This document shows, in pieces, positions 1-64,000 of a stretch of DNA of 64,000 nucleotides. How positions within the stretch are numbered: position 1 is the first letter of the stretch; every line of letters starts with the position of its first letter. The translations under genes were made by a program, and so were the position numbers. The notes under the pieces are model-generated. The model was not told where the DNA came from and did no database searches. It saw only the letters and a program-made list of their open reading frames with translations. This stretch comes from Kiritimatiellota bacterium (lineage in GTDB: Bacteria; Verrucomicrobiota; Kiritimatiellia; JAAZAB01), in assembly GCA_026398415.1 (NCBI GenBank), contig JAPLSY010000084.1, positions 94,709 through 158,708 on the forward strand. Direction: 5' to 3'.

Positions 1-1
1 C

Positions 2-817
2 CGGAGCAATCCCGATCCCTATCTTTCCGCACTGCTACGCGGCGGGACGCTTGGGCGGGACCGGTTGCTCGGCGGCCCCCGTTACCATACCGTCAATGTT
101 GACACCTTCGCGCTGGTTAACGCCGCCGACGCCCTGACTGCCATCGAACAGGCGGTTTTTCGTAACCGAAGGTGGACGTTGTCGGAACTGCTCGCCGCCG
201 CCAAAAACAATTTTGCCGGCCAGGAAATCCTGCGCCGTGAATTGCTGTCATATCCCAAATACGGCAACGGCGACCCCGCTGCCGACGGTATGGCAAGAGA
301 ACTGGCCCAGTGTTTTGCCGCGATTATCCGCAGACACAGTGATCGCGACCTGATCTACATGCCTAGCTTTCACACTCTCCATGCCCATGTCCACGCAGGC
401 AGCAAGTGGGGGGCCAGCCTCGATGGCCGTCTCGCCGGGGAACCATTCGCCAAAAACGTCGGTCCGACGCAAGGTCGAAACAAAAACGGTATTACCGGCG
501 TCTTGAACTCTGCGGCGGCTATCGGACAGGAATTTTTTTACGGCGGCCAGGCGCTGGACCTGTATATCGAAGCCGGCTTACTTGATAATCCCTCCAGCAG
601 GTGCAAACTGCAGGACGCGTTACAAACCTATTTTAAGCTTGGCGGTTTGCAGGTACAAGTCAACGGCGTCAGCATTGAAGACCTGAAGAAGGCCATGGCC
701 GAACCTGAAAAATACGCCGATCTGACCGTGCGTATCGGCGGATACAGCGCACGTTTTGTTGACCTGGCACCGGATGATCAGCGCCAGATGATTAAACGTT
801 TTGAACATCACACCTAA
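2..817 (+). CDS. Glycyl radical enzyme, C-terminal fragment (PFL2/glycerol dehydratase/CutC-type); 5' end lies outside the window
   Basis: The ORF is open to the window start. The C-terminal motif 'TVRIGGYSARFVDL' matches the glycine-radical signature (V-R-[IV]-[AGS]-G-Y-S-A-x-F) followed by the characteristic short tail. Confidence 0.7.
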   Translation, partial: RSNPDPYLSALLRGGTLGRDRLLGGPRYHTVNVDTFALVNAADALTAIEQAVFRNRRWTLSELLAAAKNNFAGQEILRRELLSYPKYGNGDPAADGMARELAQCFAAIIRRHSDRDLIYMPSFHTLHAHVHAGSKWGASLDGRLAGEPFAKNVGPTQGRNKNGITGVLNSAAAIGQEFFYGGQALDLYIEAGLLDNPSSRCKLQDALQTYFKLGGLQVQVNGVSIEDLKKAMAEPEKYADLTVRIGGYSARFVDLAPDDQRQMIKRFEHHT

Positions 818-1128
818 AAATTAATGACTATATTTATGCTCCGATTTTTCCGGCCGCAAAGGCGCTAATCTATTGCACCGTCTTTAACATGCCAACCGCC
901 TTTTCTACAGAAGGAAAACAGAAAGGAATGCGCGCCGGGCGCATTACACGTCATGAAAAAAATATTTGCTTTCCGCTCAACGCCAACGTATATTGCTCCG
1001 TGTAGCTACACGATATTGGTTTTATCAACAATAGCATCACTAAGACTTCTGCAAAACGAATGTTCAGTGTGTGAGATTTACTAAACAGATGTCATTGTTC
1101 GAAAAACAATGCGAAAGTGAGGGGCACA

Positions 1129-2559
1129 ATGAAAACTCAATACTTGCAACGGATGTTGATTGGGTTGGGACTGGCGATGGCCCTGATAGCGCCATGGGCA
1201 TCGGCGACGAATTATTACGTGGTGGCGTCGAGTCAGCAGCCGTCGCCGACCCCGCCCTGGACCAACTGGGGATGGGCCCACACCAATCTGGTCGAAGTCG
1301 TTGCCGCCGCCCGCGACAACGACATTGTGTATGTGACCAACAACGCCAAATATTACCTCACGAATCAAATAACCGTCAGCTACGCCATCACGGTGCGGAG
1401 TTGGGGACCGGGCGGGATCTACGACCCGATCAACACGATCCTGGATGGCAACTATCCCACTACGACCAACCGTCATTTTACGCTTAATAATTACGGGGCC
1501 ACCGTAGCGGGCTTTACGCTCACAAACGGGTGGGGTTCAGAAAAAACCAACATCTTGGGCAATGCCGGGGCCAACGGCGGGTCCATTTTTCTATATTATG
1601 GAATGGTGACGAACTGCATTATCATGCGCAACTATGCGTTAAACACGAATGCTAGCTCTGATAGTGGTGGGGGCGGAATATTTTTTGGGAATGACAGTGC
1701 CAAAAGCGGGAGTGTGTGGAATTGCACGATTAGCGCTAATTCGTCAAGACAATATGGTGGCGGAATTAACATGAAAGTTGGAAAGTGGCGGATTGTAAAT
1801 TGCACAATCTCCGGCAATTCCACGGGCATTGAAGGAGGGGGCCTCTACGCATCCCCAAATCAGCCGTCCGTGGTTATCAGCAATTGCTGCGTTGTATCCA
1901 ATTTATCCGGATGCAGCGCCGGCGGAATTAAAATGAATAATTACACGGAATGCTATAATAGCGTTATCATGGGCAATACGGCCAATAATGATTGTGGTGG
2001 CGGTATTCGTATGGGTGGAGCTTGCGTGCTCAGAAACTGTTTGATTGCTGATAATCTTCATACGGTTGGCGGTGGCGGCGGCGGAATCGATGCTGCCGGT
2101 AGTGGCAGTTTAATTCAAAACTGCACGATTGTCAGTAATCGTACTGTTCAAAGTGGAGGTGGAATCACACTTGGGATTTGGTACGCGGCGAGTTTGACAA
2201 TCGAAAACACCATAATATGGGGCAATCGCGAAGGCGCAGACGGAAGCGGAGCTTCTTCTAACTTGTACATTGGACAAGGCCCGAACACATTCACCAACTG
2301 CTGCACCTCGCCGAGAATTGTCAGCGCTTATGCCACCGAGGTCAATACCATCACCAACGATCCGCGGTTTGTGAGTGTCACTGCTGCTGATTTCCGCCTG
2401 CAATCGGATTCGCCCTGCATCAATGCCGGGGTGAACCGGGACTGGATGGAGGGCGGGTGGGATGCTTACGGTAATCGGCGCATTGATAATTTCCGCAGAA
2501 CCGTTGATATCGGCGCCTACGAATACCTTAGTAAAGGCACAGTGTTCGGCTTCCAATAA
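1129..2559 (+). CDS. Secreted right-handed parallel beta-helix repeat protein (pectate-lyase-like fold)
   Basis: N-terminal signal peptide (MKTQYLQRMLIGLGLAMALIAPWASA). Repeated 'NCTI(S/V)xN' and G-rich turns are typical of PbH1 repeats, with a C-terminal 'DPRFV...DFRLQSDSPCINAG' motif. An SD (GTGAGGGG) precedes the Met at 1129. Confidence 0.6.
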   Translation: MKTQYLQRMLIGLGLAMALIAPWASATNYYVVASSQQPSPTPPWTNWGWAHTNLVEVVAAARDNDIVYVTNNAKYYLTNQITVSYAITVRSWGPGGIYDPINTILDGNYPTTTNRHFTLNNYGATVAGFTLTNGWGSEKTNILGNAGANGGSIFLYYGMVTNCIIMRNYALNTNASSDSGGGGIFFGNDSAKSGSVWNCTISANSSRQYGGGINMKVGKWRIVNCTISGNSTGIEGGGLYASPNQPSVVISNCCVVSNLSGCSAGGIKMNNYTECYNSVIMGNTANNDCGGGIRMGGACVLRNCLIADNLHTVGGGGGGIDAAGSGSLIQNCTIVSNRTVQSGGGITLGIWYAASLTIENTIIWGNREGADGSGASSNLYIGQGPNTFTNCCTSPRIVSAYATEVNTITNDPRFVSVTAADFRLQSDSPCINAGVNRDWMEGGWDAYGNRRIDNFRRTVDIGAYEYLSKGTVFGFQ

Positions 2560-2681
2560 GGTTAGACGCCATGCACATTATTGGCGGATGGAATAAAGAT
2601 ATTCATTTTGCATCGCGTCAGTTTGGCGCATCCGTAAACAACAATAATCTGCCTTAGGCCGGCTAAATTAGGAAGTTATAC

Positions 2682-5600
2682 ATGGCTACGCGACAGAATT
2701 CACCAGCAAAGATCAGAGTCATGCACTTCACATTCTGCCTTGCGGCCCTCTTGTGCCTCCAACTGTTGTCTTCCTGTACCGTTGATAAACATGCCACGGC
2801 CGGCCCTGGTTTTCCTCAGCCGGGCTCTGCAATTTTATCGATTTCTTTCGATCCGGCGCCTCGCGGCATTGCGGTTCAAACCGCTCCCGGCAAAACCGGC
2901 CTGGCCGCGGTGATTACGGACAAACCCCTGCTCTTTGCCTTGCCCGCGGAGTTCAATCCGGAAGCCAGCGCCATCGAGATGTGGATCCGGCCGGACTTCG
3001 CCAGTGCGGACAACGCCTACCACCGTTTTTTTGACATTCGCGGCGATGGGAAGACAAGCATCTCCATGTACAAGAGCGGCGCGGGTGGCGGCAACGGGCT
3101 GTTCATGGTCCTCTGCGACCGGAACGGTGTCAGGTTCGAGGCCGGGGCGAACGAAGGCCGGGACTATTCCTGGAAGCCGGGCGAGTGGCACCACCTGGCC
3201 GGAAGCTGGGATAGCGCCGGCGGTTTCGTGTCCTTGTTCTTTGACGGGCGCGAAGTGGCCCCGCGGCGCGGGACGCCGTTCAGCCTGGGCACCATGCAGC
3301 CCATCATGTCCGTCGGGGCGAACCTGTGGAACGGCGAGGTCTGCCCGGGACTCATCGACGAGATCCGGCTCTACCGCGAACCGGCCACTTTGGGAACGTT
3401 GGTGCGCACCGGCACCGCGGCGGCCGACCAAAGCCCCTGGAAACTGATTGACGGCGACACGGGCCAATCCGACGCGTGGTCCGGAACCGGTAGCTCTAAT
3501 TTTGTCGAGGTCGTCCTCCCACGCCCTGTGCAACTGGCGATGGTGCGGGTTTACCCAGGTGCTCTCGCCTACTGGGAGATGCCCAGCACAGAGTGCTCAC
3601 CGCGCCAGATCGAAGTTCAGGGATGGATTGGCAACCGGTGGCAGACCCTCGGCGCGGCCGTGCCCGTGCCGCGGTACGACGGCAAGCCGGGTCCCTTCTA
3701 CGTCGTGGCACAGTTCAAACCCCGGCAGGTCAGCCGGTTCCGGGTTGTAATGCCTTCGACCTATGACGAGGGGCGGCGTGTCGGGCGTGCGGACAGCGCA
3801 CCGCTGCCGACGGCAGAGCGCGAACTGGTTGTCCGCGAAATTGAGTGGCTGACCGCGGAGCAACTGGCGGACAACAATAGGCAGCTTCGCCAGTTGCAAT
3901 CACGGTTGCAGGACGAACTGGCAATGTGGACCAAAAGGTTTGCGGTGCAGACCCCGTCGCCGCTTGACCGGGCTGTCCGGGACCTGTATGGCGCCCAACT
4001 CGCGCAGTTCACCGAGCGGCTGGCAAAACTGCCGGCGGGCGGTGCGCAGGAACTCAGCGAGTTCGAGACGGAATGGAACCAGGTTGGGCAGTGGCTGACT
4101 CCCTGGCATGCGTGCGCAGTCCGCAACGGCAGCCAGACGGTCATCCCGGGGATGAACGATAAATCGGTTGGAGAACTGCTGCTTTCCGTGGACCCTGGCG
4201 CCACGCCGCACCAGTCGTATCCGGCCAAGGTGCATCTTGACCTGCGCCTTGCCGAGAGCGTCTTCGGACACCCGGTCAACCCTTACGAAATGCAGGTCGT
4301 GGAGGTGGACGCAAAGGGGATTCTTTTGCCTCAGCAGTCCGGCGCTGACGGAGTACGCCGATTCCTTTGCAATTCCCGGTTCGACCGCCTCGATCCGAAA
4401 CGTGGTGTCCTGGCCTGGACAATGCGGGACCGCAGTGCCCGGCAGTTTGTCGTGCGCTTCCTGCCGCCGCCGGAACGCCCGCCCGAGAAAGGCATGTGCA
4501 CGCTCGGCGACGGCGACCACTTCTACTTCGATAATGTGGCCAACGATTCCCTGCCGGCGGATCTCTATACCTGTACGTTCCTCGACTGGAATGGCGACGG
4601 CAGGCAGGATGCGGTTGCCGGCCGCTGGACCGACTATTGCCACGTGTGCTTGAACATAGGGACAACCAACAAACCGCAGTTCTCGGAACGCGAGCATTGG
4701 CTCGTGCGCGATACCACCGGCCTGCCGATCGCCGCCGCAACAGACCGTCACGGCACTGCTTTTTCCATGGCCAGCCCAATCGACTTCGATGGTGACGGCC
4801 GCGTGGACATTTTCCTGCGCGGGTACTTACGTGAGGGATACATGTTCTATCGCAACCTCGGCCCGGTGACGTTTCCGGTCATGGCGCCGAGTCGCATTCC
4901 GCGCGGCCTGCCCAAGGGCAAGGGTATGGCCGCCTTCGGTGACGTGAACGGCGATGGGATTGCCGATGCCATCGTGGTGGTGTCCGGCAAGGATTCCGAG
5001 CGGCTGAGCCTGCACGAAGGCACGGGGTTGGATCCGGACGGAACTCCGGTCTTCAAACCGGGCCGGGTGCTCGATGCCGCCATTGTCCGGAATCCTGACG
5101 TTGAGCGTGAAGGCAGGATGACGACTCTGGCGCTTGCCGACCTTGACGCGGACGGCGACCTGGACCTGACCGTCTGCGTGCCGCCACACGTCTGGCTGTA
5201 TGAGAACACCGGCGACAAGACGCATTTCATTCTGGCGCCGGGCCGTCAGCTCAAGATTGGCGACGAGCCACTGGACGTCGGGTTCTACTTTCCATCCATA
5301 TCCTGGTCAGACTATGACGGCGATGGCGACTTGGACATGGTACTCGCGCCCGGGTGCAGAGTCTATCTCAACGAAGGCGACCGGCATCATCTCAAACTCG
5401 GCCGGTCCTTGTGCCCGTCATTGGCCCAGCAACAGGTGATGCCGCGCAGCAACCTGCGTGCGCAGGCTATGGTTGACTGGGATGGCGATGGCGACTTGGA
5501 CCACCTCTTGCCCGCCGCCTACTGTCCCGATCTCGAAGTGGCGGTCTGGCAGGACGGGCTCTTCCGCGAGACCAAAACCATTCCCGTGGACCCGAACCGG

Positions 5601-7061
5601 TTGGACTGGTACGGCTGCCCTGACCCCATCGAGTACAGAGCCCTCTATGCCGGCGTCGTGCCGGTTGACTGGGACGGCGATGGCGACCTCGATCTGATTA
5701 TGAACTCCGAGCATGGCTGGCGGTTCGGATACCTGCACTATTACGAGAACCTGGGCGGGAATCGGTTTGCGCCGGAAGTGGAATTGCGGCCGGGTGGCGG
5801 GACGTGCGACCACGTACAGTTTGTCCCGGGCAAGACCGACCAGGGTGCCCTGATCAACGACAAAACGTTTTTGGATTACCTCTCGTACCGCACCGCGGGC
5901 GCATTTGCACCGGCCGGCGGCAAGATCCAGTTCTGGTTCAAGCCGGAGTGGCCGGCGGCTGGCGAGAACCGGGAGCACTATTTCTTCCATACCGCGCCCA
6001 CTCCGGGAGCAAGCGGGGTTGCGGACGATGCCCTGATGCGCTATTACCAGGGAAACCTGTCCGATCTCAAGGTCCCGGCTCCATTTGCATTGTTCGTGAC
6101 TGCCCAGGGCCAACTTTGCTTCCAGGCCGAAGAGCGCCGCCTTGAGGCGCCAACGCGGGCATGGGACAACCGCGCGTGGTACCGAATCGAAGCGGCGTGG
6201 GGAACAAACGGGATGACGCTCGCCGTTGACGGCAAGACACTCGCATCCAGTCCGGAGCCTGTCCGGAACGTGCCGGTCGGCACGCGTATGCACATCGGCA
6301 GCCGTGCCTGGATGGGAGTACAGCGGGAACGCGAATACCCCAGCCGGTGGGCAGACCATCCGACTGGTTTTTCGTCGCCCGCAGGGGGCGTGCTGGACGA
6401 ATTCGAGATCCAGGATGCCGCGGGAAAAGCGCTGTTCACCCTTGCCTTTGACGGGAATGCGAACAGCGTGCAGGGTGTCTCCGGCAACCGGCTCAAGGTC
6501 GGCTACCGCTGCACGCCGGGTATTGCGGACATGAACGGGGACGGACTGCTCGATATGGTCATGCTGATCGCCGACGGCGGAAGGGGAAATGGTGGCGAGC
6601 CCGAATACGAAACGTGGAGAGAGGGCTGCCTCGTTCTTTTCCCGAATGTCGGCACGAAGACACGGCCACAACTGGGCCAAAGCGTCACGCTCATGCACAA
6701 GGACGGCAGTGCATTCCGGTGCCAAGCACGAACCATGGTCACACTGGTCGACTGGGACGAGGACGGGCTTATCGACATCATCACGTCGTCAAATAATAGT
6801 GGGTTTAGATATAATTCAACCGTGGACTTTTTCCGGAACGTGGGCACGCGTACCAATCCGGTCTTCGCGGCGCGCCAGCCGATGAACAAGCTGAACGATA
6901 TGCTGGACGCGTCCCACGACGTCAAGCTCAATGCCGTGGACCTGAACGGCGACGGGCATCTCGACCTGGTCACCTCCACCGATCCTGGCAAATGCGTGTT
7001 CTACCGGTCGTTCCTGGAAGAAGCGCCGGTCAAGGTGGCAATTGCGGAAATCCGGGAGTGA
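2682..7061 (+). CDS. Giant lipoprotein (1459 aa) with LamG-like, discoidin (F5/8 type C)-like and FG-GAP/VCBS beta-propeller repeats
   Basis: Signal peptide and lipobox (LLSSC). An N-terminal concanavalin/LamG-like segment is followed by a discoidin-like segment (KLIDGDTGQSDAWSG...). There are many 'DWDGDGDLD', 'DFDGDGRVD' and 'DLDADGDLD' Ca-binding FG-GAP motifs and a second LamG-like block. It is paralogous to 8291..12073. Confidence 0.6.
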   Translation: MATRQNSPAKIRVMHFTFCLAALLCLQLLSSCTVDKHATAGPGFPQPGSAILSISFDPAPRGIAVQTAPGKTGLAAVITDKPLLFALPAEFNPEASAIEMWIRPDFASADNAYHRFFDIRGDGKTSISMYKSGAGGGNGLFMVLCDRNGVRFEAGANEGRDYSWKPGEWHHLAGSWDSAGGFVSLFFDGREVAPRRGTPFSLGTMQPIMSVGANLWNGEVCPGLIDEIRLYREPATLGTLVRTGTAAADQSPWKLIDGDTGQSDAWSGTGSSNFVEVVLPRPVQLAMVRVYPGALAYWEMPSTECSPRQIEVQGWIGNRWQTLGAAVPVPRYDGKPGPFYVVAQFKPRQVSRFRVVMPSTYDEGRRVGRADSAPLPTAERELVVREIEWLTAEQLADNNRQLRQLQSRLQDELAMWTKRFAVQTPSPLDRAVRDLYGAQLAQFTERLAKLPAGGAQELSEFETEWNQVGQWLTPWHACAVRNGSQTVIPGMNDKSVGELLLSVDPGATPHQSYPAKVHLDLRLAESVFGHPVNPYEMQVVEVDAKGILLPQQSGADGVRRFLCNSRFDRLDPKRGVLAWTMRDRSARQFVVRFLPPPERPPEKGMCTLGDGDHFYFDNVANDSLPADLYTCTFLDWNGDGRQDAVAGRWTDYCHVCLNIGTTNKPQFSEREHWLVRDTTGLPIAAATDRHGTAFSMASPIDFDGDGRVDIFLRGYLREGYMFYRNLGPVTFPVMAPSRIPRGLPKGKGMAAFGDVNGDGIADAIVVVSGKDSERLSLHEGTGLDPDGTPVFKPGRVLDAAIVRNPDVEREGRMTTLALADLDADGDLDLTVCVPPHVWLYENTGDKTHFILAPGRQLKIGDEPLDVGFYFPSISWSDYDGDGDLDMVLAPGCRVYLNEGDRHHLKLGRSLCPSLAQQQVMPRSNLRAQAMVDWDGDGDLDHLLPAAYCPDLEVAVWQDGLFRETKTIPVDPNRLDWYGCPDPIEYRALYAGVVPVDWDGDGDLDLIMNSEHGWRFGYLHYYENLGGNRFAPEVELRPGGGTCDHVQFVPGKTDQGALINDKTFLDYLSYRTAGAFAPAGGKIQFWFKPEWPAAGENREHYFFHTAPTPGASGVADDALMRYYQGNLSDLKVPAPFALFVTAQGQLCFQAEERRLEAPTRAWDNRAWYRIEAAWGTNGMTLAVDGKTLASSPEPVRNVPVGTRMHIGSRAWMGVQREREYPSRWADHPTGFSSPAGGVLDEFEIQDAAGKALFTLAFDGNANSVQGVSGNRLKVGYRCTPGIADMNGDGLLDMVMLIADGGRGNGGEPEYETWREGCLVLFPNVGTKTRPQLGQSVTLMHKDGSAFRCQARTMVTLVDWDEDGLIDIITSSNNSGFRYNSTVDFFRNVGTRTNPVFAARQPMNKLNDMLDASHDVKLNAVDLNGDGHLDLVTSTDPGKCVFYRSFLEEAPVKVAIAEIRE

Positions 7062-7150
7062 TACGTACACATAGGAGCCGATGGCAAAAAAGGGCGACTT
7101 TAAGGCGTTCCTCACGGACGGATTGACGTTGCCAGGATCGAATATCAGCA

Positions 7151-8143
7151 ATGATCTCATCTCTCCAGTTGGCCAAGTTGTGCGGGGTATCGCAGGGCAC
7201 GGTGGACCGGGCCCTGCATACCCGTCTGGGGATCAATACGGCCACACAGGAAAAAATACTTAAAATAGCAAAGCACCATGGATATAAACCCAATCCCGCC
7301 GCACGGGAATTACTGGGCGGCAAGCGCACGCTGGTGGGCGCGCTGGCGCCGGCAAAGGGCAGTGTATTTTTCATGGACCTGATGAACGCGATTCGGCAGG
7401 TTCTAATCCGCGAGCGGTTCCGGTTTTATCTTTATTCATTCTCTGATGAGACCGATTTTTTCGAGGCCATGGACGATTTCGCCGCGCGGCGCTGTGCGGC
7501 CCTGGTGACCGTCCCACCGCGGGAAGGGCTCAAGCTGGCCACACGTCATACCACGAACCAGCCAATCATAACACTGCTTAGTCCCTGCCATGGTGCTTCG
7601 GTTTATTTTGTGGCACCCGACGAGGTGAACACTGGCCGGCAGGCCGTGGAATACCTGTGGCGCAAGGGGCATCGCCGCATCCTGCATTTAACCTATCATC
7701 GGGAAGCCACCGGAATCCATGATCGCGCCGAAGGCTACCGTCAGGCCATGCGCCGGCGGAACGCCGCCCCGGATGTTCGGAAAGTGGCGGATAACCTTGC
7801 CATCATGCGTGCCATCCGCGCTTATCGGCCGAGCGCCGTTTTTTGTCACAACGATTGGCTGGCCTTGAAAACGATCCGCGCTTTGAACCAGGCGGGCTTG
7901 CGGGTTCCGGAAGATATCTCCGTGCTCGGGGTGGACAACAGCCCCACGTTTGCCGATCTGTGTCCGGATATCAGCACTCTGCAATATCCCATGACCGCCG
8001 TGGCCGAACGCTGTCTGGCCATCATCCAGGGCGGCTTCGCCCAAAGCGGCTTCGCCGCCAGACCGGTCGGCCGCTTTGAGATCGTGGAACGCCAGACCGT
8101 TGGAAGGGTGCACCCGAGAGGAGTTGAACCTCCACGGCCGTGA
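7151..8143 (+). CDS. LacI family transcriptional regulator
   Basis: N-terminal HTH 'LAKLCGVSQGTVDRALH' followed by a periplasmic-binding-protein-like sugar-binding core. Length is about 330 aa. Confidence 0.75.
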   Translation: MISSLQLAKLCGVSQGTVDRALHTRLGINTATQEKILKIAKHHGYKPNPAARELLGGKRTLVGALAPAKGSVFFMDLMNAIRQVLIRERFRFYLYSFSDETDFFEAMDDFAARRCAALVTVPPREGLKLATRHTTNQPIITLLSPCHGASVYFVAPDEVNTGRQAVEYLWRKGHRRILHLTYHREATGIHDRAEGYRQAMRRRNAAPDVRKVADNLAIMRAIRAYRPSAVFCHNDWLALKTIRALNQAGLRVPEDISVLGVDNSPTFADLCPDISTLQYPMTAVAERCLAIIQGGFAQSGFAARPVGRFEIVERQTVGRVHPRGVEPPRP

Positions 8144-8192
8144 GGCCACTAGAACCTGAATCTAGCGTGTATGCCAATTTCACCACGGGTGC
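8109..8192 (-). tRNA. tRNA-Leu (anticodon CAG)
   Basis: Manual fold of the reverse complement: acceptor GCACCCG/CGGGTGC with discriminator A; anticodon stem CTAGA/TCTAG with loop TTCAGGT, giving anticodon CAG. There is a long variable arm (GGCC..GGCC), typical of Leu. The T-arm is GGAGG-TTCAACT-CCTCT. Length is 84 nt without CCA. Confidence 0.8.
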
Positions 8193-8290
8193 GTAAAACG
8201 CGAATACCATACCATGCATTGAACCCGTGTCAATAGTCCGATCAGGTACTCACTCCCCACCCTTCGCGCCTCTGCATACCATGAACGGTC

Positions 8291-11200
8291 TTAGAGACCC
8301 GGCTCGACGGCAACGACCCGCACACGCACGGGTTCCTCCTCCAGGAACGAGCGGTAGAAGACGCTCGTGCCCGGGTCGGTGGAGGTGACCAGAACTTCCT
8401 CGCCGTTGCCGTTCAGGTCCACGGCCTCCAGCTTGACATCGTGATGGGCGTTCAGCAGGCTGTTGAGCCGGTCCATGGGCTGGCGCGGACCGAAGACCGG
8501 CGCGGTCTTCGTTCCGGTATTCATGAAAAGGTCCACGGCTCGATTAAACTCCGCCATCTCGTAATTTTCCGTGGAGAAGATCAGGTCAATGCGTCCATCC
8601 CGGTCCCAATCCACCGGCGTGATCTTGGTGCGGATGTGACAACGGAAAGGCGTCCCGTCGGTATGCTTCAGGGGGATGCCTTCGCCCCAGCGGGGTTTGG
8701 CGGCCGTCCCGACGTTCGGGAACAGAACCAGCACGCCGTCTCCCCAATTGCGGTGCTCCGGTTTAGTCCCGCGGTTGCGGCGGCCATCGCTGATCATGGC
8801 CACCATGTCAATCAACCCGTCCCCGTTGAAATCGGCAAAGCCGGGAGTGCACCGGTACCCCAACTTGGTACGGTTCCCGGATTGGCCCTGAGCGGAGTCG
8901 GCATTCCCGTTGAAGGCGAGCGTGAACAGCGCCTGCCCCTTCGCGTCACGGATTTCGAAATCGTCCAGCACACCGTCGGCGGGCGACGAAAAATCGGTCG
9001 GATGCAATATCCAGCGGCCCGGGTGTTCGCGCTCGCGCTGAACCCCCATCCACGCGCGGCTGCCCACCCACATGCGGCGGCCAACCGGCACGGCAGTTAC
9101 CGGCTCAGTAGACTCAGCCAAGCGCCGGCCATCCACCTCTACCAAACAACCTTCCTTACCCCAGCGCGTCTCCACGCGATGCCAGGAACCAGTTTTCCAA
9201 TCCAGCACGGGGGTTTCGGCACCCGTCTTGCCCATCTGCAAGCACAGGGTCCCGGCCTTTGTCTTGAACAGCGCGAAGGGTTTGGGCAGAACAAGATCGG
9301 ACTTGATGTCCGTATAGTAATGTTCCAAATCCCGGGCGCTGATGCCTGCCGCCGCGGGCGTGGGCGCGGTATAGAAGAAATAGTGCTCCTTGCCGTCGGC
9401 CGCATCCCAGTCGGGCTGGAACCAGAACGACAAGCTGCCCCCCGCGGGGTCCAGGCTGTCCTTGGTGTGGTAGGACAGGAAATCCAGGAAGGTCTGGGCG
9501 TCCACATGGGCGCCCTTGCCGTTCTTGCCCTCGACAAAACGCACGTAATCGCAGGTGGCCATGGGCCGCCATTCCACTTCCGGGGCAAACCCGTTCGTTC
9601 CCAGGTTCTCGTAATAGTGGATATAGCCGAACCGCCAGGAATGTTCCGAGGTCGCCGCCAAGTCCAGATCGCCGTCATTGTCGAAGTCCACCAGTTGGAC
9701 ATTCCCATACATCGCATAGTATTCGGGCGGATCGGGGCACCCGTACCAATCTTTCTTCTCGGGATCCACGTTGACGACGAAACTACGGCGGAAGAAGCCG
9801 TCCTGCCACTCATTCACCTCCAGGTCCGGGCAGGAAAATGCCATGAGCACGTGATCGAAGTCGCCGTCCTTGTCGAAGTCCACCATGTCAAAAGCCCGTA
9901 GTCCAGCCCGCTCCACGCGCCGCTGCTGTTTGAGCACCGGGCTGACCAACTGCCCCAGGCGCAGGGTCTTGGCATCTCCCTCGTTGAGGTACACCTGTAC
10001 CCCGGTGGATTTGACCAGATCCAGGTCGCCGTCCCGGTCGTAGTCCGACCAGGTAATCGAGACGTAGAAATAACCCACGTCCAGCGGAACGCCCTTGCGC
10101 TCGACCCGCCGTCCCTCGGCAAACTTGGGCGCCTTCGGCGTGCCAATGTTCTCATAAAACCACACGTAGGGGGGAACCACGAGGAACACGTCCAGGTCGC
10201 CGTCCGCGTCGATGTCGGCGAGGGCCGGTGCGGGCTGGCAACTCGTCCGATCAGACGAGTCGGCGAGTGGCGAGGAAATCCCCAACGGCCGGGCATCCGC
10301 GAACCGGGGTGCCCCGTCCTTGCCCAGGCCGCGGCCGGGGTTAAGCCGGAGAGAACAGACATTGCTCGAGATGGAAGTGACCACGGCATCGGCCTGCCCG
10401 TCGCCGTCCAAGTCCCCGAAGGCCATCTTGCCGCACGCCAGGTTGACCGGCACGGTCGGGGCAGCCACTACGGGAAAATCGTTGGGACCCAGATTACGAT
10501 AGAACAAAGGTCTGACGCCATGATAGCCGCCCATGAAAAGATCCACCCGTCCGTCACCATCGAAGTCCACCGGCTGCACGACCGAGAAGGCCTGACTATG
10601 ATGGTCGGCCAAGGCCGCGATGGGGGCGCCGGTAACGTCGCGCACCAACCAGTGTTCGCGTTCGCTGAAGACCGGCTTATCCTTCGTGCCGATGTTTTTC
10701 CAGAAGTGGCAATAGTCGGTCCAGCATCCCGTGATGACATCCTGCCGGCCATCCCCATCCCAGTCCAGAAACGCCGCCGACCAGATATTCCCGGACAAGG
10801 TACCATCCTGGGCCGTATCAAAGTAGAAGCCATCCCCATCGCCCACCGTCATCATACCCTTTTCCGGCGGAGCATCGGGGCGCGGGCCGAACTCCACCAC
10901 ATAACGCGTGTACGACTGGTCCGGCATTGTCCAAATGAGGAATCCCCGGAGCGGGGAGATGCGCTCGAATCGGCTGGCGCATAGATTGCGCTCAGTACCC
11001 TTGCGATTGGGATGGATGTCGGCCAGGTGTTTGCCATCCGGTGCGAGGGCATAGACCTGCATGACATAGGGGTCCACGGGCCGGCCCCAGAGGGCCTCCA
11101 GTACGCGCAGATCCAGTGCGCACGATGCGGGGTAGGACTTGTGCGGGGTCTTGCCCGGGTCCACGCTGAGTTCCAGCCGGCCGACCGGCGAGCCAATGGC

Positions 11201-12073
11201 CGAAACTTCCACCTTGCCACGATGGTCAGCCATCAACAACCGCCAAGGCATCAGCCACGCTTTCCAGTCTTTCCCCCGGCCCGCCACCAACGGCCGCCAA
11301 GGATCTAACCATGCCTTCAGGTCTTCCCACCGGCGAGCCGTCTCGGCATACTGGTCTTCCGCCCCCGGCCGCGCCAAGGTCTCCACCTGATTGCCGAGTT
11401 GCCGTAATTCCTCGGCATACAGTGTCTTCAGGGTCCGGCCCGCAGCCGCCCCTCGCTCACCGCTGAGTGCCTGCCCCCACCAACGGATTTCCTGCCCAAC
11501 GGTGCACTGCCACGCCTTCATCCGTACGCGGGCCGCGGCCACGTCGGCGACGCTGTACCACTGGATCTCCCGGATAGTTGCGACCCGGTCCTCCAAGGGT
11601 TCGTCGGGCGACCCGGGATGATCTATCCGGTAGCCCCCGTCATGCAACGCAGTAATGTACAGTCGAAAGCGCTTGAGGGTTACCGGTGGCACGTCCACCG
11701 TTACGAAGAACGGACCTGATCCGGTCGTGTATCGGGGCACCGACACCGGCGGAGCCAAATCGCGCCAAGCATCCTGGACCCAACCCTGTAAAGTGAATTC
11801 CTTAGGCGACCCCTCGGTGCTGGGTAAGGCCGCATAAGCCCGGTTGCCCGGATGAACCACCACGCGAGCCAATTCCACCGGCTCGGGCAACTCCACCTCC
11901 ACCCATACCGGACAGCCAAAACCATCCCACACGCTGGCATCGCTGGTATCCCCGTCAATTACGCGTTGAACGTTTTCTACGGGATGCTTGGCCGTCTGCG
12001 AGGCCGAGGCTATCCCGGAAACCATCGCCCATCCGATCAGCGTCAATATTCCAATGAGCAGTCGTGTTTGCAT
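8291..12073 (-). CDS. Giant secreted protein (1260 aa) with discoidin-like, FG-GAP/VCBS and LamG-like domains; paralog of 2682..7061
   Basis: Signal peptide MQTRLLIGILTLIGWAMVSGIASA. Domain order matches the paralog, and long stretches are near-identical (EKGMMTVGDGDGFYFD, LDWDGDGRQD, CWTDYCH, VDLNGNG..LVTSTDPG..VFYRSFLEE). Confidence 0.6.
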   Translation of the reverse strand: MQTRLLIGILTLIGWAMVSGIASASQTAKHPVENVQRVIDGDTSDASVWDGFGCPVWVEVELPEPVELARVVVHPGNRAYAALPSTEGSPKEFTLQGWVQDAWRDLAPPVSVPRYTTGSGPFFVTVDVPPVTLKRFRLYITALHDGGYRIDHPGSPDEPLEDRVATIREIQWYSVADVAAARVRMKAWQCTVGQEIRWWGQALSGERGAAAGRTLKTLYAEELRQLGNQVETLARPGAEDQYAETARRWEDLKAWLDPWRPLVAGRGKDWKAWLMPWRLLMADHRGKVEVSAIGSPVGRLELSVDPGKTPHKSYPASCALDLRVLEALWGRPVDPYVMQVYALAPDGKHLADIHPNRKGTERNLCASRFERISPLRGFLIWTMPDQSYTRYVVEFGPRPDAPPEKGMMTVGDGDGFYFDTAQDGTLSGNIWSAAFLDWDGDGRQDVITGCWTDYCHFWKNIGTKDKPVFSEREHWLVRDVTGAPIAALADHHSQAFSVVQPVDFDGDGRVDLFMGGYHGVRPLFYRNLGPNDFPVVAAPTVPVNLACGKMAFGDLDGDGQADAVVTSISSNVCSLRLNPGRGLGKDGAPRFADARPLGISSPLADSSDRTSCQPAPALADIDADGDLDVFLVVPPYVWFYENIGTPKAPKFAEGRRVERKGVPLDVGYFYVSITWSDYDRDGDLDLVKSTGVQVYLNEGDAKTLRLGQLVSPVLKQQRRVERAGLRAFDMVDFDKDGDFDHVLMAFSCPDLEVNEWQDGFFRRSFVVNVDPEKKDWYGCPDPPEYYAMYGNVQLVDFDNDGDLDLAATSEHSWRFGYIHYYENLGTNGFAPEVEWRPMATCDYVRFVEGKNGKGAHVDAQTFLDFLSYHTKDSLDPAGGSLSFWFQPDWDAADGKEHYFFYTAPTPAAAGISARDLEHYYTDIKSDLVLPKPFALFKTKAGTLCLQMGKTGAETPVLDWKTGSWHRVETRWGKEGCLVEVDGRRLAESTEPVTAVPVGRRMWVGSRAWMGVQREREHPGRWILHPTDFSSPADGVLDDFEIRDAKGQALFTLAFNGNADSAQGQSGNRTKLGYRCTPGFADFNGDGLIDMVAMISDGRRNRGTKPEHRNWGDGVLVLFPNVGTAAKPRWGEGIPLKHTDGTPFRCHIRTKITPVDWDRDGRIDLIFSTENYEMAEFNRAVDLFMNTGTKTAPVFGPRQPMDRLNSLLNAHHDVKLEAVDLNGNGEEVLVTSTDPGTSVFYRSFLEEEPVRVRVVAVEPGL

Positions 12074-12117
12074 CGGTCGTCTCCCCTCGCTTTGTTTTTA
12101 GAACAATGATACGCGCC

Positions 12118-13122
12118 TCACTGGTTCTGCAGGACGTCCAGCATGGCGGCAATGTTTTCAGGCTTGGCATCGCCGGGAATGGCATGCGCGGGCGCCGCAA
12201 TGTAGCCGCCCGATTCGCCAACGACCTTCAGCAGTTCGCGGACTTCCTTCTTGACCTGCGCCACCGTCCCGAACGGCAAAAGGCGCTGGGTGCTGATCCC
12301 GCCGAAAAACGTGAGGTGCCGGCCGAATTGCTTTTTCATCGTCACAGGGTCCATGACTTCCGGCTGGAAGGGATTAAAGACATCCAACCCGGCTTCGATC
12401 AGGTCGGGGAACACTTCCTGGACCCTGCCGCAGGAATGAATGAAGACAAATTTTTTATGCGCCTTGACGGCCTGGTACATCTGCCTGATCCGCGGATAGA
12501 TAAATTGACGCCAGAGTTCGGGTCCCATGATCAAGCCGGTCTGCTGACCCCAGTCGTCGCCGAATTCCATGGCGTCAATATCCAGGCGGCAGGTATTTTC
12601 GATCACGCGCAAGTTAAAGGCCAGGATCCGGTCCAGCAGGGTCTGGATAAAATCGGGATCAGTGACCATGGCCATGAGCACATTTTCCATGCCGGCCAGG
12701 GTCCAGGCCCGTTCGAACAGGCTGAACCCGAGATTGCCAACAACGAACCGTTCGCCTTTGCCGGCGGTCAGGGAGTCCCGGAGCGCCTGGTAACGCGAGG
12801 GATCTTCCGGGTCCGGCATGCGATACGTGCGCACATTGTCCGGCGTCACGCAGGTATTGCAGACCACGCCAATATCCTTATCCACGGAACGGTTCCACTG
12901 GACACCGAATTGGTCCTCCCAGATATCCGGCGCCGTTTCCCGCCACGCGTTGGCCGGCTCCATGCCGCACATCGTCAGGCAATTCTCCAGGGATTTCAGC
13001 CGGGCAACACCGGCGTAAGCCTGGAATCGCGCCAGGGCTTTTTGCGTAAAGTCAATATGGTAAGGGACCTGATCCGGTTGCTGATGCCGAAGGGTGGCCA
13101 AGACACGCTCGCGGTTGGTCAT
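12118..13122 (-). CDS. Uroporphyrinogen decarboxylase (URO-D) family protein (MtaA/CmuA-like methyltransferase or decarboxylase)
   Basis: 334 aa with a (beta/alpha)8-like composition. It resembles URO-D/MtaA family members (N-terminal 'RERVLATLRHQQPDQVPY', C-terminal 'GGYIAAPAHAIP'). Confidence 0.5.
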   Translation of the reverse strand: MTNRERVLATLRHQQPDQVPYHIDFTQKALARFQAYAGVARLKSLENCLTMCGMEPANAWRETAPDIWEDQFGVQWNRSVDKDIGVVCNTCVTPDNVRTYRMPDPEDPSRYQALRDSLTAGKGERFVVGNLGFSLFERAWTLAGMENVLMAMVTDPDFIQTLLDRILAFNLRVIENTCRLDIDAMEFGDDWGQQTGLIMGPELWRQFIYPRIRQMYQAVKAHKKFVFIHSCGRVQEVFPDLIEAGLDVFNPFQPEVMDPVTMKKQFGRHLTFFGGISTQRLLPFGTVAQVKKEVRELLKVVGESGGYIAAPAHAIPGDAKPENIAAMLDVLQNQ

Positions 13123-13154
13123 GATGCTGTTCCTTTAATAATAGCCCCGCCGGG

Positions 13155-14102
13155 TCAGGGCTTTTCATCCGACGACGGCTGCATAAACTGACCTACCATT
13201 CCACCCGTGCCCATTTTCTTTTTGGTCTTGTCCACGACGACTTTGTCTTCCACGGTTGTTGCCACCGGCGTCACCGGCGGCGGCACCGGCGCCGACACCA
13301 CCGTCTCGGTCCCTTCCGGGACCGTGATTTGCCCATTGGGCTGTTGCGCCAGGCTGGCCCGGCCCCGGGCGCCCGTATAGGTCCTGGCAAACAACTGCAC
13401 GCCGAATGGCGTAAAGGCCGTATGTACAAACCCCATGCCCATGGTTTGAAACAGAACGTGCACATTGCCGACCTCATCCACCTTAAACTCGACTGGCCGC
13501 ACCCGGATGACGCGTCCCAGATTGAACAAGCCATACACGTTCTTATCGGCATCTTCGATCCGCAGATAAATATTCTCGATGCCGTCTTTCGGAAAATAGG
13601 AGAGGATATAGGTGCGCATAGCGTGCGCATCGCCGGGAACCCCGACCGTCAGGCGCTGGAATTCGAAACCGCTGACTACTTCCAGCGTCGTCTCCTGCGA
13701 GACATAGTGAGCGCCGTTCAGCTCCACATCGGCGCGTATTTTATACAGCCCCTGGCTCCGAATGGCATACAGGTGGGGCACATTGAATCCAAACGTGCGG
13801 ACTTCGCCCGGCATAATCTTCACATCGCTCACCAGGGGGGCATCATCGCGCCGGGGAATGATCCGGCCACCGTCGTGTTCGACATCGAGCCAGAACCGGA
13901 CCGGACCACGGATAGAATCCATCGTCAGCATCTGGCCGCTGTTGTTTTGAATTACGACCTTGGCAATGACATCTTCGTACAGGAGCGCCTTGGCCGACGG
14001 CAGCGTCAGGGTGATCGCAAGCTGGGCCGCTACCCAGGCCGGAAGGGCCATCAGACCGATCACCGCGCCAAGTCCCATTTTCCATTGCCGGTTGATTGTC
14101 AT
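13155..14102 (-). CDS. Secreted hypothetical protein
   Basis: Signal peptide (MGLGAVIGLMALPAWVAAQ) and normal amino-acid composition. The + strand ORF opposite it is R/H/Q-rich antisense noise. It is tightly linked upstream of the URO-D gene. Confidence 0.4.
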   Translation of the reverse strand: MTINRQWKMGLGAVIGLMALPAWVAAQLAITLTLPSAKALLYEDVIAKVVIQNNSGQMLTMDSIRGPVRFWLDVEHDGGRIIPRRDDAPLVSDVKIMPGEVRTFGFNVPHLYAIRSQGLYKIRADVELNGAHYVSQETTLEVVSGFEFQRLTVGVPGDAHAMRTYILSYFPKDGIENIYLRIEDADKNVYGLFNLGRVIRVRPVEFKVDEVGNVHVLFQTMGMGFVHTAFTPFGVQLFARTYTGARGRASLAQQPNGQITVPEGTETVVSAPVPPPVTPVATTVEDKVVVDKTKKKMGTGGMVGQFMQPSSDEKP

Positions 14103-14289
14103 GGGCGTCTTTTTACTTTAACATACATCCTATCCACGGCCAACTTTTTCTTTACTTTAGTGCGCAATATCGGCAATATAACTGTCAAGAACAGATAAAT
14201 CAATGTGAATATCCGACAATAGTCGGTCCAACAATGGCCGGCTTTCTTCGGATGGAACGGCGCGGCTGGCGCAGGCGAACGGACAGCCC

Positions 14290-16218
14290 ATGAATTCGCA
14301 AAATCAGCAAGGCAATTCGGCCAAACCCTGGCTCATCGATCTTTTCAATCGCACGCCGGACATGATCATCGTCCTGGATAGCGCGGACATCATCCGGGAC
14401 ACCAATGCAGCCTTCCAAACTTTTTGCAAGCGGAGCGCCTCCGTTTTGCTGGGATGTAAAATAACCGAGTTCATCCCCGCCGAAAAGCACATCCAGTGGG
14501 CGCACGATCTTAACAAACTGGTCAGCGGGGAATGGACCAGTCTGGACGCCACCTTGATCAACGCTGAAAAACGCGCTGTGCCGTTTCATATCACCCATAT
14601 CGCGCATAGCACCCATGCCGGGCAGTCTCTGGCAATTTTGCATCTTCAGGACGCCTCCGTCTATCAGAACGTGGAACGGGCCATGGTCGCGGCCCAGGGA
14701 CAATGGGAACGCTCGTTCGACGCCATTGCCGACTACATGTGCCTGCTGGACCTATCCGGCCACATCCTGCGGGCCAATCAGGCCATGACCAAGCGCTTTG
14801 AGCCGCTATACGGCAATCTGGTCGGGTGCGATTATCGCAAAATCTTCGGCATAGCTGATGCACCGGCGAAAGGGCCTACCATGCCCCACGCGGTTGAGGC
14901 CTCGCCCTTTGTACTCCCGAAAATCGAATTACCGAACCTGAAAGGCTGGTTCACCGTCTCGTCCTTCCCCTTGAAGGACGAGCACGAAGCCATCACGGGC
15001 GTCGTGCTCATTGTCCGGGATATCACTGACCAGCACGCCACGGCTGAGGCCCTTAAAAAAGCCGAAGTGAATCAGCATCAGACTTCCAAGATGGAAGCCA
15101 TCGGCCGGCTGGCTGGCGGCATCGCCCACGATTTCAACAACATGCTGACTTCCGTCCTGGGTTACAGCTCGCTCATGCTGAAAATGACCAAGCCGGACGA
15201 TCCCCGGCATAATGACATCCATGAAATTATCCTGGCGGCGGAACGGGCCACGGCGCTCACCCGGCAACTGCTGGATTTCAGCCGCAACCAGGCCATCGAA
15301 ACCAAGAACGTGAGCCTGAACGCCATCATCCAGAACATACAGGAATTCCTGGGACGCACACTCGGGGAAAAGATCAAGCTGAACATACGCCTGGACCCGA
15401 ACCTGCGGAATATCAAGGCCGATGTTTCGCGGCTGGAGCAGGTGATCATTAACCTGGTCGTGAATGCCCGCGATGCCATGCCCAGCGGCGGCCAGCTGAT
15501 GATTGAAACCGTCAACCGGAAACTCGACCAGAACTTCTGTACCATGCACCCCAGCATGGCGCCAGGCAATTATGTCGAGTTGGAGGTCAGCGATACAGGT
15601 TGCGGGATGCCGCCCAATGTTCTGGAGCACTTATTCGAGCCATTTTTTACGACCAAGGCCAAAGGCAAGGGCACGGGATTAGGGTTGACGACAACCTACG
15701 GTATTGTCAAGCAGTTCGGCGGCCACATTACGGTATATTCGGAAATCAGCCGGGGATCCACGTTCAAGCTTTATTTCCCAGAATCGCAAGAGGCGAACGA
15801 GGCGGGGTCGCCGGCCAAACAAGCATCCGTTCTCCTGCGCGGCAATGAAACGATCATGGTGGTCGATGATGAGGCCAATATCGTCACCATGATCAGCCAG
15901 ATCCTGACCGAGTTGGGCTATCACGTCATTTCCGCCACCAGCCCCCGCAAGGCACTGACCCTCGGTGACCAGCATGCCCAGACAATTGACATGGTGCTCA
16001 CCGATATTATCATGCCGGAGATCAACGGGCCTGACTTGGTCCGGATGCTGCGCAAGAAACGGCCGACCCTTAAAGCGTTGTATATGTCGGGTTATGCCAG
16101 CAATGCCGCCGAGCAAATCGGCGTGCTTAAACTCAACTCGGCCTTTCTGCAGAAACCGTTCAGTTCGGAAACCCTGTCCAATTCCATCAGAAAAGTCTTG
16201 GATGTGCCGGGAAAATAA
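14290..16218 (+). CDS. Hybrid sensor histidine kinase/response regulator with PAS domains
   Basis: PAS-like N-terminal half. H-box '[19 protein letters not shown]' and HATPase_c G-boxes ([14 protein letters not shown]). C-terminal receiver domain (IMVVDDE...MVLTDIIMP...LYMSGY). Confidence 0.8.
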
Positions 16219-16226
16219 GGCATGAT

Positions 16227-16266
16227 AGAAGTCAGAAGTCAGAAGTCAGAAGTCAGAAGTCAGAAG
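16227..16266. repeat. Heptanucleotide microsatellite (AGAAGTC)x5.7 in the hybrid-kinase/guaB intergenic leader
   Basis: Read directly from the sequence: agaagtc repeated 5 times plus a partial copy, between the kinase stop (16216-18) and the guaB start (16315). Confidence 0.85.
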
Positions 16267-16314
16267 GCTGAGGGCAAAGCAAGGAGTTCCATACCCGTGA
16301 AGTCAGATCGCGCG

Positions 16315-17802
16315 ATGGTTTCGTTTATGGCCTCGGCGGCGCATGCCGGCCTTACGTTTGACGACGTCTCGCTGATTCCCCGCTATGCCGATTTCCTGCC
16401 GAAAGAGGCCGAGATCAGCAGCCGGTTCACCGCGCGTATTCCGGTCAATATCCCCTTCGTCAGCGCCTCCATGGATACCGTGACCGAGAGCAAGATGGCG
16501 ATTGCCATGGCCATGTTAGGCGGTATTGGCATCATCCACAAGAACCTGGATATTACCCGGCAAGGCCGCGAGGTGGAAGCCGTCAAGCATCACCTGAACG
16601 GACTGATCCGCCACCCAATCACCTTCCGTGCCAGCGACACGCTCCAGCAAGTTAAGGCCCGCAAGGCTGAAAAAGGATACAGCTTCTCGGGGTTCCCCGT
16701 GCTGGACGAGAACGACCACGTCGTGGGCATCCTGACGGCGGCGGACTCTAAATTCGCCCATGATCCGGATGCGCGCGTGGCCGATATCATGACAACGGCC
16801 ATCATCACCGCGCCGCCGGACACTTCGCTCCAGGACGCCTACACCATCATGAAGCGCAACAAGATCGGTAAACTCCCGCTGGTGGAAAACGGCCGCCTGG
16901 TGGGACTTTACAGTTTTTCGGATGTCAGCATCCTGATCGAAAATGCCCAACCGCTCTTCAACCGGGACGCCCGGCACCGCCTGCGGGTTGGTGCGGCCGT
17001 GGGCCCCAACGACCAGGAACGCGCGGAAGCATTGGCCGCCAAGGACGTGGATGTCATGGTTATCGATACGGCACACGGCCATAGCCAGGGCGTCATCGCC
17101 ATGTGCCAATGGATCAAGCGCCGCTATCCGGAGATTGACGTGGTAGCAGGCAATATTGCCACGGGCGAGGCGGCCGCGGCCTTGCGCAAGGCCGGCGCCG
17201 ATGCCGTGAAAGTGGGTATCGGGCCCGGTTCAATTTGCACGACGCGTGTGGTGGCCGGGGTCGGTATCCCGCAGATTTCAGCCATTTATGAATGCGCCCA
17301 AGCGCTGCGGGGTGAGATTCCGATCATCGCCGACGGCGGTATCCGGTATTCGGGCGATGTGCCCAAGGCCATTGCCGCCGGCGCGGACACGGTCATGATG
17401 GGCTCGACCCTCGCAGGCACCAACGAAAGCCCGGGCGAAAAAATCATCCATCAGGGCCGGCAATACGTGGTCTATCGCGGAATGGGAAGCCTGGCGGCCA
17501 TGAAAACCGCCCTGGGCAGTCGCGAACGTTACGGCCAGGCCGATGCCCGGGAGGACGAGCTTATTCCCCAGGGCGTGGAAGGAATCGTGCCGTTCTCCGG
17601 CAGTCTTGAAAAAGTGCTCACGCAGTTCTGCGGCGGCCTGAGGGCGGGCTTAGGCTATTGCGGGTGCCGGACCATTGCCGACCTCCAACAGCGCGCCTGC
17701 TTCGTCCGCGTGTCGCCGGCCGGCGTCCGCGAGGCCCATGCCCATGATGTGAAAATAATCAAGGAAGCCCCCAACTACAGCGCCAACGCCTTGGAGTCGT
17801 GA
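16315..17802 (+). CDS. guaB: IMP dehydrogenase
   Basis: '[16 protein letters not shown]', a tandem CBS pair, the catalytic '[11 protein letters not shown]' loop, and '[24 protein letters not shown]'. The start is placed at the Met after the repeat tract; the upstream in-frame extension only translates the microsatellite. Confidence 0.9.
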
Positions 17803-17986
17803 GGGTATTGACGATTCCTAATTCCTCGTTCTTCGTTCGCAACCATTCGGATTGCAGGACCGAAGTATCGCGGTCTCGCCACGCTTAACAGGGCTTTGCC
17901 CCCACGAGACCTTTTGCCGTTCCGCTCAATCCCCGCAGGACAATCCACTTAAAACGATCTGCCCCTCCGTTCCTTGGCTGGGACAT

Positions 17987-18529
17987 CTATTTTGAGCGGG
18001 GGCCAGCCGCAACCTGGATTTTGGCTGCCTTCCTGGCCAGCCACATTATCAGGATGAAGAGAGCAATTTCGATCAATACTGCTTCCCGCGTCAACCTCAG
18101 GTCGGGCAGTTTCTCAAGAGCTGTATTGAATAGGGGTATCGACCGGGCTAAACGCATGACGTTGCCGTGGAGGATCGGTGTTTTCCAGAAAGGAATTACA
18201 ATATGAAAACATTTCGGTAAAAACCAAACCATGACCCAATCAAGGTCGGGCAACAAAGAGAAGGTAATGGCCAGCATGTGCTTTTTCCAGTAAACGACCA
18301 GCATCCAGTATGTTGTAATTGCAACCACTACTTGAAAAAAACACCAGAACGAATCATTAAACAATAAAAGATCACGCGGATCGTAGACGCTTATATCCAG
18401 GCCATCCAAAACACCATGCGCCCCATAACAGAGCGTTGCCACGATTAACATCCTCAGCCACGCGGGATGAATACGCCGGGCCGTATTGTCAATCAAGATT
18501 CCCGACGCGATATGGGTCGGATACTGCAT
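17987..18529 (-). CDS. Membrane-bound metal-dependent hydrolase-like protein (YdjM/DUF457-like)
   Basis: Polytopic membrane protein with conserved His and Asp positions ('QYPTHIASG', 'LLPDLDW') reminiscent of the LexA-regulated YdjM family. The similarity is weak. Confidence 0.35.
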   Translation of the reverse strand: MQYPTHIASGILIDNTARRIHPAWLRMLIVATLCYGAHGVLDGLDISVYDPRDLLLFNDSFWCFFQVVVAITTYWMLVVYWKKHMLAITFSLLPDLDWVMVWFLPKCFHIVIPFWKTPILHGNVMRLARSIPLFNTALEKLPDLRLTREAVLIEIALFILIMWLARKAAKIQVAAGPRSK

Positions 18530-18553
18530 GAATTTCCCACGTTTCAGCGCGGA

Positions 18554-19063
18554 TTAGTCGCTGGGTCGTTTAGGCAGCTTGTTTTTAGTCGGGATCGCCA
18601 GCACCCCAAAGACGACCAATCCGCCGACACCTGCCGCAAGCCACAGGCCGTTTTGGGTCAAATGCGGTGTGCCTAATATCATTTTTGCCCAGGCGACGCC
18701 CGGTTGCAGGTCCAGCCAAGCCATTTCCGCCGGAGGCAATTTCCACTGAATGGCATAATAAGCCACATCTTCCCAGCCGGTGGCAAACAGGACGATTCCC
18801 GATACGGCCAAACGCCAATCCCGGCCGGCAATACCCAGCAGGACAAACATACTAATCCCAAACGGCAAAAACGCGACATGCCACCAGAAGACATGCGCCT
18901 TGAATCCGGGAACAAGCAAAACGCTGACCGGAACGGCATGTTGACGGATGAGCGGTTTATAGACGCATTCAAGGACAATTACATCCGCATACGCCAGCAA
19001 CAGGATTCCCGCCGCAAGTAGTCCCGCCCGGCGGCACCATTGAATGGTCATTCCAGAATCCAT
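18554..19063 (-). CDS. Hypothetical integral membrane protein
   Basis: Four or more hydrophobic helices and plausible codon usage. The start is placed at an internal Met (MDSGMTIQW) to avoid overlap with mlaD. Confidence 0.35.
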   Translation of the reverse strand: MDSGMTIQWCRRAGLLAAGILLLAYADVIVLECVYKPLIRQHAVPVSVLLVPGFKAHVFWWHVAFLPFGISMFVLLGIAGRDWRLAVSGIVLFATGWEDVAYYAIQWKLPPAEMAWLDLQPGVAWAKMILGTPHLTQNGLWLAAGVGGLVVFGVLAIPTKNKLPKRPSD

Positions 19064-19136
19064 GATGAACACCTTGCCCTGCCGCAGGGCAACGGGGCGG
19101 AGCGCAAGCGCCGTGGCGCGGCGGGCACAACCTGCG

Positions 19137-19862
19137 TTAGAACGCGCCGAAGAATATACTGGAGAAGGTGACGATCGGGGACGTTTCGCGAATTTCATCC
19201 ACCGTGGCGCTGATATCGTTGATCAGCTGCTTGACCTCAAGGTAGAGGCTTTCGTCATTGACCAGCAGACCCAGCGTGCCTTCGCCGTGGTTGATCTTGT
19301 CGGTAATCTCATTCACGTTCGCCAGCGCGGCCCGGGCATCATTGTAGAGCGCGTCTTCATTGATGAGTTTGCCTATAGTCCCCTGCCCGGAATTGATTTT
19401 CCTGGTAATGTCCTTGAGGTCAGAGGCCACGTCCGACACCAGCGCCATAACGTCTTTGGGCGTTCGACCCTTGATAATCATGCCCGACGCCAGCCCTTCC
19501 AAGGCCGGGCTGCCTTCGCTGATCTGCATATAGCGCCCGCCCAGCACGGACGAAAAAACGATATCGATGACATAATCTTTCTTCAGGTGAATCGGCCGCT
19601 GGAGGGCCGCCACCACGCGTACGCCGTCGTCCTGGAGTATCATGGTCTTGACTTTGCCCACGGTCATGCCGCGCATCATCACGTTGTCGCCGTCGCGCAG
19701 GCCCATGACATCGGTAAAGACCACTTCGAAGGGATAAGTCTTCGTGAACACGTTTTCACGGCTGAGCACGATGGTAAACACGCACAGGCTCAGCAGCGCC
19801 ACGAACATGAACGTCCCGACCAGCACTTCCATGCTCAATTCCCGCATTCTATTGCGTCTCAT
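19137..19862 (-). CDS. mlaD: MlaD / Mce-family outer-membrane lipid asymmetry protein
   Basis: N-terminal TM helix followed by an MCE domain (VFTDVMGLRDGDNVMMRGMTVGKVKTM). It lies directly downstream of mlaF and mlaE. Confidence 0.7.
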   Translation of the reverse strand: MRRNRMRELSMEVLVGTFMFVALLSLCVFTIVLSRENVFTKTYPFEVVFTDVMGLRDGDNVMMRGMTVGKVKTMILQDDGVRVVAALQRPIHLKKDYVIDIVFSSVLGGRYMQISEGSPALEGLASGMIIKGRTPKDVMALVSDVASDLKDITRKINSGQGTIGKLINEDALYNDARAALANVNEITDKINHGEGTLGLLVNDESLYLEVKQLINDISATVDEIRETSPIVTFSSIFFGAF

Positions 19863-20619
19863 GATCAGTCCTTTCCCAAGCTCCCCGTTTAGTAATATAT
19901 TGCGCATCCAGAAATCTTTTTACAATCTCATTTTGCGACCGGATGAAATCGGTCGGCCGTGAAATCTCGAGGATGCGCCCCTCGTAAATCATGGCAATCC
20001 GCGTACCGATGGCCAGCGCGCTGAATAGATCGTGCGTCACGACCACGCTGGTCACCTTCAGCTCCAGGCGCATCCGGTCAATCAACTGGTCAATGGCGCG
20101 CGAGGTAACCGGGTCCAACCCGGAGGTCGGCTCGTCATACAGGATGATCTCCGGGTTCATGACGATGGCGCGGGCCAAACCCACGCGCTTACGCATGCCG
20201 CCGGAAAGTTCCGACGGCATGGCGTCATGGACGCCTTCCAGGTTGACCTGGTGTAGTTTTTCCTCGACGCGCCTTTCGATTGCGGCGTTGCTCATATTCG
20301 TCTTCTCGCGCAGGGGCAAGGCCACGTTGTCAAACACGCTCATCCATTCCAGCAGGGCCGCGCCCTGGAACAGCATGCCGAACTTCTCCCGCAGGCGCAC
20401 CAGGTCGGCGCCGGCGGCCGCGCTCATGAGCTCGTCGCCCACGTAAATTTTGCCGATGTCCGGCGTAAGCAGGCGGATCATGTGCTTCAAAGTGACGCTC
20501 TTGCCCGCGCCGGAAAAGCCGACAATCACGAAGGTCTCGCCACGCTCGACCTTGAAATTAACGGCATCCAGCACCTTGCGCTCGCCGAAATACTTGATGA
20601 CATGTTCAAAACGGATCAT
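19849..20619 (-). CDS. mlaF: ABC transporter ATP-binding protein MlaF
   Basis: Walker A 'GFSGAGKS', ABC signature 'LSGGMRKRVGLARA' and Walker B 'ILYDEPTSGLD'. Its start overlaps the mlaE stop. Confidence 0.8.
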   Translation of the reverse strand: MIRFEHVIKYFGERKVLDAVNFKVERGETFVIVGFSGAGKSVTLKHMIRLLTPDIGKIYVGDELMSAAAGADLVRLREKFGMLFQGAALLEWMSVFDNVALPLREKTNMSNAAIERRVEEKLHQVNLEGVHDAMPSELSGGMRKRVGLARAIVMNPEIILYDEPTSGLDPVTSRAIDQLIDRMRLELKVTSVVVTHDLFSALAIGTRIAMIYEGRILEISRPTDFIRSQNEIVKRFLDAQYITKRGAWERTDHETQ

Positions 20620-21428
20620 TGGTAAAACAACCTCGTAATGATATACCCGACTACCAGGATGGACAGGAACGAAACAACCACGCTGCGGCGCGTGGCCCGG
20701 CCCACGCCCACCGCGCCCTCCGTGGTGGCAAAGCCCTGGTAACAGCAGATCGTCGTGATTATGATGCCAAACACGAAGGACTTGAGCAGGCCCACGTAAA
20801 GATCCTTGTTTTCCGCCCAGCGGGTCGCGTTGTCAATGTAGGCGGGGACCGACACCCCCAACTGGGTCGAGCCGACAATCGCGCCGCCAACCACCCCCAG
20901 CATGCAGGCGTAAAACGTCAGGATGGGCGTCATGATCATCATGGCCGCCAACTTGGGCATAACCAGGAACCGCACGGGAGAAATGGACATGACCTCCAAG
21001 GCCGCGATTTCTTCCGAGACAGTCATGGTCCCCAGTTCCGCCGCCATGGCCGAACCGACGCTGGCCGCCAAAATCAAGCCCGTCATAAAGGGGCCCATTT
21101 CGCGCAACATGGAGACCATGACCGCCAAGCCGATATTGACCTCCTGGCCATACTTGCGCAGTTCGAGCCCCATCTGCAGGGCCAGGATCATGCCGGTGAA
21201 CATGGCCACCACCGAAATCACGCCCAGGCTCTTGATCCCGGTGACGTAGAGCTGTTGCAAGACCACCGGGCGGGAGCGCTTACTCAAGACAAACCGCAGA
21301 CTGAGCACCGCTTCCCAGAGGATCAACAGCGCCCGGCCGGCGTTGCGGCAGTTCAGTAGGACGATCCGCCCCAATCTTCCGCGCGCGTTGATGGGCGGCG
21401 GCAAAAATTCAGGTTCATGCGTAATCAT
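20616..21428 (-). CDS. mlaE: ABC transporter permease MlaE
   Basis: Conserved MlaE/YrbE core (LYVTGIKSLGVISVVAMFTGMILALQ...REMGPFMTGLILAASVGSAMAAELGTM). Confidence 0.8.
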   Translation of the reverse strand: MITHEPEFLPPPINARGRLGRIVLLNCRNAGRALLILWEAVLSLRFVLSKRSRPVVLQQLYVTGIKSLGVISVVAMFTGMILALQMGLELRKYGQEVNIGLAVMVSMLREMGPFMTGLILAASVGSAMAAELGTMTVSEEIAALEVMSISPVRFLVMPKLAAMMIMTPILTFYACMLGVVGGAIVGSTQLGVSVPAYIDNATRWAENKDLYVGLLKSFVFGIIITTICCYQGFATTEGAVGVGRATRRSVVVSFLSILVVGYIITRLFYQ

Positions 21429-21443
21429 GGTTATTCCGAGTTA

Positions 21444-22865
21444 CTAAAACTTCAGGAAGTACAATACCTGAATCGTTTTCTTTTCGCCAGCGCGTTCGTA
21501 GCCCACCAGCCCTTTCAGCAGGGACCAGCTGCCACCCGCTCCGCCGGCCGCGCGGTCAACCGCAAAGAGCGGAAACACCGAAATGTGCTTCGGGCCGTTT
21601 TCGGCCCGGCGCCAGCGGAACAAACCCCAAAGCAGTTCATCCTCTTTTACGTTCCCGCAGGACGCATGCGAATATAGCGTCCACAGCGCCGCGTAATTTC
21701 GATCGATGTACTCGTAATCCATAAAGGGAAACAGGCTGAGCACACGCAGCTGGAAGCGGTCGGGAGCGCTCTTGCTGGAAAACAGCGGCCAGACCTTGAG
21801 CGAGCGCGACACCATGTCCCACTGTCCCGGCGCTTCGCGCGACGGCTTGTGTTCGCTCGTATAATACAGGATCGGCATCAGCATGATCCGCGCGCGCTCC
21901 TCCAGCGTACTGTAACGCCGTGCCTGCCGGTAGAGCGGCCATAGGACAAAAGAGGAATCATTGCCCTCCATGGATTTGTGACCCCAAAGCGGCCAGAAAT
22001 ACAGTCGGTCCACCTCGCCGGAACTCCATTGGAACAACGGCCAGGGACAGTTCACTTCGCTTTTTTTCGTGCCCTTGGAAAAACGGGTCAAGGGCGGCAC
22101 GACCATCCAGGTTTCCTGGTCGGTCAGCTTGAGATGCCCAACCAGCGGAAACAATATATAGCCGCTCCCGGAAGACTTCGGATAACCATATTTTACCGAA
22201 GACCAAAACGGCCAGAGAATAAAGCGCTTTTCGTAATCCATCCGGAACCGGGTGATCCCGTAAATGGGGAGGACGCGAAAACGGTCATGGCCCCCACCCC
22301 AGGTATAGGAGACAATCGGCCACAACCAGGAGCGCGTTTCGGTCTCATTGGTCCGGTTATACATCGTCAGCGGGAACAGCACAAACCACGTTTCATCCCA
22401 ACCGAGGAAATCGCGAATAACGCCGCCAATCGGGACCACCGCCAGGTAGGGTTTGCCGTCCAGGCCGCGGCCCTGGAAGTAGAACGGGAAAAGACAGAAC
22501 CGATAACGGCCGTCCGGGTCAGTCACATCATAATCGTTCCGATACAAGAGCACCATGAATTGCCACATGCGCTGTTTATCGATCTGCTTATTTACCCAGA
22601 CCGGCCAAAGCATATCGGTCTCACTGCGCTTAAGGTCGGGATCATCAATCGAGCTGTAGAGCGGGTGCACCGCCCGGAACACATGTTCACCGGGCGCCTG
22701 GTTCCATTCCAGGAACGGCCCCAAAGCCCGCCAGCGCGAGTTACCGAACACGTCTGTATCGCTCGAGAACAGCGGCGCAAAATCCACATTTGCCGCGCCG
22801 GCAAGCATTGCCGTAAAAATAACGACCGGAAAAATCACGAGCCGCAGATAGCGCCCAAAGTTCAT
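21444..22865 (-). CDS. Trp/Phe-rich secreted hypothetical protein (first gene of the mla operon)
   Basis: Signal peptide. 473 aa with repeated W-x-x-F/W-P-L motifs and no recognisable catalytic motif. Confidence 0.45.
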   Translation of the reverse strand: MNFGRYLRLVIFPVVIFTAMLAGAANVDFAPLFSSDTDVFGNSRWRALGPFLEWNQAPGEHVFRAVHPLYSSIDDPDLKRSETDMLWPVWVNKQIDKQRMWQFMVLLYRNDYDVTDPDGRYRFCLFPFYFQGRGLDGKPYLAVVPIGGVIRDFLGWDETWFVLFPLTMYNRTNETETRSWLWPIVSYTWGGGHDRFRVLPIYGITRFRMDYEKRFILWPFWSSVKYGYPKSSGSGYILFPLVGHLKLTDQETWMVVPPLTRFSKGTKKSEVNCPWPLFQWSSGEVDRLYFWPLWGHKSMEGNDSSFVLWPLYRQARRYSTLEERARIMLMPILYYTSEHKPSREAPGQWDMVSRSLKVWPLFSSKSAPDRFQLRVLSLFPFMDYEYIDRNYAALWTLYSHASCGNVKEDELLWGLFRWRRAENGPKHISVFPLFAVDRAAGGAGGSWSLLKGLVGYERAGEKKTIQVLYFLKF

Positions 22866-23136
22866 GGGGCAAGACTATACCACATCCCCGGTTTTTGACC
22901 ATAGTAACGAATTAATTTTCTTTCATTCGGCGACAAGTTCCAGTATTTGATTAGCACTTTCAGCATACAGAACGGCGAAAAAACAGGAAAATCAGGCGGC
23001 GGAATCATGCAAAGGAAAACATCACACAAAGGTCACAAAGCACACAAAGACCGGATTCCAACATCATAAACTTTGCGTCTTGGTGCCTTTGTGTGAAAAA
23101 TATCCGAATTCGACTCGCTGCCTGGAAAAACATCTC

Positions 23137-24255
23137 ATGAATGACACTCTTCAACGGAAAGCCGACCTGGATACCCCATGCCTGGCGCTGGATCTGGATA
23201 TCCTGGACCAGAACCTTCGGAAAATGCAGGCCCTGACACAACGCGCCGGCAAGCATCTGCGACCGCATGCCAAGACGCATAAATGCTCGACATTGGCCCG
23301 GCGCCAAATGGAGGCCGGCGCCATCGGCATCTGCACGGCCAAGGTATCGGAAGCCGAGGCCCTATGCCGGGCCGGCATCGCAAACATTCTTATTACCGGC
23401 CCCGTGGTGACGAAACAGAAAATCGCCCGGCTGGTGGCTTTGCGTGCCAAGGCGCCCGCCCTCATGGTGGTGGTAGATCACCCGGGCCCGATTGACCTGC
23501 TTAGCACCGCCCTGGGCGATCAAGGCTTAACCATGGATGTCCTGCTGGACGTGGATGTCGGATTGCATCGCACGGGCGTGCCACCGTCCATAGCAATCAA
23601 CCTGGCCGATCATATTCTGGACCATAGCAATCTCCGCCTGCGGGGCATTCAGGCCTATGCCGGCCAGATGCAACATGTCCGTTCTTATAACGAGCGCAAA
23701 AACGGCTCGCATCAATGCCTGCAACCGGCAATTGGAATATTTCGCGCCTTGCAGGCCAAGGCGCCAACCTGCACGGTATTCAGCGCTTCCGGTACGGGTA
23801 CATCCGATATTGACCTCGACATTCCCGAACTCACCGAATTACAGGCGGGATCTTATGTCTGCATGGATGCGGAATACCTGGCCATCGGATCGGCGGAAGA
23901 CAACAGCCGCTTTACGGCCTTCGGCCCGGCCTTGCGCCTGCTCACGACGGTGGTCAGCGTCAACCAGGATGGATATGTCACCGTAGATGCGGGTTTGAAA
24001 GCACTCTATCGGGACGGCGCCGTTCCGCAAATAATCAATCCGGAATATGCCGGCCTGCGGTATGACTGGTTCGGCGATGAATACGGGCGCATCACCGGTT
24101 CCGGTTCTGTCGGGATGCCGCCACTGGGCACCGTCCTGGAACTGGTAACCTCGCATTGTGATCCGACGATCAATCTCTTCGACCGGTATTATGTAACGCA
24201 AGGATCCAAGATTGTAGATACCTGGAGCATTGATCTGCGCGGCTGCAGTCAATAA
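23137..24255 (+). CDS. Alanine-racemase-domain PLP enzyme (D-serine deaminase-like / D-threonine aldolase family)
   Basis: The motif 'RPHAKTHKC' carries the PLP-lysine and is typical of the DSD1/D-TA family, followed by a C-terminal beta-domain. Confidence 0.6.
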   Translation: MNDTLQRKADLDTPCLALDLDILDQNLRKMQALTQRAGKHLRPHAKTHKCSTLARRQMEAGAIGICTAKVSEAEALCRAGIANILITGPVVTKQKIARLVALRAKAPALMVVVDHPGPIDLLSTALGDQGLTMDVLLDVDVGLHRTGVPPSIAINLADHILDHSNLRLRGIQAYAGQMQHVRSYNERKNGSHQCLQPAIGIFRALQAKAPTCTVFSASGTGTSDIDLDIPELTELQAGSYVCMDAEYLAIGSAEDNSRFTAFGPALRLLTTVVSVNQDGYVTVDAGLKALYRDGAVPQIINPEYAGLRYDWFGDEYGRITGSGSVGMPPLGTVLELVTSHCDPTINLFDRYYVTQGSKIVDTWSIDLRGCSQ

Positions 24256-24269
24256 TCCACTGGCCGCCG

Positions 24270-25409
24270 TTAGAATTGATGAACGCGGTCTTTGACGGCC
24301 TGGGTTTCCGCAGTCCCCACCCGACCGTGCGCATGCAGGGCGATATTATATAGCACACCGATCTCCAGCAGGGAAATGATCAGGCTGGAGCCGCCCGCGC
24401 TGATGAACGGCAGGGGCAATCCCTTGGTCGGCAGCAGACCGATGACCACCCCGATATTGATGACGGCCTGCAGGGTGATCATCAGGGTGATGCCAAACGC
24501 CAGTATCCGCCCGAACGTATCCGGCGCCCGCAGGCTGATCCGCAAGCCGCAGACAAAAAGCCCGGCAAACATCAGCACCACCGCCAGGGTGGCCGCGGCG
24601 CCCAATTCCTCGCCGATGATGGCGAAAATAAAATCAGTGTGCGCCTCCGGCAAATAGTAGTGCTTCTGGATACTGCCGCCCAGCCCCACGCCCATGGGGC
24701 CGCCGGCAATGAAGGCGTTGATTGCGCTTAGCAGTTGGAAGGAATAGGTCTGCGCATACTGTTCCGGATTTAAAAACGCCACGATCCGGTGCATGCGCAC
24801 GGGATCGCGCATGACGGCCACCGCGAACCCGCAGAAGCCGATGACGGCGAACACGGCCAGATAGGCCGCCCGCGTCCCACCCGCGTACAGGATCGCCAGC
24901 CCCACCACGCCGCAGAGCAGAGCCGTGCCAAAATCGGGCTCGATGAAGACCAGGCCGGCCACCAGCCCAATAATGACCAGCGGCGCTACGGCGCCCCGCC
25001 AGAACTCGCGCACATGCCATTTCTCGCGCGCCAGCCACCACGCCAAACCCAGGATCAGCGAAAACTTGGCCAACTCCGAGGGCTGGACACTGAGCATCCC
25101 GAGATGGAACCAGCGCCGGCTGCCGCCAATCCTGGAGCCGATGCCGGGAACCAGCACCAGCGCCAGGAGAGCAACCGACGCCACGAGGCAAACCAGCGCC
25201 AGGGGACGCCAGCGATGGTAGTCAATTTTGCAGGCCAAACCGCCCACGATCACGGCCATCAGAAGCCACAACGCCTGGCGCTTGACGAAATAATTCGGAT
25301 CATCGTAAAGCGCCACGGCCTTGATGCCACTGGTGCTGGCCAGCATAACGATGCCCAGGGCCAGCAGGAGCAGGACCAGAAGAATTAAAACGGTGGGGGT
25401 TTTCCACAT
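24270..25409 (-). CDS. ftsW: Peptidoglycan glycosyltransferase FtsW (SEDS family)
   Basis: SEDS core motifs (PSEL, GGSSL, 10 TM). It terminates the dcw-type cluster. Confidence 0.8.
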   Translation of the reverse strand: MWKTPTVLILLVLLLLALGIVMLASTSGIKAVALYDDPNYFVKRQALWLLMAVIVGGLACKIDYHRWRPLALVCLVASVALLALVLVPGIGSRIGGSRRWFHLGMLSVQPSELAKFSLILGLAWWLAREKWHVREFWRGAVAPLVIIGLVAGLVFIEPDFGTALLCGVVGLAILYAGGTRAAYLAVFAVIGFCGFAVAVMRDPVRMHRIVAFLNPEQYAQTYSFQLLSAINAFIAGGPMGVGLGGSIQKHYYLPEAHTDFIFAIIGEELGAAATLAVVLMFAGLFVCGLRISLRAPDTFGRILAFGITLMITLQAVINIGVVIGLLPTKGLPLPFISAGGSSLIISLLEIGVLYNIALHAHGRVGTAETQAVKDRVHQF

Positions 25410-25454
25410 TACCCGTCTCGGTCATCCGGGCACACTAAACGCGACCCGATTCGA

Positions 25455-25631
25455 TCATTGCTTCAATTTCCTGATAATGTGCCGTGCGAGATGTTCTTTG
25501 ATTTCGCGGTGACGCGGAATGGGCTGGCAAACGCCTGTCTGGAGATTTTGATACCAATCATGCCGTCCGCCGTGACGAATAAAAACGCAACCTGTCTTTT
25601 CAAGCTCACGAATCAGGTCATTTCTTTTCAT
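25455..25631 (-). CDS. hicA: Type II toxin HicA (YcfA-like mRNA interferase), 58 aa
   Basis: Manual translation of the minus strand gives MKRNDLIRELEKTGCVFIRHGGRHDWYQNLQTGVCQPIPRHREIKEHLARHIIRKLKQ. This matches the HicA pattern (G-x-H...P-x-H-x-E-I). The ORF is below the track's 60-aa cut-off. Its ATG overlaps the hicB stop (ATGA). Confidence 0.65.
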   Translation of the reverse strand: MKRNDLIRELEKTGCVFIRHGGRHDWYQNLQTGVCQPIPRHREIKEHLARHIIRKLKQ

Positions 25632-25819
25632 GCGAGTTGCAATTCCCCAACGTGCTTAACATTGGGTATCGCATTACTTGTGAGATCGGCATAGATATCC
25701 TTGAGATTTTCCTGTAATTCCTCAAAGGTCTCGCCCTGGGTCTGGTAATCCGGATATTCTTCCAGATAACCAAGCCACATGTCATCATCCTGCCAATAAA
25801 CATATCGAATGGAATCCAT
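25628..25819 (-). CDS. hicB: Type II antitoxin HicB-like (UPF0150 family), 63 aa
   Basis: 'YWQDDDMWLGYLEEYPDYQTQGETFEELQENLKD' is the hallmark of the short HicB/UPF0150 fold. It is translationally coupled to hicA. Local GC is ~47% against ~62% for the genome. Confidence 0.6.
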   Translation of the reverse strand: MDSIRYVYWQDDDMWLGYLEEYPDYQTQGETFEELQENLKDIYADLTSNAIPNVKHVGELQLA

Positions 25820-25881
25820 TTTTGTAGAACACTCAATAAATACGCCACAAGGAATTAATTGATTATGACCAAAGGCCCGCT

Positions 25882-26955
25882 TCAGGGAATCTTCAGCCGT
25901 TGCCCCACCTTAACCGTGCGATTGGCGCCAAGCTGATTGAGCTCGACGATTTCATCCACGGTCACCGCATACAGCTTGGCAACGGAATTGATATCCTCGT
26001 TCGGCTGAACAATGTGCGTAATGCCCGAATTGGCGATGGGCTTGGCAGGCACGGGCGCAGTGACCGGTGTCGCCGACGCGGCTGGTGCCGCCGGAGCAGG
26101 CTCTGCCGATGGTGCAGGTGCAGCAGCCGGTGCCGCCGACGCGGCCGGTGCCGCGGCTGGTGTAGCCGGCGCAGGCTCTGCCGATGGCGCGGGCGCAGCA
26201 GCTGGTGCCGCCGGTGCCGCCGGTGCGGCCGGTGCCGCCGGTGCGGCCGGTGCCGCCGGTGCGGCCGCAGAGGCAACCGTGGCTTCCGGAATGATCAGCT
26301 TCTGCCCGACTTTCAATTTGTCGCCCTGAAGTTTATTGGCTTCCCGCAAGGCACTGATTTTCGTGCCGCATTTCTTCGCAATCTTAGAAAGACTGTCGCC
26401 CTTCGCAACCACATACTCCTTACCGGCAACAGGCGCGGACACGGCTTCCGCTGTCGCAGGCGCCAACGACTCCGCCGGTGCGGCCACTTCGGCCGGAGCG
26501 GCAGTCTCAACTGCTTTGGCCTTTGCAGCGTGCTTGGCCGGCGCGGCCGACGCGGCTTTAATTTTCAGGTGTCCGGGCAGCATCAACTTCTGGCCGACGC
26601 GCAATTTATTTGGATCGGACAGCTTGTTCAGATCAGCAATCTCGCTCCGGGAAATTCCATACTGTTTGGCAATGCCCCCGATAGAGTCGCCGGACCGCAC
26701 GACATATTCCGTCGTTTCCGTGGCCTTAGTTAATTCCCTGGACTCGGACTTGGCGACCGGCGCCTTTTCCACTTGTTTCGGCGGCGGGTAATTTACGGCT
26801 TCCTTGGTCGTGGGCGGCATGGGCGGAGTTGTCGCTGCCGGAGGCGGGGTACCCGTTCGGGACGTGGTGCCGCACCCCTGGATAAAGAACAAAGCCCCGA
26901 GGGCGGCGCAGTGCAACATAACAACAACGGTAATTAACAAAGCTGACGTTTTCAT
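25882..26955 (-). CDS. LysM-domain peptidoglycan-binding lipoprotein with Pro/Ala-rich repeats
   Basis: Signal and lipobox (FIQGCG). Three LysM motifs (YVVRSGDSIGGIAKQYGIS..; YVVAKGDSLSKIAKKCGTK..; HIVQPNEDINSVAKLYAVT..) are separated by (PAAPAA)n low-complexity linkers. SD GGAGGAG precedes the Met at 26955. Confidence 0.7.
   Translation of the reverse strand: MKTSALLITVVVMLHCAALGALFFIQGCGTTSRTGTPPPAATTPPMPPTTKEAVNYPPPKQVEKAPVAKSESRELTKATETTEYVVRSGDSIGGIAKQYGISRSEIADLNKLSDPNKLRVGQKLMLPGHLKIKAASAAPAKHAAKAKAVETAAPAEVAAPAESLAPATAEAVSAPVAGKEYVVAKGDSLSKIAKKCGTKISALREANKLQGDKLKVGQKLIIPEATVASAAAPAAPAAPAAPAAPAAPAAPAAAPAPSAEPAPATPAAAPAASAAPAAAPAPSAEPAPAAPAASATPVTAPVPAKPIANSGITHIVQPNEDINSVAKLYAVTVDEIVELNQLGANRTVKVGQRLKIP
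26075..26270. repeat. Coding 6/12-nt tandem repeat (GCCGGTGCCGCCGGTGCGGCC)n encoding a (PAAPAA)n linker
   Basis: Direct reading: near-perfect 12-mer repeats over 26203-26268 and degenerate copies upstream. They lie inside the LysM gene. Confidence 0.8.
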
Positions 26956-26988
26956 TACTCCTCCTATGATGTTCAATGAGACCTGTTG

Positions 26989-27022
26989 TTTCCGCCGGAG
27001 GCGGATCCGCCTCCGGCGGAAA
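26989..27022. promoter_or_regulatory. Perfect 34-bp palindrome (TTTCCGCCGGAGGCG-GATC-CGCCTCCGGCGGAAA) about 35 nt upstream of the LysM gene start and downstream of murD
   Basis: Read directly. No U-tract on either side, so it is an operator or RNA stem rather than a canonical intrinsic terminator. Confidence 0.4.
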
Positions 27023-27117
27023 ATTCCTATGCCTTGAATAAACTACTTGCAAATATCCATCATCGCCCCGGCGGTGTCAAGTTTTTTTTCAACGGCTTTT
27101 TCAGCGGCCACCACAGC

Positions 27118-28464
27118 TTATGACAGCGCGCGAGTCGCGCTTATAAAACATTCGCCGCGTTCCTCAAAACTGCGAAACTGGTCGAAGCTGGCACAGGCGG
27201 GGGAAAGTAAAATCGTATCGCCCGGCCTGGCCTCCCGCCAAGCCTGCGCCACGGCCTGTGCCAGCGTTCCGCCCATCACGCAGGGCACCGTTCCGCGCCA
27301 GGCCGCAGCCATGGCTTCGGCCGCCCGGCCAATCAGGTAAACAGTCGCCACTTTTTCCGCCAGCAGTTCACGGGCCGGCTCATAGGATTCATGCTTGGGT
27401 AGCCCCCCGGCAATCAAACGGATCGGCCGTGGGGTCATGCACAGTGCCGCCAGCATGGCCGCCAGATTCGTGGCCTTGGAATCATTCACAAACCGAATGC
27501 CGCGCACCGCACCGACATTCTGCATGCGATGCGGCAGGGACTGGAAGACGCTCGCGGCCACCTCCAGAAAACGTCCCTCCACGCCGCAGGCCGAGAGCGC
27601 GGCGGCGGCCGCGGCGGCGGTCAGGCCCATGATCGCGTTAGCGAACAGCGTGCCACGTAATTCGATCCTTTCCCGGCCAAGCGAATTGTGAATCGCACCG
27701 GACTGATAAAAGAATTCTGCCGCCGGGCACACGCCCGTAGTCGGGCATACGCCCGCCGCAATCCAGCGATTGGGCGAACCGGCCAGGGAGCGAATCTCCG
27801 GCAGGATGTTCCGGTCCGTAATACCGGTATCCGCCGGCGTCATGCGCGTAAATAAGCGGGACTTGATCTGCCGGTAGGTTTGGAAATCCCCATGGCGGTC
27901 CAGATGATTCGGCGTCACGTTCAGCAAGACCCCCACGTCGGGACGGAAGGCCTGCACGGTTTCCAATTGGAAGGAACTGACTTCCAGCACCAGCCAGTCC
28001 AGTGAACGACGTTCTCCGACCACGGCGGAGACCGGCGGGCCGTAATTCCCGGCAATCGCCACCGAACAACCGGCTTGCGCCAGCGCTTCGGCGCACAGTT
28101 TAACGAGCGTGCTTTTACCATTCGAGCCGCTGATCGCCAACACCCGACAAGCGCAGCGGCTCCAGCCCAGTTCCAGTTCCGAAACCACCGGAATGCCCCG
28201 GGCCATAACGGACTTCACCGTGTCGGATGAGGTCGGAATGCCGGGACTGACAATGGCGATTTCGAAATCGCCCGGCGGCGGCGCCGTAACGCCCAGGCAC
28301 ACCTTGGCGCCCAGGGCCTGCAAAGTGGCAGCACACCGACGCAGGTCTTCCGAATCTCCGCGATCCATGACAACAACCTGCGTGCCCTCAGCCAGCAGGA
28401 GCCGGGCGGCGGCTTCCCCGCTGGCGGCAAGGCCGAGCACGAGGGCTGTTTGGTAATGTTGCAT
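27118..28464 (-). CDS. murD: UDP-N-acetylmuramoylalanine--D-glutamate ligase
   Basis: N-terminal Rossmann-like 'LVLGLAASGEAAARLLLAEGTQVVVMD', the Mur ligase central domain 'GSNGKST', and its position after mraY. Confidence 0.85.
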   Translation of the reverse strand: MQHYQTALVLGLAASGEAAARLLLAEGTQVVVMDRGDSEDLRRCAATLQALGAKVCLGVTAPPPGDFEIAIVSPGIPTSSDTVKSVMARGIPVVSELELGWSRCACRVLAISGSNGKSTLVKLCAEALAQAGCSVAIAGNYGPPVSAVVGERRSLDWLVLEVSSFQLETVQAFRPDVGVLLNVTPNHLDRHGDFQTYRQIKSRLFTRMTPADTGITDRNILPEIRSLAGSPNRWIAAGVCPTTGVCPAAEFFYQSGAIHNSLGRERIELRGTLFANAIMGLTAAAAAAALSACGVEGRFLEVAASVFQSLPHRMQNVGAVRGIRFVNDSKATNLAAMLAALCMTPRPIRLIAGGLPKHESYEPARELLAEKVATVYLIGRAAEAMAAAWRGTVPCVMGGTLAQAVAQAWREARPGDTILLSPACASFDQFRSFEERGECFISATRALS

Positions 28465-28465
28465 A

Positions 28466-28672
28466 TAACTGTTTAGGCTGTAGGCTGAAGACTGTTAGCG
28501 TATTTCAGAAAAACTGACACCCTTTTGCGCAGATCTTCTGGTAGGGCGAATCCGTCGGCTGACGGATGAACTGTCCTTTGTTTCACGGCTCAGCCTGAGG
28601 TTTACCCACCTTTGGCGGCGCCTTAGGCGACCAGGGCTTTGCCCTACCTACAGGCTAACAGCCTACAGCCTG
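28466..28672. repeat. Inverted-repeat-flanked ~200-bp element in the murD-mraY spacer (MITE/REP-like)
   Basis: The left arm AGGCTGTAGGCTG..CTGTTAGC (28473-28499) is the reverse complement of the right arm GCTAACAGCCTACAGCCT (28648-28670). The internal hairpin is CCGTCGGCTGACGG. The same CTACAGCC motif recurs at 61622-61655. Confidence 0.45.
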
Positions 28673-28704
28673 TCCACCTTGTGAATAGTTACGCGACTCA
28701 TAGA

Positions 28705-29829
28705 TCAGCGGATTTTCAGCAGGAGGACACCGATGAGCGCAAAAATGATGGAAATGATCCAGAACCGGATTGTCACTTGCGTTTCGCTCCAAGGCGCTTT
28801 CTTCAACTCGAAGTGATGATGAATCGGGGAACACACAAAAATACGACGGCGTTTCCATTTAAAGAAACCCACCTGCAGGATAACGCTTAAGGCTTCCAGT
28901 ACGAACACACCGCCGACGATAACCAGCGTCAGCTCCTGCTTGATCATCACAGCCACACAGCCAATGGCGCCGCCCAGCGCCAGACTGCCGGTATCACCCA
29001 TAAAAACAAGAGCCGGATGGCAGTTAAACCAGAGGAAGCCGAGGCAGGCGCCCAGCATGCATCCGCAGAAGACGGCCAACTCACCCGCTTCAGGCACATT
29101 AGGAACCTGCAGGTACGCCGCAAGCACGGCATGTCCGGCCACGTAAGCCATAAGCATGTATGCCAGCGTCACGGAACCGGCACAGCCGATGGCCAGTCCA
29201 TCCAGGCCGTCGGTCAGGTTAACGGCATTGCTGGCGCCGATCACGACCAGGGCCACAAACAGAAAAACGCATGCCAGGCACATTTCCGGAATCAACGGCG
29301 CTTTGAAAAAGGGCACCATCAACTGGCGCACATGATCGCGGGTGGCCGGCAGGACCAGCAGAACCCCTGTAAGGAGCACCACCCAGAGCGCCTGTAACAG
29401 CAGCTTGGTCCGGGCGCGCAATCCTTTCGAATCCCGCTTAACCGTCTTGATATAGTCGTCGGCAAACCCGATGGCGCCCATCGCGCACAAGGTCAGCAGG
29501 GCCAGCCAGAGAATGGCGCTGGTAAGCACGGCCCAGAGCAGGCAGGCGCCAACGATTGACAGGATAATAAGCAGGCCGCCCATGGTTGGGGTATTTTTTT
29601 TCTTTTCGCCGCGCAGGGTATCGAGTGCGGGCAGGTCTTCCTTATAGCGGTCACAGCCACAATAGTGGTCGCCGCCGCACAGGCGCGTCAGCCGGCGGAT
29701 GACCCAGGGTCCCAACACCAGGCTGATCAGGAACGCCGTGCCGGCGCCGGCCACAATCCGGACAGTAATGTATTGAAAAACGCGGAAATAGGAAATGTCG
29801 TCCGAAAGTAAATGGAGGTAATAAAGCAT
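28705..29829 (-). CDS. mraY: Phospho-N-acetylmuramoyl-pentapeptide transferase
   Basis: MraY signatures (KxxTPTMGG, DDxxD-like cytoplasmic loops, HHHFE, 10 TM). Confidence 0.85.
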   Translation of the reverse strand: MLYYLHLLSDDISYFRVFQYITVRIVAGAGTAFLISLVLGPWVIRRLTRLCGGDHYCGCDRYKEDLPALDTLRGEKKKNTPTMGGLLIILSIVGACLLWAVLTSAILWLALLTLCAMGAIGFADDYIKTVKRDSKGLRARTKLLLQALWVVLLTGVLLVLPATRDHVRQLMVPFFKAPLIPEMCLACVFLFVALVVIGASNAVNLTDGLDGLAIGCAGSVTLAYMLMAYVAGHAVLAAYLQVPNVPEAGELAVFCGCMLGACLGFLWFNCHPALVFMGDTGSLALGGAIGCVAVMIKQELTLVIVGGVFVLEALSVILQVGFFKWKRRRIFVCSPIHHHFELKKAPWSETQVTIRFWIISIIFALIGVLLLKIR

Positions 29830-30011
29830 AACTATCTTAATATTAAACCGTTATACGATTGACGGTCTTCATTCATTTGGTGTAAGAATGACTATTCGAA
29901 CACCCAATATCCAACAAGGAATGGCCAATTTCCAAATGAATGAGTCTGTATTCCGTTGGGTATTTGGGTGTTGAGTGTTGGTTATTGGATATTCAACTGC
30001 TCTTTTTTGAT

Positions 30012-31406
30012 TCAAAGCACCCGTTCCTTCCACAACGCCAGTACCTTTTCCAAATGCTGGCCGCGGGAGGCTTTCACCAACACGGCATCGCCGGACTGCA
30101 GGCAGCGGCCCAGGACTTCGGCCGCCGCGGCATGGTCGTCACAGGGAAACACGCGCGCCGCGCTCACGCCGGCGTTCACGGCTGCGCGGGCGATAACCGC
30201 CCCCAGCGAACCGACCGTTATAATACCAGTCCATGGTCCCGGCGCAAGCGACTTCCCTAAGTCCCGGTGCCACTGTTCTTCCGAAGGCCCCAATTCCAGC
30301 ATACCCGCCAGCACCAACCAGCGCCCTCCCGTAACCGGCAATTCCGCGAGCGGTAATTCCGCAAAGGTCCGCAAGGCGGCGACCATGCTCACGGGATTGG
30401 CGTTATAGGCATCATTAATAATAGTCACACCGGCCACGACCTGCCGTTCCCAGCGCATGGGCGGGGAACGATATTGCTCCAGCGCGGCCCGGATTTCCTC
30501 CCAGGCCAAACCATGCGCGCGGCCCACGGCCGCGGCAAACAGGGCATTGGCCGCGTGGTGCGCGCCCGGCAGGGGCGCCTGCAGGCGACAGATTTCGCCC
30601 GTCGCGCGTTCGCGGATTTCCATTTGGCCCTGCGCATCCGGAGGAAAACCTGTATAATCTGCCTTGCCGCTCAACGCCAGGGTAATGACCCGGTCCGGGG
30701 CGGCGGCGCGCAAAATTTCAAAATATGGTTCATCGCAACGCAGGACCGCCACACCCCCGGCAGGCAGGCTCTTGAGCAATGTGCTCTTCTCGGCGACAAT
30801 CGCCTCCACGGACTTAAAAAATTCCAGGTGCACCGGGCCAATGGTCGTTACCAGGCCCCAATCGGGCTGGAGCATGCGGCAGAGCGGCGCCAGTTCCCCC
30901 GGATGGTTCGTGCCAAGCTCGAAGACGCCGACACGGTCTTCCGTTTCCATCGCCAGCATGCTCAACGGCAAGCCTATCTCGTTGTTCCAGTTGCCCCGCG
31001 TGCGGGCAACCCTCAGGCGCTGCGCCAGGACATCGGCCACCATTTCTTTTACCGTGGTCTTACCGACACTGCCTGTGACGGCCACGATTGCAACCTGGTT
31101 CCGGCGGCGGTAATTAGCGGCCATATCCCGCAGAGCCTGCGCGGTATCCGGTACGCGCAACAAAGGATGGTCCTCACACAGCTTGACACCCGTATTTTCA
31201 CTGATCACGGCGCCGACCGCGCCCTGCGCAAAGGCCTCGCCGATAAAGCGGTGCCCATCGTATAATGGCCCGCGCAAAGCCACGAACAGGGCGCCACGGC
31301 CCAGCGTACGGCTATCGGTGGACACCCCCGCAATGGCGCCGGGCTGGCCAAAGCACCACTTTCCGCCGGTCCATTGCGCCACTTCCCGGGCATCGAAATT
31401 AGGCAT
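30012..31406 (-). CDS. murF: UDP-MurNAc-tripeptide--D-Ala-D-Ala ligase
   Basis: 'ALRGPLYDGHRFIGEAFAQGAVGAVI' and the Mur ligase 'GSVGKTT'. The start is trimmed to the Met that overlaps the murE stop by 8 nt. Confidence 0.85.
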   Translation of the reverse strand: MPNFDAREVAQWTGGKWCFGQPGAIAGVSTDSRTLGRGALFVALRGPLYDGHRFIGEAFAQGAVGAVISENTGVKLCEDHPLLRVPDTAQALRDMAANYRRRNQVAIVAVTGSVGKTTVKEMVADVLAQRLRVARTRGNWNNEIGLPLSMLAMETEDRVGVFELGTNHPGELAPLCRMLQPDWGLVTTIGPVHLEFFKSVEAIVAEKSTLLKSLPAGGVAVLRCDEPYFEILRAAAPDRVITLALSGKADYTGFPPDAQGQMEIRERATGEICRLQAPLPGAHHAANALFAAAVGRAHGLAWEEIRAALEQYRSPPMRWERQVVAGVTIINDAYNANPVSMVAALRTFAELPLAELPVTGGRWLVLAGMLELGPSEEQWHRDLGKSLAPGPWTGIITVGSLGAVIARAAVNAGVSAARVFPCDDHAAAAEVLGRCLQSGDAVLVKASRGQHLEKVLALWKERVL

Positions 31407-32874
31407 GACTGATTCCCAGACTTTCCCGCACGACCTGCCGGTCGTCAAAGGGGATAACGGTATTGGCAAACTCCTGGTAGTTTTCATGGCCCTTGCCGGC
31501 GATCAGCACCACATCGCCCGCCTCCGCCAGGGAAAGCGCGCGGACGATGGCCTCGTGGCGGTCCTCGACGACTTCCACGTTGTCGCTTTGCCTGCATCCC
31601 GCGCGGATCTGGGCAATGATCTCGATCGGGTTTTCCTTGCGGGGATTATCGGACGTCAGCAGAACATAATCGGCCAGGCGCGTGGCCACGGCGCCCATGA
31701 GCGGCCGCTTTTTACAATCGCGATTACCGCCGCATCCGAAAACCACGATGAGCTTGCCCGGCGTGATCGCGCGCAATGTGGACAGCACGTTATGCAAGGC
31801 ATCCTCCGTATGCGCATAATCCACGAACACCTGGAACCCGCCCGCAATTGAAATCTCCTCCAACCGACCGGGAACGGCCATCATCTGGGACACCACCCGG
31901 GCCGCGCGCGCCAGCGGCACACCGGCGACTCCCGCCGCGGCTAAGGCCGCCAGCGCGTTACTGACATTGTAATGGCCCAGGAGTTTCAGCTTGACCTGGG
32001 CTTCGCCCCAGGGACTATGCACGTCAAAGACACTGCCGGCGGATGTGATCTGCAGATTGACGGCGCGCACGGCGGCTTCCTGGCCGGTGGCATAAGTGAT
32101 CAGGTCAGCCTCGAGCGGCACGTCCTGGACCAACTCACGGCCGTAAGGATCATCCAGGTTGACCACCGCCACCGGTTTTTTCCGACACCGGTTCAAACTC
32201 CGGAATAACAACGTCTTGGCTTGAAAATAATTTTCCTTCGTCGCATGGTAATCGAGGTGATCGTGCGTCAGGTTGGTAAATACGGCAATATCGAAATCAA
32301 CACCCCCGACACGCTTCTGGATCAACGCGTGCGACGAGACCTCCATGACGGCACTCCGGCAACCGACATGCACCATCTGGGCCAGCATATCCTGCAGGTC
32401 AACGGATTCAGGGGTTGTACGGCTGGCCGGAATCGTGCGGTCGCCGATTTCGTAGGCCACCGTACCGATCAGACCAGTGCGGCGGCCGGCATCGGTAAAA
32501 ATATCCCGCAACATAAATGCCGTGGTGGTTTTGCCATTGGTGCCCGTGATGCCAACCACCTGCAGACTAGCCGAGGGGTTATTATAAAACGCGGCGGCAA
32601 GCTCCGCCATGGCAGCCCGCGGATCGCTGACACGGATAAAGATCGCGGAACCGTGGCTGACCGGGGCGGCCTGGTCCGAGACCACGGCTGCGGCCCCCCG
32701 CGTCAACGCATCCTGGACAAAATGGTTTCCATCCTGGTGTTGGCCAGGCAGGGCAAAGAACATAAACCCCGGTTTGATCTTGCGCGAGTCATACGCCAAA
32801 CCCTTGATATCCGGATCCCCTGACCCGCCGACCGCCAGCGGTTTGATGACTGTGAGCAGTGTGTTTAGTTTCAT
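31399..32874 (-). CDS. murE: UDP-MurNAc-L-Ala-D-Glu--2,6-diaminopimelate ligase
   Basis: 'GITGTNGKTTT' and the DAP-specificity motif 'DNPR'. Confidence 0.85.
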   Translation of the reverse strand: MKLNTLLTVIKPLAVGGSGDPDIKGLAYDSRKIKPGFMFFALPGQHQDGNHFVQDALTRGAAAVVSDQAAPVSHGSAIFIRVSDPRAAMAELAAAFYNNPSASLQVVGITGTNGKTTTAFMLRDIFTDAGRRTGLIGTVAYEIGDRTIPASRTTPESVDLQDMLAQMVHVGCRSAVMEVSSHALIQKRVGGVDFDIAVFTNLTHDHLDYHATKENYFQAKTLLFRSLNRCRKKPVAVVNLDDPYGRELVQDVPLEADLITYATGQEAAVRAVNLQITSAGSVFDVHSPWGEAQVKLKLLGHYNVSNALAALAAAGVAGVPLARAARVVSQMMAVPGRLEEISIAGGFQVFVDYAHTEDALHNVLSTLRAITPGKLIVVFGCGGNRDCKKRPLMGAVATRLADYVLLTSDNPRKENPIEIIAQIRAGCRQSDNVEVVEDRHEAIVRALSLAEAGDVVLIAGKGHENYQEFANTVIPFDDRQVVRESLGISHA

Positions 32875-32899
32875 GATGGTCGCGCTTTTTCTCCGTTCT

Positions 32900-33062
32900 G
32901 AAGGCCCCGAAGCGGGGCAAATTTGCCGTTCTCTCGAACGGCCTCTACAACGATCTGCCTGCCCGAGCTCGGCCAGGGGTGTAGCCGCGGTTCGTTAGAA
33001 CCGCTATGTTTTAAAATTCCTTAGCATTAAATCGGGCCCCGATCCGGATCGGGGCCACCTCA
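32900..33062. other. Structured 200-bp ftsI-murE spacer with three GC-rich hairpins
   Basis: Three hairpins are visible: GCCCCGAAGCGGGGC (~32906), GCGGTTCGTTAGAACCGC (~32985) and GGGCCCCGATCCGGATCGGGGCC (~33039). They lie between genes that are normally overlapping or adjacent. Confidence 0.45.
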
Positions 33063-33077
33063 ATTCACAACTTACAA

Positions 33078-34868
33078 TCAAATTCCAAGGTTCGCATCCG
33101 GCCCGGGCCGACCGGCCACGGCGGCATCGCCCTGGGGTGGACACCTCCACTGGGGCGCAATATCCAGGTACCGCACGGATTGTTCGGCAATTTCCTTGAA
33201 CACCGGCCCGGCCACGTACCCGCCGGTGCGCACATCGTTGCTGGGTTCATCCAAGACCACGATGATCGCGAGCTGAGGATCCTCGGCCGGAATAAATCCC
33301 ATGAAGGAGGACATGTTCAGCGTATCGGAATAGCCACCCGGGATGGCCTTCTGGGCGGTGCCGGTTTTGCCGCCTACGTTATAGCCTTCGACCCGGGCAC
33401 GGGTGCCCGTGCCGCCTTCTTCGGTGACACGGACCAGCAGACTTTTCATGAGCCGAGCCGTATCCGGGCGGATGGGCTGGCTGACGGCTACCGGCACCGA
33501 CTGATATAGCACACGCCCATCCGTGTCCGTAACCTGTTGGATAATGTACGGCTTCATACGCACCCCATCGTTGGCAATGGCACAGAGCACCCCCAGCATT
33601 TGCAAAGCGGTAACCGCCACTTCATGGCCGATGGCAATCCGCGTCGTCGAAATGGCGGTCCATTTCGAGACGGGATACAGCAAGCCGGTCTCCTCGCCCG
33701 GCAATTCGATGCCGGTGCATTCGCCAATGCCAAATTGCTTTAAGTAGGCATATAGGCGCGCATTGCCCAGGAGCACGGCGATTTTGGCCGCGCCGATATT
33801 GCTGGATTTTTTGATGATATCGGCCACTGAAAGATTGCCATAGGGATGGAAATCGTGTAAGGGACGCCGCTGGTAAAACCAGGTGCCGTTTTCACAATCG
33901 AATATCTGGGCGGGCGTCACCAGTTTTTCATTCAGGGCAGCCGCCACGACGGTGACCTTGAACGTGGACCCCGGCTCGTAATTGTTGGCAATACAGCGAT
34001 TGCGCATGGCATCCGGCGCCGTCGCCCGAAACGCACGCGGATCGAAAGTTGGGATATTGGCCATCGCCAGGATTTCGCCCGTGCGCACGCGCTCGACGAT
34101 CGCCCAGGCCGCCGTAGCCCGCTGTTCGCGCACGGCAGTTTCCAACGCGCGCTCGACGATATACTGCACATACTGATCGATCGTCAGCGTGACATTGGCG
34201 CCGGGGCACGACTTTATTTCCAGCAGGCGGCGGTCGTACAGTTCGCGGCGGTGGCCGTCCCGCTCACTGACCAGCAACCCCGGCACACCCCGCAGATAAC
34301 GGTCCCAGCGCTGTTCGATCCCGGCGCAGCCGTTACGCTCCGGTTCCAAGTTGACGTACCCGAGCACATGACACAGGCTGGCGCCGCGCGGATACGAGCG
34401 CATCATGATGTCCTGCAGGAACACGCCGGGCAATTTCGCGCGCAACAGGGCCTCGGCCTGATCGTCCTCAAGCACATGGCCGAACCCGGCGACATAGATA
34501 AACTGCCGCTCCGGCCGGTTAATCCGGTCCATGAGCACACGCGGCTCCACATTCAGGATCCGGCCGATGGTTTCGGCCACGGTCTGGACATTGCGGTTGC
34601 TGGCAATTTCGGCAGGACTGGCGCATAATTCTTTTTTTACCAGATCCAGGGCCAGCACGTTACCGTTACGATCCAGGATTTTTCCGCGACCCACCGCCAG
34701 CCTTTCCCGGAACTGACGCATGGCAGTGATCCGGGTGCCGCGATCCACACCGGGACCAAGGTGAAAATGCAGATAGACCAAGCGGGTGCTGACGCCGGCC
34801 AACGCCAGCATCATAAGTATAGCCAAACCGATCAGGCGGTTCCTATATCTCCGTTCAATCATTCGCAA
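33078..34868 (-). CDS. ftsI: Peptidoglycan D,D-transpeptidase FtsI (class B PBP)
   Basis: N-terminal TM and dimerisation domain. Transpeptidase motifs STFK (GSTFKVT), SSN (SSNIG) and KTGT (GKTGTAQ). Confidence 0.85.
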   Translation of the reverse strand: MRMIERRYRNRLIGLAILMMLALAGVSTRLVYLHFHLGPGVDRGTRITAMRQFRERLAVGRGKILDRNGNVLALDLVKKELCASPAEIASNRNVQTVAETIGRILNVEPRVLMDRINRPERQFIYVAGFGHVLEDDQAEALLRAKLPGVFLQDIMMRSYPRGASLCHVLGYVNLEPERNGCAGIEQRWDRYLRGVPGLLVSERDGHRRELYDRRLLEIKSCPGANVTLTIDQYVQYIVERALETAVREQRATAAWAIVERVRTGEILAMANIPTFDPRAFRATAPDAMRNRCIANNYEPGSTFKVTVVAAALNEKLVTPAQIFDCENGTWFYQRRPLHDFHPYGNLSVADIIKKSSNIGAAKIAVLLGNARLYAYLKQFGIGECTGIELPGEETGLLYPVSKWTAISTTRIAIGHEVAVTALQMLGVLCAIANDGVRMKPYIIQQVTDTDGRVLYQSVPVAVSQPIRPDTARLMKSLLVRVTEEGGTGTRARVEGYNVGGKTGTAQKAIPGGYSDTLNMSSFMGFIPAEDPQLAIIVVLDEPSNDVRTGGYVAGPVFKEIAEQSVRYLDIAPQWRCPPQGDAAVAGRPGPDANLGI

Positions 34869-35256
34869 CGGACCTTAGAGGCTGCGAAAGCTGGGCCATC
34901 TGCCGGCTGTAGGGGGGCACATTTTCGGCGGCCAGTTCCGGTTCCTGCAGGCGGACCAGACGGCCTTCTTCCGGCCAAATCATGGCGACACGGTTCTGGG
35001 CAAGCGCCTTTTCGATATTGGACGGCGACTTCAGGGTTTCCCATTTCCACAATTCGTAATCATACCGTTTCTGGATTTCCGCGCGCTGTTGTTCCGAAAA
35101 TTTAATCCGGCTACCCAGGGCCTGGCCGCGCGCATCGAGCCAGACGTACATGAGCATCAGGACCACAACGCCCATCAGTACCGCCGCCCAGGGTAATGCA
35201 ATTACAAAGCCTTCGGTTCTTTTGCGCCGGTTATGCTTGGCCATGATTGAAGTCAA
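34855..35256 (-). CDS. ftsL: Cell division protein FtsL-like (septum formation initiator family)
   Basis: 133 aa with a single TM (FVIALPWAAVLMGVVVLMLMYVW) and a periplasmic coiled-coil. It lies between rsmH and ftsI. Confidence 0.55.
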   Translation of the reverse strand: MTSIMAKHNRRKRTEGFVIALPWAAVLMGVVVLMLMYVWLDARGQALGSRIKFSEQQRAEIQKRYDYELWKWETLKSPSNIEKALAQNRVAMIWPEEGRLVRLQEPELAAENVPPYSRQMAQLSQPLRSVAND

Positions 35257-36172
35257 TCCTTTCGATTACACGCAGTTTGGCTGATCGCGATCTCGGGTTC
35301 CGTAAAATTTCTTCAGCGGAAGCCGTTAACGGCTTCCGCGTAAGCCAGCGCACAAGCGGCTGGGTTCCTTCCCAGCGTTCGCCCCCGGCCGGCAGGGACA
35401 TCCACCGGCCAATGTGCTCCTTCCCTATCCGTTTGACACAGCCGTCTTCCAGGCTGTGATAGCTCAGAACCGCCAGACGGCCCCCCGGTTTCAGCAAGTC
35501 GATGGCCGCCTCCAACCCCCCGGTCAGCGATTCCAACTCGCGGTTAACCGCCATTCGCAACGCCTGGAACGTGCGCGTGGCCGGATGAATCCGCCCATGC
35601 CGCGCCCCCAGTACGCGAACCACCAGGTCCGCAAGGCGCCCGGTGGTCTGGATCGCCCCCTGCCGACGTTCCCGCACAATTGCCCGTGCAATACGGCGCG
35701 CGGACGGCTCATCGCCCAGGGAACGAACGATCCCGGCCAAGGTCTCCTCGTCCAGCGAAGCAACCAAATGGGCGGCCGTTGTCGGCTGGCTCAGGTCCAT
35801 GCGCATGTCCAAGGGCCCGTCCTGCATAAAGCTGAAACCACGTCCGGCCTGGTCCACCTGCATAGACGACATACCCAAATCGAGGAGCACACCGTCCACC
35901 GTCTGAAGACCATGCCGTTCGGCCAGAGATTTCAGATCGGCAAAATTCCCATGTTCAAAGCGACACTGTGCCGACCAGGCCGCCAAAGTTTCATGCGCCG
36001 TCGCGATGGCGCTTGCATCGCGATCCAGCGCCAGCAAAAAGCCGCGCGTACCTAAGCGTTCCAGAATCGCGCGAGCATGCCCCCCACCCCCCACGGTACC
36101 ATCCACGTACGTGCCATCCGGCCGAATCGCCAGCAAGGCCAGGATTTCCTGCACCATGACCGGCGTATGCAT
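35231..36172 (-). CDS. rsmH: 16S rRNA (cytosine1402-N4)-methyltransferase RsmH (MraW)
   Basis: 'HTPVMVQE...YVDGTVGGGGHA' SAM-binding motif and 'LLDLGMSSMQVD'. The start is trimmed to the Met preceding HTPVM. Confidence 0.85.
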   Translation of the reverse strand: MHTPVMVQEILALLAIRPDGTYVDGTVGGGGHARAILERLGTRGFLLALDRDASAIATAHETLAAWSAQCRFEHGNFADLKSLAERHGLQTVDGVLLDLGMSSMQVDQAGRGFSFMQDGPLDMRMDLSQPTTAAHLVASLDEETLAGIVRSLGDEPSARRIARAIVRERRQGAIQTTGRLADLVVRVLGARHGRIHPATRTFQALRMAVNRELESLTGGLEAAIDLLKPGGRLAVLSYHSLEDGCVKRIGKEHIGRWMSLPAGGERWEGTQPLVRWLTRKPLTASAEEILRNPRSRSAKLRVIERIDFNHGQA

Positions 36173-36252
36173 GCGCGCCCTTTCTCCAGGCACCGGCCCG
36201 GCCCGCCGTCGTCCGGCATTAGCCGGGCTATGGCGGGCAGGCCGAAGCATCC

Positions 36253-36447
36253 TCAACGCAACGCAGCCATCGCCGGCATCGCGAGACGCATTTTGACTTT
36301 CATGACCTCAACATCGTAACAGGCCGAACAAAAGCCATGCGAATACACGATCTTCGTCTCGCTGGCTTGAAACGTGTATTGCCAGCCCTGGTCCGTCTTT
36401 TCACGACCGCAAACGCAACATTTCATGATGACTTTGTTACCGTTCAT
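36253..36447 (-). CDS. Small zinc-ribbon protein (64 aa, CxCxxC...CxxC), hypothetical
   Basis: A strong SD (AAGGAGG, 10 nt upstream of the ATG). Cys pairs 'KCCVCG' and 'FCSACY'. GC ~50% is below the genome average. It is inserted between mraZ and rsmH. Confidence 0.4.
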   Translation of the reverse strand: MNGNKVIMKCCVCGREKTDQGWQYTFQASETKIVYSHGFCSACYDVEVMKVKMRLAMPAMAALR

Positions 36448-36843
36448 GACGCGCCAGCCTCCTTTGCCGGGAAGCCATTAAAACCAAAGCATAGCTACAT
36501 AAGTAACGAAAATAATTTGCTGTTTGAAATCAGCGAAACCATCCGGCTGGCTGCGGAAGGCGCCGTTTCCTGCCGGCTCCGCGGTTCCAGACGCAGCCGA
36601 CGCGAATCACCCAAGGGCAGGATCTGCATGGTGTCTCCGCATGCCGCAGGACAGGCGTTCACCACCAGGGCGTGGTTGCCAAAACGCAGCGAACGCGCGG
36701 CCAGACCGGTTGCCGGCAACTGAAACCATTTGTCCGTGCGGCTGGCCCGCAGGGCGCCATTCACTGCCAGAAAACCTGTCATGCTCATAATCGTTCGCTC
36801 CATTTGTTGCGCGGGCCGGCGATCCGGCCGCCGTTATATTATT

Positions 36844-37329
36844 TTAGAAATCCAAATATCGTACAGCTTCGTCCATGGTCGTCGCATCGATGGATTCGGT
36901 AGACTGCTTCCATAATTCCGGATCCCACAATTCGAACCGGTCCCAGGCGCCCACGAGTTTCACCTGGTCGGCAATTCTGGCGCAGGCCAGCAATTCGTCC
37001 TTAATGCGGATGCGGCCCTGGGAATCCCAGGCCACCAAGTCGGAACTGGAGGCCAAAATGCGCGCAAAGAGCCGCGCCTTTTTATCGCCAATACCGATCT
37101 TGCGGAATTTATCCAAGCGCTTCGCCATTTCACGGGCCGGATAAACGTAGAGGCATTTTTCGTTGTTGAGCCCGGGCAGGACATAGAGGCTTTTTGGGGC
37201 GCCCACTTCCGCGCGCCAGATGGCGGGTATGGTGAGGCGTTTTTTGGGATCCAGCGCATGCAGGAAACTGCTGGCAAATCCCCCACTGCCCAGCACCGGT
37301 TCCGGTCGTTCTATGGCATGCTGTTCCAC
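36844..37329 (-). CDS. mraZ: Transcriptional regulator MraZ
   Basis: Duplicated MraZ/SpoVT-AbrB-like halves with DxxxR motifs (LDPKKRLTIP; WDSQGRIRI). SD AAGGGGGAT precedes the start. Confidence 0.85.
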   Translation of the reverse strand: MEQHAIERPEPVLGSGGFASSFLHALDPKKRLTIPAIWRAEVGAPKSLYVLPGLNNEKCLYVYPAREMAKRLDKFRKIGIGDKKARLFARILASSSDLVAWDSQGRIRIKDELLACARIADQVKLVGAWDRFELWDPELWKQSTESIDATTMDEAVRYLDF

Positions 37330-37342
37330 TTATCCCCCTTTG

Positions 37343-37400
37343 TTTGACACTATTTGACACTTTAACCCACCAATTGTCAACAATTATTTTCAATTATTTT
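37343..37400. promoter_or_regulatory. 10-bp-phased direct repeats upstream of mraZ (TTTGACAC x2, then CAATTGTCAA, CAATTATTTT x2) overlapping a TTGACA -35-like hexamer; candidate MraZ operator and P-mra
   Basis: Direct reading. MraZ operators are known to be short direct repeats with helical-turn phasing immediately upstream of mraZ. Confidence 0.4.
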
Positions 37401-37635
37401 TCAGGGTAAATGCAGGCCGACCCAAAGCCCAAAAGGGGTTCACGGCCGAATGCCGGCAGTTTGTTTCTCTGGGTTATCATCAACAGGCTGATAACCGCCT
37501 GTTAATAACATGTCAAAAGACGGCAACAACCCGGATTGACAATAACAAGGGAGCATAATATGCTTCGACCAGCAACCATCGCATCGGGGAGCACTCTTCC
37601 GGGGGATTCATTCGAACGACAGAAGGGAGTGTTAA

Positions 37636-39375
37636 TTGACCAATTTTTTACGATTGCCACGTCAGTTCTGGCGCATCAGTTGGCAACATGGTATTCACAA
37701 GGCCATTCTGCTGACGTTCGGTAAATTTGCCCGCCTGCGCGGTTTCCCGAAAATGGGTTTCGGACTCATGGAAAAATTCCCGCCGACCAAACCCTCCAAC
37801 GCGGCGGCGTATTTGCCGTTGCTGAAGCTGCGGCCGCTCGTTTCCATCGTCATGCCGGTCTATAATTCGTCCTGGCTGGAGGAAGCCGTGGCAAGTGTTT
37901 TGGCGCAGAGTTACGAACGCTTCGAATTGATCCTGGTGGATGACCAATCCACCCAGCCACGCACACTCGCCGCGCTTTCCGAGGCTGGCGGCGATCCGCA
38001 CGTTAAGCTGATCCGCAACGCGCGCAACCTGGGCATCAGCGGAGCCACCAATATCGGCATTGAAGCCAGCCGGGGCGATTATATCGCCTTCATGGACCAC
38101 GACGACCTGTTGCATCCGGACGCGCTGGCCTACTTCGCGCGCTCCGTGAACGACGGCCATGACGAGGACGTTTTTTTTACCGACGAGGTCGTGATCAACA
38201 GCAAGAACGGCATCGTCGGGCAGATGCGCAAATGCCCGATCTCGCTCGACCTTCTGCTGTCGTGCAACGCCGTCCTGCATTTCGTCATCATGAAGCGAGC
38301 GGCGCTCCGGCAGATCGGCCCGCTGAATTCAGACTACGACGGCGCGCAGGATCACGACCTCATGCTGCGCGCCCTGGAGCACGGGCTCCGGTTTTATCAC
38401 CTGCCGCTCATGCTCTACGCCTGGCGCGCCCACCATGCGGCCACCTCCAACGACATCCGTTCGTTCGACCGTCATTCCATGCCGGAATGGCCCAAGTCCT
38501 ACCTCAACGGGAAAAAAGCCATTCAGGCGTATCTCGACCGCCACGCCATCCGGGCCACCGTAACCGACGATGCGTTTTATTGGTACCGGGTCAAGTACGC
38601 CCTGCCGGATACACGCGACGAGGTAGCGATCATCATCCCGTTCAAGGATCAAGCGGCCTACTTGCGGCGTCTGCTGGAAAGTTTAAAAAAAACAACCTTC
38701 GCCAATACCGTCGTGTACCTGGTGGATAACCGGTCCGACCAAGCGGAAACCAAGGCTTATCTGGCCGCCCTGCACCCGAGCCCGACCGGCCGGCTCCGCC
38801 TGTTGACGTTTGACGAGCCGTTTAATTACGCCCGTTTACATAACTGGGCGGCTGCTCAAATCCCCAACGAGCTCCTGTTATTTCTGAATAACGACGTGGA
38901 AATCCAGCGGGGCGACTGGCTGGAAGCAATGCTGGAGCATATTTACCGCAAGCAGATTGGCGCGGTAGGCTGTCGGCTCAGGTACCCGAACGGCGAGCTT
39001 CAGCATGGCGGCATGGTGTTCCGGCCCGACGTGTATTATTGCGCCATGAACCTCCATCGCGATGAAGGCTATTACACCAAGGTTCAGCGGGATGTCAGCG
39101 GCGTGACGGCCGCCTGCATGCTGATCCGCAAATCGGTGTTTCAGGCCGTGGGCGGTTTTGACGAAGTCCGGTTCCCGATCGCGTTCAATGATGCCGACCT
39201 TTGTTTGAAAATTATTCGCGCCGGCTACAAAATCATGTACACGCCCTTCGCCGAGTTGGTTCACCATCAATCGGCCTCCCGCGCGGAGCAGGAAGAGAGC
39301 TACGAAAAATGGGCCTTGTTCAGCCGCCACATCGGTCCGTCACCGATGATTGACCGGCATTACCGGTTGTCGTGA
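37636..39375 (+). CDS. Tandem family-2 glycosyltransferase (two GT2 domains)
   Basis: Two GT2 cores, each with DxD and acceptor motifs: 'VSIVMPVYNSS...ILVDDQS' and 'VAIIIPFKDQ...YLVDNRSD...DGAQDHD'. Confidence 0.7.
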   Translation: MTNFLRLPRQFWRISWQHGIHKAILLTFGKFARLRGFPKMGFGLMEKFPPTKPSNAAAYLPLLKLRPLVSIVMPVYNSSWLEEAVASVLAQSYERFELILVDDQSTQPRTLAALSEAGGDPHVKLIRNARNLGISGATNIGIEASRGDYIAFMDHDDLLHPDALAYFARSVNDGHDEDVFFTDEVVINSKNGIVGQMRKCPISLDLLLSCNAVLHFVIMKRAALRQIGPLNSDYDGAQDHDLMLRALEHGLRFYHLPLMLYAWRAHHAATSNDIRSFDRHSMPEWPKSYLNGKKAIQAYLDRHAIRATVTDDAFYWYRVKYALPDTRDEVAIIIPFKDQAAYLRRLLESLKKTTFANTVVYLVDNRSDQAETKAYLAALHPSPTGRLRLLTFDEPFNYARLHNWAAAQIPNELLLFLNNDVEIQRGDWLEAMLEHIYRKQIGAVGCRLRYPNGELQHGGMVFRPDVYYCAMNLHRDEGYYTKVQRDVSGVTAACMLIRKSVFQAVGGFDEVRFPIAFNDADLCLKIIRAGYKIMYTPFAELVHHQSASRAEQEESYEKWALFSRHIGPSPMIDRHYRLS

Positions 39376-39378
39376 AAT

Positions 39379-40368
39379 TCACGCCTGGAAGCGGCGCAGG
39401 ATACGCTCCAGAACGCGGCGGCGGCGGGTGCCCGGCGGGAAATACGTGTCCATCAGGCGGCCGGTCTTCTGCACAAACTGCCAGCCGCGGCTGGTCTCCA
39501 TCACGGAAATCACCTGGCGCAGGTGTTCGATCTCCACGTGATAGCCCCGTACGACCTGCCGCTGGTGCTCAATGGTTTCCAGGAGCGACGGCACGGAATG
39601 GGCATATTTGACGTAGCGGTCCTTGTAGCGATAACAACGCTCGCGACCGAAGACATGCGCCTGGAAAGTTTCGTCCATCTCCCGGTAGCGGCGGACCGTC
39701 TCCGGCAAAAGAGCAAAGCGTTCCAGCACCGCAGCCAGGGGCATCCAGGCCTCGAGACCGAACGCCTTGTTCTTCTCGTAAAAGTAAAACAGGCTCCGGA
39801 ACAGGATAAACGAAACCGGCAGGCATCCCTCGAACACCCATTCATGGTCAACGAGATAATACCGGTCGCCGTCCACGAGAATATTTTCAAACACCAGGTC
39901 CACCAGGGCCGGCGTCAGAAATGGTCCCAGGCCTTCAAGCTCCGCCGGCGCTGCCAGCCCAAAGACTTGCCGCATGGCCTCCGTAAACACCGGCGCCGGG
40001 ACCGTGGTAAATGCGTTGTTCAGTAACGCCAGGTAATCGGCAACGATACCCAGGAATCGCGCCTGGTCCCGCTCCCGGAAGGCGCTGACCAGCAGGGCAT
40101 CCAGACTGCGGCCTGCCACGAAATCGAACCGCAGGGTTTGCTCGTCAATGATGGTAACTTCCGGCAACCGGAGGCGGTCGCCGTGCAGGCTGTGACGGAT
40201 CGGCGCAGCCTGTTCGTGCAGGCGCTGGAGGTGCGGGACCGCGTCGGGAGCAAGCGCTTTTTTCAGGACAAACTTCCGGTCACGGTCCCGCCAGATCGAA
40301 GTTTCAATCTGAAACGGGGGCAGGCGATGACGATTATATTTGGCATACAGTAAGTCCATGGGGTGCAT
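39379..40368 (-). CDS. Protein-kinase-like / aminoglycoside-phosphotransferase-fold protein, putative
   Basis: 'LVDLVFENILVDGDRYYLVDHEWV' resembles the catalytic loop (D-x-x-x-x-N) plus the DFE/DHE metal-binding motif of the APH, ChoK and CotS kinases. There is no other similarity. Confidence 0.35.
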   Translation of the reverse strand: MHPMDLLYAKYNRHRLPPFQIETSIWRDRDRKFVLKKALAPDAVPHLQRLHEQAAPIRHSLHGDRLRLPEVTIIDEQTLRFDFVAGRSLDALLVSAFRERDQARFLGIVADYLALLNNAFTTVPAPVFTEAMRQVFGLAAPAELEGLGPFLTPALVDLVFENILVDGDRYYLVDHEWVFEGCLPVSFILFRSLFYFYEKNKAFGLEAWMPLAAVLERFALLPETVRRYREMDETFQAHVFGRERCYRYKDRYVKYAHSVPSLLETIEHQRQVVRGYHVEIEHLRQVISVMETSRGWQFVQKTGRLMDTYFPPGTRRRRVLERILRRFQA

Positions 40369-40501
40369 TATAGCACGACAAGAAAATAATTGGTAGTCCT
40401 GTTACTTCTTGTCGGATTCATGGCCGGATTCTAGGTTTGACAACCCGTTCCGATTTCCTTATGTTAGCGCTATCTTGCGGTATAATTTACGGGTAAATAT
40501 T

Positions 40502-41785
40502 ATGATTTTGCGGCAATTACTATGTAGTGTTTTGCTGACCCTTGGCCTGCAGGCGGGCGCCGGCGGCGCGGAAGTGCTGGTCGCGAAGGTGGATGGCGTC
40601 ATCGGCCCCATTACGGCCAAGTTCATGATCGAAGCCATGGACCGTGCGGAACAACAAAAGGTCGAATGCGTGGTGTTTGAACTGGACACCCCCGGCGGCC
40701 TGGATGATTCCATGCGTACCATCATCAAGCGCATCATGTCGGCCAAATTACCGGTGGTGGTCTTCGTGGCGCCCCCCGGCTCGCGCGCGGCCTCGGCCGG
40801 CGCCTTTATTACCATGGCCGCGCACGTGGCGGCCATGTCACCCGGCACGGCCATCGGCGCCGCCCATCCCGTTTCCATCGGCCAATCGTTGCAGACGGAC
40901 ACCAACATGACGGCCAAGGTGGCCAACGATGCGGCGGCTTACATCCGCTCCATCGCCGAAAAGCGGGGACGCAACATTGAATGGGCCAATTCGGCCGTCA
41001 AGGAAAGCGTGTCGCTTTCGGAAACCGAAGCGTTGACGCACAAGGTAATTGACCTGGTGGCGCCGAGCACGGAAGCGTTGATGACCCTGCTGGATGGCCG
41101 CACCGTCAAGCTCAACGAAACCACCGTAACGTTGAAAACCAAGGGCGCCGTGTTGACGCGCTTCGAAATGAACTGGCGTGACGAACTGTTGCACGCCATC
41201 GCCAATCCCAACCTGGCTTATATCCTGTTAATGCTCGGTCTAATGGGCCTGTATTTCGAACTGGCGACCCCCGGCGCCATTCTGCCGGGAGTGGTAGGCG
41301 CCATTTCGCTTATTCTGTCCTTTTTTGCGTTTCAAACCTTGTCGGTAAATTACGCCGGAATTTTATTGATTGTACTGGCAGTTGTCCTGTTTATCGTGGA
41401 TATTAAGGCCGCAACACACGGTGTGCTGACCGTTGGAGGGCTGGTGTCCATGATCATTGGATCGCTCATGTTGTTTAACCACAATCCCGACCCTGCCATG
41501 CGGGTATCGTTGCAGGTTATCATTCCGGTTGTGCTGATCACCGGCGCCTTTTTCGCGCTCGGCGCATGGTTGTCGCTAAAAGCCATGATCCGACGTCCGG
41601 TCTCGGGCGCCGAGGGCCTGATCGGCCGGGAAGGCGATGCCCGTACAGCGATTACCAGGGACGGAGGCACGGCCTTTGTAGACGGCACACATTGGAATGC
41701 CGTGGCCGACACGGAGATTCCATCCGGCCGCCACGTGAAGGTCATAGCCGTCAAGCAAATGACGTTGAAGGTGGAAGCGGTGTAG
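40502..41785 (+). CDS. NfeD-like membrane-bound ClpP-class serine protease
   Basis: ClpP/SppA-like protease domain (VKVDGVIGPITAKFM...ELDTPGGL...RAASAGAFI), TM bundle, C-terminal OB/NfeD beta-domain. A TATAAT -10 box lies 15 nt upstream. It is followed by the stomatin gene. Confidence 0.7.
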   Translation: MILRQLLCSVLLTLGLQAGAGGAEVLVAKVDGVIGPITAKFMIEAMDRAEQQKVECVVFELDTPGGLDDSMRTIIKRIMSAKLPVVVFVAPPGSRAASAGAFITMAAHVAAMSPGTAIGAAHPVSIGQSLQTDTNMTAKVANDAAAYIRSIAEKRGRNIEWANSAVKESVSLSETEALTHKVIDLVAPSTEALMTLLDGRTVKLNETTVTLKTKGAVLTRFEMNWRDELLHAIANPNLAYILLMLGLMGLYFELATPGAILPGVVGAISLILSFFAFQTLSVNYAGILLIVLAVVLFIVDIKAATHGVLTVGGLVSMIIGSLMLFNHNPDPAMRVSLQVIIPVVLITGAFFALGAWLSLKAMIRRPVSGAEGLIGREGDARTAITRDGGTAFVDGTHWNAVADTEIPSGRHVKVIAVKQMTLKVEAV

Positions 41786-42017
41786 GCCGGACGACAGACG
41801 ACAGCCCTGATCAGAAGGACGACGGAACGGAGAAGACGGCCTGCCCGCAGAAACCTTGGCGAAGGCGGGACGATGGATGTAGGAGTCGATCCCAGATCGG
41901 CGATTGTAAGAGAACAGAACATAGGCAAAGCGGAGAACAGAAATCAGAATCATTCTTCCCGACCTCTCGGAGAGTCGGGATGACTTCTGACTTCTAATTA
42001 ACAGGAGGGTTCACACC

Positions 42018-42770
42018 ATGGGTACGGGACTAATTGCGGTTATCGTCATAATCTTCTTTCTCGTCGTCAATACGATCAAAATCCTGAAGGAATATGAACG
42101 CGGGGTGGTCTTCCGCCTGGGCCGGTTTGTCGGCGTGCGCGGACCGGGACTGATCCTGCTGATTCCCATGTTCGAAAAAATGGTCAAGGTCACGCTCCGC
42201 ACCGTAGCCATGGATGTGCCGCCGCAGGACGTGGTGACCAAGGACAACGTGTCGGTCAAAGTTAACGCGGTCATGTATTTCCAGGTTTTCGAACCGTCCA
42301 AGGCCATTATCGCCGTGGAGGACTATCTCTATGCCACTTCGCAGATGGGGCAGACGACGTTGCGTTCCATCCTGGGCGAGCACGAACTTGACGACCTGCT
42401 GTCCAACCGCGAGAAGATTAATCAGAAACTGCAAAAAGTCATTGACGAACGTACGGACCCCTGGGGCATCAAGGTCAGCGCGGTCGAGGTCAAGGATGTG
42501 GACCTGCCCGAAAACATGAAGCGCGCCATTGCCAAACAGGCCGAGGCCGAACGCGAACGCCGTGCCAAGGTCATTCATGCCGACGGCGAATTCCAGGCTT
42601 CCTCGAAATTGAAGGATGCCGCCGACATCATGGCCGTCCAGCCGGTTTCCGTGCAGTTGCGTTACCTGCAAACGCTCACGGAAATCGCCACCGAAAAGAA
42701 TTCCACCATTGTCTTCCCGTTCCCGATCGAGCTCCTGCAGTATTTCTTGAAAAAGAACCCGAATCCGTAA
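42018..42770 (+). CDS. SPFH/Band-7 (stomatin-like) protein
   Basis: N-terminal TM followed by an SPFH domain ([45 protein letters not shown]). Confidence 0.8.
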
Positions 42771-42811
42771 CAGCATACGGAATTGCGCCGGAGCTCGCCG
42801 GGCAGGTCTGC

Positions 42812-44818
42812 ATGTCATACTTTAATTTTGCATCGCGCATCAAATCCAAGCGGATTTTACCGATCGTCGTCATTACTTGCCTGATCCTGTGCGGTGGCAT
42901 CCTGACGGGCGCCCGGATCCACGGGTTTTCCTTCGCCTCCTGGCATTCCGCCATTGACGGCTCACCGCACCGCGAAGTGTTCTTTAGCAAGGTTAATCGC
43001 TACCGGACGGATGATTGGATTGTGATGTTGCCGCACATGCTGGCCCAGCGGGCCGACCAGCCGCCCTTTGCCGCTGAAAATCGGCTGATCGGCGACGGGC
43101 ACTACAACATGCTGATCACCTGCGCGGCGCCGGCGCGCGATCCGATGGTGTTATTCCGTCCCCAGGTGTGGGGTTATTTCATTTCCGGCGATATCGGCAT
43201 GGCGTTCCAGTGGTGGTTCTATGTGTTCGGCACCTGGATCGCCGTGTGGCTGGTCCTGCGCCGGTTGACGGGCAACGACGAATGGACTTCCGCATGCGGC
43301 GCTACGGCATTGCTTTTCTCGCCGTTTTTTCAGGCCTGGTCGCTCAACTGCACGCCGACGGTAATTTTCGCCTGCGGCACACTCTTTTCCCTGGCACAAC
43401 TAAGGACGACCCGATCAACCTTTCAGCTTCTGCTGTCAGCCGTTCTCCTGGCCTGGTTCGGAATGGCGTTTTTATTGACCTTCAATTACCTGCCATATCT
43501 GGTCACCCTGTTTTACTGCATCGTCTTTGTTTTTACCGGGATGGCGGTCAGGGCCCATGGCCCCGGCCCTGCCGATAACCGGGAAGCGCCGCGACGCCAT
43601 ATTCATTGGCCCAGCAGGACTCGCTGGGCTTGCGCCCTGTTAGCCGTTCTCTGCATTCTCGGCCTGGGCGCGTACATGGCCGCGAGCAACTGGGAAACGA
43701 TTGCCATCATTCGGAACAGCGATTACCCCGGCCAGCGTTTATCGTCCGGCGGCGATCAAACAATCTGGCATCTTTTTCGGGGTAATGTCCTCAGCATTAA
43801 ACCGCCACCGGCATGGCGGGATTTCAATCCGTGTGAAGGCGCCGCTTTTTTTCTGGTTTTTCCGCTGGTAGTTGCCGCCCTGCTCCGGGACTGGTGGCGC
43901 ACCCGCAAACCACCCCATGCCCTGCTCCTCGGGATTGCAGGTTACATTACCTTCCTGTTGTTCTGGAACCTGACCGGGTTTCCGGAACTATTGTCGCGCT
44001 GGACGCTGATGAATCGAGCGCCGCCCTTTCGGACGCTGATTGGACTGGGAATCGCGGATATTCTTTTATTGTCAGTTTATGTTTCCCACCGGCAACAATT
44101 GACTCCGGCATCCCATAAGGATTACGTTACGCCTTGGATCGTCAGCGCGCTCTGGATTACGTTTCATGTGGTGTTAGGAATCAAGTTTTCCAGGTACTTC
44201 CCGGATTATTCCATCAATACGGCGCTGATCGGCGGCCTTTTTGCGATGGCCCTGGCGCCCCTGCTCTACCTGGCGCCGCGCCTGGTCCTCCCGGCCATCA
44301 TGCTCGCCGCTATCCTGACCACCTATGACGTTAATCCTCTGGCCCGCGGCGGCACGACCTTCATTCAGGAGAACCCGCTCTCCCAGAAAATCCGGACAAT
44401 CGATCAGGAAACTAAAAATCAAGGCCACCAGCCGGTTTGGATTGCCTATGGCGACGCAGCATTGCCGAACCTGTTTCGCATGATCGGGTCGCGCGCGCTC
44501 AACGGCGTGCATGCCTATTCCCAGTTTGAACTGTGGAAAACGCTGGACCCGGAAGGCCAGTCCCGGCCGGTATATAACCGCTATGCCCATGTTGTCTTTG
44601 AAGTACCGCCCGTGCCGGACGATTTTAAAATCAATCTTGTTTATAATGATAACGTCGCCGTCGACCTGCACCCGGACAACCCGCGGTTTGCCGCCCTGAA
44701 CGTGGATTACCTTCTTTGCCTGGACAATCAAGTTGAATCGCTTGACCGCGTAGCGAAGCTGAAAAAGATTTATTCCTACGCCGGCAGGCACATTTACCGG
44801 GTTGAGCACGCGCCATAG
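42812..44818 (+). CDS. Large polytopic membrane protein, GT-C-like putative glycosyltransferase
   Basis: 668 aa with more than 12 TM helices, an acidic 'DD' in the first extracytoplasmic loop, and a soluble C-terminal domain. It lies upstream of the polyprenyl-P sugar synthase gene. Confidence 0.35.
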   Translation: MSYFNFASRIKSKRILPIVVITCLILCGGILTGARIHGFSFASWHSAIDGSPHREVFFSKVNRYRTDDWIVMLPHMLAQRADQPPFAAENRLIGDGHYNMLITCAAPARDPMVLFRPQVWGYFISGDIGMAFQWWFYVFGTWIAVWLVLRRLTGNDEWTSACGATALLFSPFFQAWSLNCTPTVIFACGTLFSLAQLRTTRSTFQLLLSAVLLAWFGMAFLLTFNYLPYLVTLFYCIVFVFTGMAVRAHGPGPADNREAPRRHIHWPSRTRWACALLAVLCILGLGAYMAASNWETIAIIRNSDYPGQRLSSGGDQTIWHLFRGNVLSIKPPPAWRDFNPCEGAAFFLVFPLVVAALLRDWWRTRKPPHALLLGIAGYITFLLFWNLTGFPELLSRWTLMNRAPPFRTLIGLGIADILLLSVYVSHRQQLTPASHKDYVTPWIVSALWITFHVVLGIKFSRYFPDYSINTALIGGLFAMALAPLLYLAPRLVLPAIMLAAILTTYDVNPLARGGTTFIQENPLSQKIRTIDQETKNQGHQPVWIAYGDAALPNLFRMIGSRALNGVHAYSQFELWKTLDPEGQSRPVYNRYAHVVFEVPPVPDDFKINLVYNDNVAVDLHPDNPRFAALNVDYLLCLDNQVESLDRVAKLKKIYSYAGRHIYRVEHAP

Positions 44819-44910
44819 GGAAGGCTTCGGCGTTGACATGCCACCCCTTTTTGTATAACTGTGTAATCTTGAAGTTTGTTGCCAAATCAATCCCGTCGGA
44901 ACCGCCGCAT

Positions 44911-46686
44911 ATGGACGATCAACAGTCAACACGTTGGATCTCCGAGTGGATGATCAAAGGCCATCGGCGTACGATAACGCTGATTGCGGCGCTGGCGTTG
45001 GCCGCACCAGCGGCGTTAGCCGCCGCGACCTGGATGCTTTACGGTTCGGCCTGTTCGGACTGGTGGTATGCCGATGATGCCGCTCACCTGTGGTTTGTGA
45101 TGCGGCACGATCAAATCTGGCAGTACTTTGCAGTGCCGGAAGTCAGCCGGGCAGCCTCAGCCCATTTGGTGCCCTGGGTCTTCATGCTCTATCGGCTGAT
45201 CTATGTTTGCTGCGGCATGGAACACCCGGGCACCGCGTATGCGTTGCAGTTGTTGTCCCTGTTTGCAGTGGCCTGGATGACCCGGGTCCTGTTGGGATTA
45301 TGGGTCTGCACGGCTTGGGCCTGGTTGGGGGCGTTCCTTTTTCTGTTGGGCGCGCCCGTAATGCACGTGGCCCACGAGCTCATGACCGTCAATTATGTGC
45401 AAGGCCTGTTTTTCGCGCTCATCGCCGCCTATGGATTTGTGCGCGCCATCAGGAACCTGACCTGGTGGCCGGCGGTGGCCGGCGGGTTTTGTTACCTGCT
45501 TGCCGTCACGGCCAAAGAAATCTATGTGCCGCTGCCGATGCTTCTGCTGTTTCTGCCGGAGAACACATGGAAACAGCGCGGCCTGAAGGCTCTGCCGTTC
45601 TTAATCGTGCTGACGGCCTATGTGCCGTGGCGCTGGTTCATGCTGGACACGTTAGTCGGGGGCTATCAGTCGCAAACCTCCGGCCCGGGCATCGTCCCGG
45701 TCTGCCAGGCATTACGGCACGTTCCGGTCATGATCCTGGGCGCCGACGGTTTGGGTTGGGGCGTCATGATCGCCGGCTTGCTCGGCCTGATGTTGCTTGT
45801 CGGGTTGAGCTGGCGGAAGATTGTCTTTGGACTGGTTGGCCTGTGCGCATTGCTGGGGCCGCTGGTGCCCTTGACGCAATTTCCCGGCTTGGTCTCCCCG
45901 GGACGCTATCTGTTTGTGGTGTGGTGGGGTATGACGGCCGCATGTGTGCTGGTCATGGAACGGCTGAGTTGCGGTCGCCATTGGCGGGGCCATCGCTGGC
46001 AGGGCCATCGTTGGCTGGCATGGGTCGCGCTCGCGTTGTGGGTGGCGATCAGCCTGGCCGCCGGCCGTGAAATGCGGCGGGAACAGCGCCAATCTCAATC
46101 CTGGATCGACAGCTATGAAACCCAGGGACGGTTTTTGTGGGCCGCTGCGAGCGACCGGATTTTTCTGATCCGCCCACCCTTTCATGTTGCGCGCTTCGTG
46201 GCGGCCATTAAGCAGAAACTCGCCGGCGCGGGATCGGCGCCGATCGTCATCGATGACCAGGCCGATTTGGAAATCCAGACCCGCCTGGGCCTGGTGGCCG
46301 GTGCGGCGCGTTCCAATGCCACGGTCTGGGCGTACAACGAATCGGGGCGCCGGATGGAAGAGATCACGGGAGAATTCCGGCAACAGCAGGCTGAATCTCC
46401 CGCCCGGGTCCAGGAATCGGCCCTGCGGATTGACTTGCAGTTTGAGAGGCAGGCCATGCGCTGGCGGTTCGGTCCATACGAGCAAGGGAACTATCTGATG
46501 GTGCGCCTGGCCGAAGGCCGCATAATTGACCGGATTCACTTTTTACCGGAGGGTCAGCGGGACGCCACGGGCGGCGGCGTCTTTGACTTCTTTCTGCGCT
46601 ACGACTCGCCCGAAGGCTGGACGACCTATTCGCCCGTGTTGCGGTTCGATCGCCAGCAGGGCGGCGTGGTATGGCGCCGGGATTGA
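44911..46686 (+). CDS. Large polytopic membrane protein, GT-C-like (ArnT/PMT-like) putative glycosyltransferase
   Basis: More than 11 TM helices, 'YADDAAH' in the first loop, and a C-terminal soluble domain. Assigned from context with the ArnC-like GT2 genes. Confidence 0.35.
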   Translation: MDDQQSTRWISEWMIKGHRRTITLIAALALAAPAALAAATWMLYGSACSDWWYADDAAHLWFVMRHDQIWQYFAVPEVSRAASAHLVPWVFMLYRLIYVCCGMEHPGTAYALQLLSLFAVAWMTRVLLGLWVCTAWAWLGAFLFLLGAPVMHVAHELMTVNYVQGLFFALIAAYGFVRAIRNLTWWPAVAGGFCYLLAVTAKEIYVPLPMLLLFLPENTWKQRGLKALPFLIVLTAYVPWRWFMLDTLVGGYQSQTSGPGIVPVCQALRHVPVMILGADGLGWGVMIAGLLGLMLLVGLSWRKIVFGLVGLCALLGPLVPLTQFPGLVSPGRYLFVVWWGMTAACVLVMERLSCGRHWRGHRWQGHRWLAWVALALWVAISLAAGREMRREQRQSQSWIDSYETQGRFLWAAASDRIFLIRPPFHVARFVAAIKQKLAGAGSAPIVIDDQADLEIQTRLGLVAGAARSNATVWAYNESGRRMEEITGEFRQQQAESPARVQESALRIDLQFERQAMRWRFGPYEQGNYLMVRLAEGRIIDRIHFLPEGQRDATGGGVFDFFLRYDSPEGWTTYSPVLRFDRQQGGVVWRRD

Positions 46687-46848
46687 CGGCGGACGCAGTC
46701 TATTTAAATGATTACGAAGATTTTTCGACAGGATTAACAGGATTTACAGGATGATGAAAAACCGATCGGATAATCTGTCAAATTGCTGAACCTTAACAGA
46801 TGACTTTGGATGTAATCAAACGCGTAACTTTATCCGGAGACGAAAAGC

Positions 46849-47817
46849 ATGAAATCAGTAACTATCGTCATTCCCGTGTTGAATGAAGCAACCGCGATCG
46901 CCGCGAATATGCGTCAAATCATGGAGTCCGTAAAGTCGTTAGGCGCTACGGTTGATGCCCGGATTCTCGTGGTGGACGACGGCTCCCGCGACGACACGGT
47001 GCGCATCGTACAGCGTCTGGCGGAAACCGAGCCGACCGTCCAGGTGCTGGCCCTCACGCGGAACTTTGGGAAAGAGGCGGCCATCCACGCGGGCTTGGAT
47101 CACGCATCGGGCGACGCCGTGATCGTCATGGACTGCGACCTGCAACATCCGCCGGCCTTGCTGCCCCGAATGATCCAGCTCTGGCGCGATGGTCTTGATG
47201 TTGTGGAGGCGTATAAAATCGATCGGGGCGGCGAGTCATGGCTCTCCGGACTTTTGGCCGGCGGGTTCTATGCGCTCTTCAACCGGCTGGCGGGATTCGA
47301 TCTGCGGAATCATTCTGATTTCAAGTTGCTGGACCGCAAGGTTGTGGAAGCCTATTGCCGATTGCCGGAGCGGGAACGATTCTTCCGGGGCCTGATCACG
47401 TGGATGCACTTCCCCTCCGCGCGCATCCCGTTTGAGGTTCCGGAGCGGAGCGGCGGCGGCTCGGCGTGGTCCCGGCTGCGCCTGGTCAAATATTCATTGA
47501 CCATCATTTCGTCCTTCTCCTCATTGCCGCTGCAGGTCGTGGGCTGGGCGGGCGCCTTGACGCTCTGCATCAGCCTGGTACTGGGCACAAAGGCGCTGTA
47601 TGACAAGTTCATGGGCCACGCCATTGACGGATTTGCCACCGTCATTTTGCTGGTCCTGATTCTCGGCAGTATCATCATGCTCAGCATCGGCGTCGTGGGC
47701 AATTATATCGCCCGTATTTACGAGGAAGTCAAGCGCCGGCCAAGCTATCTCATTGACCTGCGCCGCAGTTCCGTTACGGAACGGCAGAGCGCCGACCGGG
47801 CCGGGGAGCCTGAATGA
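46849..47817 (+). CDS. Polyprenyl-phosphate sugar synthase (GT2; ArnC/GtrB/DPM1-like)
   Basis: 'VTIVIPVLNE...ILVVDDGSRDDT...ALTRNFGKEAAIHAGLDHASGDAVIVMDCDLQHPP' plus two C-terminal TM helices, the ArnC/GtrB architecture. Confidence 0.75.
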   Translation: MKSVTIVIPVLNEATAIAANMRQIMESVKSLGATVDARILVVDDGSRDDTVRIVQRLAETEPTVQVLALTRNFGKEAAIHAGLDHASGDAVIVMDCDLQHPPALLPRMIQLWRDGLDVVEAYKIDRGGESWLSGLLAGGFYALFNRLAGFDLRNHSDFKLLDRKVVEAYCRLPERERFFRGLITWMHFPSARIPFEVPERSGGGSAWSRLRLVKYSLTIISSFSSLPLQVVGWAGALTLCISLVLGTKALYDKFMGHAIDGFATVILLVLILGSIIMLSIGVVGNYIARIYEEVKRRPSYLIDLRRSSVTERQSADRAGEPE

Positions 47818-48653
47818 GTCTGTCCGGCAACATCCAACTGGAAACGGCGGATTGTCCATTATGCGGCGCCGGCAACGGCAAGCCCACGCGGTTCGACTTT
47901 ACGCCCTATAAACTGGCGCGCTGCGCGGAATGCGGTTTGTATTTTTGCGCCACCCGCTTGAAGCCCGAGGATGTGGCCAAGCTTTATGCGCATCACGACT
48001 ATTTTGAGGGACAGGGCTATGATTCGTATGCCGCGCAGGAACCGGCCTTGCGGCTGACCTTTCGCCGGTTTTTAAAAAAACTGAACGCAGCCTTTCCCCT
48101 GCAGGGCGCGCTACTCGAGATTGGTTGCGGTTATGGCTACCTGCTGGATGAAGCCCGGCCATATTTCCAGCAACGTGTCGGCACGGATTTTTCTCCCCAG
48201 GCAGTCAAGCAGGCCGCCACCTATGGAGCCAAAATCTATCAGGGCGATATTGACGGACTGCCCCGTGACGACCGCTATGATTGCATCATCCTGGCGCACG
48301 TTATCGAGCATGTCTATCGGCCGGTTCCGTTGTTGCGCGCCATCCGGGACAAATTAAAGGCGGGCGGCGTGGTGGCCGTGGCCACGCCAAATATCGGCAG
48401 TCTCTGGTTCCCAATCATGGGTCGAAAATGGGCATCGTTCAAGATTCCGGAACATGTGGCTTTTTATGAACGGCCAACGCTGAACCGCTTGCTGGCATCG
48501 GCCGGATTCAGGGACATTCGCACCATTCCCTATTTACATGCGTTTCCGTTAGCGCTCATTGCGAACAAACTGGCGGCACGCATGCCGGCCAGGATGGGGC
48601 GGTGGTCGTGTTGGATTCCAGGGACAACCATTGCCATGGCAGCACGCAACTAA
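47814..48653 (+). CDS. Class I SAM-dependent methyltransferase
   Basis: Motif I 'LLEIGCGYGYLL', a post-I acidic residue, 'DCIILAHVIEHV'. An N-terminal Cys4 zinc ribbon (CPLCG...CAECG). Confidence 0.65.
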   Translation: MSLSGNIQLETADCPLCGAGNGKPTRFDFTPYKLARCAECGLYFCATRLKPEDVAKLYAHHDYFEGQGYDSYAAQEPALRLTFRRFLKKLNAAFPLQGALLEIGCGYGYLLDEARPYFQQRVGTDFSPQAVKQAATYGAKIYQGDIDGLPRDDRYDCIILAHVIEHVYRPVPLLRAIRDKLKAGGVVAVATPNIGSLWFPIMGRKWASFKIPEHVAFYERPTLNRLLASAGFRDIRTIPYLHAFPLALIANKLAARMPARMGRWSCWIPGTTIAMAARN

Positions 48654-48756
48654 CGGGCCAATGGCGAATACGCCTCCGCGCTTGACACCCCGGGCCGCTT
48701 TGTCCATCGTAATAGCCGGGAAACTGTTCTAACCGGCGTCCGATCATGGTGGTTTA

Positions 48757-49734
48757 ATGAAGATTCTTGTTACGGGAGCAACGGGCTTTCTTGGAGCGCA
48801 TGTTGTGCGGCGATTGATCGAACGCCGCGACGATGTGCGTTGCCTTATCCGCCAGGACAAGGCCTGTCTTCCGGAGGGTACTCAGCGCCTGATCGGGGAC
48901 ATTCTGGATCCGGAGGTCCTGGGCAAAGCCATGGAGGATGTGGACGTCGTCTGCCATTGTGCGGCCCTGGTGGCGGGACGGCACAAGCGGGACGATTTCT
49001 TCCGTGTGAACGTAAGGGGGTTGGAAAACATGCTCAACGCCGCCGCCCGTGCAAACGTGAAACGGTTTATTCACATCAGCACGTGCAGTGTGCTGGGCAG
49101 TGGCGTCCATCTCGACACTGACGAGCGCGCGCCTTTGATCGAGTCCGGACACCCCTACCGCGACTCGAAAGTCGCGGCCGAAAGGTTAATCAAGGCAAGC
49201 TCGTATCGTTCCTCGGTGGCCATCATCAGGCCCGGCTGGATCTACGGACCGGGAGAACGGAACGTATTGCCGATGATCCTCGAGCGATTAAAAACGGGCA
49301 AGATGTATGTCATCGCGGGGGGCAGGAAACTGGTCCATACTGTTTTTGTCGGCCACGTGGCCGACGCCGTTGTGGCCGCTGCAGACAAGCCTGCCGCCGC
49401 GGGTCAAGCATACAACCTGACGGATGGCCGGCATTTAACCATGATGGAGTTTCTGGAGACCCTGCGTCGCGCGGCGGCATTGAAACATGGCATCCGGAAC
49501 ATGCCTTATCCGGCGGCCTATGCCGCCGCGCTGGCAGGTACCGCGTGGGAGACTTTGTCAGGCCGGGAAGCCCTTTTCGACTTGCCCAAGTTAAGAACGG
49601 TCATGACCGACTTCAGCTTCTCCATTGAAAAGGCCAAACGGGACCTGGCCTATTCCCCGGCCGTATCAACCGAGGAAGGCTTGAGATTGTTTGTCGAAGA
49701 ATACGAAGCGCGCTTGAAGAAAGGCGGCCGCTGA
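48757..49734 (+). CDS. NAD-dependent sugar epimerase/reductase (extended SDR)
   Basis: 'ILVTGATGFLGAHVV' and the catalytic 'YRDSK'. Confidence 0.75.
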   Translation: MKILVTGATGFLGAHVVRRLIERRDDVRCLIRQDKACLPEGTQRLIGDILDPEVLGKAMEDVDVVCHCAALVAGRHKRDDFFRVNVRGLENMLNAAARANVKRFIHISTCSVLGSGVHLDTDERAPLIESGHPYRDSKVAAERLIKASSYRSSVAIIRPGWIYGPGERNVLPMILERLKTGKMYVIAGGRKLVHTVFVGHVADAVVAAADKPAAAGQAYNLTDGRHLTMMEFLETLRRAAALKHGIRNMPYPAAYAAALAGTAWETLSGREALFDLPKLRTVMTDFSFSIEKAKRDLAYSPAVSTEEGLRLFVEEYEARLKKGGR

Positions 49735-49735
49735 T

Positions 49736-50800
49736 ATGAATGCGATGGCTTCAGGAATGCTGAACATGGCCGGCATGGGCCTGCGCATGGTCGCGCACGG
49801 TTATGTTTCACCCCGGAAAGTTTTGAATTTCATCCGCTGCCTGGCGCACCCATACATGGGCAATGTGATTTCGACAGGCTACCCCCCGGCATTGGCGATC
49901 GACCCTTCGGCCACATGCAATCTGGGTTGTTTCGCCTGCCCGGCGGGTAACGCCGCGCCCACTCCGCTCAAGAATATGAACTTCGCCGACTACACGAAAC
50001 TTATTGACGAAGTCGGCGCTTACGCATTGATTACATTCCTCTACGTCACCGGGGAACCCTTTATGAACAAGGACCTGGCGCGTTATATCGAGTATGCGCA
50101 CCGCAAACGCATCTATACCGTGGTCAGCACTAACGGGCATTTCATCAATACCCCGGAACAAGCGGAAAAAATCGTCAACTCCGGCCTTGACGATTTGATC
50201 ATCACCATTTCGGGATTATCGCAGGAGGTTTACGAAAAATATCATCGGCACGGCCATATTGCCACGGTCCTGAAAGGACTTGATAATCTCGTGGCCGCGC
50301 GAATCAGACTGGGGAAAAAATCACCCAAACTGACTATTCGGTATGTTGAGTTCGCGTACAACCTGGAAGAGCGTGATAAAGCCCGGGCGCATTTTATGAA
50401 ATCCGGCGCCGATGCGTTTACAGCCCGGGCGGCACGTGGCAATATCGCGCCCGGCATGGTGCCCCAGGAATTGAAGGGCGTCATGGCTGAATACAAGCAA
50501 CAATTTATCGCCCCCGGCAATGTGGCGGCCAAGCAACCGCAATACCGGCGCTGCCTCTGGCCGTGGCTGATTGCAGTGGTGAACTGGGATGGCGTGTTAA
50601 CGCCCTGCACGCAATATCCCTGGGTAAAAGAGGAGAACACCCAGAATTATCTCGGCAACGTCTTCAAGGAGGGGAGCTTCCAAAAAGCATGGCAGGGCCG
50701 GAGATTGATGGATTACAGGACACACTTGCTGGATAAAAACCTGATTCCCGATTCCTGCAAGAACTGCATCCGTTCCGTAGGATTCGGCGATGACACTTGA
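49736..50800 (+). CDS. Radical SAM enzyme with C-terminal Cys-rich (SPASM/twitch-like) domain
   Basis: 'CNLGCFAC' (CxxxCxxC), 'FLYVTGEPFMN', and C-terminal cysteines (C..C..CKNC). Confidence 0.65.
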   Translation: MNAMASGMLNMAGMGLRMVAHGYVSPRKVLNFIRCLAHPYMGNVISTGYPPALAIDPSATCNLGCFACPAGNAAPTPLKNMNFADYTKLIDEVGAYALITFLYVTGEPFMNKDLARYIEYAHRKRIYTVVSTNGHFINTPEQAEKIVNSGLDDLIITISGLSQEVYEKYHRHGHIATVLKGLDNLVAARIRLGKKSPKLTIRYVEFAYNLEERDKARAHFMKSGADAFTARAARGNIAPGMVPQELKGVMAEYKQQFIAPGNVAAKQPQYRRCLWPWLIAVVNWDGVLTPCTQYPWVKEENTQNYLGNVFKEGSFQKAWQGRRLMDYRTHLLDKNLIPDSCKNCIRSVGFGDDT

Positions 50801-50834
50801 GCGCTCCCGTCCTTTACTTCCGTAATGCGATCCT

Positions 50835-51578
50835 CTATTCCCCGAACCATTTATGATAGTAGAGCAGGCAGGAGCGCGTAATGAAGCCGCTGCGTTGCAC
50901 CATGCGTTGGGTGGGCACGTTGCGGCCTTGGGTCGCCAGCCAAACGTGCTCGATGTTGTGACGCACGAACCAGTCCAGTCCGGCGCGGAATAATTCCTGG
51001 CCCACGCCGGTTTTGCGGGCAGTCTCGCGTACCCCGGTTAGTTCATACCGGGCTTCCGGCTTGTCCTTGCTGAGCACCCCCGTGATGTACCCGACGACTT
51101 CATTGTTTTTTTCGGCCACCAGGGCAAGCTCGACGCCGCCTTCCAAGCTTTTCTTGACCCAGGTGGCGTAATAGGCCTGACATTTTTCTTCCGAAAAATG
51201 TTCGTCAAAGTAATAACGCGAATCGACATAACTGGTGCGCGCAATATCCTGGCAAATGGGAACGTCGGCAGGTTTAGCGCCACGGATCAGCACATCCGCG
51301 GCGGTTCTCGGCCGGGTATCGGGATTCCAATCGCGCAAGGACCGTTCCACATTCAGGCGGATTTCGACCAGGCGAAAGCCGTTGCTTTCAGCCTGACGGA
51401 TGGTCTGGCGGTCTTCCGCGCCGGCTATAAAATACAGGCATGCGATGCGTTGGTTTGCGCACCAGTTGTAAATTTCCTTGATAATCCGGCTGTCCAGGGC
51501 AGGGACCGCCGCCCGCGCAATACGAAAGCCGAAGAAATCAGTATCCCATTGAAGAAATTGGCAGGGTTCACTCGTCAT
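50835..51578 (-). CDS. GNAT N-acetyltransferase, WecD (dTDP-4-amino-4,6-dideoxyhexose N-acetyltransferase)-like
   Basis: Collinear with E. coli WecD landmarks: N-terminal 'W.TDFFG', 'SR(Y/F)', 'YA.W', and C-terminal 'RVATQ.(G/R)N..A...Y...GF'. Confidence 0.5.
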   Translation of the reverse strand: MTSEPCQFLQWDTDFFGFRIARAAVPALDSRIIKEIYNWCANQRIACLYFIAGAEDRQTIRQAESNGFRLVEIRLNVERSLRDWNPDTRPRTAADVLIRGAKPADVPICQDIARTSYVDSRYYFDEHFSEEKCQAYYATWVKKSLEGGVELALVAEKNNEVVGYITGVLSKDKPEARYELTGVRETARKTGVGQELFRAGLDWFVRHNIEHVWLATQGRNVPTQRMVQRSGFITRSCLLYYHKWFGE

Positions 51579-51831
51579 CTTGGCGGTTTTCTCCTGAGCA
51601 GGCGTCTCATTGCACGTATTTTACCCGCATCATTCTTGGTTGCTAATACGCCTTTCCGCCTTAAGCGGATCCGCATCGGGCGGAAAAGCGTGATAAATTT
51701 CCTCGTTTTCCTGTCGTTTGTCAAGACATCCGTTGAATATTGACTTTCGTTTTTGATTGAATTCAGGTTGTTATTGCCTCCCGGCACGGTTGTGTTAAAC
51801 TGCAGCCGGTTTTCATAGAATTATAAGCATA

Positions 51832-52827
51832 ATGGAATCCGAACCTGTCAGCAACAGTTTGCCCGCAACCACCGCATCCGTCAGCGTGGTGGTGCCGGTA
51901 TATCGTTCCGAAGCGTCCCTGCGGCCGCTGGTAGAACGAATGCTGGCCGTGTTGCAGGGGCACCCGGCCAAGTTCGAAATCATCCTGGTCAACGACGGCA
52001 GTCCGGATCGCTGTTGGTCCTTGATCGAGGACCTGGCTCGCGCCAACCCGCGCATCCGGGGTATTAACCTCATGCGCAATTTCGGCCAGCAAAACGCCCT
52101 GCTCTGCGGTATCCGCGCGGCACGGTTCGACGTGACGGTCACCCTGGATGCGGACCTGCAGCATCCGCCCGAGGAAATCCCGAAGTTGCTGTCCAAACTG
52201 GCGGAAGGCTTTGATGTGGTTTATGGCGTGCCCGCCGAGGTAAAGCACAGTTTATTCCGCCGCCTGGCTTCGCGCCTGATGCGGGTTGTCGCGCTCCAGG
52301 CCCTGGGCATTGCCAACGCATCGCAAATCAGCGCCCTGCGGGCCTTTCGCACGCAATTGCGCGATGCCTTTGCGGAGTTCCAGGGTCCGTTTGCATCCAT
52401 TGACGTCCTGCTCACGTGGGGCACAATGCGCTTCACTTCCGTCCTGGTGCGGCATGATGCGCGCATCCACGGATGCTCCAGTTATTCGCTGGCCAAGTTA
52501 TTGGCGAATTGCTTTGACGTTATTACCGGCTTTTCGACGCTGCCTCTGCGACTGGCCAGTTGGATCGGATTCTTTTTCACGCTTTTCGGCATCGGCATCC
52601 TGATCTACGTGGTCAGCCTCTACCTGATCATGGGCTACAGCATACCCGGCTTCCCCTTTCTGGCTTCCATTATCGCCATTTTTGCCGGGGCCCAGCTTTT
52701 TGCCCTGGGCATTATCGGCGAGTATATTTCGCGGATGCATTTTCGGCTCATGGACCGTCCAACCTACGTCGTGCGCCAGACAGCGGAATACGTTGATACG
52801 AAGCAAACGCCGACTTGTCCGCCATAG
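51832..52827 (+). CDS. Polyprenyl-phosphate sugar synthase (GT2; ArnC/GtrB-like), second copy
   Basis: 'VSVVVPVYRSE...ILVNDGSPD...NLMRNFGQQNALLCGIRAARFDVTVTLDADLQHPP' plus C-terminal TM helices. Confidence 0.75.
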   Translation: MESEPVSNSLPATTASVSVVVPVYRSEASLRPLVERMLAVLQGHPAKFEIILVNDGSPDRCWSLIEDLARANPRIRGINLMRNFGQQNALLCGIRAARFDVTVTLDADLQHPPEEIPKLLSKLAEGFDVVYGVPAEVKHSLFRRLASRLMRVVALQALGIANASQISALRAFRTQLRDAFAEFQGPFASIDVLLTWGTMRFTSVLVRHDARIHGCSSYSLAKLLANCFDVITGFSTLPLRLASWIGFFFTLFGIGILIYVVSLYLIMGYSIPGFPFLASIIAIFAGAQLFALGIIGEYISRMHFRLMDRPTYVVRQTAEYVDTKQTPTCPP

Positions 52828-52881
52828 CTTTTGAGCGACGGAGGAACGCCCAACCCTCCTACGCCCACATCCTGAGGAACA

Positions 52882-54309
52882 ATGCCAACGCCATTTCGAA
52901 TTATGCTGGTCAACGCGGTCGGAGCGTCTTCGTGGCTGGAACGCCGCCAGCCGATGCTGGGGCTCGGCTATCTCGCGGCCAGCGTTCGCCACGCCATCCC
53001 TGACACCCCCTTCGAATTCCGCGTCGTCGAAGAAAATGTCCAACAGGCGGCGGAGCAGTTCAACCCCCAGCTGGTCGGCATCAGCTTCGCCTCCCAAAAC
53101 ACAAAACTTGCCTTGCTTTATGCCGACGAATTCAGCCGCCGCGGCATTCCCGTCGTCATGGGCGGCGTGCACATTTCCGTCCTGCCCCGTTGTCTGCCGC
53201 AAAACGCGATAGCCGCCTGCCTGGGCGAGGGCGAGCAAACCTTCGTCGAACTGGTCAAGGCCGTCATGGGCGGTAAAACCGATGGTCAAACCCTGAAAAC
53301 GATCCCGGGCATCGCCTACTGGGAAGGAAATACACTTATACAGACCGCGAACCGGCCTTGCCTGGCCGACCTCGACACCCTGCCGTTACCGGACCGCAGC
53401 TTGTTCCCGATTTATAAGCACACCCACATCTTTACCTCGCGTGGATGTCCTTATCGGTGCGTATTCTGCGCCTCCTCGCGTTTCTGGGATAAGGTTCGCT
53501 TTCACTCCGCCGAATATATCGCCGATGAGATTGACCTGCTGGTCCGGCAATTCGGCGTGAACTTTATTTCATTTTATGACGACTTGTTTGTCGCCAAGAT
53601 TGAGCGGGCCGAGGCCCTGGCGCGCCTGCTGGAAAAACGCGGGTTGCTCAACAAAATCGGGTTCAGTTGCAATTGCCGCGCCAATCTGGCCAATCATGAC
53701 TTGGCTGCCCTGCTGGTGCGCCTGGGCATTAAATATGTTACCATGGGATTGGAATCCGGCGACGAACAAACCCTGCGTTATCTGAAAGGCGACAATGTGA
53801 CCGTCGCCCAAAACCGGGAGGCAATCCGCATTTTCAGGGAACACGGCCTGCGGATTAACGCGTACTTCATTATCGGCGCGCCCCGGGAAACCGGCGCCCA
53901 AATCATGAAAACCTACGATTTTATCCGGCAATCCAAGCCGGACCTGGTGGGCGTGAGTGTCCTGACTCCGTTTCCCGGCACGCCGGTCTGGGAATATGCC
54001 AAGGGCCGGAACCTGGTAGCGGATGAATCCTTTGACTGGACTAAATTAAATACCGGCGTTTACGACCATTCGGATAAATTTGTCCTGCTCTCCGAAGTGT
54101 TGACCCGCGCCGCATTCATCGGTTTTTATAAAAAAATGCAGCGTCTGCAATTCCGGCGGAACCTTATCGGTATTTGCCGCCATCCCATGCTCAACGACAT
54201 TGTCCTGATGCTGATTAATATTATCGCGCACCATTGCCGTCAGTGGTTGCACATCGCTGCGCGGCCCCAACCCCTGGCCGCAGAAAAGCCGGCGCCGGAT
54301 GCCGTATGA
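52882..54309 (+). CDS. Cobalamin-binding radical SAM enzyme (class B; putative C-methyltransferase or epimerase)
   Basis: N-terminal B12-binding Rossmann (LGLGYLAA...VGISF...VVMGGVH) and the radical SAM core 'SRGCPYRCVFC'. Confidence 0.7.
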   Translation: MPTPFRIMLVNAVGASSWLERRQPMLGLGYLAASVRHAIPDTPFEFRVVEENVQQAAEQFNPQLVGISFASQNTKLALLYADEFSRRGIPVVMGGVHISVLPRCLPQNAIAACLGEGEQTFVELVKAVMGGKTDGQTLKTIPGIAYWEGNTLIQTANRPCLADLDTLPLPDRSLFPIYKHTHIFTSRGCPYRCVFCASSRFWDKVRFHSAEYIADEIDLLVRQFGVNFISFYDDLFVAKIERAEALARLLEKRGLLNKIGFSCNCRANLANHDLAALLVRLGIKYVTMGLESGDEQTLRYLKGDNVTVAQNREAIRIFREHGLRINAYFIIGAPRETGAQIMKTYDFIRQSKPDLVGVSVLTPFPGTPVWEYAKGRNLVADESFDWTKLNTGVYDHSDKFVLLSEVLTRAAFIGFYKKMQRLQFRRNLIGICRHPMLNDIVLMLINIIAHHCRQWLHIAARPQPLAAEKPAPDAV

Positions 54310-54419
54310 CTCGTCAATCTAAAAACATAAAATCAGCGCTCCGCACTAAGCCGCGTGGCAAGCAAGTTCACCACGCCCGCAGCGCGGTGGCCCCGTTGCC
54401 GCAAACGGGGCATTCCGCC

Positions 54420-55568
54420 ATGACCCAGTCCGATTATGCCATCCCCTTTAATCGCCCCTGTTTTGTCGGCAACGAACAGGCTTACATGACCCGGGCCATC
54501 GCCAACGGCCAGATTTCGGGCGATGGCGCCTTCACGCGCCAATGCCATGCTTATCTTGAAAAAGCGCTTGGCGTACCCAAGGCATTATTGACCACCTCCT
54601 GCACGCACGCGCTGGAAATGGCGGCGCTCCTGCTCAATATCCAGCCCGGCGATGAAGTCATCGTGCCATCCTTCACTTTCGTTTCCACCGTCAACGCCTT
54701 TGTGCTCCGCGGCGCGCGCCCGGTGTTCGTTGATATCCGGCCGGACACGCTTAACCTGGATGAATCCTGCCTGGAGCGGCTGATCACGCCGCGCACCAAA
54801 GCCATCGTGCCGGTGCATTACGCCGGCGTGGGCTGCGAAATGGATGCCATTCTGGCTATCGCCGGAGCGCATGGCATTCCCGTGGTGGAGGACAATGCCC
54901 ACGGTCTGTTGGGCCGTTACAAGGGCCGCTGGCTGGGAACCTTCGGATGCCTGGCGGCCCAGAGCTTTCACGAAACCAAGAACTTTACCTGCGGTGAGGG
55001 TGGCGCCCTGCTGATTAACGACCCACGGTTCATCGAGCGGGCCGAAATCCTGAGGGAAAAAGGCACAAACCGCAGCCAGATGTTCCGGGGTCAAGTCGCT
55101 AAATACTCCTGGATTGACGTGGGTTCCAGCTACCTGCCCTCCGACCTGCTGGCGGCTTTCCTGCTGGCCCAGTTCGAGGCCCGGGATCATATTCAATCCG
55201 TTCGCCGGCGACTCTGGGATTTTTATGCCGCGCATTTGCGCGATTGGGCCGGCCGGCGCCACGTTGGCCTGCCGTCTGTCCCGGAGCATTGCGAACAGTC
55301 CTATCACATGTTTTATATGCTCATGCCATCGCTGGCCGCGCGGCAGGCGTTAATCGATCATCTGAAAACCAAGGGCATCCTGGCGGTCTACCACTACCTG
55401 CCTTTGCACCTCTCGGTTATGGGCCGCCGCTTTGACGGACGGACGGGCGATTGCCCGGTAACGGAATCGGTCAGCGACCGCCTGGTGCGCCTGCCGTTTT
55501 ATATCGGGCTGAGCAAAGCGGACCAAGCCCGCGTGGTGGCCGCGATTCTCGAATGCCCGGTGATTTAA
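54420..55568 (+). CDS. DegT/ArnB/WecE-family PLP aminotransferase (dTDP-4-keto-6-deoxyhexose 4-aminotransferase-like)
   Basis: Extensive collinear identity with E. coli WecE, recalled from memory: FTFVSTVNAFVLRGA.PVFVD(I/V)RPDT.N(L/I)DE; HYAGV.CEMD; FHETKN(F/Y)T.GEGGA.LIND; RAEI(L/I)REKGTNRSQ.FRGQV.KY.W.D.GSSYL.SDL.AA.L.AQ(F/L)EA; LRLP(F/L)(Y)..L. Confidence 0.8.
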   Translation: MTQSDYAIPFNRPCFVGNEQAYMTRAIANGQISGDGAFTRQCHAYLEKALGVPKALLTTSCTHALEMAALLLNIQPGDEVIVPSFTFVSTVNAFVLRGARPVFVDIRPDTLNLDESCLERLITPRTKAIVPVHYAGVGCEMDAILAIAGAHGIPVVEDNAHGLLGRYKGRWLGTFGCLAAQSFHETKNFTCGEGGALLINDPRFIERAEILREKGTNRSQMFRGQVAKYSWIDVGSSYLPSDLLAAFLLAQFEARDHIQSVRRRLWDFYAAHLRDWAGRRHVGLPSVPEHCEQSYHMFYMLMPSLAARQALIDHLKTKGILAVYHYLPLHLSVMGRRFDGRTGDCPVTESVSDRLVRLPFYIGLSKADQARVVAAILECPVI

Positions 55569-55577
55569 CCTAATGTA

Positions 55578-57257
55578 ATGGACCAATTCACTAAATGGAT
55601 CAATGCTTCCTGGCCGCTCTTCATTCTGAACGGGCTCTTCATCGGCATCGGTTTATCCTGGCTTTTCCTGATCCCCTACAACAATGCCCCCGACGAAAAC
55701 ACGCATTTCAAATACAGCGTTGAGTTCATTCTCACCCACCATCGCCTGCCGGTCTGGGGCGTGGATGATTTAAACCAGTTCCGTCACTCAATCGGTACTT
55801 ATAACCAGATGCCGGCGCTGAACTACGTGGCCGCCGCCGCCACCGCACATGCCGGCCACACGCTGTTTGGCATCGAGCCCTACCACGGCGCCCGGCTGGC
55901 ATCGTTAGCCTGGGGCCTGATTTTCATCAATGGCCTCTTTCTAACCATCAGGACACTGATTGATCGTCCGCTATCGTCGGCGATTGTCACGATGGCGTTC
56001 GCCTTCATTCCCCAGGTCCTATTCATCTTTTGTTATGTGAACGCGGACGCCTACGCGCTGGGCATCACCGCCCTGCTGGCGTATACGCTGGCGCGATTCT
56101 GGAAAACGCCATCCAATGCCGCCCTGGTCATGGTCGGCTTGGCCGGGGGCCTGCTCTTTTCGGCCAAATATAATTATTTTATCTTCATCCCTTTTCTGGC
56201 GGCCGGTTTCAGCTACCTGGCTTATCGCGGTCGCCTGCCGTGGTCTGCCGTGTTCCGCATGGCCCTGGCCGTGGCCTGCGGCGCCATCCTGATTTCCGGA
56301 TTCTGGTATGCGCGTAATTACTGGCTTTACGGGACGCCCATGCCTGTGCTCCTCGGCGAGGAACGTCTGGCACAATTAGGGGTCCTGCGCGAGGCGGTTC
56401 CCGTGAATCATGGGTTTTCCCGCGCATCCCTCCTCTGGCTGGTTCAGCAGAAATTTGTGACGACCACGTTCGCTTCGTTCTTCGGCCTGTTCGGCTATCT
56501 GGATGTCGGGTTCTGGCCGGAAGTGTACGCCCTGCTCCGGATCATCATTCCCGCGCTGGGCGCCCTGTTTCTATTTGAACTCCTGATGACGCGCGATCGC
56601 CCCGCCGAGATCGCCGCCCTGTGGCTGAGCGCCTTAATGCTGGCGGTATTGGGCATGCATGTGTGGATGAGTCTGTCCAACAATTTCCAGCCCCAAGGCC
56701 GGTATTATTTCACCGTGCTGGTGCCGATGGCGGTATTTTTGGGATGGACCGCCCGGCGCCAGCGTCGATTGCTGAAATACGCCGTAGCCCTGATGGTGGT
56801 GACCGGCGCGCTGATGGTCCAGGCAACCATGCTTTTCGCCCAAACGTACGGGGAGCCCCTGGTTTTTGCGGTCTTCTGGGATGGACCGGCGGGCCGCTGT
56901 GCGGCGATCAGCCGGGCGGAGCGCGTGGGAAAAAACTGTATCCGGGTTTCCTGCGCGCCCGACGACGCCCACGATATTACCCTGGTGCGCGTGGATTTTC
57001 CCAAGCGGATCCTGGGGCGTTACCGGGATTTCACACTGACCTTCAATGCCGAAGGCGACAAGCAGGTTTTTAGCGGGACCAATCTGCCGGATCCGCAGTG
57101 CGTGGATATAACATACGACCCAAAACTGAAGGCCTTTGACGCGATCGGACCCAATCCTTCCGCATCCTTTACGCTTTCCCCTGCCCCAACACCAATCCGG
57201 GCCATTACCCTCGATACGGCCGTCGAACATCGCCGCTTGCGCGACCCGGTATTCTGA
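55578..57257 (+). CDS. Large polytopic membrane protein, GT-C-like putative glycosyltransferase (third in cluster)
   Basis: About 13 TM helices, and 'NAPDENTHF' in the first periplasmic loop (the DE motif position of ArnT/PMT-type GT-C enzymes). C-terminal soluble domain. Confidence 0.4.
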   Translation: MDQFTKWINASWPLFILNGLFIGIGLSWLFLIPYNNAPDENTHFKYSVEFILTHHRLPVWGVDDLNQFRHSIGTYNQMPALNYVAAAATAHAGHTLFGIEPYHGARLASLAWGLIFINGLFLTIRTLIDRPLSSAIVTMAFAFIPQVLFIFCYVNADAYALGITALLAYTLARFWKTPSNAALVMVGLAGGLLFSAKYNYFIFIPFLAAGFSYLAYRGRLPWSAVFRMALAVACGAILISGFWYARNYWLYGTPMPVLLGEERLAQLGVLREAVPVNHGFSRASLLWLVQQKFVTTTFASFFGLFGYLDVGFWPEVYALLRIIIPALGALFLFELLMTRDRPAEIAALWLSALMLAVLGMHVWMSLSNNFQPQGRYYFTVLVPMAVFLGWTARRQRRLLKYAVALMVVTGALMVQATMLFAQTYGEPLVFAVFWDGPAGRCAAISRAERVGKNCIRVSCAPDDAHDITLVRVDFPKRILGRYRDFTLTFNAEGDKQVFSGTNLPDPQCVDITYDPKLKAFDAIGPNPSASFTLSPAPTPIRAITLDTAVEHRRLRDPVF

Positions 57258-57337
57258 TGAGTTTGATTTTCGGGGGGTACCGAACGGCCGGGGTGCTGAG
57301 AGTTTGTGCGGAACATGCAACACCCTCGAGCACGTAG

Positions 57338-57883
57338 TTATGCCTTTGTTAGCAATCGTTCTCGAATCTGCTGGAACAGGTTGCTCTTGCCTTCGTTTGC
57401 AGACCACCTCTCGATTTCGCCGAAATCAATTACGTTTTCCCTGGCAACCAAAATTGCCTGTTCGAGACACTGGTGATCATTGTCGTAGTAGAACCATGTC
57501 AGCCGGTCTTTTACGCAATCGGTGGGCGATATGATCTTGAGAATGCCGGTAGCCTCATGCCAATCATGGATCTCTTTGACGGGTTCTTCGCCAACGGAGG
57601 GTGGTCCTTTGGGAAACTCAACAAAGAAGTCTGTGCCCGGATGTTTGAAATACCGTCCATTTTCGGAGAAGCCCATGCTTAACATCACTTCACGAACCAA
57701 GCTGCGTTTGGGCGCCATGAGCGTAGTGTGAACCATATCCAAATCCATCGAAACATATTTTCCCTTACTGTAAATGGAAACGCACGCGCCACCGCAGAGG
57801 ACCACATCAATTCCTCTACCGCGAAGATGTTCCTGAATAAATGCCGCAAGGCCAGCCCTGCCCATTTTGCCGATGGGCTTCAT
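57338..57883 (-). CDS. Nucleotidyltransferase-fold protein, AbiEii/DUF1814-like (putative toxin)
   Basis: 'LCGGACVSIYSKGKYVSMDLDMV' fits the pol-beta NTase motif (hG[GS]x9-14DhDh) and the AbiEii 'GGTAL....S.D.DLF' pattern. It overlaps the upstream wHTH gene by 4 nt. GC ~48%. Confidence 0.4.
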   Translation of the reverse strand: MKPIGKMGRAGLAAFIQEHLRGRGIDVVLCGGACVSIYSKGKYVSMDLDMVHTTLMAPKRSLVREVMLSMGFSENGRYFKHPGTDFFVEFPKGPPSVGEEPVKEIHDWHEATGILKIISPTDCVKDRLTWFYYDNDHQCLEQAILVARENVIDFGEIERWSANEGKSNLFQQIRERLLTKA

Positions 57884-58245
57884 AACGGCTTGCCTCTCCG
57901 CCTCGGTCTTCGTCTATTAATAAGCAGTCGCTCCTTGAGGTCTACGGGGCAAAACATCATTACCTTGACAAGTAAGGCCTTGAGTTCATTCAGGAATGGA
58001 CAACGCGGATTGAATGAGTACAACCGTGTTTTACCTGCTGATCGGCTACGAAAAACCCCCCCCGCTTCCAGTTTGTCCAATTGATTGCGGATAGGTCTAT
58101 AGTCAACACCAAAAAAACGGGCAATTTCCCGGGGATATCCTTCCTCACGCGCAAGAATGAAGAGCAGAACTTGTTCGCAACTTGTTGATCCAAGCAGAGT
58201 TTCCAGCATTTTGCCAACTCCTTTCCTTTGCATCATATGATGCAC
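57880..58245 (-). CDS. Winged-helix transcriptional regulator, AbiEi-like (putative antitoxin)
   Basis: A wHTH-like core 'EQVLLFILAREEGYPREIARFFGVDYRPIRNQLDKLEAGGV', translationally coupled to the NTase gene. Confidence 0.4.
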   Translation of the reverse strand: MHHMMQRKGVGKMLETLLGSTSCEQVLLFILAREEGYPREIARFFGVDYRPIRNQLDKLEAGGVFRSRSAGKTRLYSFNPRCPFLNELKALLVKVMMFCPVDLKERLLINRRRPRRRGKPL

Positions 58246-58373
58246 ACATTACATCACGTGATGTAATATGTGCATCAGTATGCGCAATGGAACCAAGAAC
58301 TGCAAGTTTAATATTCAGATGGCAGAACGATGCTAAAATATATTTATGTATTTCTGTCGATTATCAAAGCAAA

Positions 58374-59330
58374 CTATAGCTGGAGGCTCATCCGCAAGCC
58401 CACATACGCCGATTGATCGCCCACCACGGTGACCACCTTGTTGTCATCCTTGTCGCGGATCATCATCTGCTGATACACGTAACAGCCCCCCTCCAGGGCC
58501 ACTTCCAGTGCGTGGAAAAAGCGTCGGGTCAGTTCCAGGCCGACAGGATAGCGCTGGTCATAATACTTGCCCCCCGGCACCGGCGGATCGTCATCCAACC
58601 GGTACTGCCGGTATTCCCAGCGGGCCAGGACGTTCAGTTTCGTCGTGGGCGAGAGCGTGGTGGTGAAATTAAGCCCCGGCCCCTGTGTGGCCAGCCGATA
58701 GCGTTCGCTCATTTTCCAATCGAACCCCGGGATCGGGATTGCCAGGAAAGCCCCCTCGAACCCGAAGCCCACGGCCGTTAACGACCATTTAAAGTCCGGG
58801 CTGACGATACGACTGACGCCTGCCAGCGCGGCAGGATTGAAGGCCTCCCACAGGTCAGCCTTAGTCTCGCCGGACACGGACATACTCCCGCCCGCCTGCC
58901 AGCCCCATTTCTCGTTGATGGGCGCCATAACCATCAGACCGAGCCGAAGCGTCACGGCATCCTGCATGAATCCGCTCTTGCCGAAGATCGTGTCGTCGCG
59001 CTGGTTGAACGAGTAGGCGGCATATTCGGCATCCACGTCGCCCATCAACATCAAGCCGGGCCGAATGCTCCGGCGCACAATCGCGCCCAGCCTGAAGCGC
59101 TGGGCGGTGACATCACTGCCGTCGTTGTAATGCGAGGAGGGATCCAGGCGGTAGCCGGTGCGCAGTTCGATCCCGCGCCCCAGTGGCGATTGCCCCAGAG
59201 GCAATTGCCTAATGGCCGGCGCGTTGGTCGTTGAGGCAATATCGACAACCGACAGCGCATTGGTCGACTGGGCCATGCCCCTACCCGCCATCAGGATACT
59301 CACCACCATGAGCAAAAAAGCTTTCTTCAT
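58374..59330 (-). CDS. Outer-membrane beta-barrel protein, hypothetical
   Basis: Signal peptide (MKKAFLLMVVSILMAGRGMAQ) and alternating amphipathic beta-strand patterning. It lies inside the low-GC island. Confidence 0.4.
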   Translation of the reverse strand: MKKAFLLMVVSILMAGRGMAQSTNALSVVDIASTTNAPAIRQLPLGQSPLGRGIELRTGYRLDPSSHYNDGSDVTAQRFRLGAIVRRSIRPGLMLMGDVDAEYAAYSFNQRDDTIFGKSGFMQDAVTLRLGLMVMAPINEKWGWQAGGSMSVSGETKADLWEAFNPAALAGVSRIVSPDFKWSLTAVGFGFEGAFLAIPIPGFDWKMSERYRLATQGPGLNFTTTLSPTTKLNVLARWEYRQYRLDDDPPVPGGKYYDQRYPVGLELTRRFFHALEVALEGGCYVYQQMMIRDKDDNKVVTVVGDQSAYVGLRMSLQL

Positions 59331-59526
59331 CTAACGATACGGCTTGTTTGTCTAACGCTCAATTTGCGCTCGTCCCGCCTCAGCCATCTTTGTATACTCG
59401 CGGCACACTGGGTAAAACATTACGTCTTGTCAAGCGGTTTTTTGACGGATATCATTCCCTAGCTAGGTACCGATGGGATGCTATTATTGAGGCATAATAC
59501 CTTGTTCGGGAAGAAGGTAAAATGGT

Positions 59527-59856
59527 ATGGATCATAAAATCGCCATTGTTTTGGAGCTTAGCGCTGGTGTGGTTTTGATAATCAAATACTTAGCAGGCCC
59601 TTATCTTTATCGAGAAGCAGAACGATGGGTAATGAAAGCAGTTCTCTGCGCAGGAGTGGCATTCCTACTCTGCGGAATGATGGGGGCCATGATCTACTGG
59701 CATCTCGTCAAAATTTCGTCGCACCAGTTCATGGTTGCCGCTTCTGCGCGATCAGGAATTGGCGGTATCGCTGTCGGCATCCTGTTGTCTTTGCTATTGT
59801 CCGGTCAGATAAGGAAGCTTTTCGTCTTCTACAGGACCAAACTTCAAGAAAAATAG
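59527..59856 (+). CDS. Small membrane protein, hypothetical
   Basis: 109 aa with three hydrophobic helices. GC ~45%. No homology recognised. Confidence 0.3.
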   Translation: MDHKIAIVLELSAGVVLIIKYLAGPYLYREAERWVMKAVLCAGVAFLLCGMMGAMIYWHLVKISSHQFMVAASARSGIGGIAVGILLSLLLSGQIRKLFVFYRTKLQEK

Positions 59857-59936
59857 AACCCCGAACCAAGCCTTCCAGCCTATCGCCCACAAGGTAGGCT
59901 CAGGCCGAAAGCCGTCGTTGTGCAGGAGGACGAAGT

Positions 59937-61013
59937 ATGAACAGAATAATAGCAATCCTGGTGCTCGTAACGTCAGCAGTATTCGTACACGATGTCGCCG
60001 GACAGGGTATGTTTGAACGGCTGAATTCGCAACATTCCGACTTGGCTGCGCCAATTCTCCTTTACGAACAGACCGGAACCAATCCCATGGCGATTGTGGG
60101 TTTTGCAAGTGGCTCTATCTATGGTGTACCCGTAGCAACCAACCAATCCAGCAAATGGATATCAGTCGTTACGGCGCGACATGCCTTACAGAACGGAAGC
60201 ACAGGGAGACCCATCACAGGGATGCTTGTCAAGATCAACATGCAGTCCTACGGTGATGCGAGATATCTTCAGGTACCTCTCAAACACGACCCGCCGCGGA
60301 ACTACTGGGTCTCACCATCGGGACTCGATCTATGTGTTATTCCTGTACCACCCGAGAGCGTACAGGGAGCGCAACTCGTGATGTTCAATGAAGGACAGAT
60401 TGTGTCGCCGGAAACACACCAGAAATGGCAACTTGATCCTGGCCTGATTGTCGAGGCGATCTCTATTCAACCTGAATATCTCGATCCTATTGATTTCAGC
60501 ACTCCACGAAATCTCCCAACGGTCAGAATTGGGCACCTTTCTCGTGTTGGGTTTCTTAAGTTGCCAAATGGACAATGGCACATACGTCCGCATGTCATCG
60601 ACATGCATTCTGGCCCCGGGAATTCTGGTGCATCCGTCGTCCTGCATGTTCCAACAAACAAAGAGGGGACAGCTCCAGGTACCGATGTATGCCAATACAT
60701 GTTCCTTGGAATAGTCATGGGCTTCAAAGAAGAAATCGGATCGTATATTCCCTATGAGGCTTTGGTTACCAACCGAGTCAAAGAGACACAATTGAACCTC
60801 GTAACAGCAGATGGAGGGGTCAGCAACAACGTGGCCATTGCAATCAAGACCGTGGCCAATCCCAATCTTACCTACGTAGTGCCAGTCCATGAACTTGCTT
60901 TACTGCGAGATTCTGAGGAATACAAAACGGCAGTTGCCATTATGGGGAGCAATAAGCAAAACTACCGTATGTTTGCAAACCTGCCAACAACAGGGAAAAC
61001 GCCGGTACAATAA
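59937..61013 (+). CDS. Secreted trypsin-like (S1-fold) serine peptidase
   Basis: Signal peptide. 'VTARHAL' is a TAAHC-like His. 'GPGNSGASVV' is a GDSGGP-like Ser motif. An Asp candidate lies between them. Low GC. Confidence 0.5.
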   Translation: MNRIIAILVLVTSAVFVHDVAGQGMFERLNSQHSDLAAPILLYEQTGTNPMAIVGFASGSIYGVPVATNQSSKWISVVTARHALQNGSTGRPITGMLVKINMQSYGDARYLQVPLKHDPPRNYWVSPSGLDLCVIPVPPESVQGAQLVMFNEGQIVSPETHQKWQLDPGLIVEAISIQPEYLDPIDFSTPRNLPTVRIGHLSRVGFLKLPNGQWHIRPHVIDMHSGPGNSGASVVLHVPTNKEGTAPGTDVCQYMFLGIVMGFKEEIGSYIPYEALVTNRVKETQLNLVTADGGVSNNVAIAIKTVANPNLTYVVPVHELALLRDSEEYKTAVAIMGSNKQNYRMFANLPTTGKTPVQ

Positions 61014-61086
61014 TGAAATCTAGCCTACCTCGTGCCCGTTGCGGGCACTCGGCAGCTGATTTCTGACGTTCGGACAACATAACGCA

Positions 61087-61602
61087 TCATACCGGCGCCC
61101 CAGCGGCCATGGTAATCGTGCGCTTGTCAAGGTCCGGCCCGGTTTCAAAATAAATGTGCATGGTATTTTCCGGGAGCCAGCTGCCAGCACGCTCGGCCCA
61201 TTCGATCACGGTGATTCCTTCCGTATCGAGGTAATTTTCGAAATCAATGCTTAACAGTTCATCCGGATCGCTGATCCGGTAAAGATCCATGTGAACCAAT
61301 GGACACCGGCCGCGGTATTCGTTCACAATCGTAAAGGTGGGGCTGGTCACGGGTTGCCGGACACCCAGCGCCCGGGCCAAACCCTGGACAAAACAAGTCT
61401 TGCCGCTGCCCAGTTCCCCGTGCAAAGCCAGCACGGCGCCAATCTTTCCGCCGGAGGCGGCCTGCCCGAGTTCGGCCAGGGATCCGCCTCCGGCCGTCGC
61501 TAAAGCTATGGCGGGCACGCTGGCGGACAATTCTGCAACGAGGGCCGCGGCCAAAGCCTGGGTCTCCTCCGGACTCTTAGAAATGACTTTCCGCGTCTTC
61601 AT
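61087..61602 (-). CDS. tsaE: tRNA threonylcarbamoyladenosine biosynthesis protein TsaE
   Basis: P-loop 'GELGSGKTCFVQGLARALG' and 'VTSPTFTIVNEY'. Confidence 0.8.
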   Translation of the reverse strand: MKTRKVISKSPEETQALAAALVAELSASVPAIALATAGGGSLAELGQAASGGKIGAVLALHGELGSGKTCFVQGLARALGVRQPVTSPTFTIVNEYRGRCPLVHMDLYRISDPDELLSIDFENYLDTEGITVIEWAERAGSWLPENTMHIYFETGPDLDKRTITMAAGAPV

Positions 61603-61659
61603 CCGATCATCGCACAAAATTGTTTCCTACAGTCTACGGCCTACAGCCTTACAGCCTAT

Positions 61660-62655
61660 TTATCTAAAATGTTCATAGCCGGTCGCTTTCAGCCGCACCT
61701 TTCGCCCCCGCGCATCCACGCACTCAATGACATTACGGCGATCTGTGATCCGGCCGATGTATGCACATGGCGTCTTAAAAGTTTTTCGCCAAGCCCGGAT
61801 CAGCTTTGCCGCGTTGGCCGGCAAAACCGTAAACAACAATTCGTAGTCCTCGCCATCGCAAAAGGCATGCCGCAGAACTGTCTGCCGCGATGCCGATTTC
61901 TTGATCGCCGACGCCAGGGGAATTGACGTTAAAAACAGTTCGGCCCCCACACGGCTTTGCCGGATGAGATGCCGGAGATCGGTCGCCAATCCATCACTGA
62001 GATCAATCATGGCGGTGGCCCAGCGCCGGCTTTGGAGCCAGCGGCCTTCCGCCAGGCGCGGCTGAAACGCCAGGTGTTTTCCATGGCGACTGCCTCCAAG
62101 CGTGCCGGTGACGAACAGGTAATCGCCTACCCGCGCGCCGCCCCGCAAAACGGCCTGCCCCCGCGGCACGCGGCCCACGCAAAACACGTGCGCCTCCAGG
62201 CACGGCCCGCGCGCCACATCGCCGCCGACAATGGCCACCCGCCAATGGCGGGCCAGCTTACTCAGCCCGGAATAAATGCCTGTCACCCGCGCAACGGACG
62301 TCGAAGCCGGCACCACGAGATTTACGAGCGCCCAGAGCGGCTCCCCACCCATGGCGGCGATATCGCTCAGCACGCGGGCCAGCGCTTTATGGCCCACCGC
62401 CGCGCCGGGCGTCGAGCGGGTAAAATGCACGCCCTCAATCACGGGATCGGATTTGAGCAGGTAATCATAGCGCGCATCGTCCGCCGGTCGCACCACGGCA
62501 CAATCATCACCCGGCCCCACTACCACATCGGCGCGCTCCGGCAGGGCGCGAACCAAGCGCTGAATCATACCCAGTTCGCCAAGGGTGCCCACTGTTTGTA
62601 TGCGTTTTTTCACCATGGGACACGTTCTGTCGTTGTCCGATTCAACGCCGATCAT
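61660..62655 (-). CDS. thiL: Thiamine-monophosphate kinase
   Basis: AIR-synthase-related fold. 'GDDCAVV', 'IEGVHF', and 'DLSDGLATDL' near the C-terminus. Confidence 0.8.
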   Translation of the reverse strand: MIGVESDNDRTCPMVKKRIQTVGTLGELGMIQRLVRALPERADVVVGPGDDCAVVRPADDARYDYLLKSDPVIEGVHFTRSTPGAAVGHKALARVLSDIAAMGGEPLWALVNLVVPASTSVARVTGIYSGLSKLARHWRVAIVGGDVARGPCLEAHVFCVGRVPRGQAVLRGGARVGDYLFVTGTLGGSRHGKHLAFQPRLAEGRWLQSRRWATAMIDLSDGLATDLRHLIRQSRVGAELFLTSIPLASAIKKSASRQTVLRHAFCDGEDYELLFTVLPANAAKLIRAWRKTFKTPCAYIGRITDRRNVIECVDARGRKVRLKATGYEHFR

Positions 62656-62711
62656 GGATCGGCTCCTACAAGCTAGAGGTCAGAGTCCGTTGTCCCACCT
62701 TCGCCCTTCGC

Positions 62712-63833
<1,122 letters not shown>

Positions 63834-63889
63834 AACATTCCTAAGCATACAAGAGCTTGGTACTTTATCCGCCTCGGGCGGATGTAACT

Positions 63890-63941
63890 GCGTTCCGCCT
63901 TGGGTTGGGCGAGTCTGCTAACCCAACCCAAGGCGGAACGC
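63890..63941. other. Perfect 20-bp stem / 12-nt loop hairpin (GCGTTCCGCCTTGGGTTGGG..CCCAACCCAAGGCGGAACGC) about 45 nt upstream of mtnA, preceded by a smaller CCGCCTCGGGCGG hairpin
   Basis: Read directly. No U-tract follows on either strand. Confidence 0.5.
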
Positions 63942-64000
63942 ATCGATGCCGAAATATTGACACCATCAAGTCGTGGCAAGCAAAAGAATAGCCAGGTTCA

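Follow-up and report, generated by a model that had tools for sequence, protein, structure and literature searches.

Eleven tightly packed open reading frames (ORFs), which together span 14.5 kb at positions 42812-57257, probably encode a composite extracytoplasmic glycosylation system of the three-component (Arn/Gtr-like) type that would draw on two lipid-linked sugar donors (Table 1). Positions refer to the window, the whole stretch of 64,000 nucleotides that was analysed. Ten of the ORFs lie on the forward strand and the GNAT gene alone on the reverse strand. An earlier, sequence-only reading had listed here two ArnC/GtrB-type GT2 enzymes, three large membrane proteins, a WecE/ArnB-type aminotransferase, a WecD-like N-acetyltransferase, an SDR, a SAM methyltransferase, a B12-binding radical-SAM enzyme and a SPASM-type radical-SAM enzyme; family matching bore out this inventory.

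Table 1. Features of the cluster and its left flank, with predicted products.
Feature	Position	Strand	Assignment	Remarks
NfeD + Band 7 (SPFH)	40409..42770	+	left flank, outside the pathway	Pfam
M1	42812..44818	+	GT-C-fold membrane glycosyltransferase	668 aa; Pfam DUF7657 + DUF7654
M2	44911..46686	+	polytopic, unnamed large family, probable GT-C	591 aa from the most likely start, 44911; ORF opens at 44833 (617 aa)
GT2a	46849..47817	+	PgfS/ArnC-like polyprenyl-phosphate glycosyltransferase	322 aa
MT	47814..48653	+	SAM-dependent methyltransferase	Pfam Methyltransf_23; N-terminal Cys4 motif
SDR	48757..49734	+	extended SDR, 3-beta-HSD/OleD/HpnA-like	accessory tailoring enzyme
SPASM enzyme	49736..50800	+	SPASM radical-SAM enzyme	Pfam Radical_SAM + SPASM; accessory, paired with SDR
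GNAT	50835..51578	-	WecD-like two-domain GNAT N-acyltransferase	NCBIfam and structure match
GT2b	51832..52827	+	ArnC-like polyprenyl-phosphate glycosyltransferase	anchors the widely conserved cassette
B12 enzyme	52882..54309	+	B12-binding (class B) radical-SAM enzyme	Pfam B12-binding + Radical_SAM; accessory tailoring
WecE	54420..55568	+	WecE-type dTDP-4-keto-6-deoxyhexose 4-aminotransferase	NCBIfam; ORF opens at 54234, start probably 54420 (family alignment begins at ORF residue 70)
M3	55578..57257	+	PMT_2-type GT-C membrane glycosyltransferase	559 aa

Genomic setting

The host is an uncultured, anaerobic Kiritimatiellia bacterium. The cluster is a real unit and not a chance arrangement: other assemblies from Kiritimatiellia, Verrucomicrobiota and Lentisphaerae contain orthologous clusters. 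It is flanked by housekeeping genes, namely those of the dcw cluster, Mla and NfeD/Band 7. The NfeD/Band 7 pair is a conserved left flank, found ahead of the cluster, or of a variant form, in the related loci L014, L016/L010 and L021; in L007 it lies upstream on a contig bearing a stand-alone M2 homologue. A double-GT2 protein (Pfam) is encoded upstream of the cluster at 37636-39375.

The earlier remark that no flippase or Wzx/Wzy is visible in the cluster can be extended to the window. None of the window ORFs scanned matched Wzx, Wzy_C, an ABC-2 transporter or WbaP/WecA, MraY was their sole match to Glycos_transf_4, and no phosphoglycosyl-transferase gene was found at the locus. Flippases (GtrA, ArnE/F, SMR, MATE) were absent from the cluster and none was recognisable within the window. 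RmlA/RmlB and a deacylase were absent within the window, and no cluster gene matched the deacetylase/ArnD or formyltransferase families.

Two polyprenyl-phosphate glycosyltransferases and two amino-sugar enzymes

By family alignment, GT2a and GT2b are both assigned as full-length ArnC/GtrB-type polyprenyl-phosphate glycosyltransferases (Pren-P GTs), as had been claimed. Both align end to end with the ArnC and PgfS family models, GT2a reaching 248 bits with NCBIfam PgfS (cutoff 500) and 138 bits with ArnC; GT2b also aligns over its full length with the solved structures of ArnC (9BHC, 2.7e-52) and GtrB (5EKE, 3.5e-44). The C-terminal membrane-helix pair, whose absence would have marked them as ordinary nucleotide-sugar enzymes, is present in both. 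Both also carry a DxDLQH motif (DCDLQH in GT2a, DADLQH in GT2b), which has been described as a motif of the Pren-P GT family (PMC12690121). Since GT2a, GT2b and the GNAT all score below NCBIfam equivalog cutoffs, they are placed to family and not to an exact substrate.

The aminotransferase scores as a WecE equivalog and not as ArnB. It exceeds both NCBIfam cutoffs for WecE (NF008687, 565 bits against 375; TIGR02379, 529 bits against 435) and reaches only 218 bits against the ArnB model, whose cutoff is 631; its orthologues are 81-89% identical in PVC loci and 51-75% identical in other phyla. The WecD-like assignment of the GNAT also stood: PRK10975 (dTDP-Fuc4N acyltransferase) aligns with residues 7-236 of 247 at 79.8 bits, below the cutoff of 219, and WecD (2FS5) is the best solved structure, the match covering both domains. 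GNATs at the same position in L008 and L010 are merely 25-26% identical. Together, WecE and the WecD-like GNAT predict the dTDP-4-acetamido-4,6-dideoxyhexose of ECA or an epimer of it. That ArnC takes only the N-formylated sugar provides a precedent for acylation ahead of lipid loading (PMC12690121).

Three membrane proteins of unrelated families

M1, M2 and M3 all span the membrane several times and end in a soluble domain, and each has an acidic motif immediately following the first transmembrane helix (M1, YRTDDW; M2, WWYADDAAH; M3, NAPDENTHF). In these respects they are as described before, and the GT-C assignment was upheld for M1 by its fold and for M3 by its PMT_2 match; for M2, which has no Pfam or PDB match, the support is indirect. 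M1 matches DUF7657 (252 bits) and DUF7654 (98 bits) in Pfam, and its AlphaFold2 model (pLDDT 85, pTM 0.88) has a GT-C fold, with the polysaccharide-directed AftD as best structural match. R65 and D67 of its first loop are invariant and D68 nearly so; orthologues in L008, L010, L014 and L015 are 68-85% identical. M3, with at least seven membrane helices and a PDE motif after the first, matches PMT_2 across residues 88-243 (30.2 bits, cutoff 26.1), and its orthologues in L008, L010 and L015 are 62-80% identical.

M2 belongs to a large family (1140 clusters at 50% identity). Across 48 diverse members, W52, D55, D56, Y162, G165, K202, E203 and R241 are invariant, and four of the 48 match PMT_2 (best E 5.8e-6); a homologue in L042 combines TPR repeats with a weak PMT_2 match. 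The AlphaFold2 model of M2 was unusable (pLDDT 46). The invariant first-loop WxxDD, taken with the PMT_2 matches, makes M2 a probable GT-C enzyme. Profiles of M2 found no match in the PDB, and profile-profile comparison among M1, M2 and M3 detected no similarity; judged by these comparisons they are three unrelated families and not paralogues, contrary to the earlier view of the GT-C genes as triplicated.

Tailoring enzymes

The start of MT overlaps the stop of GT2a by 4 nt, and MT is kept alongside GT2a and M2 in L008, L014 and L015. The SDR is best matched in NCBIfam by OleD (178 bits) and HpnA (127 bits), with dTDP-glucose 4,6-dehydratase at only 77 bits; NSDHL is its best solved structure, and it has the YxxxK motif and lacks the D-E pair after Ser/Thr. 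A role as 4,6-dehydratase was ruled out by the NCBIfam ranking, the NSDHL match and the missing D-E pair, and the precursor dTDP-4-keto-6-deoxyglucose must therefore come from elsewhere in the genome; its supply is assumed, because the window is without RmlA/RmlB.

The SPASM enzyme (cluster motif CNLGCFAC) has as its best solved relatives BlsE (2.7e-6) and BtrN, both sugar-modifying. For the B12 enzyme (CPYRCVFC), the NCBIfam matches to BchE, HpnJ and PhpK are all below cutoff, and AprD4 is the best solved structure. Both radical-SAM enzymes reach at most 69 bits against solved structures and fall far below every NCBIfam cutoff. All six sampled contexts of the B12-enzyme subfamily are Pren-P GT glycan clusters with GT2 genes; pairs of GT2 and DUF2304 genes are found in five of the six, methyltransferases in five of the six and extra radical-SAM genes in several.

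Among related loci, the SPASM enzyme occurs in L019 only, together with the SDR, which is absent in L008, L010 and L015. Orthologues of the B12 enzyme are confined to L013 and L015; its position holds a SAM methyltransferase in relatives (292 aa in L008). The radical-SAM enzymes and the SDR therefore count as variable accessories outside the core logic, since close relatives may have, lack or replace them.

A conserved cassette and a separable second module

Relatives of GT2b number 514 in GTDB genomes; the best 80 of the 514 are 54-82% identical to it, and in most of these 80 a homologue of WecE lies no more than 5 kb away. For the linkage counts, 57 related loci were used in which the sequence extends 4 kb or more to both sides of GT2b. 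WecE lay within 5 kb in 48 of the 57, a WecD-like GNAT was present in 38 and a SAM methyltransferase in 25, and in 48 a membrane protein with 430 or more residues and at least seven helices lay within 6 kb. Where Pfam recognised these membrane proteins, they were PMT/PMT_2 or DUF2079; an EamA (ArnE/F-like) half-transporter is encoded at one locus. The cassette, GT2b with a WecD-like GNAT, WecE, a large membrane protein and often a SAM methyltransferase, is found in about ten phyla, including Chloroflexota/Anaerolineae, where it stands beside PMT-type enzymes. Linkage of ArnC-like and WecE genes, for which the sequence-only reading had proposed a search across PVC genomes together with the B12 radical-SAM gene, is kept in PVC genomes and beyond, whereas that gene is variable. 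We found no published description of the core cassette; the earlier reading had not recognised the whole combination as a described system either.

L008 keeps M1, M2, GT2a, MT, GT2b, WecE and M3; it is without the SDR, SPASM and B12 enzymes and has a second methyltransferase instead. L010 is without M2, GT2a and MT and has two non-orthologous B12 radical-SAM enzymes (27-28% identity). GT2a orthologues are 87-90% identical, always with M2 and MT adjacent. M2-GT2a-MT is thus a separable second donor/transferase module, and the cluster is a composite of the conserved cassette (GT2b, GNAT, WecE, GT-C), this module and variable tailoring genes.

Proposed pathway

In the pathway that we propose, dTDP-4-keto-6-deoxyglucose would be aminated by WecE and the product N-acylated by the GNAT, after which GT2b, at the cytoplasmic face, would use the dTDP-linked N-acyl-4-amino-4,6-dideoxyhexose to load polyprenyl (undecaprenyl) phosphate. 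A flippase would turn the lipid-linked sugar over, and M3 and/or M1 would pass it to an envelope acceptor. In the second module, the PgfS-like GT2a would make a further polyprenyl-phosphate-hexose or -HexNAc, which the coupled MT may methylate and M2 would transfer. Because no deacylase is present, the N-acyl group is probably retained and the sugar left uncharged, unlike in Arn. The Arn-like logic proposed earlier therefore holds for the N-acylated amino sugar, the loading of polyprenyl phosphate and the use of GT-C enzymes; it does not extend to a deacylase, and the radical-SAM enzymes and SDR are accessories of a composite cluster.

Position and family suggest roles for the radical-SAM enzymes. 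Since relatives carry a SAM methyltransferase in its slot, the most likely reaction of the B12 enzyme is C-methylation of the sugar or of its N-acyl group. BchE and HpnJ, its best NCBIfam matches, are not methyltransferases, and AprD4 is a dehydratase, which speaks against C-methylation. The SDR and SPASM pair most likely carries out an oxidation/reduction amounting to epimerisation or deoxygenation. AprD3 is the reductase partner of AprD4, and the SDR beside the SPASM enzyme recalls this pairing. AprD4 (with GenK among its kind) and BlsE/BtrN serve antibiotic synthesis, whereas the context here is envelope glycosylation and the similarity is low.

Known systems and alternative readings

The locus shares with Arn (ArnA/B/C/D/E/F/T; Ara4N on lipid A) a DegT-family 4-aminotransferase, N-acylation before loading, an ArnC-type GT2 acting on undecaprenyl phosphate and periplasmic transfer by a PMT/ArnT-type GT-C enzyme. 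It differs in the predicted dTDP-4-amino-4,6-dideoxyhexose in place of UDP-Ara4N, in a GNAT that replaces the formyltransferase, in having no UDP-GlcA decarboxylase, ArnD or ArnE/F, and in adding GT-C enzymes of three families, a second Pren-P GT and radical-SAM tailoring. Gtr-type systems (GtrA/B/C; Citrobacter ORF12-15/GT136; PMC11127046) likewise combine a Pren-P sugar synthase with a GT-C enzyme acting on a finished envelope glycan, with modular, strain-variable specificity; however, their donor is glucose or ribose and not a tailored amino-dideoxyhexose from dedicated genes, and the locus lacks a linked flippase gene and holds two donors and three GT-C enzymes together. Pgf of Streptococcus mutans (PgfS, PgfM1, PgfE, PgfM2) supplies the best family match of GT2a and, like the locus, joins a Pren-P GT to more than one GT-C protein and a sugar-modifying enzyme, but GT2a stays below the PgfS cutoff and the host belongs to the Gram-negative PVC group. 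The Fuc4NAc branch of ECA (RffG/RffH, WecE, WecD, WecF, WzxE, WzyE) shares the two amino-sugar enzymes; there, cytoplasmic WecF adds the sugar to an Und-PP-linked trisaccharide, whereas here the linked transferase is ArnC-like and WecF, WzxE and WzyE are missing. Mycobacterial PpgS/Rv3632/Rv3779 (polyprenyl-P-GalNAc to GalN on arabinogalactan) and Francisella FlmF2/FlmK also load an amino sugar, different from the one predicted here, onto polyprenyl phosphate for GT-C transfer; we know of no radical-SAM enzymes in either. B12-enzyme homologues elsewhere adjoin short GT2 and DUF2304 pairs, which we take to be the PpgS/Rv3632 arrangement.

Modification of lipid A phosphates or LPS core in the manner of Arn, altering charge and cationic-peptide resistance, is unlikely. 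It would agree with ArnC as closest solved relative of GT2b, with M3 in the ArnT-related PMT_2 family, with the Nitrospirota locus L070, in which a Wzy_C (O-antigen ligase/polymerase family) gene adjoins the cassette, and with a host in the PVC group, which, Kiritimatiellia included, is generally regarded as diderm. Yet the sugar would stay neutral, the aminotransferase is WecE, lipid A decoration would not need two donors and GT-C enzymes of three kinds, and the cassette also occurs in Chloroflexota/Anaerolineae, generally regarded as being without LPS. Protein O-glycosylation like that by Pgf or actinobacterial PMT, with the GT-C proteins decorating Ser/Thr-rich secreted or S-layer proteins, is rather doubtful: AftD, the best match of M1, is polysaccharide-directed, the cluster encodes no candidate acceptor protein, and the acceptor class is not predictable from GT-C family resemblance.

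An ordinary Wzx/Wzy or ABC-type O-antigen or capsule locus, with cytoplasmic GT2 enzymes and membrane proteins that are polymerases, ligases or transporters, would explain WecE, GNAT, SDR and MT as typical amino-sugar genes and the double-GT2 protein upstream; the Pren-P GT architecture of both GT2 enzymes, the GT-C fold of M1, the housekeeping flanks and the lack of Wzx, Wzy_C, ABC-2 and WbaP/WecA among the window ORFs scanned make it very improbable. Equally remote is a secondary-metabolite pathway of aminoglycoside or glycolipid type, building a small molecule that the membrane proteins export or confer resistance to: the nearest solved radical-SAM relatives (AprD4, BtrN, BlsE) do belong to the biosynthesis of aminoglycoside and nucleoside antibiotics, but close relatives dispense with the radical-SAM enzymes and SDR while retaining the GT2/GT-C core, which is envelope glycosylation machinery, and no scaffold-forming enzymes are present.

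Under the three-component reading that we prefer, the locus would reuse the known Arn/Gtr-type logic around a core cassette that is widespread yet undescribed. The tailoring enzymes together would make the sugar differ between strains, which is to be expected of a surface-glycan locus that varies in content but keeps its place on the chromosome.

Gene content and surroundings of the cluster

Between positions 42812 and 57257 lie eleven closely packed genes, ten of the eleven on the + strand. Three of them encode polytopic membrane proteins (M1, M2 and M3) and two encode GT2 enzymes (GT2a and GT2b); the others code for a SAM methyltransferase (MT), an extended SDR, a WecD-like acetyltransferase (GNAT), an aminotransferase (WecE) and two radical-SAM enzymes (SPASM and B12). 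Family assignments by Pfam and NCBIfam (see Table) agree with the inventory drawn up in the sequence-only reading. The M1 and M2 sequences are identical to NT011_10855 and NT011_10860. A scan for promoters and terminators returned counts at chance level.

In the window, the cluster is flanked by housekeeping genes, among them the NfeD/Band 7 pair, a dcw-type cell-wall cluster, Mla and TsaE; a protein with two GT2 domains is encoded between MraW and the glycan locus. The glycyl-radical enzyme fragment at the window start fits an anaerobic host. The two very large FG-GAP-repeat proteins are possibly surface proteins. Just past M3 come two small genes and then a stretch of lower GC content; a small element, mobile or toxin-antitoxin-like, may have inserted here, where the locus ends on the right.

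Table. Features in and around the glycan cluster (window coordinates).
Feature	Coordinates	Strand	Length (aa)	Family or content
Glycyl-radical enzyme fragment	65-817			PFL-like
FG-GAP-repeat protein	2682-7061	+	1459	FG-GAP, Laminin_G_3, F5/8 type C
FG-GAP-repeat protein	8291-12073	-	1260	FG-GAP, Laminin_G_3, F5/8 type C
dcw-type cluster	24270-36256	-		MraW, PBP transpeptidase, three Mur-ligase genes, MraY, triple-LysM protein, FtsW
Two-GT2-domain protein	37636-39375		579	two GT2 domains
NfeD/Band 7 pair	40409-42770			NfeD, Band 7 (SPFH)
M1	42812-44818	+	668	DUF7657 + DUF7654
M2	44833-46686 (ORF; annotated start 44911)	+	591	no Pfam match
GT2a	46849-47817	+	322	GT2
MT	47814-48653	+	279	Methyltransf_23
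SDR	48757-49734	+	325	extended SDR
SPASM	49736-50800	+	354	Radical_SAM + SPASM
GNAT	50835-51578	-	247	GNAT
GT2b	51832-52827	+	331	GT2
B12	52882-54309	+	475	B12-binding + Radical_SAM
WecE	~54420 (real start)-55568	+	382	DegT family
M3	55578-57257	+	559	PMT_2, 30.2 bits (cutoff 26.1)
Two small genes	57338-58245	-	181; 121	no Pfam match; weak winged-helix HTH_29 match
Lower-GC stretch	58000-62000			GC 0.53 vs ~0.58
Small ORF	59527-59856	+	109	~four predicted helices, no Pfam match

Both GT2 enzymes are of the polyprenyl-phosphate glycosyltransferase type

Both GT2 enzymes match Pfam Glycos_transf_2 (104 and 102 bits) and carry a DxDLQ(N/D/H) metal and catalytic-base motif, which reads DADLQH in GT2b and DCDLQH in GT2a. 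According to the ArnC structure paper (PMC12690121), a motif of the DxDLQH type is a trait of the polyprenyl-phosphate glycosyltransferase (Pren-P GT) family. Among solved structures, GT2b aligned over its full length with ArnC (residues 15-318 to 8-314, 2.7e-52) and with GtrB (3.5e-44), while residues 4-303 of GT2a aligned with residues 3-303 of the PgfS family model and the ArnC model was also matched full length. Pren-P GT membership was judged by the motif and by a C-terminal juxtamembrane region and helix pair combined with full-length ArnC/GtrB homology, and both enzymes display both. The sequence-only reading had assigned them to this family, an assignment that would fall if the helix pair were missing; each ends in two membrane helices. 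We consequently classify GT2a and GT2b, as judged from their sequences, as Pren-P GTs and not as ordinary nucleotide-sugar glycosyltransferases.

The membrane proteins belong to three distinct families

A transferase of the GT-C fold linked to a Pren-P GT is a component of three-component glycosylation systems, and the cluster has one. An AlphaFold2 model of M1 (pLDDT 85, pTM 0.88) supports this fold, with invariant R65 and D67 at the beginning of the first external-loop helix. M3 scores above the Pfam cutoff for PMT_2, and a PDE motif follows its first membrane helix. For M2, a word-indexed search gave 12 relatives only, and a full HMMER scan placed it in a large family that Pfam does not model, with 1140 clusters at 50% identity (E<1e-30 for 537). 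Across 48 diverse members, W52, D55, D56, Y162, G165, K202, E203 and R241 are invariant, giving the motifs WxxDD, Y..G, KE and R, with D55 and D56 placed after the first membrane helix of a polytopic protein with a C-terminal domain. PMT_2 was matched by 4 of these 48 (best E 5.8e-6), and one family member encoded near a related cassette combines a weak PMT_2 match with TPR repeats. The AlphaFold2 model of M2, built from a 10-sequence alignment, reached a pLDDT of 46 and was not used.

Searches of the PDB with the M1, M2 and M3 sequences gave nothing useful, and profile searches of the PDB with two alignments, A1 and A3 (the latter that of the M2 family), gave no match. Of the three GT-C proteins originally proposed, M1 stands by its fold and M3 by PMT_2, whereas M2 is rated a probable GT-C protein only, a candidate new family put forward from its conserved residues, its topology and the PMT_2 matches of some members. 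The notion that GT-C genes had been triplicated has to be abandoned, since hhalign found no similarity among the M1, M2 and M3 profiles: these are three distinct families.

Sugar-making enzymes and comparison with known systems

The aminotransferase passes two WecE equivalog models (NF008687, 565 bits, cutoff 375; TIGR02379, 529 bits, cutoff 435), whereas with the ArnB model it reaches 218 bits, far below the cutoff of 631. Its predicted substrate is therefore dTDP-4-keto-6-deoxyglucose. The closest solved relative of GNAT is WecD, although its scores against WecD models, 79.8 bits (a two-domain model, matched full length; cutoff 219) and 56.2 bits (cutoff 195), are too low for an equivalog. 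For the SDR, the nearest matches are OleD, HpnA and 3-beta-HSD enzymes of the NSDHL type; identification as RmlB or ArnA was excluded by family scores and by the absence of the dehydratase D-E pair. No RmlA/B (NTP-transferase, 4,6-dehydratase) was found among the window ORFs scanned, no deacylase/deacetylase or formyltransferase in the cluster or those ORFs, and no Wzx, Wzy or initiating phosphoglycosyltransferase among the ORFs scanned in and around the cluster. Within 42812-57257 there is also no gap or small multi-helix ORF that could represent a dedicated flippase (GtrA, ArnE/F, SMR or MATE), so the ORF scans uphold the earlier observation that the cluster has neither a flippase nor Wzx/Wzy. 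The only small four-helix ORF in the window lies 2.3 kb 3' of M3 (59527-59856), and a flippase role for it is unsupported.

How does this gene set compare with described pathways? Its working logic is that of the Arn and Gtr three-component systems, with GT-C and Pren-P GT components both matched, but a linked flippase gene is absent. It does not qualify as Arn proper: ArnA, ArnD and ArnE/F are all missing, the aminotransferase is of the WecE and not the ArnB type, the ArnC model is matched at 207 bits (cutoff 529), and the SDR is best matched by OleD/HpnA, not by ArnA. Nor does it qualify as the route to dTDP-Fuc4NAc for enterobacterial common antigen (ECA), with which it shares the WecE step: GNAT falls short of the WecD cutoffs, and neither RmlA/RmlB-type precursor enzymes nor Wzx or Wzy assembly genes turned up among the ORFs scanned. 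The cluster might instead have been part of a standard Wzx/Wzy O-antigen locus, a possibility that would have undermined the original interpretation; however, none of the scanned ORFs matched an initiating phosphoglycosyltransferase, Wzx or Wzy, and the flanks are housekeeping genes.

Two radical-SAM enzymes

The B12 enzyme has the class B architecture, with an N-terminal B12-binding domain (PF02310, 52.6 bits) and a radical-SAM core (PF04055, 85 bits) whose CxxxCxxC motif reads CPYRCVFC. It reached no equivalog; its top families are BchE, HpnJ and PhpK. Among solved structures, the sugar dehydratase AprD4 comes closest. The subfamily to which it belongs (45-54% identity) is large, and all six contexts sampled (L093:7530-10413, L094:3419-11870, L095:5978-9436, L096:4505-9374 and two further contigs) are glycan clusters. 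Every one of the six has GT2 genes and one or more additional B12 radical-SAM genes; five had a SAM methyltransferase of ~210 aa and five a short GT2 paired with DUF2304, the arrangement of PpgS/Rv3632, while a SPASM radical-SAM gene and an AglB-like oligosaccharyltransferase occurred once each. A recurring order is GT2 (~340 aa), methyltransferase (~210), an ORF of ~121 aa in some, B12 radical-SAM (~457), GT2 (~240) and DUF2304. Because a SAM methyltransferase holds its slot in relatives of the cluster, the B12 enzyme most likely C-methylates the sugar or its acyl group, with an AprD4-like dehydration as the alternative.

The SPASM enzyme joins a radical-SAM core (PF04055, 56 bits; CxxxCxxC intact) to a C-terminal SPASM domain (PF13186, 36.2 bits), the SPASM/twitch architecture, in which this domain serves auxiliary Fe-S clusters. 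It too reached no NCBIfam equivalog (best 87 bits, cutoff 380). Anaerobic sulfatase maturases, considered as a candidate family, do not appear among the best 25 of its 32 NCBIfam matches. Of the proteins with solved structures, BlsE and BtrN are most closely related to it; this relatedness and the SDR partner suggest that the pair may carry out an oxidation/reduction, that is, epimerisation or deoxygenation.

Related loci and a wider cassette

Gene content in relatives shows that the cluster is modular. A close relative (L008) keeps M1, M2, GT2a, MT, GT2b, WecE and M3 at 67-88% identity; it lacks the SDR, SPASM and B12 genes, has a 292-aa SAM methyltransferase in the B12 position, and its GNAT is just 26% identical. 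In Lentisphaerae (L010/L016), M1, GT2b, WecE and M3 are kept at 62-82%, and M2, GT2a and MT are lacking; there are two B12 radical-SAM enzymes at only 27-28% identity to that of the window, a different SPASM enzyme and a membrane protein of 513 aa that is unrelated (in L010, BLASTP gave no support for the latter as an M2 orthologue). The entire cluster except the SDR and SPASM genes is kept in a Kiritimatiellia locus (L015), and a short Verrucomicrobiota contig (L019) carries GT2b with the SDR and SPASM pair at 75-76%. In several PVC genomes (L014, L016, L021 and L007) the NfeD/Band 7 pair lies directly upstream of the glycan locus and the content downstream varies, which suggests that the NfeD/Band 7 side is a fixed insertion site of a variable glycan locus.

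A scan with GT2b of one genome per GTDB species returned 514 relatives. The best 80, which are 54-82% identical and all lie in MAGs, come from PVC, Acidobacteriota, Chloroflexota, Planctomycetota, Nitrospirota, Myxococcota, Desulfobacterota, Omnitrophota, Dormiibacterota and Methylomirabilota. Neighbours were counted at 57 loci, those in which GT2b has 4 kb or more of sequence to each side. A WecE homologue lay within 5 kb in 48 of these; a WecD-like GNAT was found in 38 and a SAM methyltransferase in 25. A membrane protein of at least 430 aa with at least seven helices lay within 6 kb in 48, and in 43 a protein of this kind occurred together with WecE. The commonest order is GT2b, GNAT, sometimes a methyltransferase, then WecE, and the adjoining membrane proteins, if recognised by Pfam, are PMT/PMT_2 or DUF2079. 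Among the cassette loci surveyed, B12 radical-SAM homologues are confined to the PVC versions. This confinement, taken with the broad spread over phyla, points to an ancient and widespread Arn-like core on which radical-SAM decoration is a lineage-specific elaboration.

Two of these loci have further neighbours. In a Bradymonadales MAG (L092:12763-14938), a 136-aa four-helix protein of the EamA family (ArnE/F-like) is encoded directly 5' of the 586-aa membrane protein that adjoins the cassette; this half-transporter is the sole flippase-like cassette neighbour identified. In a Nitrospirota MAG (L070:8359-17991), the order GT2b-GNAT-WecE-MT has a DUF2079 membrane protein in front and, downstream, a Wzy_C protein (O-antigen ligase/polymerase), a GFO/hexapeptide fusion and another aminotransferase of the DegT family, so that this cassette sits within an LPS-type region.

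A proposed pathway and its implications

We propose a pathway of two modules. In the one, dTDP-4-keto-6-deoxyglucose made elsewhere would be acted on by WecE and then GNAT, with tailoring by the B12 enzyme and by the SDR and SPASM enzymes at some stage; GT2b would put the product onto polyprenyl phosphate, a flippase would carry it across the membrane, and M3 and/or M1 would pass the sugar to an envelope acceptor, for which LPS, a polysaccharide or a protein are candidates. In the other, GT2a and its coupled methyltransferase would yield a second lipid-P-sugar used by M2. It is possible, if in our judgement somewhat doubtful, that GT2b, GNAT, WecE and a GT-C protein, with or without a methyltransferase, make up an undescribed multi-phylum pathway for an N-acyl-4-amino-4,6-dideoxyhexose-P-polyprenyl, and that the radical-SAM enzymes remodel that sugar in anaerobes such as the present Kiritimatiellia bacterium. 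A search of the literature for this system and cassette found no description, an absence that is not proof. The Arn/Gtr logic is known; what stands out is the predicted new lipid-linked donor, the broad spread of the core cassette, the recurrent association of B12 enzymes with Pren-P GT clusters and the fold assigned to DUF7657.

Periplasmic glycosylation that draws on polyprenyl-phosphate donors has a part in antigenic diversity, in the receptors used by phages and in resistance to antimicrobials. Its known donor sugars are few: Glc, Gal, GlcNAc/GalNAc, Ara4N, GalA, Araf and Ribf. The N-acyl-4-amino-4,6-dideoxyhexose donor predicted from the cassette, which is conserved in some ten mostly uncultured phyla, would add a widespread one. 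E. coli produces the dTDP precursor in the course of ECA synthesis. If the proposal is true, the cassette would be a dTDP-sugar analogue of Arn for extracytoplasmic glycosylation, with cobalamin-dependent and SPASM remodelling possibly acting on the lipid-linked sugar, the first radical-SAM chemistry linked to polyprenyl-phosphate-bound envelope sugars. A fold can now be assigned to M1 (DUF7657/7654) and a candidate role to the unnamed M2 family; under this proposal, both would be new GT-C families. In anaerobes, B12 radical-SAM enzymes recur in clusters with Pren-P GTs, which points to an unexplored chemistry of C-methylation or rearrangement on envelope sugars and places a large, unassigned radical-SAM subfamily in a functional setting.

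Follow-up and report, generated by a model that had tools for sequence, protein, structure and literature searches.

What do two radical SAM genes do inside one cell-surface sugar-attachment cluster of an uncultured anaerobic Kiritimatiellia bacterium? The original prediction, made for a window of 64,000 nucleotides (the whole stretch of DNA analysed here), was that a SPASM-type and a B12-binding radical SAM enzyme are embedded in a sugar pathway. Both genes lie where they were placed, their domain matches are far above chance, and a B12-binding domain is confirmed in the second; the SPASM domain of the first is only a truncated twitch domain. Since domains and motifs are intact, both genes are judged to code for intact radical SAM enzymes. 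The best explanation overall, which we hold to have about an even chance, is that both enzymes tailor the sugar that the locus attaches to a cell-envelope acceptor. The two have different histories, the B12 enzyme being a fixed member of the locus and the twitch enzyme belonging to a portable module with a short-chain dehydrogenase/reductase (SDR).

Alongside a WecE aminotransferase, the cluster (Table 1) holds one WecD-like GNAT, a pair of ArnC-like GT2s and at most three membrane proteins of GT-C-like type. By sequence, it is an Arn/Gtr-type "three-component" polyprenyl-phosphate-dependent periplasmic glycosylation locus, an assignment in which the families are observed and the substrates deduced. 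It rests on WecE scoring above its curated cut-off, on the full-length alignment of GT2a and GT2b with PgfS/ArnC together with their C-terminal TM helices, and on a PMT_2 match above the Pfam cut-off. The placement of both enzymes in a 4-amino-4,6-dideoxyhexose pathway is upheld by the NF008687 score of WecE. In the proposed pathway, WecE would aminate a dTDP-4-keto-6-deoxyhexose, the WecD-like GNAT would N-acylate the product, an ArnC-like GT2 would load undecaprenyl phosphate with the sugar, and a PMT_2/GT-C enzyme would transfer it outside the cytoplasm; together with one or two other GT-C-like membrane proteins, the remaining GT2 would make up a second such set. Neither rmlA/rmlB nor an obvious flippase was found in the window. 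A natural-product or antibiotic-like pathway was also considered, and was rejected because the cluster reads as a cell-envelope ArnC/ArnT-like lipid-carrier glycosylation locus.

Table 1. Genes of the cluster, numbered from the first nucleotide of the window; percentages are identities to the counterparts in the sister genome (L087) and in locus L001 unless stated otherwise.
Product	Position	Strand	Length (aa)	Matches	Further features
Polytopic membrane protein; candidate GT-C-like glycosyltransferase, assigned to the first GT2/GT-C set	42812..44818	+	668	Pfam DUF7657 E 8.3e-75, DUF7654 E 6.9e-28, weak PMT_2	~10 hydrophobic segments; L087 orthologue in same position, 74%
Polytopic membrane protein; possibly a second GT-C-like enzyme or a polymerase	44833..46686	+	617	No match in Pfam or NCBIfam	~8 hydrophobic segments; L087 orthologue 72%
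GT2a, PgfS/ArnC-like polyprenyl-phosphate sugar synthase	46849..47817	+	322	Pfam Glycos_transf_2 E 4.7e-29; full-length with PgfS (248 bits) and with ArnC (138 bits), neither reaching its equivalog cut-off	Two C-terminal TM helices
Class I SAM-dependent methyltransferase	47814..48653	+	279	Pfam Methyltransf_23 E 1.7e-23	28-32% identical to ~210-aa methyltransferases adjoining B12 radical SAM orthologues (L088, L089, L094)
Extended SDR	48757..49734	+	325	Pfam Epimerase E 3.3e-39, 3Beta_HSD E 3.9e-35	
Twitch-domain radical SAM enzyme	49736..50800	+	354	Pfam PF04055 (Radical_SAM) E 6.9e-15, 56.0 bits (cut-off 29.5); PF13186 (SPASM) E 7.2e-9, 36.2 bits (cut-off 21.5)	
WecD-like GNAT N-acyltransferase	50835..51578	-	247	Pfam Acetyltransf_1 E 7.2e-13; NCBIfam dTDP-4-amino-4,6-dideoxy-D-galactose acyltransferase 79.8 bits (cut-off 219)	
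GT2b, ArnC-like polyprenyl-phosphate amino-sugar synthase	51832..52827	+	331	Pfam Glycos_transf_2 E 9.8e-30; full-length with ArnC, 207 bits (cut-off 529)	C-terminal TM helices; first gene of core operon; L001 67%, L087 82%
B12-binding-domain radical SAM enzyme	52882..54309	+	475	Pfam PF02310 (B12-binding) E 4.9e-14, 52.6 bits (cut-off 32.1); PF04055 (Radical_SAM) E 8.5e-24	Class B architecture; CPYRCVFC motif; start may be M8 at 52903, giving 468 aa
WecE/VioA-type dTDP-4-keto-6-deoxyhexose 4-aminotransferase	54306..55568	+		NCBIfam NF008687 565 bits (cut-off 375), TIGR02379 529 bits (cut-off 434.85)	Likely start 54306 (from ORF translation and L087 gene call), giving an ATGA overlap with the radical SAM stop
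PMT_2 / GT-C fold membrane glycosyltransferase; probably ArnT-like in role	55578..57257	+	559	Pfam PMT_2 E 6.2e-7, 30.2 bits (cut-off 26.1)	~7 TM segments; L001 69%, L087 80%

The "CNLGCFAC" core ascribed to the first radical SAM enzyme is a real CX3CX2C cluster motif (C61/C65/C68), invariant in 32 homologues. Its C-terminal domain holds just four cysteines, likewise invariant (C273/C291/C341/C344, CX17C...CX2C), and is thus a truncated twitch form of SPASM with one auxiliary cluster, not a full two-cluster SPASM domain; the spacing matches that of the BtrN twitch domain, and the match to the NCBIfam twitch model is weak. The fold comparison that had been proposed as a check was run for both enzymes. 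With an AF2 model of pLDDT 86, Foldseek against the PDB placed BlsE first (2.7e-13), then DesII and BtrN, all sugar-acting, and BlsE and BtrN also lead the phmmer search of the PDB; the margin of sugar-acting over peptide-acting radical SAM enzymes in the fold search is modest (E 1e-13 versus 1e-10; TM ~0.6). The twitch enzyme would form a keto-sugar by abstracting hydrogen at a carbinol carbon of the sugar, and the SDR would then reduce the ketone with NADPH, the net effect being an O2-independent epimerisation or deoxygenation.

The neighbours named in the original prediction, an SDR and a methyltransferase, are real. The SDR stop codon lies 1 nt ahead of the twitch radical SAM start, and the SDR stands directly upstream of such an enzyme in five independent contexts (L001, L002, L084, L086 and L090); the two genes form a tightly coupled, portable two-gene module. 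Invariant GxxGxxG, VRCLxR and Y134xxxK138 motifs, with the conserved YxxxK and the Arg-rich end of beta2, are those of a predicted NADPH-dependent ketoreductase that partners the twitch enzyme. The pair is ~76% nucleotide-identical to that of L001, a divergence equal to that of the flanking GT2b and WecE-PMT2 genes, and in L001 it also lies immediately upstream of GT2b, which suggests long residence at the locus.

That the SDR-radical SAM pair is instead self-contained and unrelated to the glycan, acting for example on membrane lipids, cofactors or small metabolites while only the B12 enzyme serves the sugar pathway, seems to us somewhat unlikely. The pair would then merely sit within a rearrangement-prone locus, and the sister genome L087 fits this, as its version of the cluster, ~84% identical in nucleotides, lacks the pair, has the GNAT in the opposite orientation (blastn) and has an IS200-like transposase close by. 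Moreover, the closest twitch relatives (48-64% identity) keep the SDR outside sugar clusters: in the order MTTB-SDR-radical SAM-2-oxoacid:ferredoxin oxidoreductase (POR) subunits in L002/L090, surrounded by housekeeping genes in L084, and standing by themselves in L086. The best HMMs of the SDR are also lipid-type reductases (OleD and HpnA nearest, and 3beta-HSD/NSDHL) and not nucleotide-sugar enzymes, RmlB and GalE being far under cut-off. Against this stand the shared position upstream of GT2b in two genomes at flanking-gene divergence, the carbohydrate-acting nature of all the nearest solved structures, and the ties of the wider twitch family to GT2/glycan loci in many lineages. In that family, the neighbour met most often is a GT2 (29 of 76 loci), LPG_synthase_TM is adjacent in 9 loci, and one GT2-radical SAM fusion is possible. 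In three loci of DPANN archaea, a B12 radical SAM enzyme directly follows a twitch enzyme, and L092, the sole one annotated in full, also has DegT, GNAT, GT2, a PMT GT-C enzyme and methyltransferases. On the rfb plasmid of Brachyspira hyodysenteriae, six twitch paralogues with the same cysteine pattern lie beside a glycosyltransferase and an NAD-epimerase, and a Solidesulfovibrio glycan cluster has one homologue in the order DegT-radical SAM-methyltransferase; the view that such an enzyme is unusual for primary envelope glycans was therefore overstated. The homologues in these DPANN, Brachyspira and Solidesulfovibrio loci are distant. Because the pair occurs outside sugar clusters and is missing from L087, tailoring of the sugar of this locus by the twitch enzyme, as first proposed, is plausible but not proven.

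In the tight GT2b-radical SAM-WecE-GT-C operon, the B12 enzyme is a constant component. Its L087 orthologue is 81% identical and in the same operon, while in L001 a different B12 radical SAM enzyme (27% identical) occupies the same slot, as expected of a swappable tailoring cassette. It belongs to a large unnamed family (>3000 homologues, all lacking a functional name) that sits in GT2/methyltransferase glycan clusters of several phyla. The five contexts that were examined all prove to be glycan clusters, with GT2 and DUF2304, a methyltransferase, AglB, an EamA-half candidate flippase and 2-4 B12 radical SAM paralogues. We infer that the enzyme tailors the amino sugar of the locus. Its AF2 model (pLDDT 89.5) is closest to AprD4 in Foldseek against the PDB, followed by the class B methylases MgmA, TsrM, CysS and TokK, with OxsB also found. 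AprD4, also the top PDB sequence match, binds no cobalamin (PMC12931638), and cobalamin use by the B12 enzyme is accordingly putative.

Most likely, the B12 enzyme would use cobalamin to methylate an unactivated carbon of the sugar, a reaction of the GenK/GenD1 type; an HpnJ/BchE-type rearrangement of a lipid-linked amino sugar would be less likely. The GenK-type C-methylation originally put forward thus survives as one option, although BchE and HpnJ are the best HMMs and AprD4 is the best structure. That the enzyme is no methylase, but carries out a BchE/HpnJ/Cds-like rearrangement of the lipid-linked amino sugar that the neighbouring GT2 makes (for example a ring contraction to a carbocycle) or an AprD4-like dehydration, we regard as unlikely. 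Beyond these leading matches, HpnJ tops the matches of the L088 (209 bits) and L092 (137 bits) paralogues, and the GT2-radical SAM gene order mirrors HpnI and HpnJ (PMC13459092). However, no curated family cut-off is reached, the scores of these paralogues too being far below theirs, every function-specific NCBIfam model for the two radical SAM enzymes falling far below its own (bits/cut-off: BlsE 33/400, BchE 152/481, HpnJ 124/578, AprD4 77/500, KedN5 75/700), and the methylases MgmA, TsrM, CysS and TokK nearly equal AprD4 in fold-search score. The presence of two to four paralogues per cluster is also easier to reconcile with several methylations than with one rearrangement, and class B enzymes are predominantly methylases according to PMC13142503.

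Finally, a RiPP or protein maturase inserted in the glycan locus (sactipeptide-type, or an anSME for the many Kiritimatiellia sulfatases) is a very improbable and largely refuted identity for the twitch enzyme, for although Pfam reports SPASM, the peptide maturases SuiB, SkfB and CteB occupy fold-search ranks 5-13 and the top NCBIfam match is a metalloenzyme maturase model (87 bits, cut-off 380), four C-terminal cysteines are too few for both auxiliary clusters of the anSME/SPASM maturases, the modelled N-terminus is two helices and no RRE-like fold, none of the best 50 structural matches is an anSME, the partner that is conserved is an SDR and not a peptide, protease or transporter, and the search for a precursor peptide was negative, the gaps flanking the pair being 1-104 nt long and no convincing small ORF lying in the 254-nt gap between GNAT and GT2b.

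The reading that both enzymes tailor the sugar of the locus implies O2-free editing of an amino sugar, most likely by both, a chemistry previously studied only in antibiotic pathways. Und-P-sugars are substrates of accessory epimerases, which are gained and lost between serotypes (PMC11127046), and lipid-linked glucosamine is handled in sequence by HpnI (GT2), HpnK and the radical SAM enzyme HpnJ (PMC13459092). BtrN, DesII and BlsE give keto products after hydrogen abstraction, and the twitch enzyme would act likewise; together with its SDR, it would form a pair functionally analogous to DprE1/DprE2 or AprD4/AprD3.

Pfam and NCBIfam annotation of the window, which comes from an uncultured Kiritimatiellia/Kiritimatiellaeota MAG, places one glycan cluster at 42812-57257 (see the table). 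Its predicted content is the parts list of the polyprenyl-phosphate-dependent 'three-component' systems of periplasmic glycosylation, among them Arn, Gtr and PpgS (PMC11127046), and not that of an antibiotic-type NDP-sugar pathway. The aminotransferase is assigned to the WecE/VioA family by two models, with 565 bits against a cut-off of 375 for NF008687 and 529 bits against 434.85 for TIGR02379. Both GT2 glycosyltransferases give full-length matches that lie under the equivalog cut-offs, GT2b to ArnC (positions 6-311 of 316, 207 bits) and GT2a to PgfS (positions 3-303 of 308, 248 bits) and also to ArnC, and each carries two to three hydrophobic helices at its C-terminus, as a polyprenyl-phosphate sugar synthase component. 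The GT-C component is represented by a 559-aa protein with a PMT_2 score of 30.2 bits against a cut-off of 26.1 and about seven transmembrane segments, and all three large membrane proteins of the cluster are polytopic according to hydrophobic-segment prediction. The genes for GT2b, the B12-domain radical SAM (rSAM) enzyme, WecE and the GT-C protein are tightly packed. The mechanical reading frame of WecE begins at a TTG located 76 nt within the B12 rSAM gene (54234-54309), but its start is most likely the in-frame ATG at 54306, in agreement with the gene call in L087, a sister cluster from another genome; the resulting ATGA overlap with the B12 rSAM stop suggests translational coupling. No small flippase of the GtrA or ArnE/F type was recognised in 42812-58245, and neither rmlAB nor flippase genes were seen within the 64-kb window. 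A promoter and terminator scan gave no excess over shuffles, and an Rfam search returned no riboswitch near the cluster and a single tRNA, located elsewhere.

The remainder of the window consists of a dcw cell-wall cluster and unrelated genes, including two very large FG-GAP/VCBS-repeat proteins. A two-domain GT2 and a neighbouring reading frame, just upstream of an NfeD/SPFH (Band_7) pair, may be part of a wider glycan region. The NfeD/SPFH pair itself stands just upstream of the glycan cluster both here and in the syntenic Kiritimatiellia locus L001; the same pair is found within a few kb of a distant twitch rSAM homologue in a Latescibacterota MAG, and SPFH alone near another in a Gemmatimonas MAG, for which coincidence and linkage are both possible. 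On the other side of the cluster, L001 lacks a segment of about 1.1 kb that here separates the GT-C gene from a DUF6268 gene; a small insertion, either mobile or toxin-antitoxin-like, is a possible explanation.

Features of the window and of comparison loci (L-numbers) from other genomes, with positions counted within each locus
Locus	Position	Strand	Feature
Window	2682-7061	+	FG-GAP/VCBS-repeat protein, 1459 aa
Window	8109-8192	-	tRNA gene, with a LacI-type regulator also between the two FG-GAP/VCBS-repeat proteins
Window	8291-12073	-	FG-GAP/VCBS-repeat protein, 1260 aa
Window	24270-36256	-	dcw cluster: MraW, PBP3-type transpeptidase, MurE, MurF, MraY, MurD, LysM protein, FtsW
Window	37636-39375	+	Two-domain GT2 (579 aa, two Glycos_transf_2 stretches) and neighbouring 329-aa ORF without family
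Window	40409-42770		NfeD/SPFH pair
Window			Cluster gene 1: polytopic DUF7657/DUF7654 protein
Window			Cluster gene 2: polytopic 617-aa protein without family
Window	46849-47817		Cluster gene 3: GT2a
Window			Cluster gene 4: class I methyltransferase
Window	48757-49734	+	Cluster gene 5: extended SDR
Window	49736-50800	+	Cluster gene 6: twitch rSAM, 354 aa
Window	50835-51578	-	Cluster gene 7: WecD-like GNAT
Window	51832-52827		Cluster gene 8: GT2b
Window	52882-54309	+	Cluster gene 9: B12 rSAM, 475 aa
Window	54306-55568		Cluster gene 10: WecE/VioA aminotransferase
Window	55578-57257		Cluster gene 11: PMT_2/GT-C membrane protein
Window	57273-58374		Segment between GT-C and DUF6268 genes, with overlapping ORFs 57338-57883 and 57880-58245 (both -); products are a 121-aa winged-helix-like protein (weak HTH_29 match) and a 181-aa protein without family
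L001	3463-5622		NfeD/SPFH pair
L001			SDR directly upstream of twitch rSAM
L002 (also L003, L090)	7309-14042		Operon-like row: MTTB-family methyltransferase, SDR, twitch rSAM, four 2-oxoacid:ferredoxin oxidoreductase subunits; no sugar genes
L004/L084			Verrucomicrobiota MAG: SDR and twitch rSAM amid housekeeping genes
L086			SDR and twitch rSAM standing alone
L063	83-979		SPFH near distant twitch rSAM homologue (Gemmatimonas MAG)
L071	5580-7706		NfeD/SPFH pair near distant twitch rSAM homologue (Latescibacterota MAG)
L087	4704-5717		IS200/IS605-type Y1 transposase between the 617-aa membrane protein gene and GT2a
L088	4419-12870		B12 rSAM paralogues
L089	6604-9436		B12 rSAM paralogues
L094	5505-10374		B12 rSAM paralogues

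The original prediction had placed two different radical SAM enzymes, one SPASM-type and one B12-binding, in a sugar pathway, and both genes are present as described. PF04055 matches the first with 56.0 bits and the second with 85.0 bits against a cut-off of 29.5, and the CX3CX2C cysteines are invariant in the alignments of both families; in the first enzyme these are C61, C65 and C68, the CNLGCFAC motif already quoted in that prediction. The SPASM label holds as a Pfam match (E 7.2e-9, beside Radical_SAM at E 6.9e-15, both over the gathering scores) but not as a full SPASM domain of the anSME, PqqE and sactipeptide maturase kind, which comprises seven cysteines (CX9-15GX4C ... CX2CX5CX3C ... 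C) binding two auxiliary clusters. Past residue 260, the protein has only the four cysteines C273, C291, C341 and C344, all invariant in 32 homologues; the CX12GX4C first half and a CX2C are present, while the CX5CX3C part is absent, so that ligands are predicted for one auxiliary cluster only. This is the pattern of a twitch domain, a truncated SPASM domain of the BtrN and MoaA type with cysteines for a single auxiliary cluster, and the layout CX17C...CX2C agrees with the twitch spacing of BtrN. The NCBIfam twitch model NF033640 covers residues 273-346, weakly, with 35 bits against a cut-off of 170, and no curated NCBIfam model reaches its cut-off for this protein. BtrN (2-deoxy-scyllo-inosamine dehydrogenase), DesII (TDP-4-amino-4,6-dideoxyglucose deaminase) and BlsE (cytosylglucuronate decarboxylase) all remove a hydrogen from a carbon of a sugar or cyclitol, leading to a keto product. 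The fold comparison suggested with the original prediction, made by Foldseek against the PDB with an AlphaFold model (pLDDT 86, built on 32 sequences), ranks BlsE (E 2.7e-13), DesII and BtrN in the first three places, all of them carbohydrate-acting, followed by SuiB, SkfB, CteB, MoaA and EpeE, and phmmer against the PDB likewise puts BlsE and BtrN first. Identity with BlsE, DesII and BtrN is 15-17% at TM scores of 0.47-0.62, and the BlsE model TIGR04466 gives 33 bits against a cut-off of 400. A peptide-modifying maturase with a precursor peptide nearby was the reading that the original prediction had named as fatal to it; this RiPP maturase reading, and likewise an anSME reading, is disfavoured by the cysteine count, by a modelled N-terminus of two helices with no RRE-like fold, by flanking gaps of 1, 34, 104 and 254 nt that hold no convincing small reading frame, by the carbohydrate-type fold matches, among whose top 50 in the PDB anSME does not occur, and by a conserved partner that is an SDR.

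The SDR stop lies 1 nt ahead of the twitch rSAM start, and SDR orthologues keep GxxGxxG, VRCLxR at the end of beta2 and Y134xxxK138. Conserved arginines such as these point to NADPH in SDR enzymes generally, and this predicted preference would suit a reductase better than an epimerase of the GalE type, which keeps NAD+ bound. The best HMM matches are OleD, HpnA and 3beta-HSD/NSDHL-type enzymes; RmlB and GalE were rejected, with scores far under the cut-off and with the dehydratase D-E pair absent from the sequence. The closest twitch rSAM homologues (48-86% identity) are few, and a metagenome scan for this close subfamily led to two loci only, one of which was added. Where flanks exist, the same SDR is almost always directly upstream, the exception being one place with an MTTB-rSAM-POR arrangement and no SDR. 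The 2-oxoacid:ferredoxin oxidoreductase that adjoins the pair in three loci could be a source of reduced ferredoxin for the rSAM enzyme, or it could mark a different, non-glycan role.

The second enzyme has class B architecture, an N-terminal PF02310 Rossmann domain (E 4.9e-14, 52.6 bits against a cut-off of 32.1) fused to a Radical_SAM core (E 8.5e-24) with the cluster motif CPYRCVFC; a database copy begins at M8, position 52903. There are more than 3000 homologues, none functionally named. BchE and HpnJ are the best HMM matches, and no curated cut-off is approached, the scores in bits over equivalog cut-offs being 152/481 for BchE, 124/578 for HpnJ, 112/600 for PhpK, 93/360 for MgmA, 89/650 for HpnR, 77/500 for AprD4 and 75/700 for KedN5. 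A tblastn search against plasmids returned only matches of at most 30% identity, bchE genes included. The structural model (pLDDT 89.5) is nearest to AprD4 in the PDB (Foldseek, TM 0.69), with MgmA, TsrM, CysS, TokK and OxsB close behind. Use of cobalamin is likely rather than certain, because AprD4, the top structural match, has the same architecture and binds no cobalamin (PMC12931638).

All five contexts of the B12 rSAM that were examined are glycan clusters. In L087 the orthologue sits in the same operon, while L088, L089, L094 and one further place have GT2 plus DUF2304 pairs, presumably of the PpgS/Rv3632 type, with a methyltransferase of about 210 aa just upstream of the orthologue. In two such contexts a half-EamA protein of 121-122 aa intervenes, an ArnE/F-like candidate flippase that exists in the related locus L094. 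These clusters, which belong to other phyla, also hold two to four B12 rSAM paralogues from distinct subfamilies with 25-38% mutual identity, and one of them includes an AglB oligosaccharyltransferase. L001 keeps GT2b, WecE and the GT-C gene and fills the same slot with a different B12 rSAM, 27% identical, accompanied by a different GNAT and methyltransferase, which is the pattern expected for swappable tailoring cassettes around a conserved core.

Whether the SDR and the twitch rSAM serve this sugar pathway is a separate question. Against such a link count the non-sugar contexts of the pair in other genomes (L002/L003/L090, L004/L084 and L086) and the sister cluster L087, which is the same cluster (72-89% protein and about 84% nucleotide identity) lacking exactly 48658-50825, the SDR and rSAM genes. 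L087 also has its GNAT in the opposite orientation and carries an IS200-like transposase, as would fit a locus prone to rearrangement. Recent foreign insertion of the pair was considered and rejected: it shows no GC or GC3 anomaly and no flanking repeats, and in L001 it lies immediately upstream of GT2b with 76% nucleotide identity, the level also seen for GT2b and WecE-GT-C on its flanks. This identity match, together with the absence of compositional anomaly or repeats, favours the simpler history in which the pair has long been resident at the locus and was lost in L087. The wider twitch rSAM family (76 loci at about 30-35% identity, from FCB-group MAGs, Gemmatimonadota and DPANN archaea) also speaks for a link. 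Its commonest neighbour is a Glyco_transf_21-like GT2 (29 of 76 loci, mostly at positions -2 to +1), LPG_synthase_TM adjoins the rSAM gene in 9 of 76, one protein apparently fuses a partial GT2 to rSAM and SPASM domains, and in three DPANN lineages the twitch rSAM gene is directly followed by a B12 rSAM gene. A Nanoarchaeota locus (L092) comes close to the parts list of the window, with methyltransferase, SDR, two DegT, GNAT, GT2, PMT GT-C and methyltransferase genes, continuing with twitch rSAM, B12 rSAM, SDRs and nucleotidyltransferases. In addition, cultured anaerobes offer similar cases: the rfb plasmid pBHWA1 of Brachyspira hyodysenteriae has six full-length twitch homologues with CX17C...CX2C at 22-27% identity, in a block adjoining a glycosyltransferase, an NAD-dependent epimerase and rfbC, and Solidesulfovibrio carbinolicus pDCAR1 has the order DegT-rSAM-methyltransferase-WbqC. 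On balance, we consider a role of the pair in editing the sugar made here more likely than not.

A working model can be drawn from these assignments. WecE would aminate a dTDP-4-keto-6-deoxyhexose and the GNAT would N-acylate the product; GT2b would then move the sugar onto undecaprenyl phosphate and, after flipping, the GT-C protein would transfer it to an envelope acceptor. The B12 rSAM would modify the WecE-pathway sugar, most likely through cobalamin-dependent methylation of an unactivated carbon, given the majority chemistry of the class and the multiple paralogues per cluster. The main alternative would be an HpnJ-like rearrangement of a lipid-linked amino sugar, for which HpnI/K/J provides the precedent (PMC13459092). 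The twitch rSAM would abstract hydrogen to give a keto-sugar, by dehydrogenation of the BtrN type, deamination/dehydration of the DesII type or decarboxylation of the BlsE type, and the SDR would reduce the ketone, with oxygen-free epimerisation or deoxygenation as the net result. The candidate substrate for such tailoring is a nucleotide sugar or a lipid-linked sugar, and accessory epimerases that act on Und-P-sugars and vary by serotype are documented (PMC11127046).

In the literature searched, no paper describing rSAM tailoring in polyprenyl-phosphate glycosylation systems was found, nor anything relevant on rSAM enzymes in undecaprenyl or O-antigen systems, and neither glycans nor polysaccharides come up in a review of B12-radical SAM enzymes from 2026. 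To our knowledge, nearly all that has been learned of rSAM sugar chemistry (BtrN, DesII, BlsE, AprD4, GenK) comes from actinomycete antibiotic pathways. The rSAM genes on the rfb plasmid of Brachyspira had already been noticed, and this block is present or absent by strain and correlates with virulence (PMC4267127). What emerges is known system logic joined to known enzyme superfamilies in an uncharacterised combination that recurs across phyla, and is not categorically new; the families are real and widespread, and the chemistry proposed for them is inferred. Gene contexts suggest that the two rSAM families are routine in the envelope-glycan loci of anaerobes (Kiritimatiellia, Riflebacteria, DPANN archaea, Brachyspira and a sulfate reducer) and that both resemble serotype genes in being gained, lost and exchanged. 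If this is confirmed, the known surface sugars and the glycoengineering toolbox would both be enlarged, a function could be assigned to an unnamed B12-radical SAM family of more than 3000 members, and the virulence-linked rSAM block of the B. hyodysenteriae plasmid might be explained. More tentatively, an undescribed rSAM layer might diversify surface glycans at the lipid-carrier stage in anaerobic bacteria and DPANN archaea, in which B12-type enzymes would C-methylate or carbocyclise amino sugars linked to polyprenyl phosphate and the twitch rSAM with its SDR would be an oxygen-independent counterpart of DprE1/DprE2, yielding sugars unseen in envelope glycans.

Among known systems, BtrN, DesII and BlsE resemble the twitch rSAM as its top structural matches within a shared superfamily, and DesII acts on the gluco version of the kind of product that the neighbouring WecE-family enzyme makes; the twitch rSAM differs in its 45-residue two-helix N-terminal extension, its obligate SDR partner and its setting in an envelope locus of an uncultured anaerobe instead of an antibiotic cluster. 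The Brachyspira pBHWA1 block shares the twitch cysteine pattern and has a glycosyltransferase, an NAD-dependent epimerase and rfb genes next to it, but the relationship is distant and neither a B12 enzyme nor a GT-C is annotated on the plasmid. The B12 rSAM is likened to the class B enzymes GenK and GenD1, which C-methylate sugars, and to the C-methylase Fom3 by the PF02310 domain joined to the rSAM core and by adjoining amino-sugar genes, and its fold is close to that of TsrM, CysS, TokK, MgmA and OxsB; the likeness to GenK, GenD1 and Fom3 is one of architecture and context, the related methylase models KedN5, PhpK and HpnR staying far under their cut-offs, and the context is envelope glycan synthesis rather than an aminoglycoside pathway. 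HpnI, HpnK and HpnJ convert hopanoid glucosamine to a cyclitol ether, and HpnJ, which is B12-type by its TIGR03471 match, stands with BchE as the best HMM match of the B12 rSAM and its paralogues. In that system, as with Cds (calditol synthase), a GT2 loads an amino sugar on a lipid and an rSAM enzyme then rearranges it (PMC13459092), whereas the present cluster stays well short of the HpnJ cut-off, has no hopanoid genes and no deacetylase, and its lipid would be polyprenyl phosphate. For the pair, AprD4/AprD3 and DprE1/DprE2 are analogous in function alone: an oxidising or dehydrating first enzyme gives a keto-sugar and an SDR reductase finishes, although AprD4 has a class B-like architecture in place of a twitch domain and DprE1 is a flavoenzyme. 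DprE1/E2 and the ORF13 epimerase, moreover, act on polyprenyl-phosphate sugars within three-component systems (PMC11127046). The cluster recalls these systems (ArnC/ArnE-F/ArnT, GtrB/GtrA/GtrC, PpgS/Rv3632/Rv3779 and the PgfS system), apart from a flippase gene, which was not recognised in the window: it shares with them ArnC/PgfS-like GT2 enzymes with C-terminal transmembrane helices and GT-C transferases, an amino sugar supplied by an aminotransferase and an acyltransferase, and accessory tailoring genes that differ among related strains (PMC11127046).

Follow-up and report, generated by a model that had tools for sequence, protein, structure and literature searches.

Which pathway is served by a WecE-like sugar aminotransferase and a WecD-like N-acetyltransferase that are encoded side by side outside the enterobacterial common antigen (ECA) gene cluster? 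This question is raised by a stretch of 64,000 nucleotides from a Kiritimatiellota bacterium (hereafter the window). The original prediction had attributed this DNA to a PVC-like genome and the gene pair to a setting other than ECA synthesis. Both attributions held, as identical proteins at NCBI are named "Kiritimatiellaeota bacterium" and no wecA, wecF, wzxE or wzyE gene accompanies the pair (WecF, WzxE and WzyE had no match in the window). It had also stated that the window encodes neither rmlA nor rmlB, in agreement with our tblastn search, in which RmlA reached a best E value of 0.19 and the sole match to RmlB was a generic short-chain dehydrogenase/reductase (SDR) of 27% identity. The same gene layout was found in three independent Logan assemblies (L001-L003).

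The aminotransferase and the acetyltransferase

The aminotransferase (54420-55568, plus strand) had been described as collinear with WecE, and the pairwise alignment with the E. coli K-12 enzyme bears this out, showing 56% identity over 372 amino acids with one gap (E 5e-150) and a conserved PLP lysine motif, SFHETKN. The protein exceeded the cut-offs of both NCBIfam WecE models (NF008687: 566 bits, cut-off 375; TIGR02379: 530 bits, cut-off 435), whereas the ArnB model gave 219 bits and the PseC model, whose cut-off is 423, gave 215. A search against PDB sequences likewise gave 447 bits for WecE (4piw) and 196 bits for ArnB. Based on these comparisons, it is assigned to the WecE family and not to the ArnB/PglE type, with dTDP-4-keto-6-deoxy-D-glucose as the predicted substrate. 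The reading frame remains open upstream, in frame, to position 54234, but this extension is probably untranslated because the homologues are 379-384 amino acids long.

The acetyltransferase (50835-51578, minus strand) is a two-domain GNAT protein, 100% identical to a protein of a Kiritimatiellaeota MAG at NCBI, and a predicted N-acetyltransferase for an NDP-4-amino-4,6-dideoxyhexose. Profile, sequence and fold comparisons all point to WecD as its nearest characterised relative. The best NCBIfam match was the WecD model NF008212, which aligned over the full protein (residues 7-236 against model positions 8-224 of 232), and BLASTP with E. coli WecD gave 20% identity over 178 amino acids (E 3e-8). 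Both proteins share the R-x-x-G-x-G acetyl-CoA motif and an N-terminal L-W-[DE]-x-x-FFG motif. Among PDB folds, the AlphaFold model (pLDDT 92.5) was most similar to WecD 2fs5, over both domains (E 4.8e-15, TM 0.77/0.85). The claimed homology to WecD, including its landmark motifs, is thus confirmed, but equivalog status is not, as the profile score of 79.8 bits lies below the cut-off of 219 and identity is only 20%. By these scores the protein is classed as WecD-like rather than as a WecD equivalog, and its sequence places it in a large clade separate from WecD. This clade comprises 912 representatives of 50%-identity clusters (E ≤ 1e-30), including PseG-fused members in nonulosonic-acid clusters.

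In the window, the GNAT gene is transcribed divergently from the neighbouring gene of a family 2 glycosyltransferase (GT2), across a spacer of 253 bp (51579-51831). The orientation given in the original prediction is therefore correct, but it is local to this lineage and not a design feature of the cluster, because GNAT is co-directional in the closest related locus (L008) and in nearly all others, where it lies between or beside the GT2 and WecE genes. A single sigma-70-like site was found upstream of the GNAT start (minus strand, 51646-51618), in a scan that did not exceed chance.

A GT2-GNAT-WecE cassette conserved across phyla

The genes of a polyprenyl-phosphate GT2 and a GT-C-like membrane protein, anticipated as neighbours of the pair, were recovered by Pfam, NCBIfam and fold comparison. 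The GT2 (51832-52827, plus strand) is of the ArnC/GtrB type and carries C-terminal transmembrane helices. Its best NCBIfam match was the ArnC model (207 bits, cut-off 529), and among PDB sequences ArnC (181 bits) and GtrB (154 bits) both matched over the full length. The DADLQH metal motif is conserved, as are the nucleotide and phosphate ligands of ArnC (D48, N77, R137, R205 and S210). Directly after the aminotransferase lies a GT-C fold glycosyltransferase of the PMT_2/GT39-like type with a C-terminal beta-sandwich domain (55578-57257, plus strand; Pfam PMT_2 30.2 bits, cut-off 26.1), and an identical protein at NCBI is named "glycosyltransferase family 39 protein". Its AlphaFold model (pLDDT 88) matched only GT-C enzymes at E ≤ 0.001 in Foldseek, led by ArnT 5f15 (E 1.7e-5) with a modest TM score of 0.41, and the residues D39-E40 after the first transmembrane helix are invariant in 26 homologues. 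From its sequence and model, the enzyme is predicted to move a lipid-linked sugar to an acceptor.

A profile search with GNAT identified 80 loci in at least six phyla. A GT2 homologue lies directly upstream of GNAT in 61 of 76 related loci and a WecE orthologue directly downstream in 52 of 76, while both adjoin it in 45 of 72 loci, which come from Chloroflexota, Acidobacteriota, Verrucomicrobiota and Kiritimatiellia. Roughly one locus in four has no WecE nearby. Where GNAT identity drops to 31-45%, WecE still shows 63-78% and GT2 50-61%. By a hand count from record titles, 44 of the 80 loci belong to Chloroflexota, mostly Anaerolineae. The adjacency of the three genes is kept across phyla although the surrounding genes change completely, and the WecE/GNAT pair is thus part of a conserved cassette of GT2, WecD-like GNAT and WecE, a feature that the original prediction had not noted.

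The same cassette was retrieved by a search started from the GT-C enzyme. In Lentisphaerae and Kiritimatiellia MAGs, each of its orthologues comes immediately after a gene series of GT2, an optional radical SAM enzyme, GNAT, an optional methyltransferase and a DegT-type aminotransferase, with tsaE-thiL nearby as in the window. In three of these clusters (L088-L090), the GT-C orthologues directly after the cassette are 43-62% identical. The GNAT slot of the syntenic PVC clusters holds a very different WecD-like GNAT of 22-26% identity, which suggests that an enzyme of the WecD-like type is maintained there by selection.

Two further genes of the window may contribute to sugar tailoring. A B12-binding radical SAM enzyme (B12-rSAM; 52882-54309, plus strand; Pfam B12-binding and Radical_SAM) lies between GT2 and WecE as a putative accessory enzyme. 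It reached no NCBIfam cut-off (BchE 152 bits, HpnJ 124, PhpK 112), and its best PDB match was the non-methylating AprD4 (69 bits). A full-length orthologue of 81% identity occurs in one of the 80 GNAT loci (L008). Homologues of about 50% identity are again found beside GT2, DegT and methyltransferase genes, and the radical SAM enzymes that take its place in related clusters share just 27% identity with it. The B12-rSAM is a variable accessory, seen in PVC-lineage clusters only. The C-methylation of the sugar that the original prediction had considered for it is not supported by these comparisons. The SAM-dependent methyltransferase (47814-48653, plus strand; Pfam Methyltransf_23), a possible tailoring enzyme of the module, has homologues of 24-29% identity directly after or beside WecE or GNAT in about 20 related loci. 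The SDR (HpnA/OleD-like, not RmlB) and the radical SAM/SPASM enzyme between it and GNAT (48757-50800, plus strand; NCBIfam, Pfam) are a lineage-specific insertion into the cluster; in L008 both are missing and the methyltransferase directly abuts GNAT.

Upstream, a second, PgfS/GtrB-like polyprenyl-phosphate GT2 with a DCDLQH motif (46849-47817, plus strand; PgfS 248 bits, cut-off 500; ArnC 138 bits) probably supplies a parallel lipid-linked sugar donor, judging from its sequence, and two of the PVC loci (L089 and L090) also have a second GT2. It is preceded by two large polytopic membrane proteins (42812-46686, plus strand), which are candidate additional GT-C enzymes: one of 668 amino acids with DUF7657 and DUF7654 and a weak PMT_2 match, and one of 617 amino acids without a Pfam family (crude counts of 9 and 7 transmembrane segments, respectively). 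In the syntenic Lentisphaerae cluster L088, the first gene encodes an orthologue of the DUF7657 protein. Large polytopic membrane proteins adjoin the cassette in 45 of 78 loci and occupy 19.6% of flanking positions compared to 8.9% overall; several are PMT_2 proteins, while most of those in the related loci show no recognisable GT-C signature. Overall, the pair lies within a four-gene module of many phyla; the cassette is often followed by a methyltransferase gene and has large membrane proteins, polytopic or GT-C, on its flanks.

A putative lipid-linked 4-acetamido-4,6-dideoxyhexose and alternative readings

From these families, folds, catalytic motifs and gene linkage we infer the substrates, order of steps, nucleotide and acceptor of a pathway. 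On balance, and with moderate confidence, we favour a three-component, Arn-like pathway to a polyprenyl-phosphate-linked 4-acetamido-4,6-dideoxyhexose for extracytoplasmic transfer to the envelope. WecE would aminate an NDP-4-keto-6-deoxyhexose at C4, most likely dTDP-4-keto-6-deoxy-D-glucose provided by rmlA and rmlB elsewhere in the genome. GNAT would then N-acetylate the amine with acetyl-CoA, yielding dTDP-Fuc4NAc or its gluco epimer dTDP-Qui4NAc, and the ArnC/GtrB-type GT2 would load the N-acetylated sugar onto polyprenyl phosphate at the cytoplasmic membrane face. ArnC takes solely an N-acylated aminosugar (10.1101/2025.01.29.634835), which offers a rationale for an N-acyltransferase in the cassette. 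After flipping, the adjacent GT-C enzyme would pass the sugar to an extracytoplasmic acceptor; a flippase gene of the GtrA, ArnE/F or MATE type is absent from the window cluster. In PVC lineages, the B12-rSAM and the methyltransferase in the GT2-WecE slot probably modify the sugar or the acyl group. The sequences are compatible with a galacto as well as a gluco product and with dTDP as well as UDP. As far as is known, UDP- or GDP-sugars serve as donors for the characterised members of the ArnC/GtrB family, and a dTDP donor would therefore be unprecedented.

The same lipid-carrier mechanism could instead run on a UDP sugar, with a PseB/PglF-type dehydratase converting UDP-GlcNAc to UDP-2-acetamido-4-keto-2,6-dideoxyhexose and a bacillosamine-like 2,4-diacetamido-2,4,6-trideoxyhexose as the lipid-linked product, which we consider unlikely. 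Such a route needs neither rmlA nor rmlB, and neither the window nor the 80 GNAT loci contain an rmlA or an rmlB-grade gene. In clusters with NeuB and a CMP-synthetase (CTP_transf_3), proteins of the GNAT profile family occur as fusions with PseG, and the accompanying aminotransferase still passes NF008687 (401 bits, cut-off 375), so the pair can serve UDP-HexNAc-derived pathways. This aminotransferase, however, reaches only 401 and 351 bits on the two WecE models, whereas those of the cassette score 505-566 bits on both and 205-217 bits on the PseC model. The window SDR (48757-49734) weakly matches the dehydratases LegB (109 bits) and PseB (46 bits), but it is missing from L008 and from most loci. 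RmlB-type 4,6-dehydratases carry a T-D-E motif, at the site of which this SDR reads STCSV. ArnC and GtrB use UDP donors (10.1101/2025.01.29.634835), while E. coli WecE, to which the window enzyme is so similar, is a user of dTDP sugars (PMC7439462).

Quite unlikely, in our view, is a conventional cytoplasmic use, in which the pair would do no more than provide a Leloir glycosyltransferase with dTDP-Fuc4NAc or dTDP-Qui4NAc for an Und-PP-linked O-antigen, capsule or ECA-like repeat unit, with GT2 and GT-C serving a different sugar. WecE and WecD act in this mode in Enterobacterales (PMC7439462), a double-GT2 protein is encoded at 37636-39375, and the low-identity GNAT loci without an adjacent GT2 (L081-L086 and L051) resemble ordinary polysaccharide clusters. 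Against it speak the lack of WecF, Wzx, Wzy and an initiating phosphoglycosyltransferase in the window cluster and the related loci, the persistence of the cassette in changing surroundings, and its recovery from the GT-C side. A true Arn-type charge modification, with deacetylation of the lipid-linked sugar and transfer of a cationic 4-amino sugar to lipid A phosphates as protection from cationic peptides, appears improbable. The ArnC and ArnT matches of GT2 and GT-C and a gene logic mirroring ArnB, ArnA, ArnC and ArnT would fit, but neither an ArnD-type deacylase, ArnE/F, an ArnA formyltransferase nor a sequence-level ArnT homologue was found in the window and 83 related loci. Moreover, just over half of the loci are chloroflexotal, and the Chloroflexota concerned, to our knowledge, lack lipid A. 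Finally, GNAT might act on a protein, small molecule or acceptor other than an aminosugar, its linkage to WecE being merely historical. Its distance from WecD and its separate transcription in the window agree with this reading, but we regard it as very improbable given the match to WecD over both domains and the WecD-like GNAT retained in the syntenic PVC clusters.

Comparison with known systems

The favoured polyprenyl-phosphate pathway shares with the dTDP-Fuc4NAc branch of E. coli ECA synthesis (RmlA/RmlB, WecE, WecD, WecF) an aminotransferase above both WecE cut-offs, a GNAT with the two-domain fold and motifs of WecD, and the predicted C4 transamination and N-acetylation of an NDP-6-deoxyhexose. 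It differs in the distant GNAT, in the lack of WecA, WecF, WzxE, WzyE, WzzE and linked rmlA/rmlB, and in the predicted transfer by GT2 to polyprenyl monophosphate instead of incorporation into an Und-PP-linked repeat unit by WecF. The PseC/PseH/PseG step of pseudaminic acid synthesis is comparable in the N-acetylation of an NDP-4-amino-4,6-dideoxyhexose and in proteins matching the GNAT profile over both domains that are fused to PseG (L094). In contrast to that pathway, the window encodes no PseB, PseG, PseI (NeuB) or PseF, and its aminotransferase fits the WecE rather than the PseC model.

The Arn (PmrHFIJKLM) pathway for lipid A aminoarabinose shows the same succession of a 4-aminotransferase, N-acylation, an ArnC-type GT2 loading Und-P and a GT-C transferase. 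However, the window proteins are only 34-35% identical to ArnB and ArnC, acylation would be carried out by GNAT instead of the ArnA formyltransferase, the ArnD deformylase, ArnE/F and UDP-GlcA decarboxylase are absent, and the predicted sugar is a 6-deoxyhexose instead of a pentose. Since the cassette is found in Chloroflexota, lipid A is unlikely as a general acceptor. Closest in organisation are the three-component systems, whose general scheme is established (GtrA/GtrB/Gtr*, CsbB/GtcA/YfhO, FlmF2/NaxD/FlmK and ORF12-15 of Citrobacter; PMC11127046) and which likewise encode a polyprenyl-phosphate sugar synthase together with a GT-C transferase. For these, the literature searched contained no 4-acetamido-4,6-dideoxyhexose donor, here probably derived from dTDP. 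Unlike them, the module has no linked flippase gene and itself encodes the enzymes that tailor the nucleotide sugar, WecE and GNAT, joined in some lineages by a methyltransferase or radical SAM enzyme.

Gene layout and genomic setting

According to the ORF calls, the interval 50835-55568 contains four ORFs: a WecD-like GNAT of 247 aa on the minus strand (50835-51578) and, on the plus strand, a GT2 of 331 aa (51832-52827), a B12-binding radical SAM protein (B12-rSAM) of 475 aa (52882-54309) and a DegT-family aminotransferase of 382 aa (54420-55568). The ORF of a 559-aa membrane protein, referred to here as GT-C (55578-57257), starts 9 nt after the aminotransferase. For the latter, 54420 is the likely start: homologues measure 379-384 aa, and a longer reading frame reaching back to 54234 would run into the rSAM gene. 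Intergenic gaps on the plus strand are short (54, 110 and 9 nt), and GNAT and GT2 diverge from a 253-bp spacer, in which a promoter and terminator scan yielded nothing above chance. Genes further upstream, assigned based on Pfam and NCBIfam, encode a DUF7657/DUF7654 membrane protein that also matches PMT_2 weakly, a polytopic protein of 617 aa, another polyprenyl-phosphate GT2 (PgfS-like), a methyltransferase, an SDR (48757-49734; best scores on the OleD and HpnA models) and an rSAM/SPASM protein.

The chromosome is otherwise ordinary, with a dcw cluster at 24270-36256 and tsaE-thiL at 61-62.6 kb. The dcw order is rsmH, ftsI, murE, murF, mraY, murD, an unassigned 364-aa ORF and ftsW; together with tsaE-thiL-(IF-2B/MtnA-like) at 61087-63848, it brackets the region. 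Upstream of the cluster, 37636-40368 holds the gene of a double-GT2 protein of 579 aa and a 329-aa ORF without family match, followed at 40409-42770 by an ORF pair resembling NfeD and SPFH/band-7, as judged from the sequence. The original prediction had recognized a PVC-like genome, and rightly so, since NCBI lists proteins identical to GNAT and GT-C for a "Kiritimatiellaeota bacterium" MAG.

The aminotransferase, acetyltransferase and glycosyltransferases

BLASTP aligned 372 aa of the aminotransferase to WecE of E. coli K-12 (NC_000913.3) with a single gap and 56% identity (E = 5e-150), which bears out the proposed collinearity. The PLP-lysine motif SFHETKN is conserved, and VVEDxAxG is kept with a Gln to His exchange. 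Residues 8-379 are covered by the WecE models NF008687 (566 bits, cut-off 375) and TIGR02379 (530 bits, cut-off 435), while the ArnB, PseC and DesI models reached 219, 215 and 143 bits, respectively. Among PDB sequences, WecE (4piw) scored 447 bits and ArnB 196 bits. With WecE as the best match, an ArnB/PglE-type assignment thus does not apply, and the protein is classified, by sequence, as a WecE-type aminotransferase. A true WecE would use a dTDP-sugar and form an axial (galacto) amine at C4, which this protein may do as well.

The assignment of the GNAT as carrying WecD landmarks held for motifs and fold, but not for equivalog status. The WecD models are its top NCBIfam matches and NF008212 spans its full length, yet the scores (79.8 bits on NF008212, cut-off 219; 56.2 bits on TIGR02382, cut-off 195) stay far below the equivalog thresholds, and the protein shares 20% identity with E. 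coli WecD. When it was aligned with E. coli WecD and 18 homologues, the sequences had in common the motifs L-W-[DE]-x-x-FFG, GF-x-LVE, D-[IV]-P, SR[FY], Y..W, G-x-G-x-EL and ATQ-G-N, which place landmarks in both domains, as well as an invariant R188-x-x-G191-x-G193 acetyl-CoA motif. The AlphaFold model built on this homologue family (pLDDT 92.5) shows the two-domain architecture of WecD, with an N-terminal domain and a C-terminal GNAT domain. Its top Foldseek match in the PDB was WecD itself (2fs5_A; 247 columns, E = 4.8e-15, TM 0.77/0.85, rmsd 2.8), followed by tandem GNATs at TM 0.6-0.7. By motifs and model the protein is WecD-like, but by score it is not a WecD equivalog.

The GT2 aligns over its full length with the solved structures of ArnC (181 bits) and GtrB (154 bits). 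Its metal motif, DADLQH, is intact, as are ArnC residues D48, N77, R137, R205 and S210, and it belongs to a cluster with a median of two transmembrane helices. It combines the GT-A domain, DxDLQ motif, ligand residues and juxtamembrane plus two transmembrane helices of ArnC/GtrB-type enzymes, and is therefore a predicted polyprenyl-phosphate glycosyltransferase; it is not ArnC itself, since it reached 207 bits on the ArnC equivalog model (cut-off 529). Across the GT2s of the cassette described below, ArnC E19 is replaced by Ser in 46/50 and R128 by Pro in 52/55 sequences, with the other ligand residues kept. These changes may relate to a different donor. However, where Ser occupies the E19 position a Glu is present one residue later, so this position does not lead to a conclusion on dTDP versus UDP.

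The 559-aa protein matched Pfam PMT_2 (30.2 bits, cut-off 26.1) and is identical to a protein that NCBI names GT39. D39-E40, located after the first transmembrane helix, is invariant in 26 homologues. In the AlphaFold model (pLDDT 88), residues 429-554 form a beta-sandwich, and all 19 Foldseek matches at E <= 0.001 are GT-C enzymes, with ArnT first (E = 1.7e-5) at a modest TM of about 0.4. The protein thus has the polytopic domain, the acidic first-loop motif and the structural neighbours of the GT-C fold. One homologue, P0170, carries a GtrA-like (PF04138) annotation and could represent a flippase fused to the transferase.

Distribution of the cassette and features of the window lineage

Searching species-representative genomes with a GNAT-family profile yielded 80 loci. 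By a hand count from record titles, 44 of them belong to Chloroflexota (mostly Anaerolineae), 16 to Acidobacteriota, 12 to Verrucomicrobiota and two each to Kiritimatiellia and Bradymonadales, with singletons from other groups; the cultured Longilinea arvoryzae KOME-1 (Chloroflexota) is among the carriers. Mapping by tblastn revealed a co-directional order GT2-GNAT-WecE in the related loci. In 61 of the 76 loci with room for it, an ArnC-like GT2 lies upstream and ends less than 400 nt before the GNAT, a WecE orthologue (at least 50% identity, median 70%) starts less than 1.2 kb downstream in 52/76, and both are found in 45/72. GNAT and WecE, 2.8 kb apart in the window, are directly adjacent in those 52 loci. 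The GNAT/WecE pair therefore belongs to a conserved cassette, whose remaining flanking genes are completely different from phylum to phylum. Some 20 loci have a Methyltransf_23-type methyltransferase after WecE, and RmlA, WecF, WzxE and WecA were found by tblastn mapping in none of the related loci.

Large polytopic membrane ORFs lie at most two genes from the cassette in 45/78 loci; they account for 19.6% of flanking positions versus 8.9% overall (binomial p = 1.6e-8, phylogeny ignored). Ten of the flanking membrane proteins were scanned, of which three matched PMT_2 and the rest had no family. An HMM of the window GT-C family gave four matches, two of them trivial, and missed the membrane proteins that flank the cassette in other phyla, so that the GT-C linkage outside PVC rests on crude transmembrane counts and a few PMT_2 matches. 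The reverse search from GT-C retrieved orthologues of 62, 45 and 43% identity (a Lentisphaerae MAG and two further MAGs; L088-L090), each located directly after GT2-[B12-rSAM, 0 to 2 copies]-GNAT-[methyltransferase]-DegT; as in the window, tsaE-thiL lies next to them. As a separate observation, one to four tandem paralogues of about 680 aa, polytopic and without Pfam match, flank the cassette in the Anaerolineae loci L009-L028, in a conserved alaS ... ruvX-mltG neighbourhood that also holds a Baseplate_J-matching protein of about 510 aa.

The window lineage departs from this arrangement. Compared to positions 9741-10753 of L008, the closest relative locus (Kiritimatiellia, 80-89% protein identity), 48757-51578 of the window has an inserted SDR and rSAM/SPASM gene and an inverted GNAT. 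The same layout appears in three independent Logan assemblies (L001-L003), so it is no assembly error. The window GNAT shares 82% identity with that of an Anaerolineales (Chloroflexota) MAG, and 22-26% with the WecD-like GNATs of the syntenic PVC clusters L088-L090. For the neighbouring proteins, identities to the window are 82% (WecE), 68% (GT2) and 62% (GT-C) in L088 (Lentisphaerae), and 69-71, 61-65 and 43-45%, respectively, in L089 and L090. These identities point to exchange of the GNAT for a foreign, horizontally acquired copy, which would have landed outside the usual slot. The divergent orientation of the GNAT noted in the original prediction is real, but therefore an accident of this lineage.

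The B12-rSAM, proposed earlier to C-methylate the sugar, carries the domains of a class B radical SAM protein (Pfam B12-binding 52.6 bits, Radical_SAM 85 bits). It reached no NCBIfam cut-off; the highest-scoring models (BchE, HpnJ) do not describe methylases. Against PDB sequences, the dehydratase AprD4 matched best (69 bits), and the methylases CysS, TsrM and TokK reached 24-35 bits. Only one of the 80 GNAT loci (L008) holds an orthologue; close orthologues (78-100% identity) carry exclusively Kiritimatiellia names among the named sources, and the rSAMs occupying the same slot in L088 and L089 are about 27% identical to the window protein. Homologues of about 50% identity in two further loci (L091, L092) occur in tandem sets of two to four and adjoin genes for GT2 (with DUF2304), DegT, SDR, ATP-grasp, acyltransferase_3 and methyltransferase proteins. 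This neighbourhood suggests that the clade is glycan-associated and comprises candidate glycan-tailoring B12-radical SAM enzymes.

Proposed pathway and comparison with known systems

By analogy with the Arn and Gtr-type three-component glycosylation systems, the latter described previously (PMC11127046), WecE would aminate an NDP-4-keto-6-deoxyhexose, the GNAT would acetylate the amine, the GT2 would load the N-acetyl sugar onto polyprenyl phosphate and, after flipping, GT-C would move the sugar to an extracytoplasmic acceptor. ArnC, for comparison, accepts only the N-acylated sugar (10.1101/2025.01.29.634835). Several parts of this scheme are what we infer: the configuration at C4, giving either Fuc4NAc or Qui4NAc, and likewise the nucleotide, the flippase and the acceptor; the cluster in the window contains no flippase gene. 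Lipid A is unlikely as a general acceptor, given the predominance of Anaerolineae among the carriers of the cassette. We consider it possible, though less likely than not, that this widespread module of ArnC-type GT2, WecD-like GNAT, WecE and GT-C uses a dTDP-sugar to make Fuc4NAc or Qui4NAc linked to polyprenyl phosphate and decorates the envelope in Anaerolineae, Acidobacteriota, Verrucomicrobiota and Kiritimatiellia, with the B12-radical SAM proteins of PVC members also alkylating the sugar or the acyl group.

A substrate derived from UDP-HexNAc instead of a dTDP-sugar is a live alternative, which draws on the wider GNAT family. The profile retrieved 912 representatives of 50%-identity clusters (E <= 1e-30), and these include some PseG-like::WecD-like fusions of 557-581 aa (P0319 and similar). 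In the one context examined (L094, 5924-9716), the fusion P0319 adjoins NeuB, a gene of the CMP-sugar synthetase type and a DegT aminotransferase similar to WecE; this aminotransferase passes NF008687 (401 bits, cut-off 375) and fails TIGR02379 (351 bits). The NF008687 cut-off is therefore leaky, also admitting an enzyme of what looks like nonulosonic-acid synthesis, and the predicted substrates of the GNAT family widen to NDP-4-amino-4,6-dideoxyhexoses, beyond dTDP-Fuc4N alone. In contrast, both WecE models give the aminotransferases of the cassette 505-566 bits, which speaks against this alternative. Rosetta-stone fusions of GT2 and GNAT had also been hoped for among the long GNAT proteins, most of which are PseG-like::GNAT fusions. 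The sole GT2::GNAT case, P0432 (GT2 portion 49% identical to the window GT2), has an Arg-rich junction in place of the transmembrane helices and is probably a frameshift or gene-calling artefact.

If the proposed reading is right, WecE/WecD-type chemistry is no enterobacterial speciality, but would provide the sugar for a common, unstudied envelope decoration in major phyla of soil, sediment and wastewater. The three-component repertoire would gain a new lipid-linked donor and possibly its first dTDP-fed polyprenyl-phosphate glycosyltransferase. Since dTDP-Fuc4NAc is a native product of E. coli, the GT2 lends itself to heterologous tests, and the cultured L. arvoryzae KOME-1 offers a testable organism for the cassette. 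For genome annotation, an NF008687 "WecE" call or KEGG-style "WecD" names are no evidence for ECA.

Comparison with the ECA cluster confirmed that the homologs stand outside that context. Queried by tblastn with twelve E. coli K-12 ECA-cluster proteins, the window returned WecE, a weak WecD, an SDR similar to RffG (27% identity) and MraY as a WecA match. WecF and WzyE had no match in the window, and WzxE, WzzE and WecB gave chance-level matches only. The reported lack of rmlA and rmlB in the window also stood, as RffH (RmlA) reached a best E of 0.19, counted as no match, and RffG hit nothing but the generic SDR; the WecA query likewise matched only MraY of the dcw cluster. Judged by gene content, with wecA, wecF, wzxE, wzyE and wzzE missing alongside rffG/rffH, the locus is not ECA.

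Turning to the Arn operon, ArnB and ArnC are 34-35% identical to window proteins, whereas E. coli ArnD, ArnE, ArnF and ArnT queries had no tblastn match in the window and 83 related loci. ArnA matched in five loci, none of them the window, with partial alignments taken for its dehydrogenase/SDR half. Lacking counterparts of ArnA, ArnD, ArnE/F and ArnT, the locus is not an Arn operon. The anthrose operon was dropped as an analogue, because antB has at least about 450 codons, compared to about 320 aa for a GtrB-type GT2. Literature searches found no account of the GT2-GNAT-WecE cassette. Overall, the original prediction holds as an observation and in part as an interpretation. The parts of the module are ordinary; the whole assembly appears to represent a variant of lipid-carrier-mediated glycosylation of the envelope that has not been described before.
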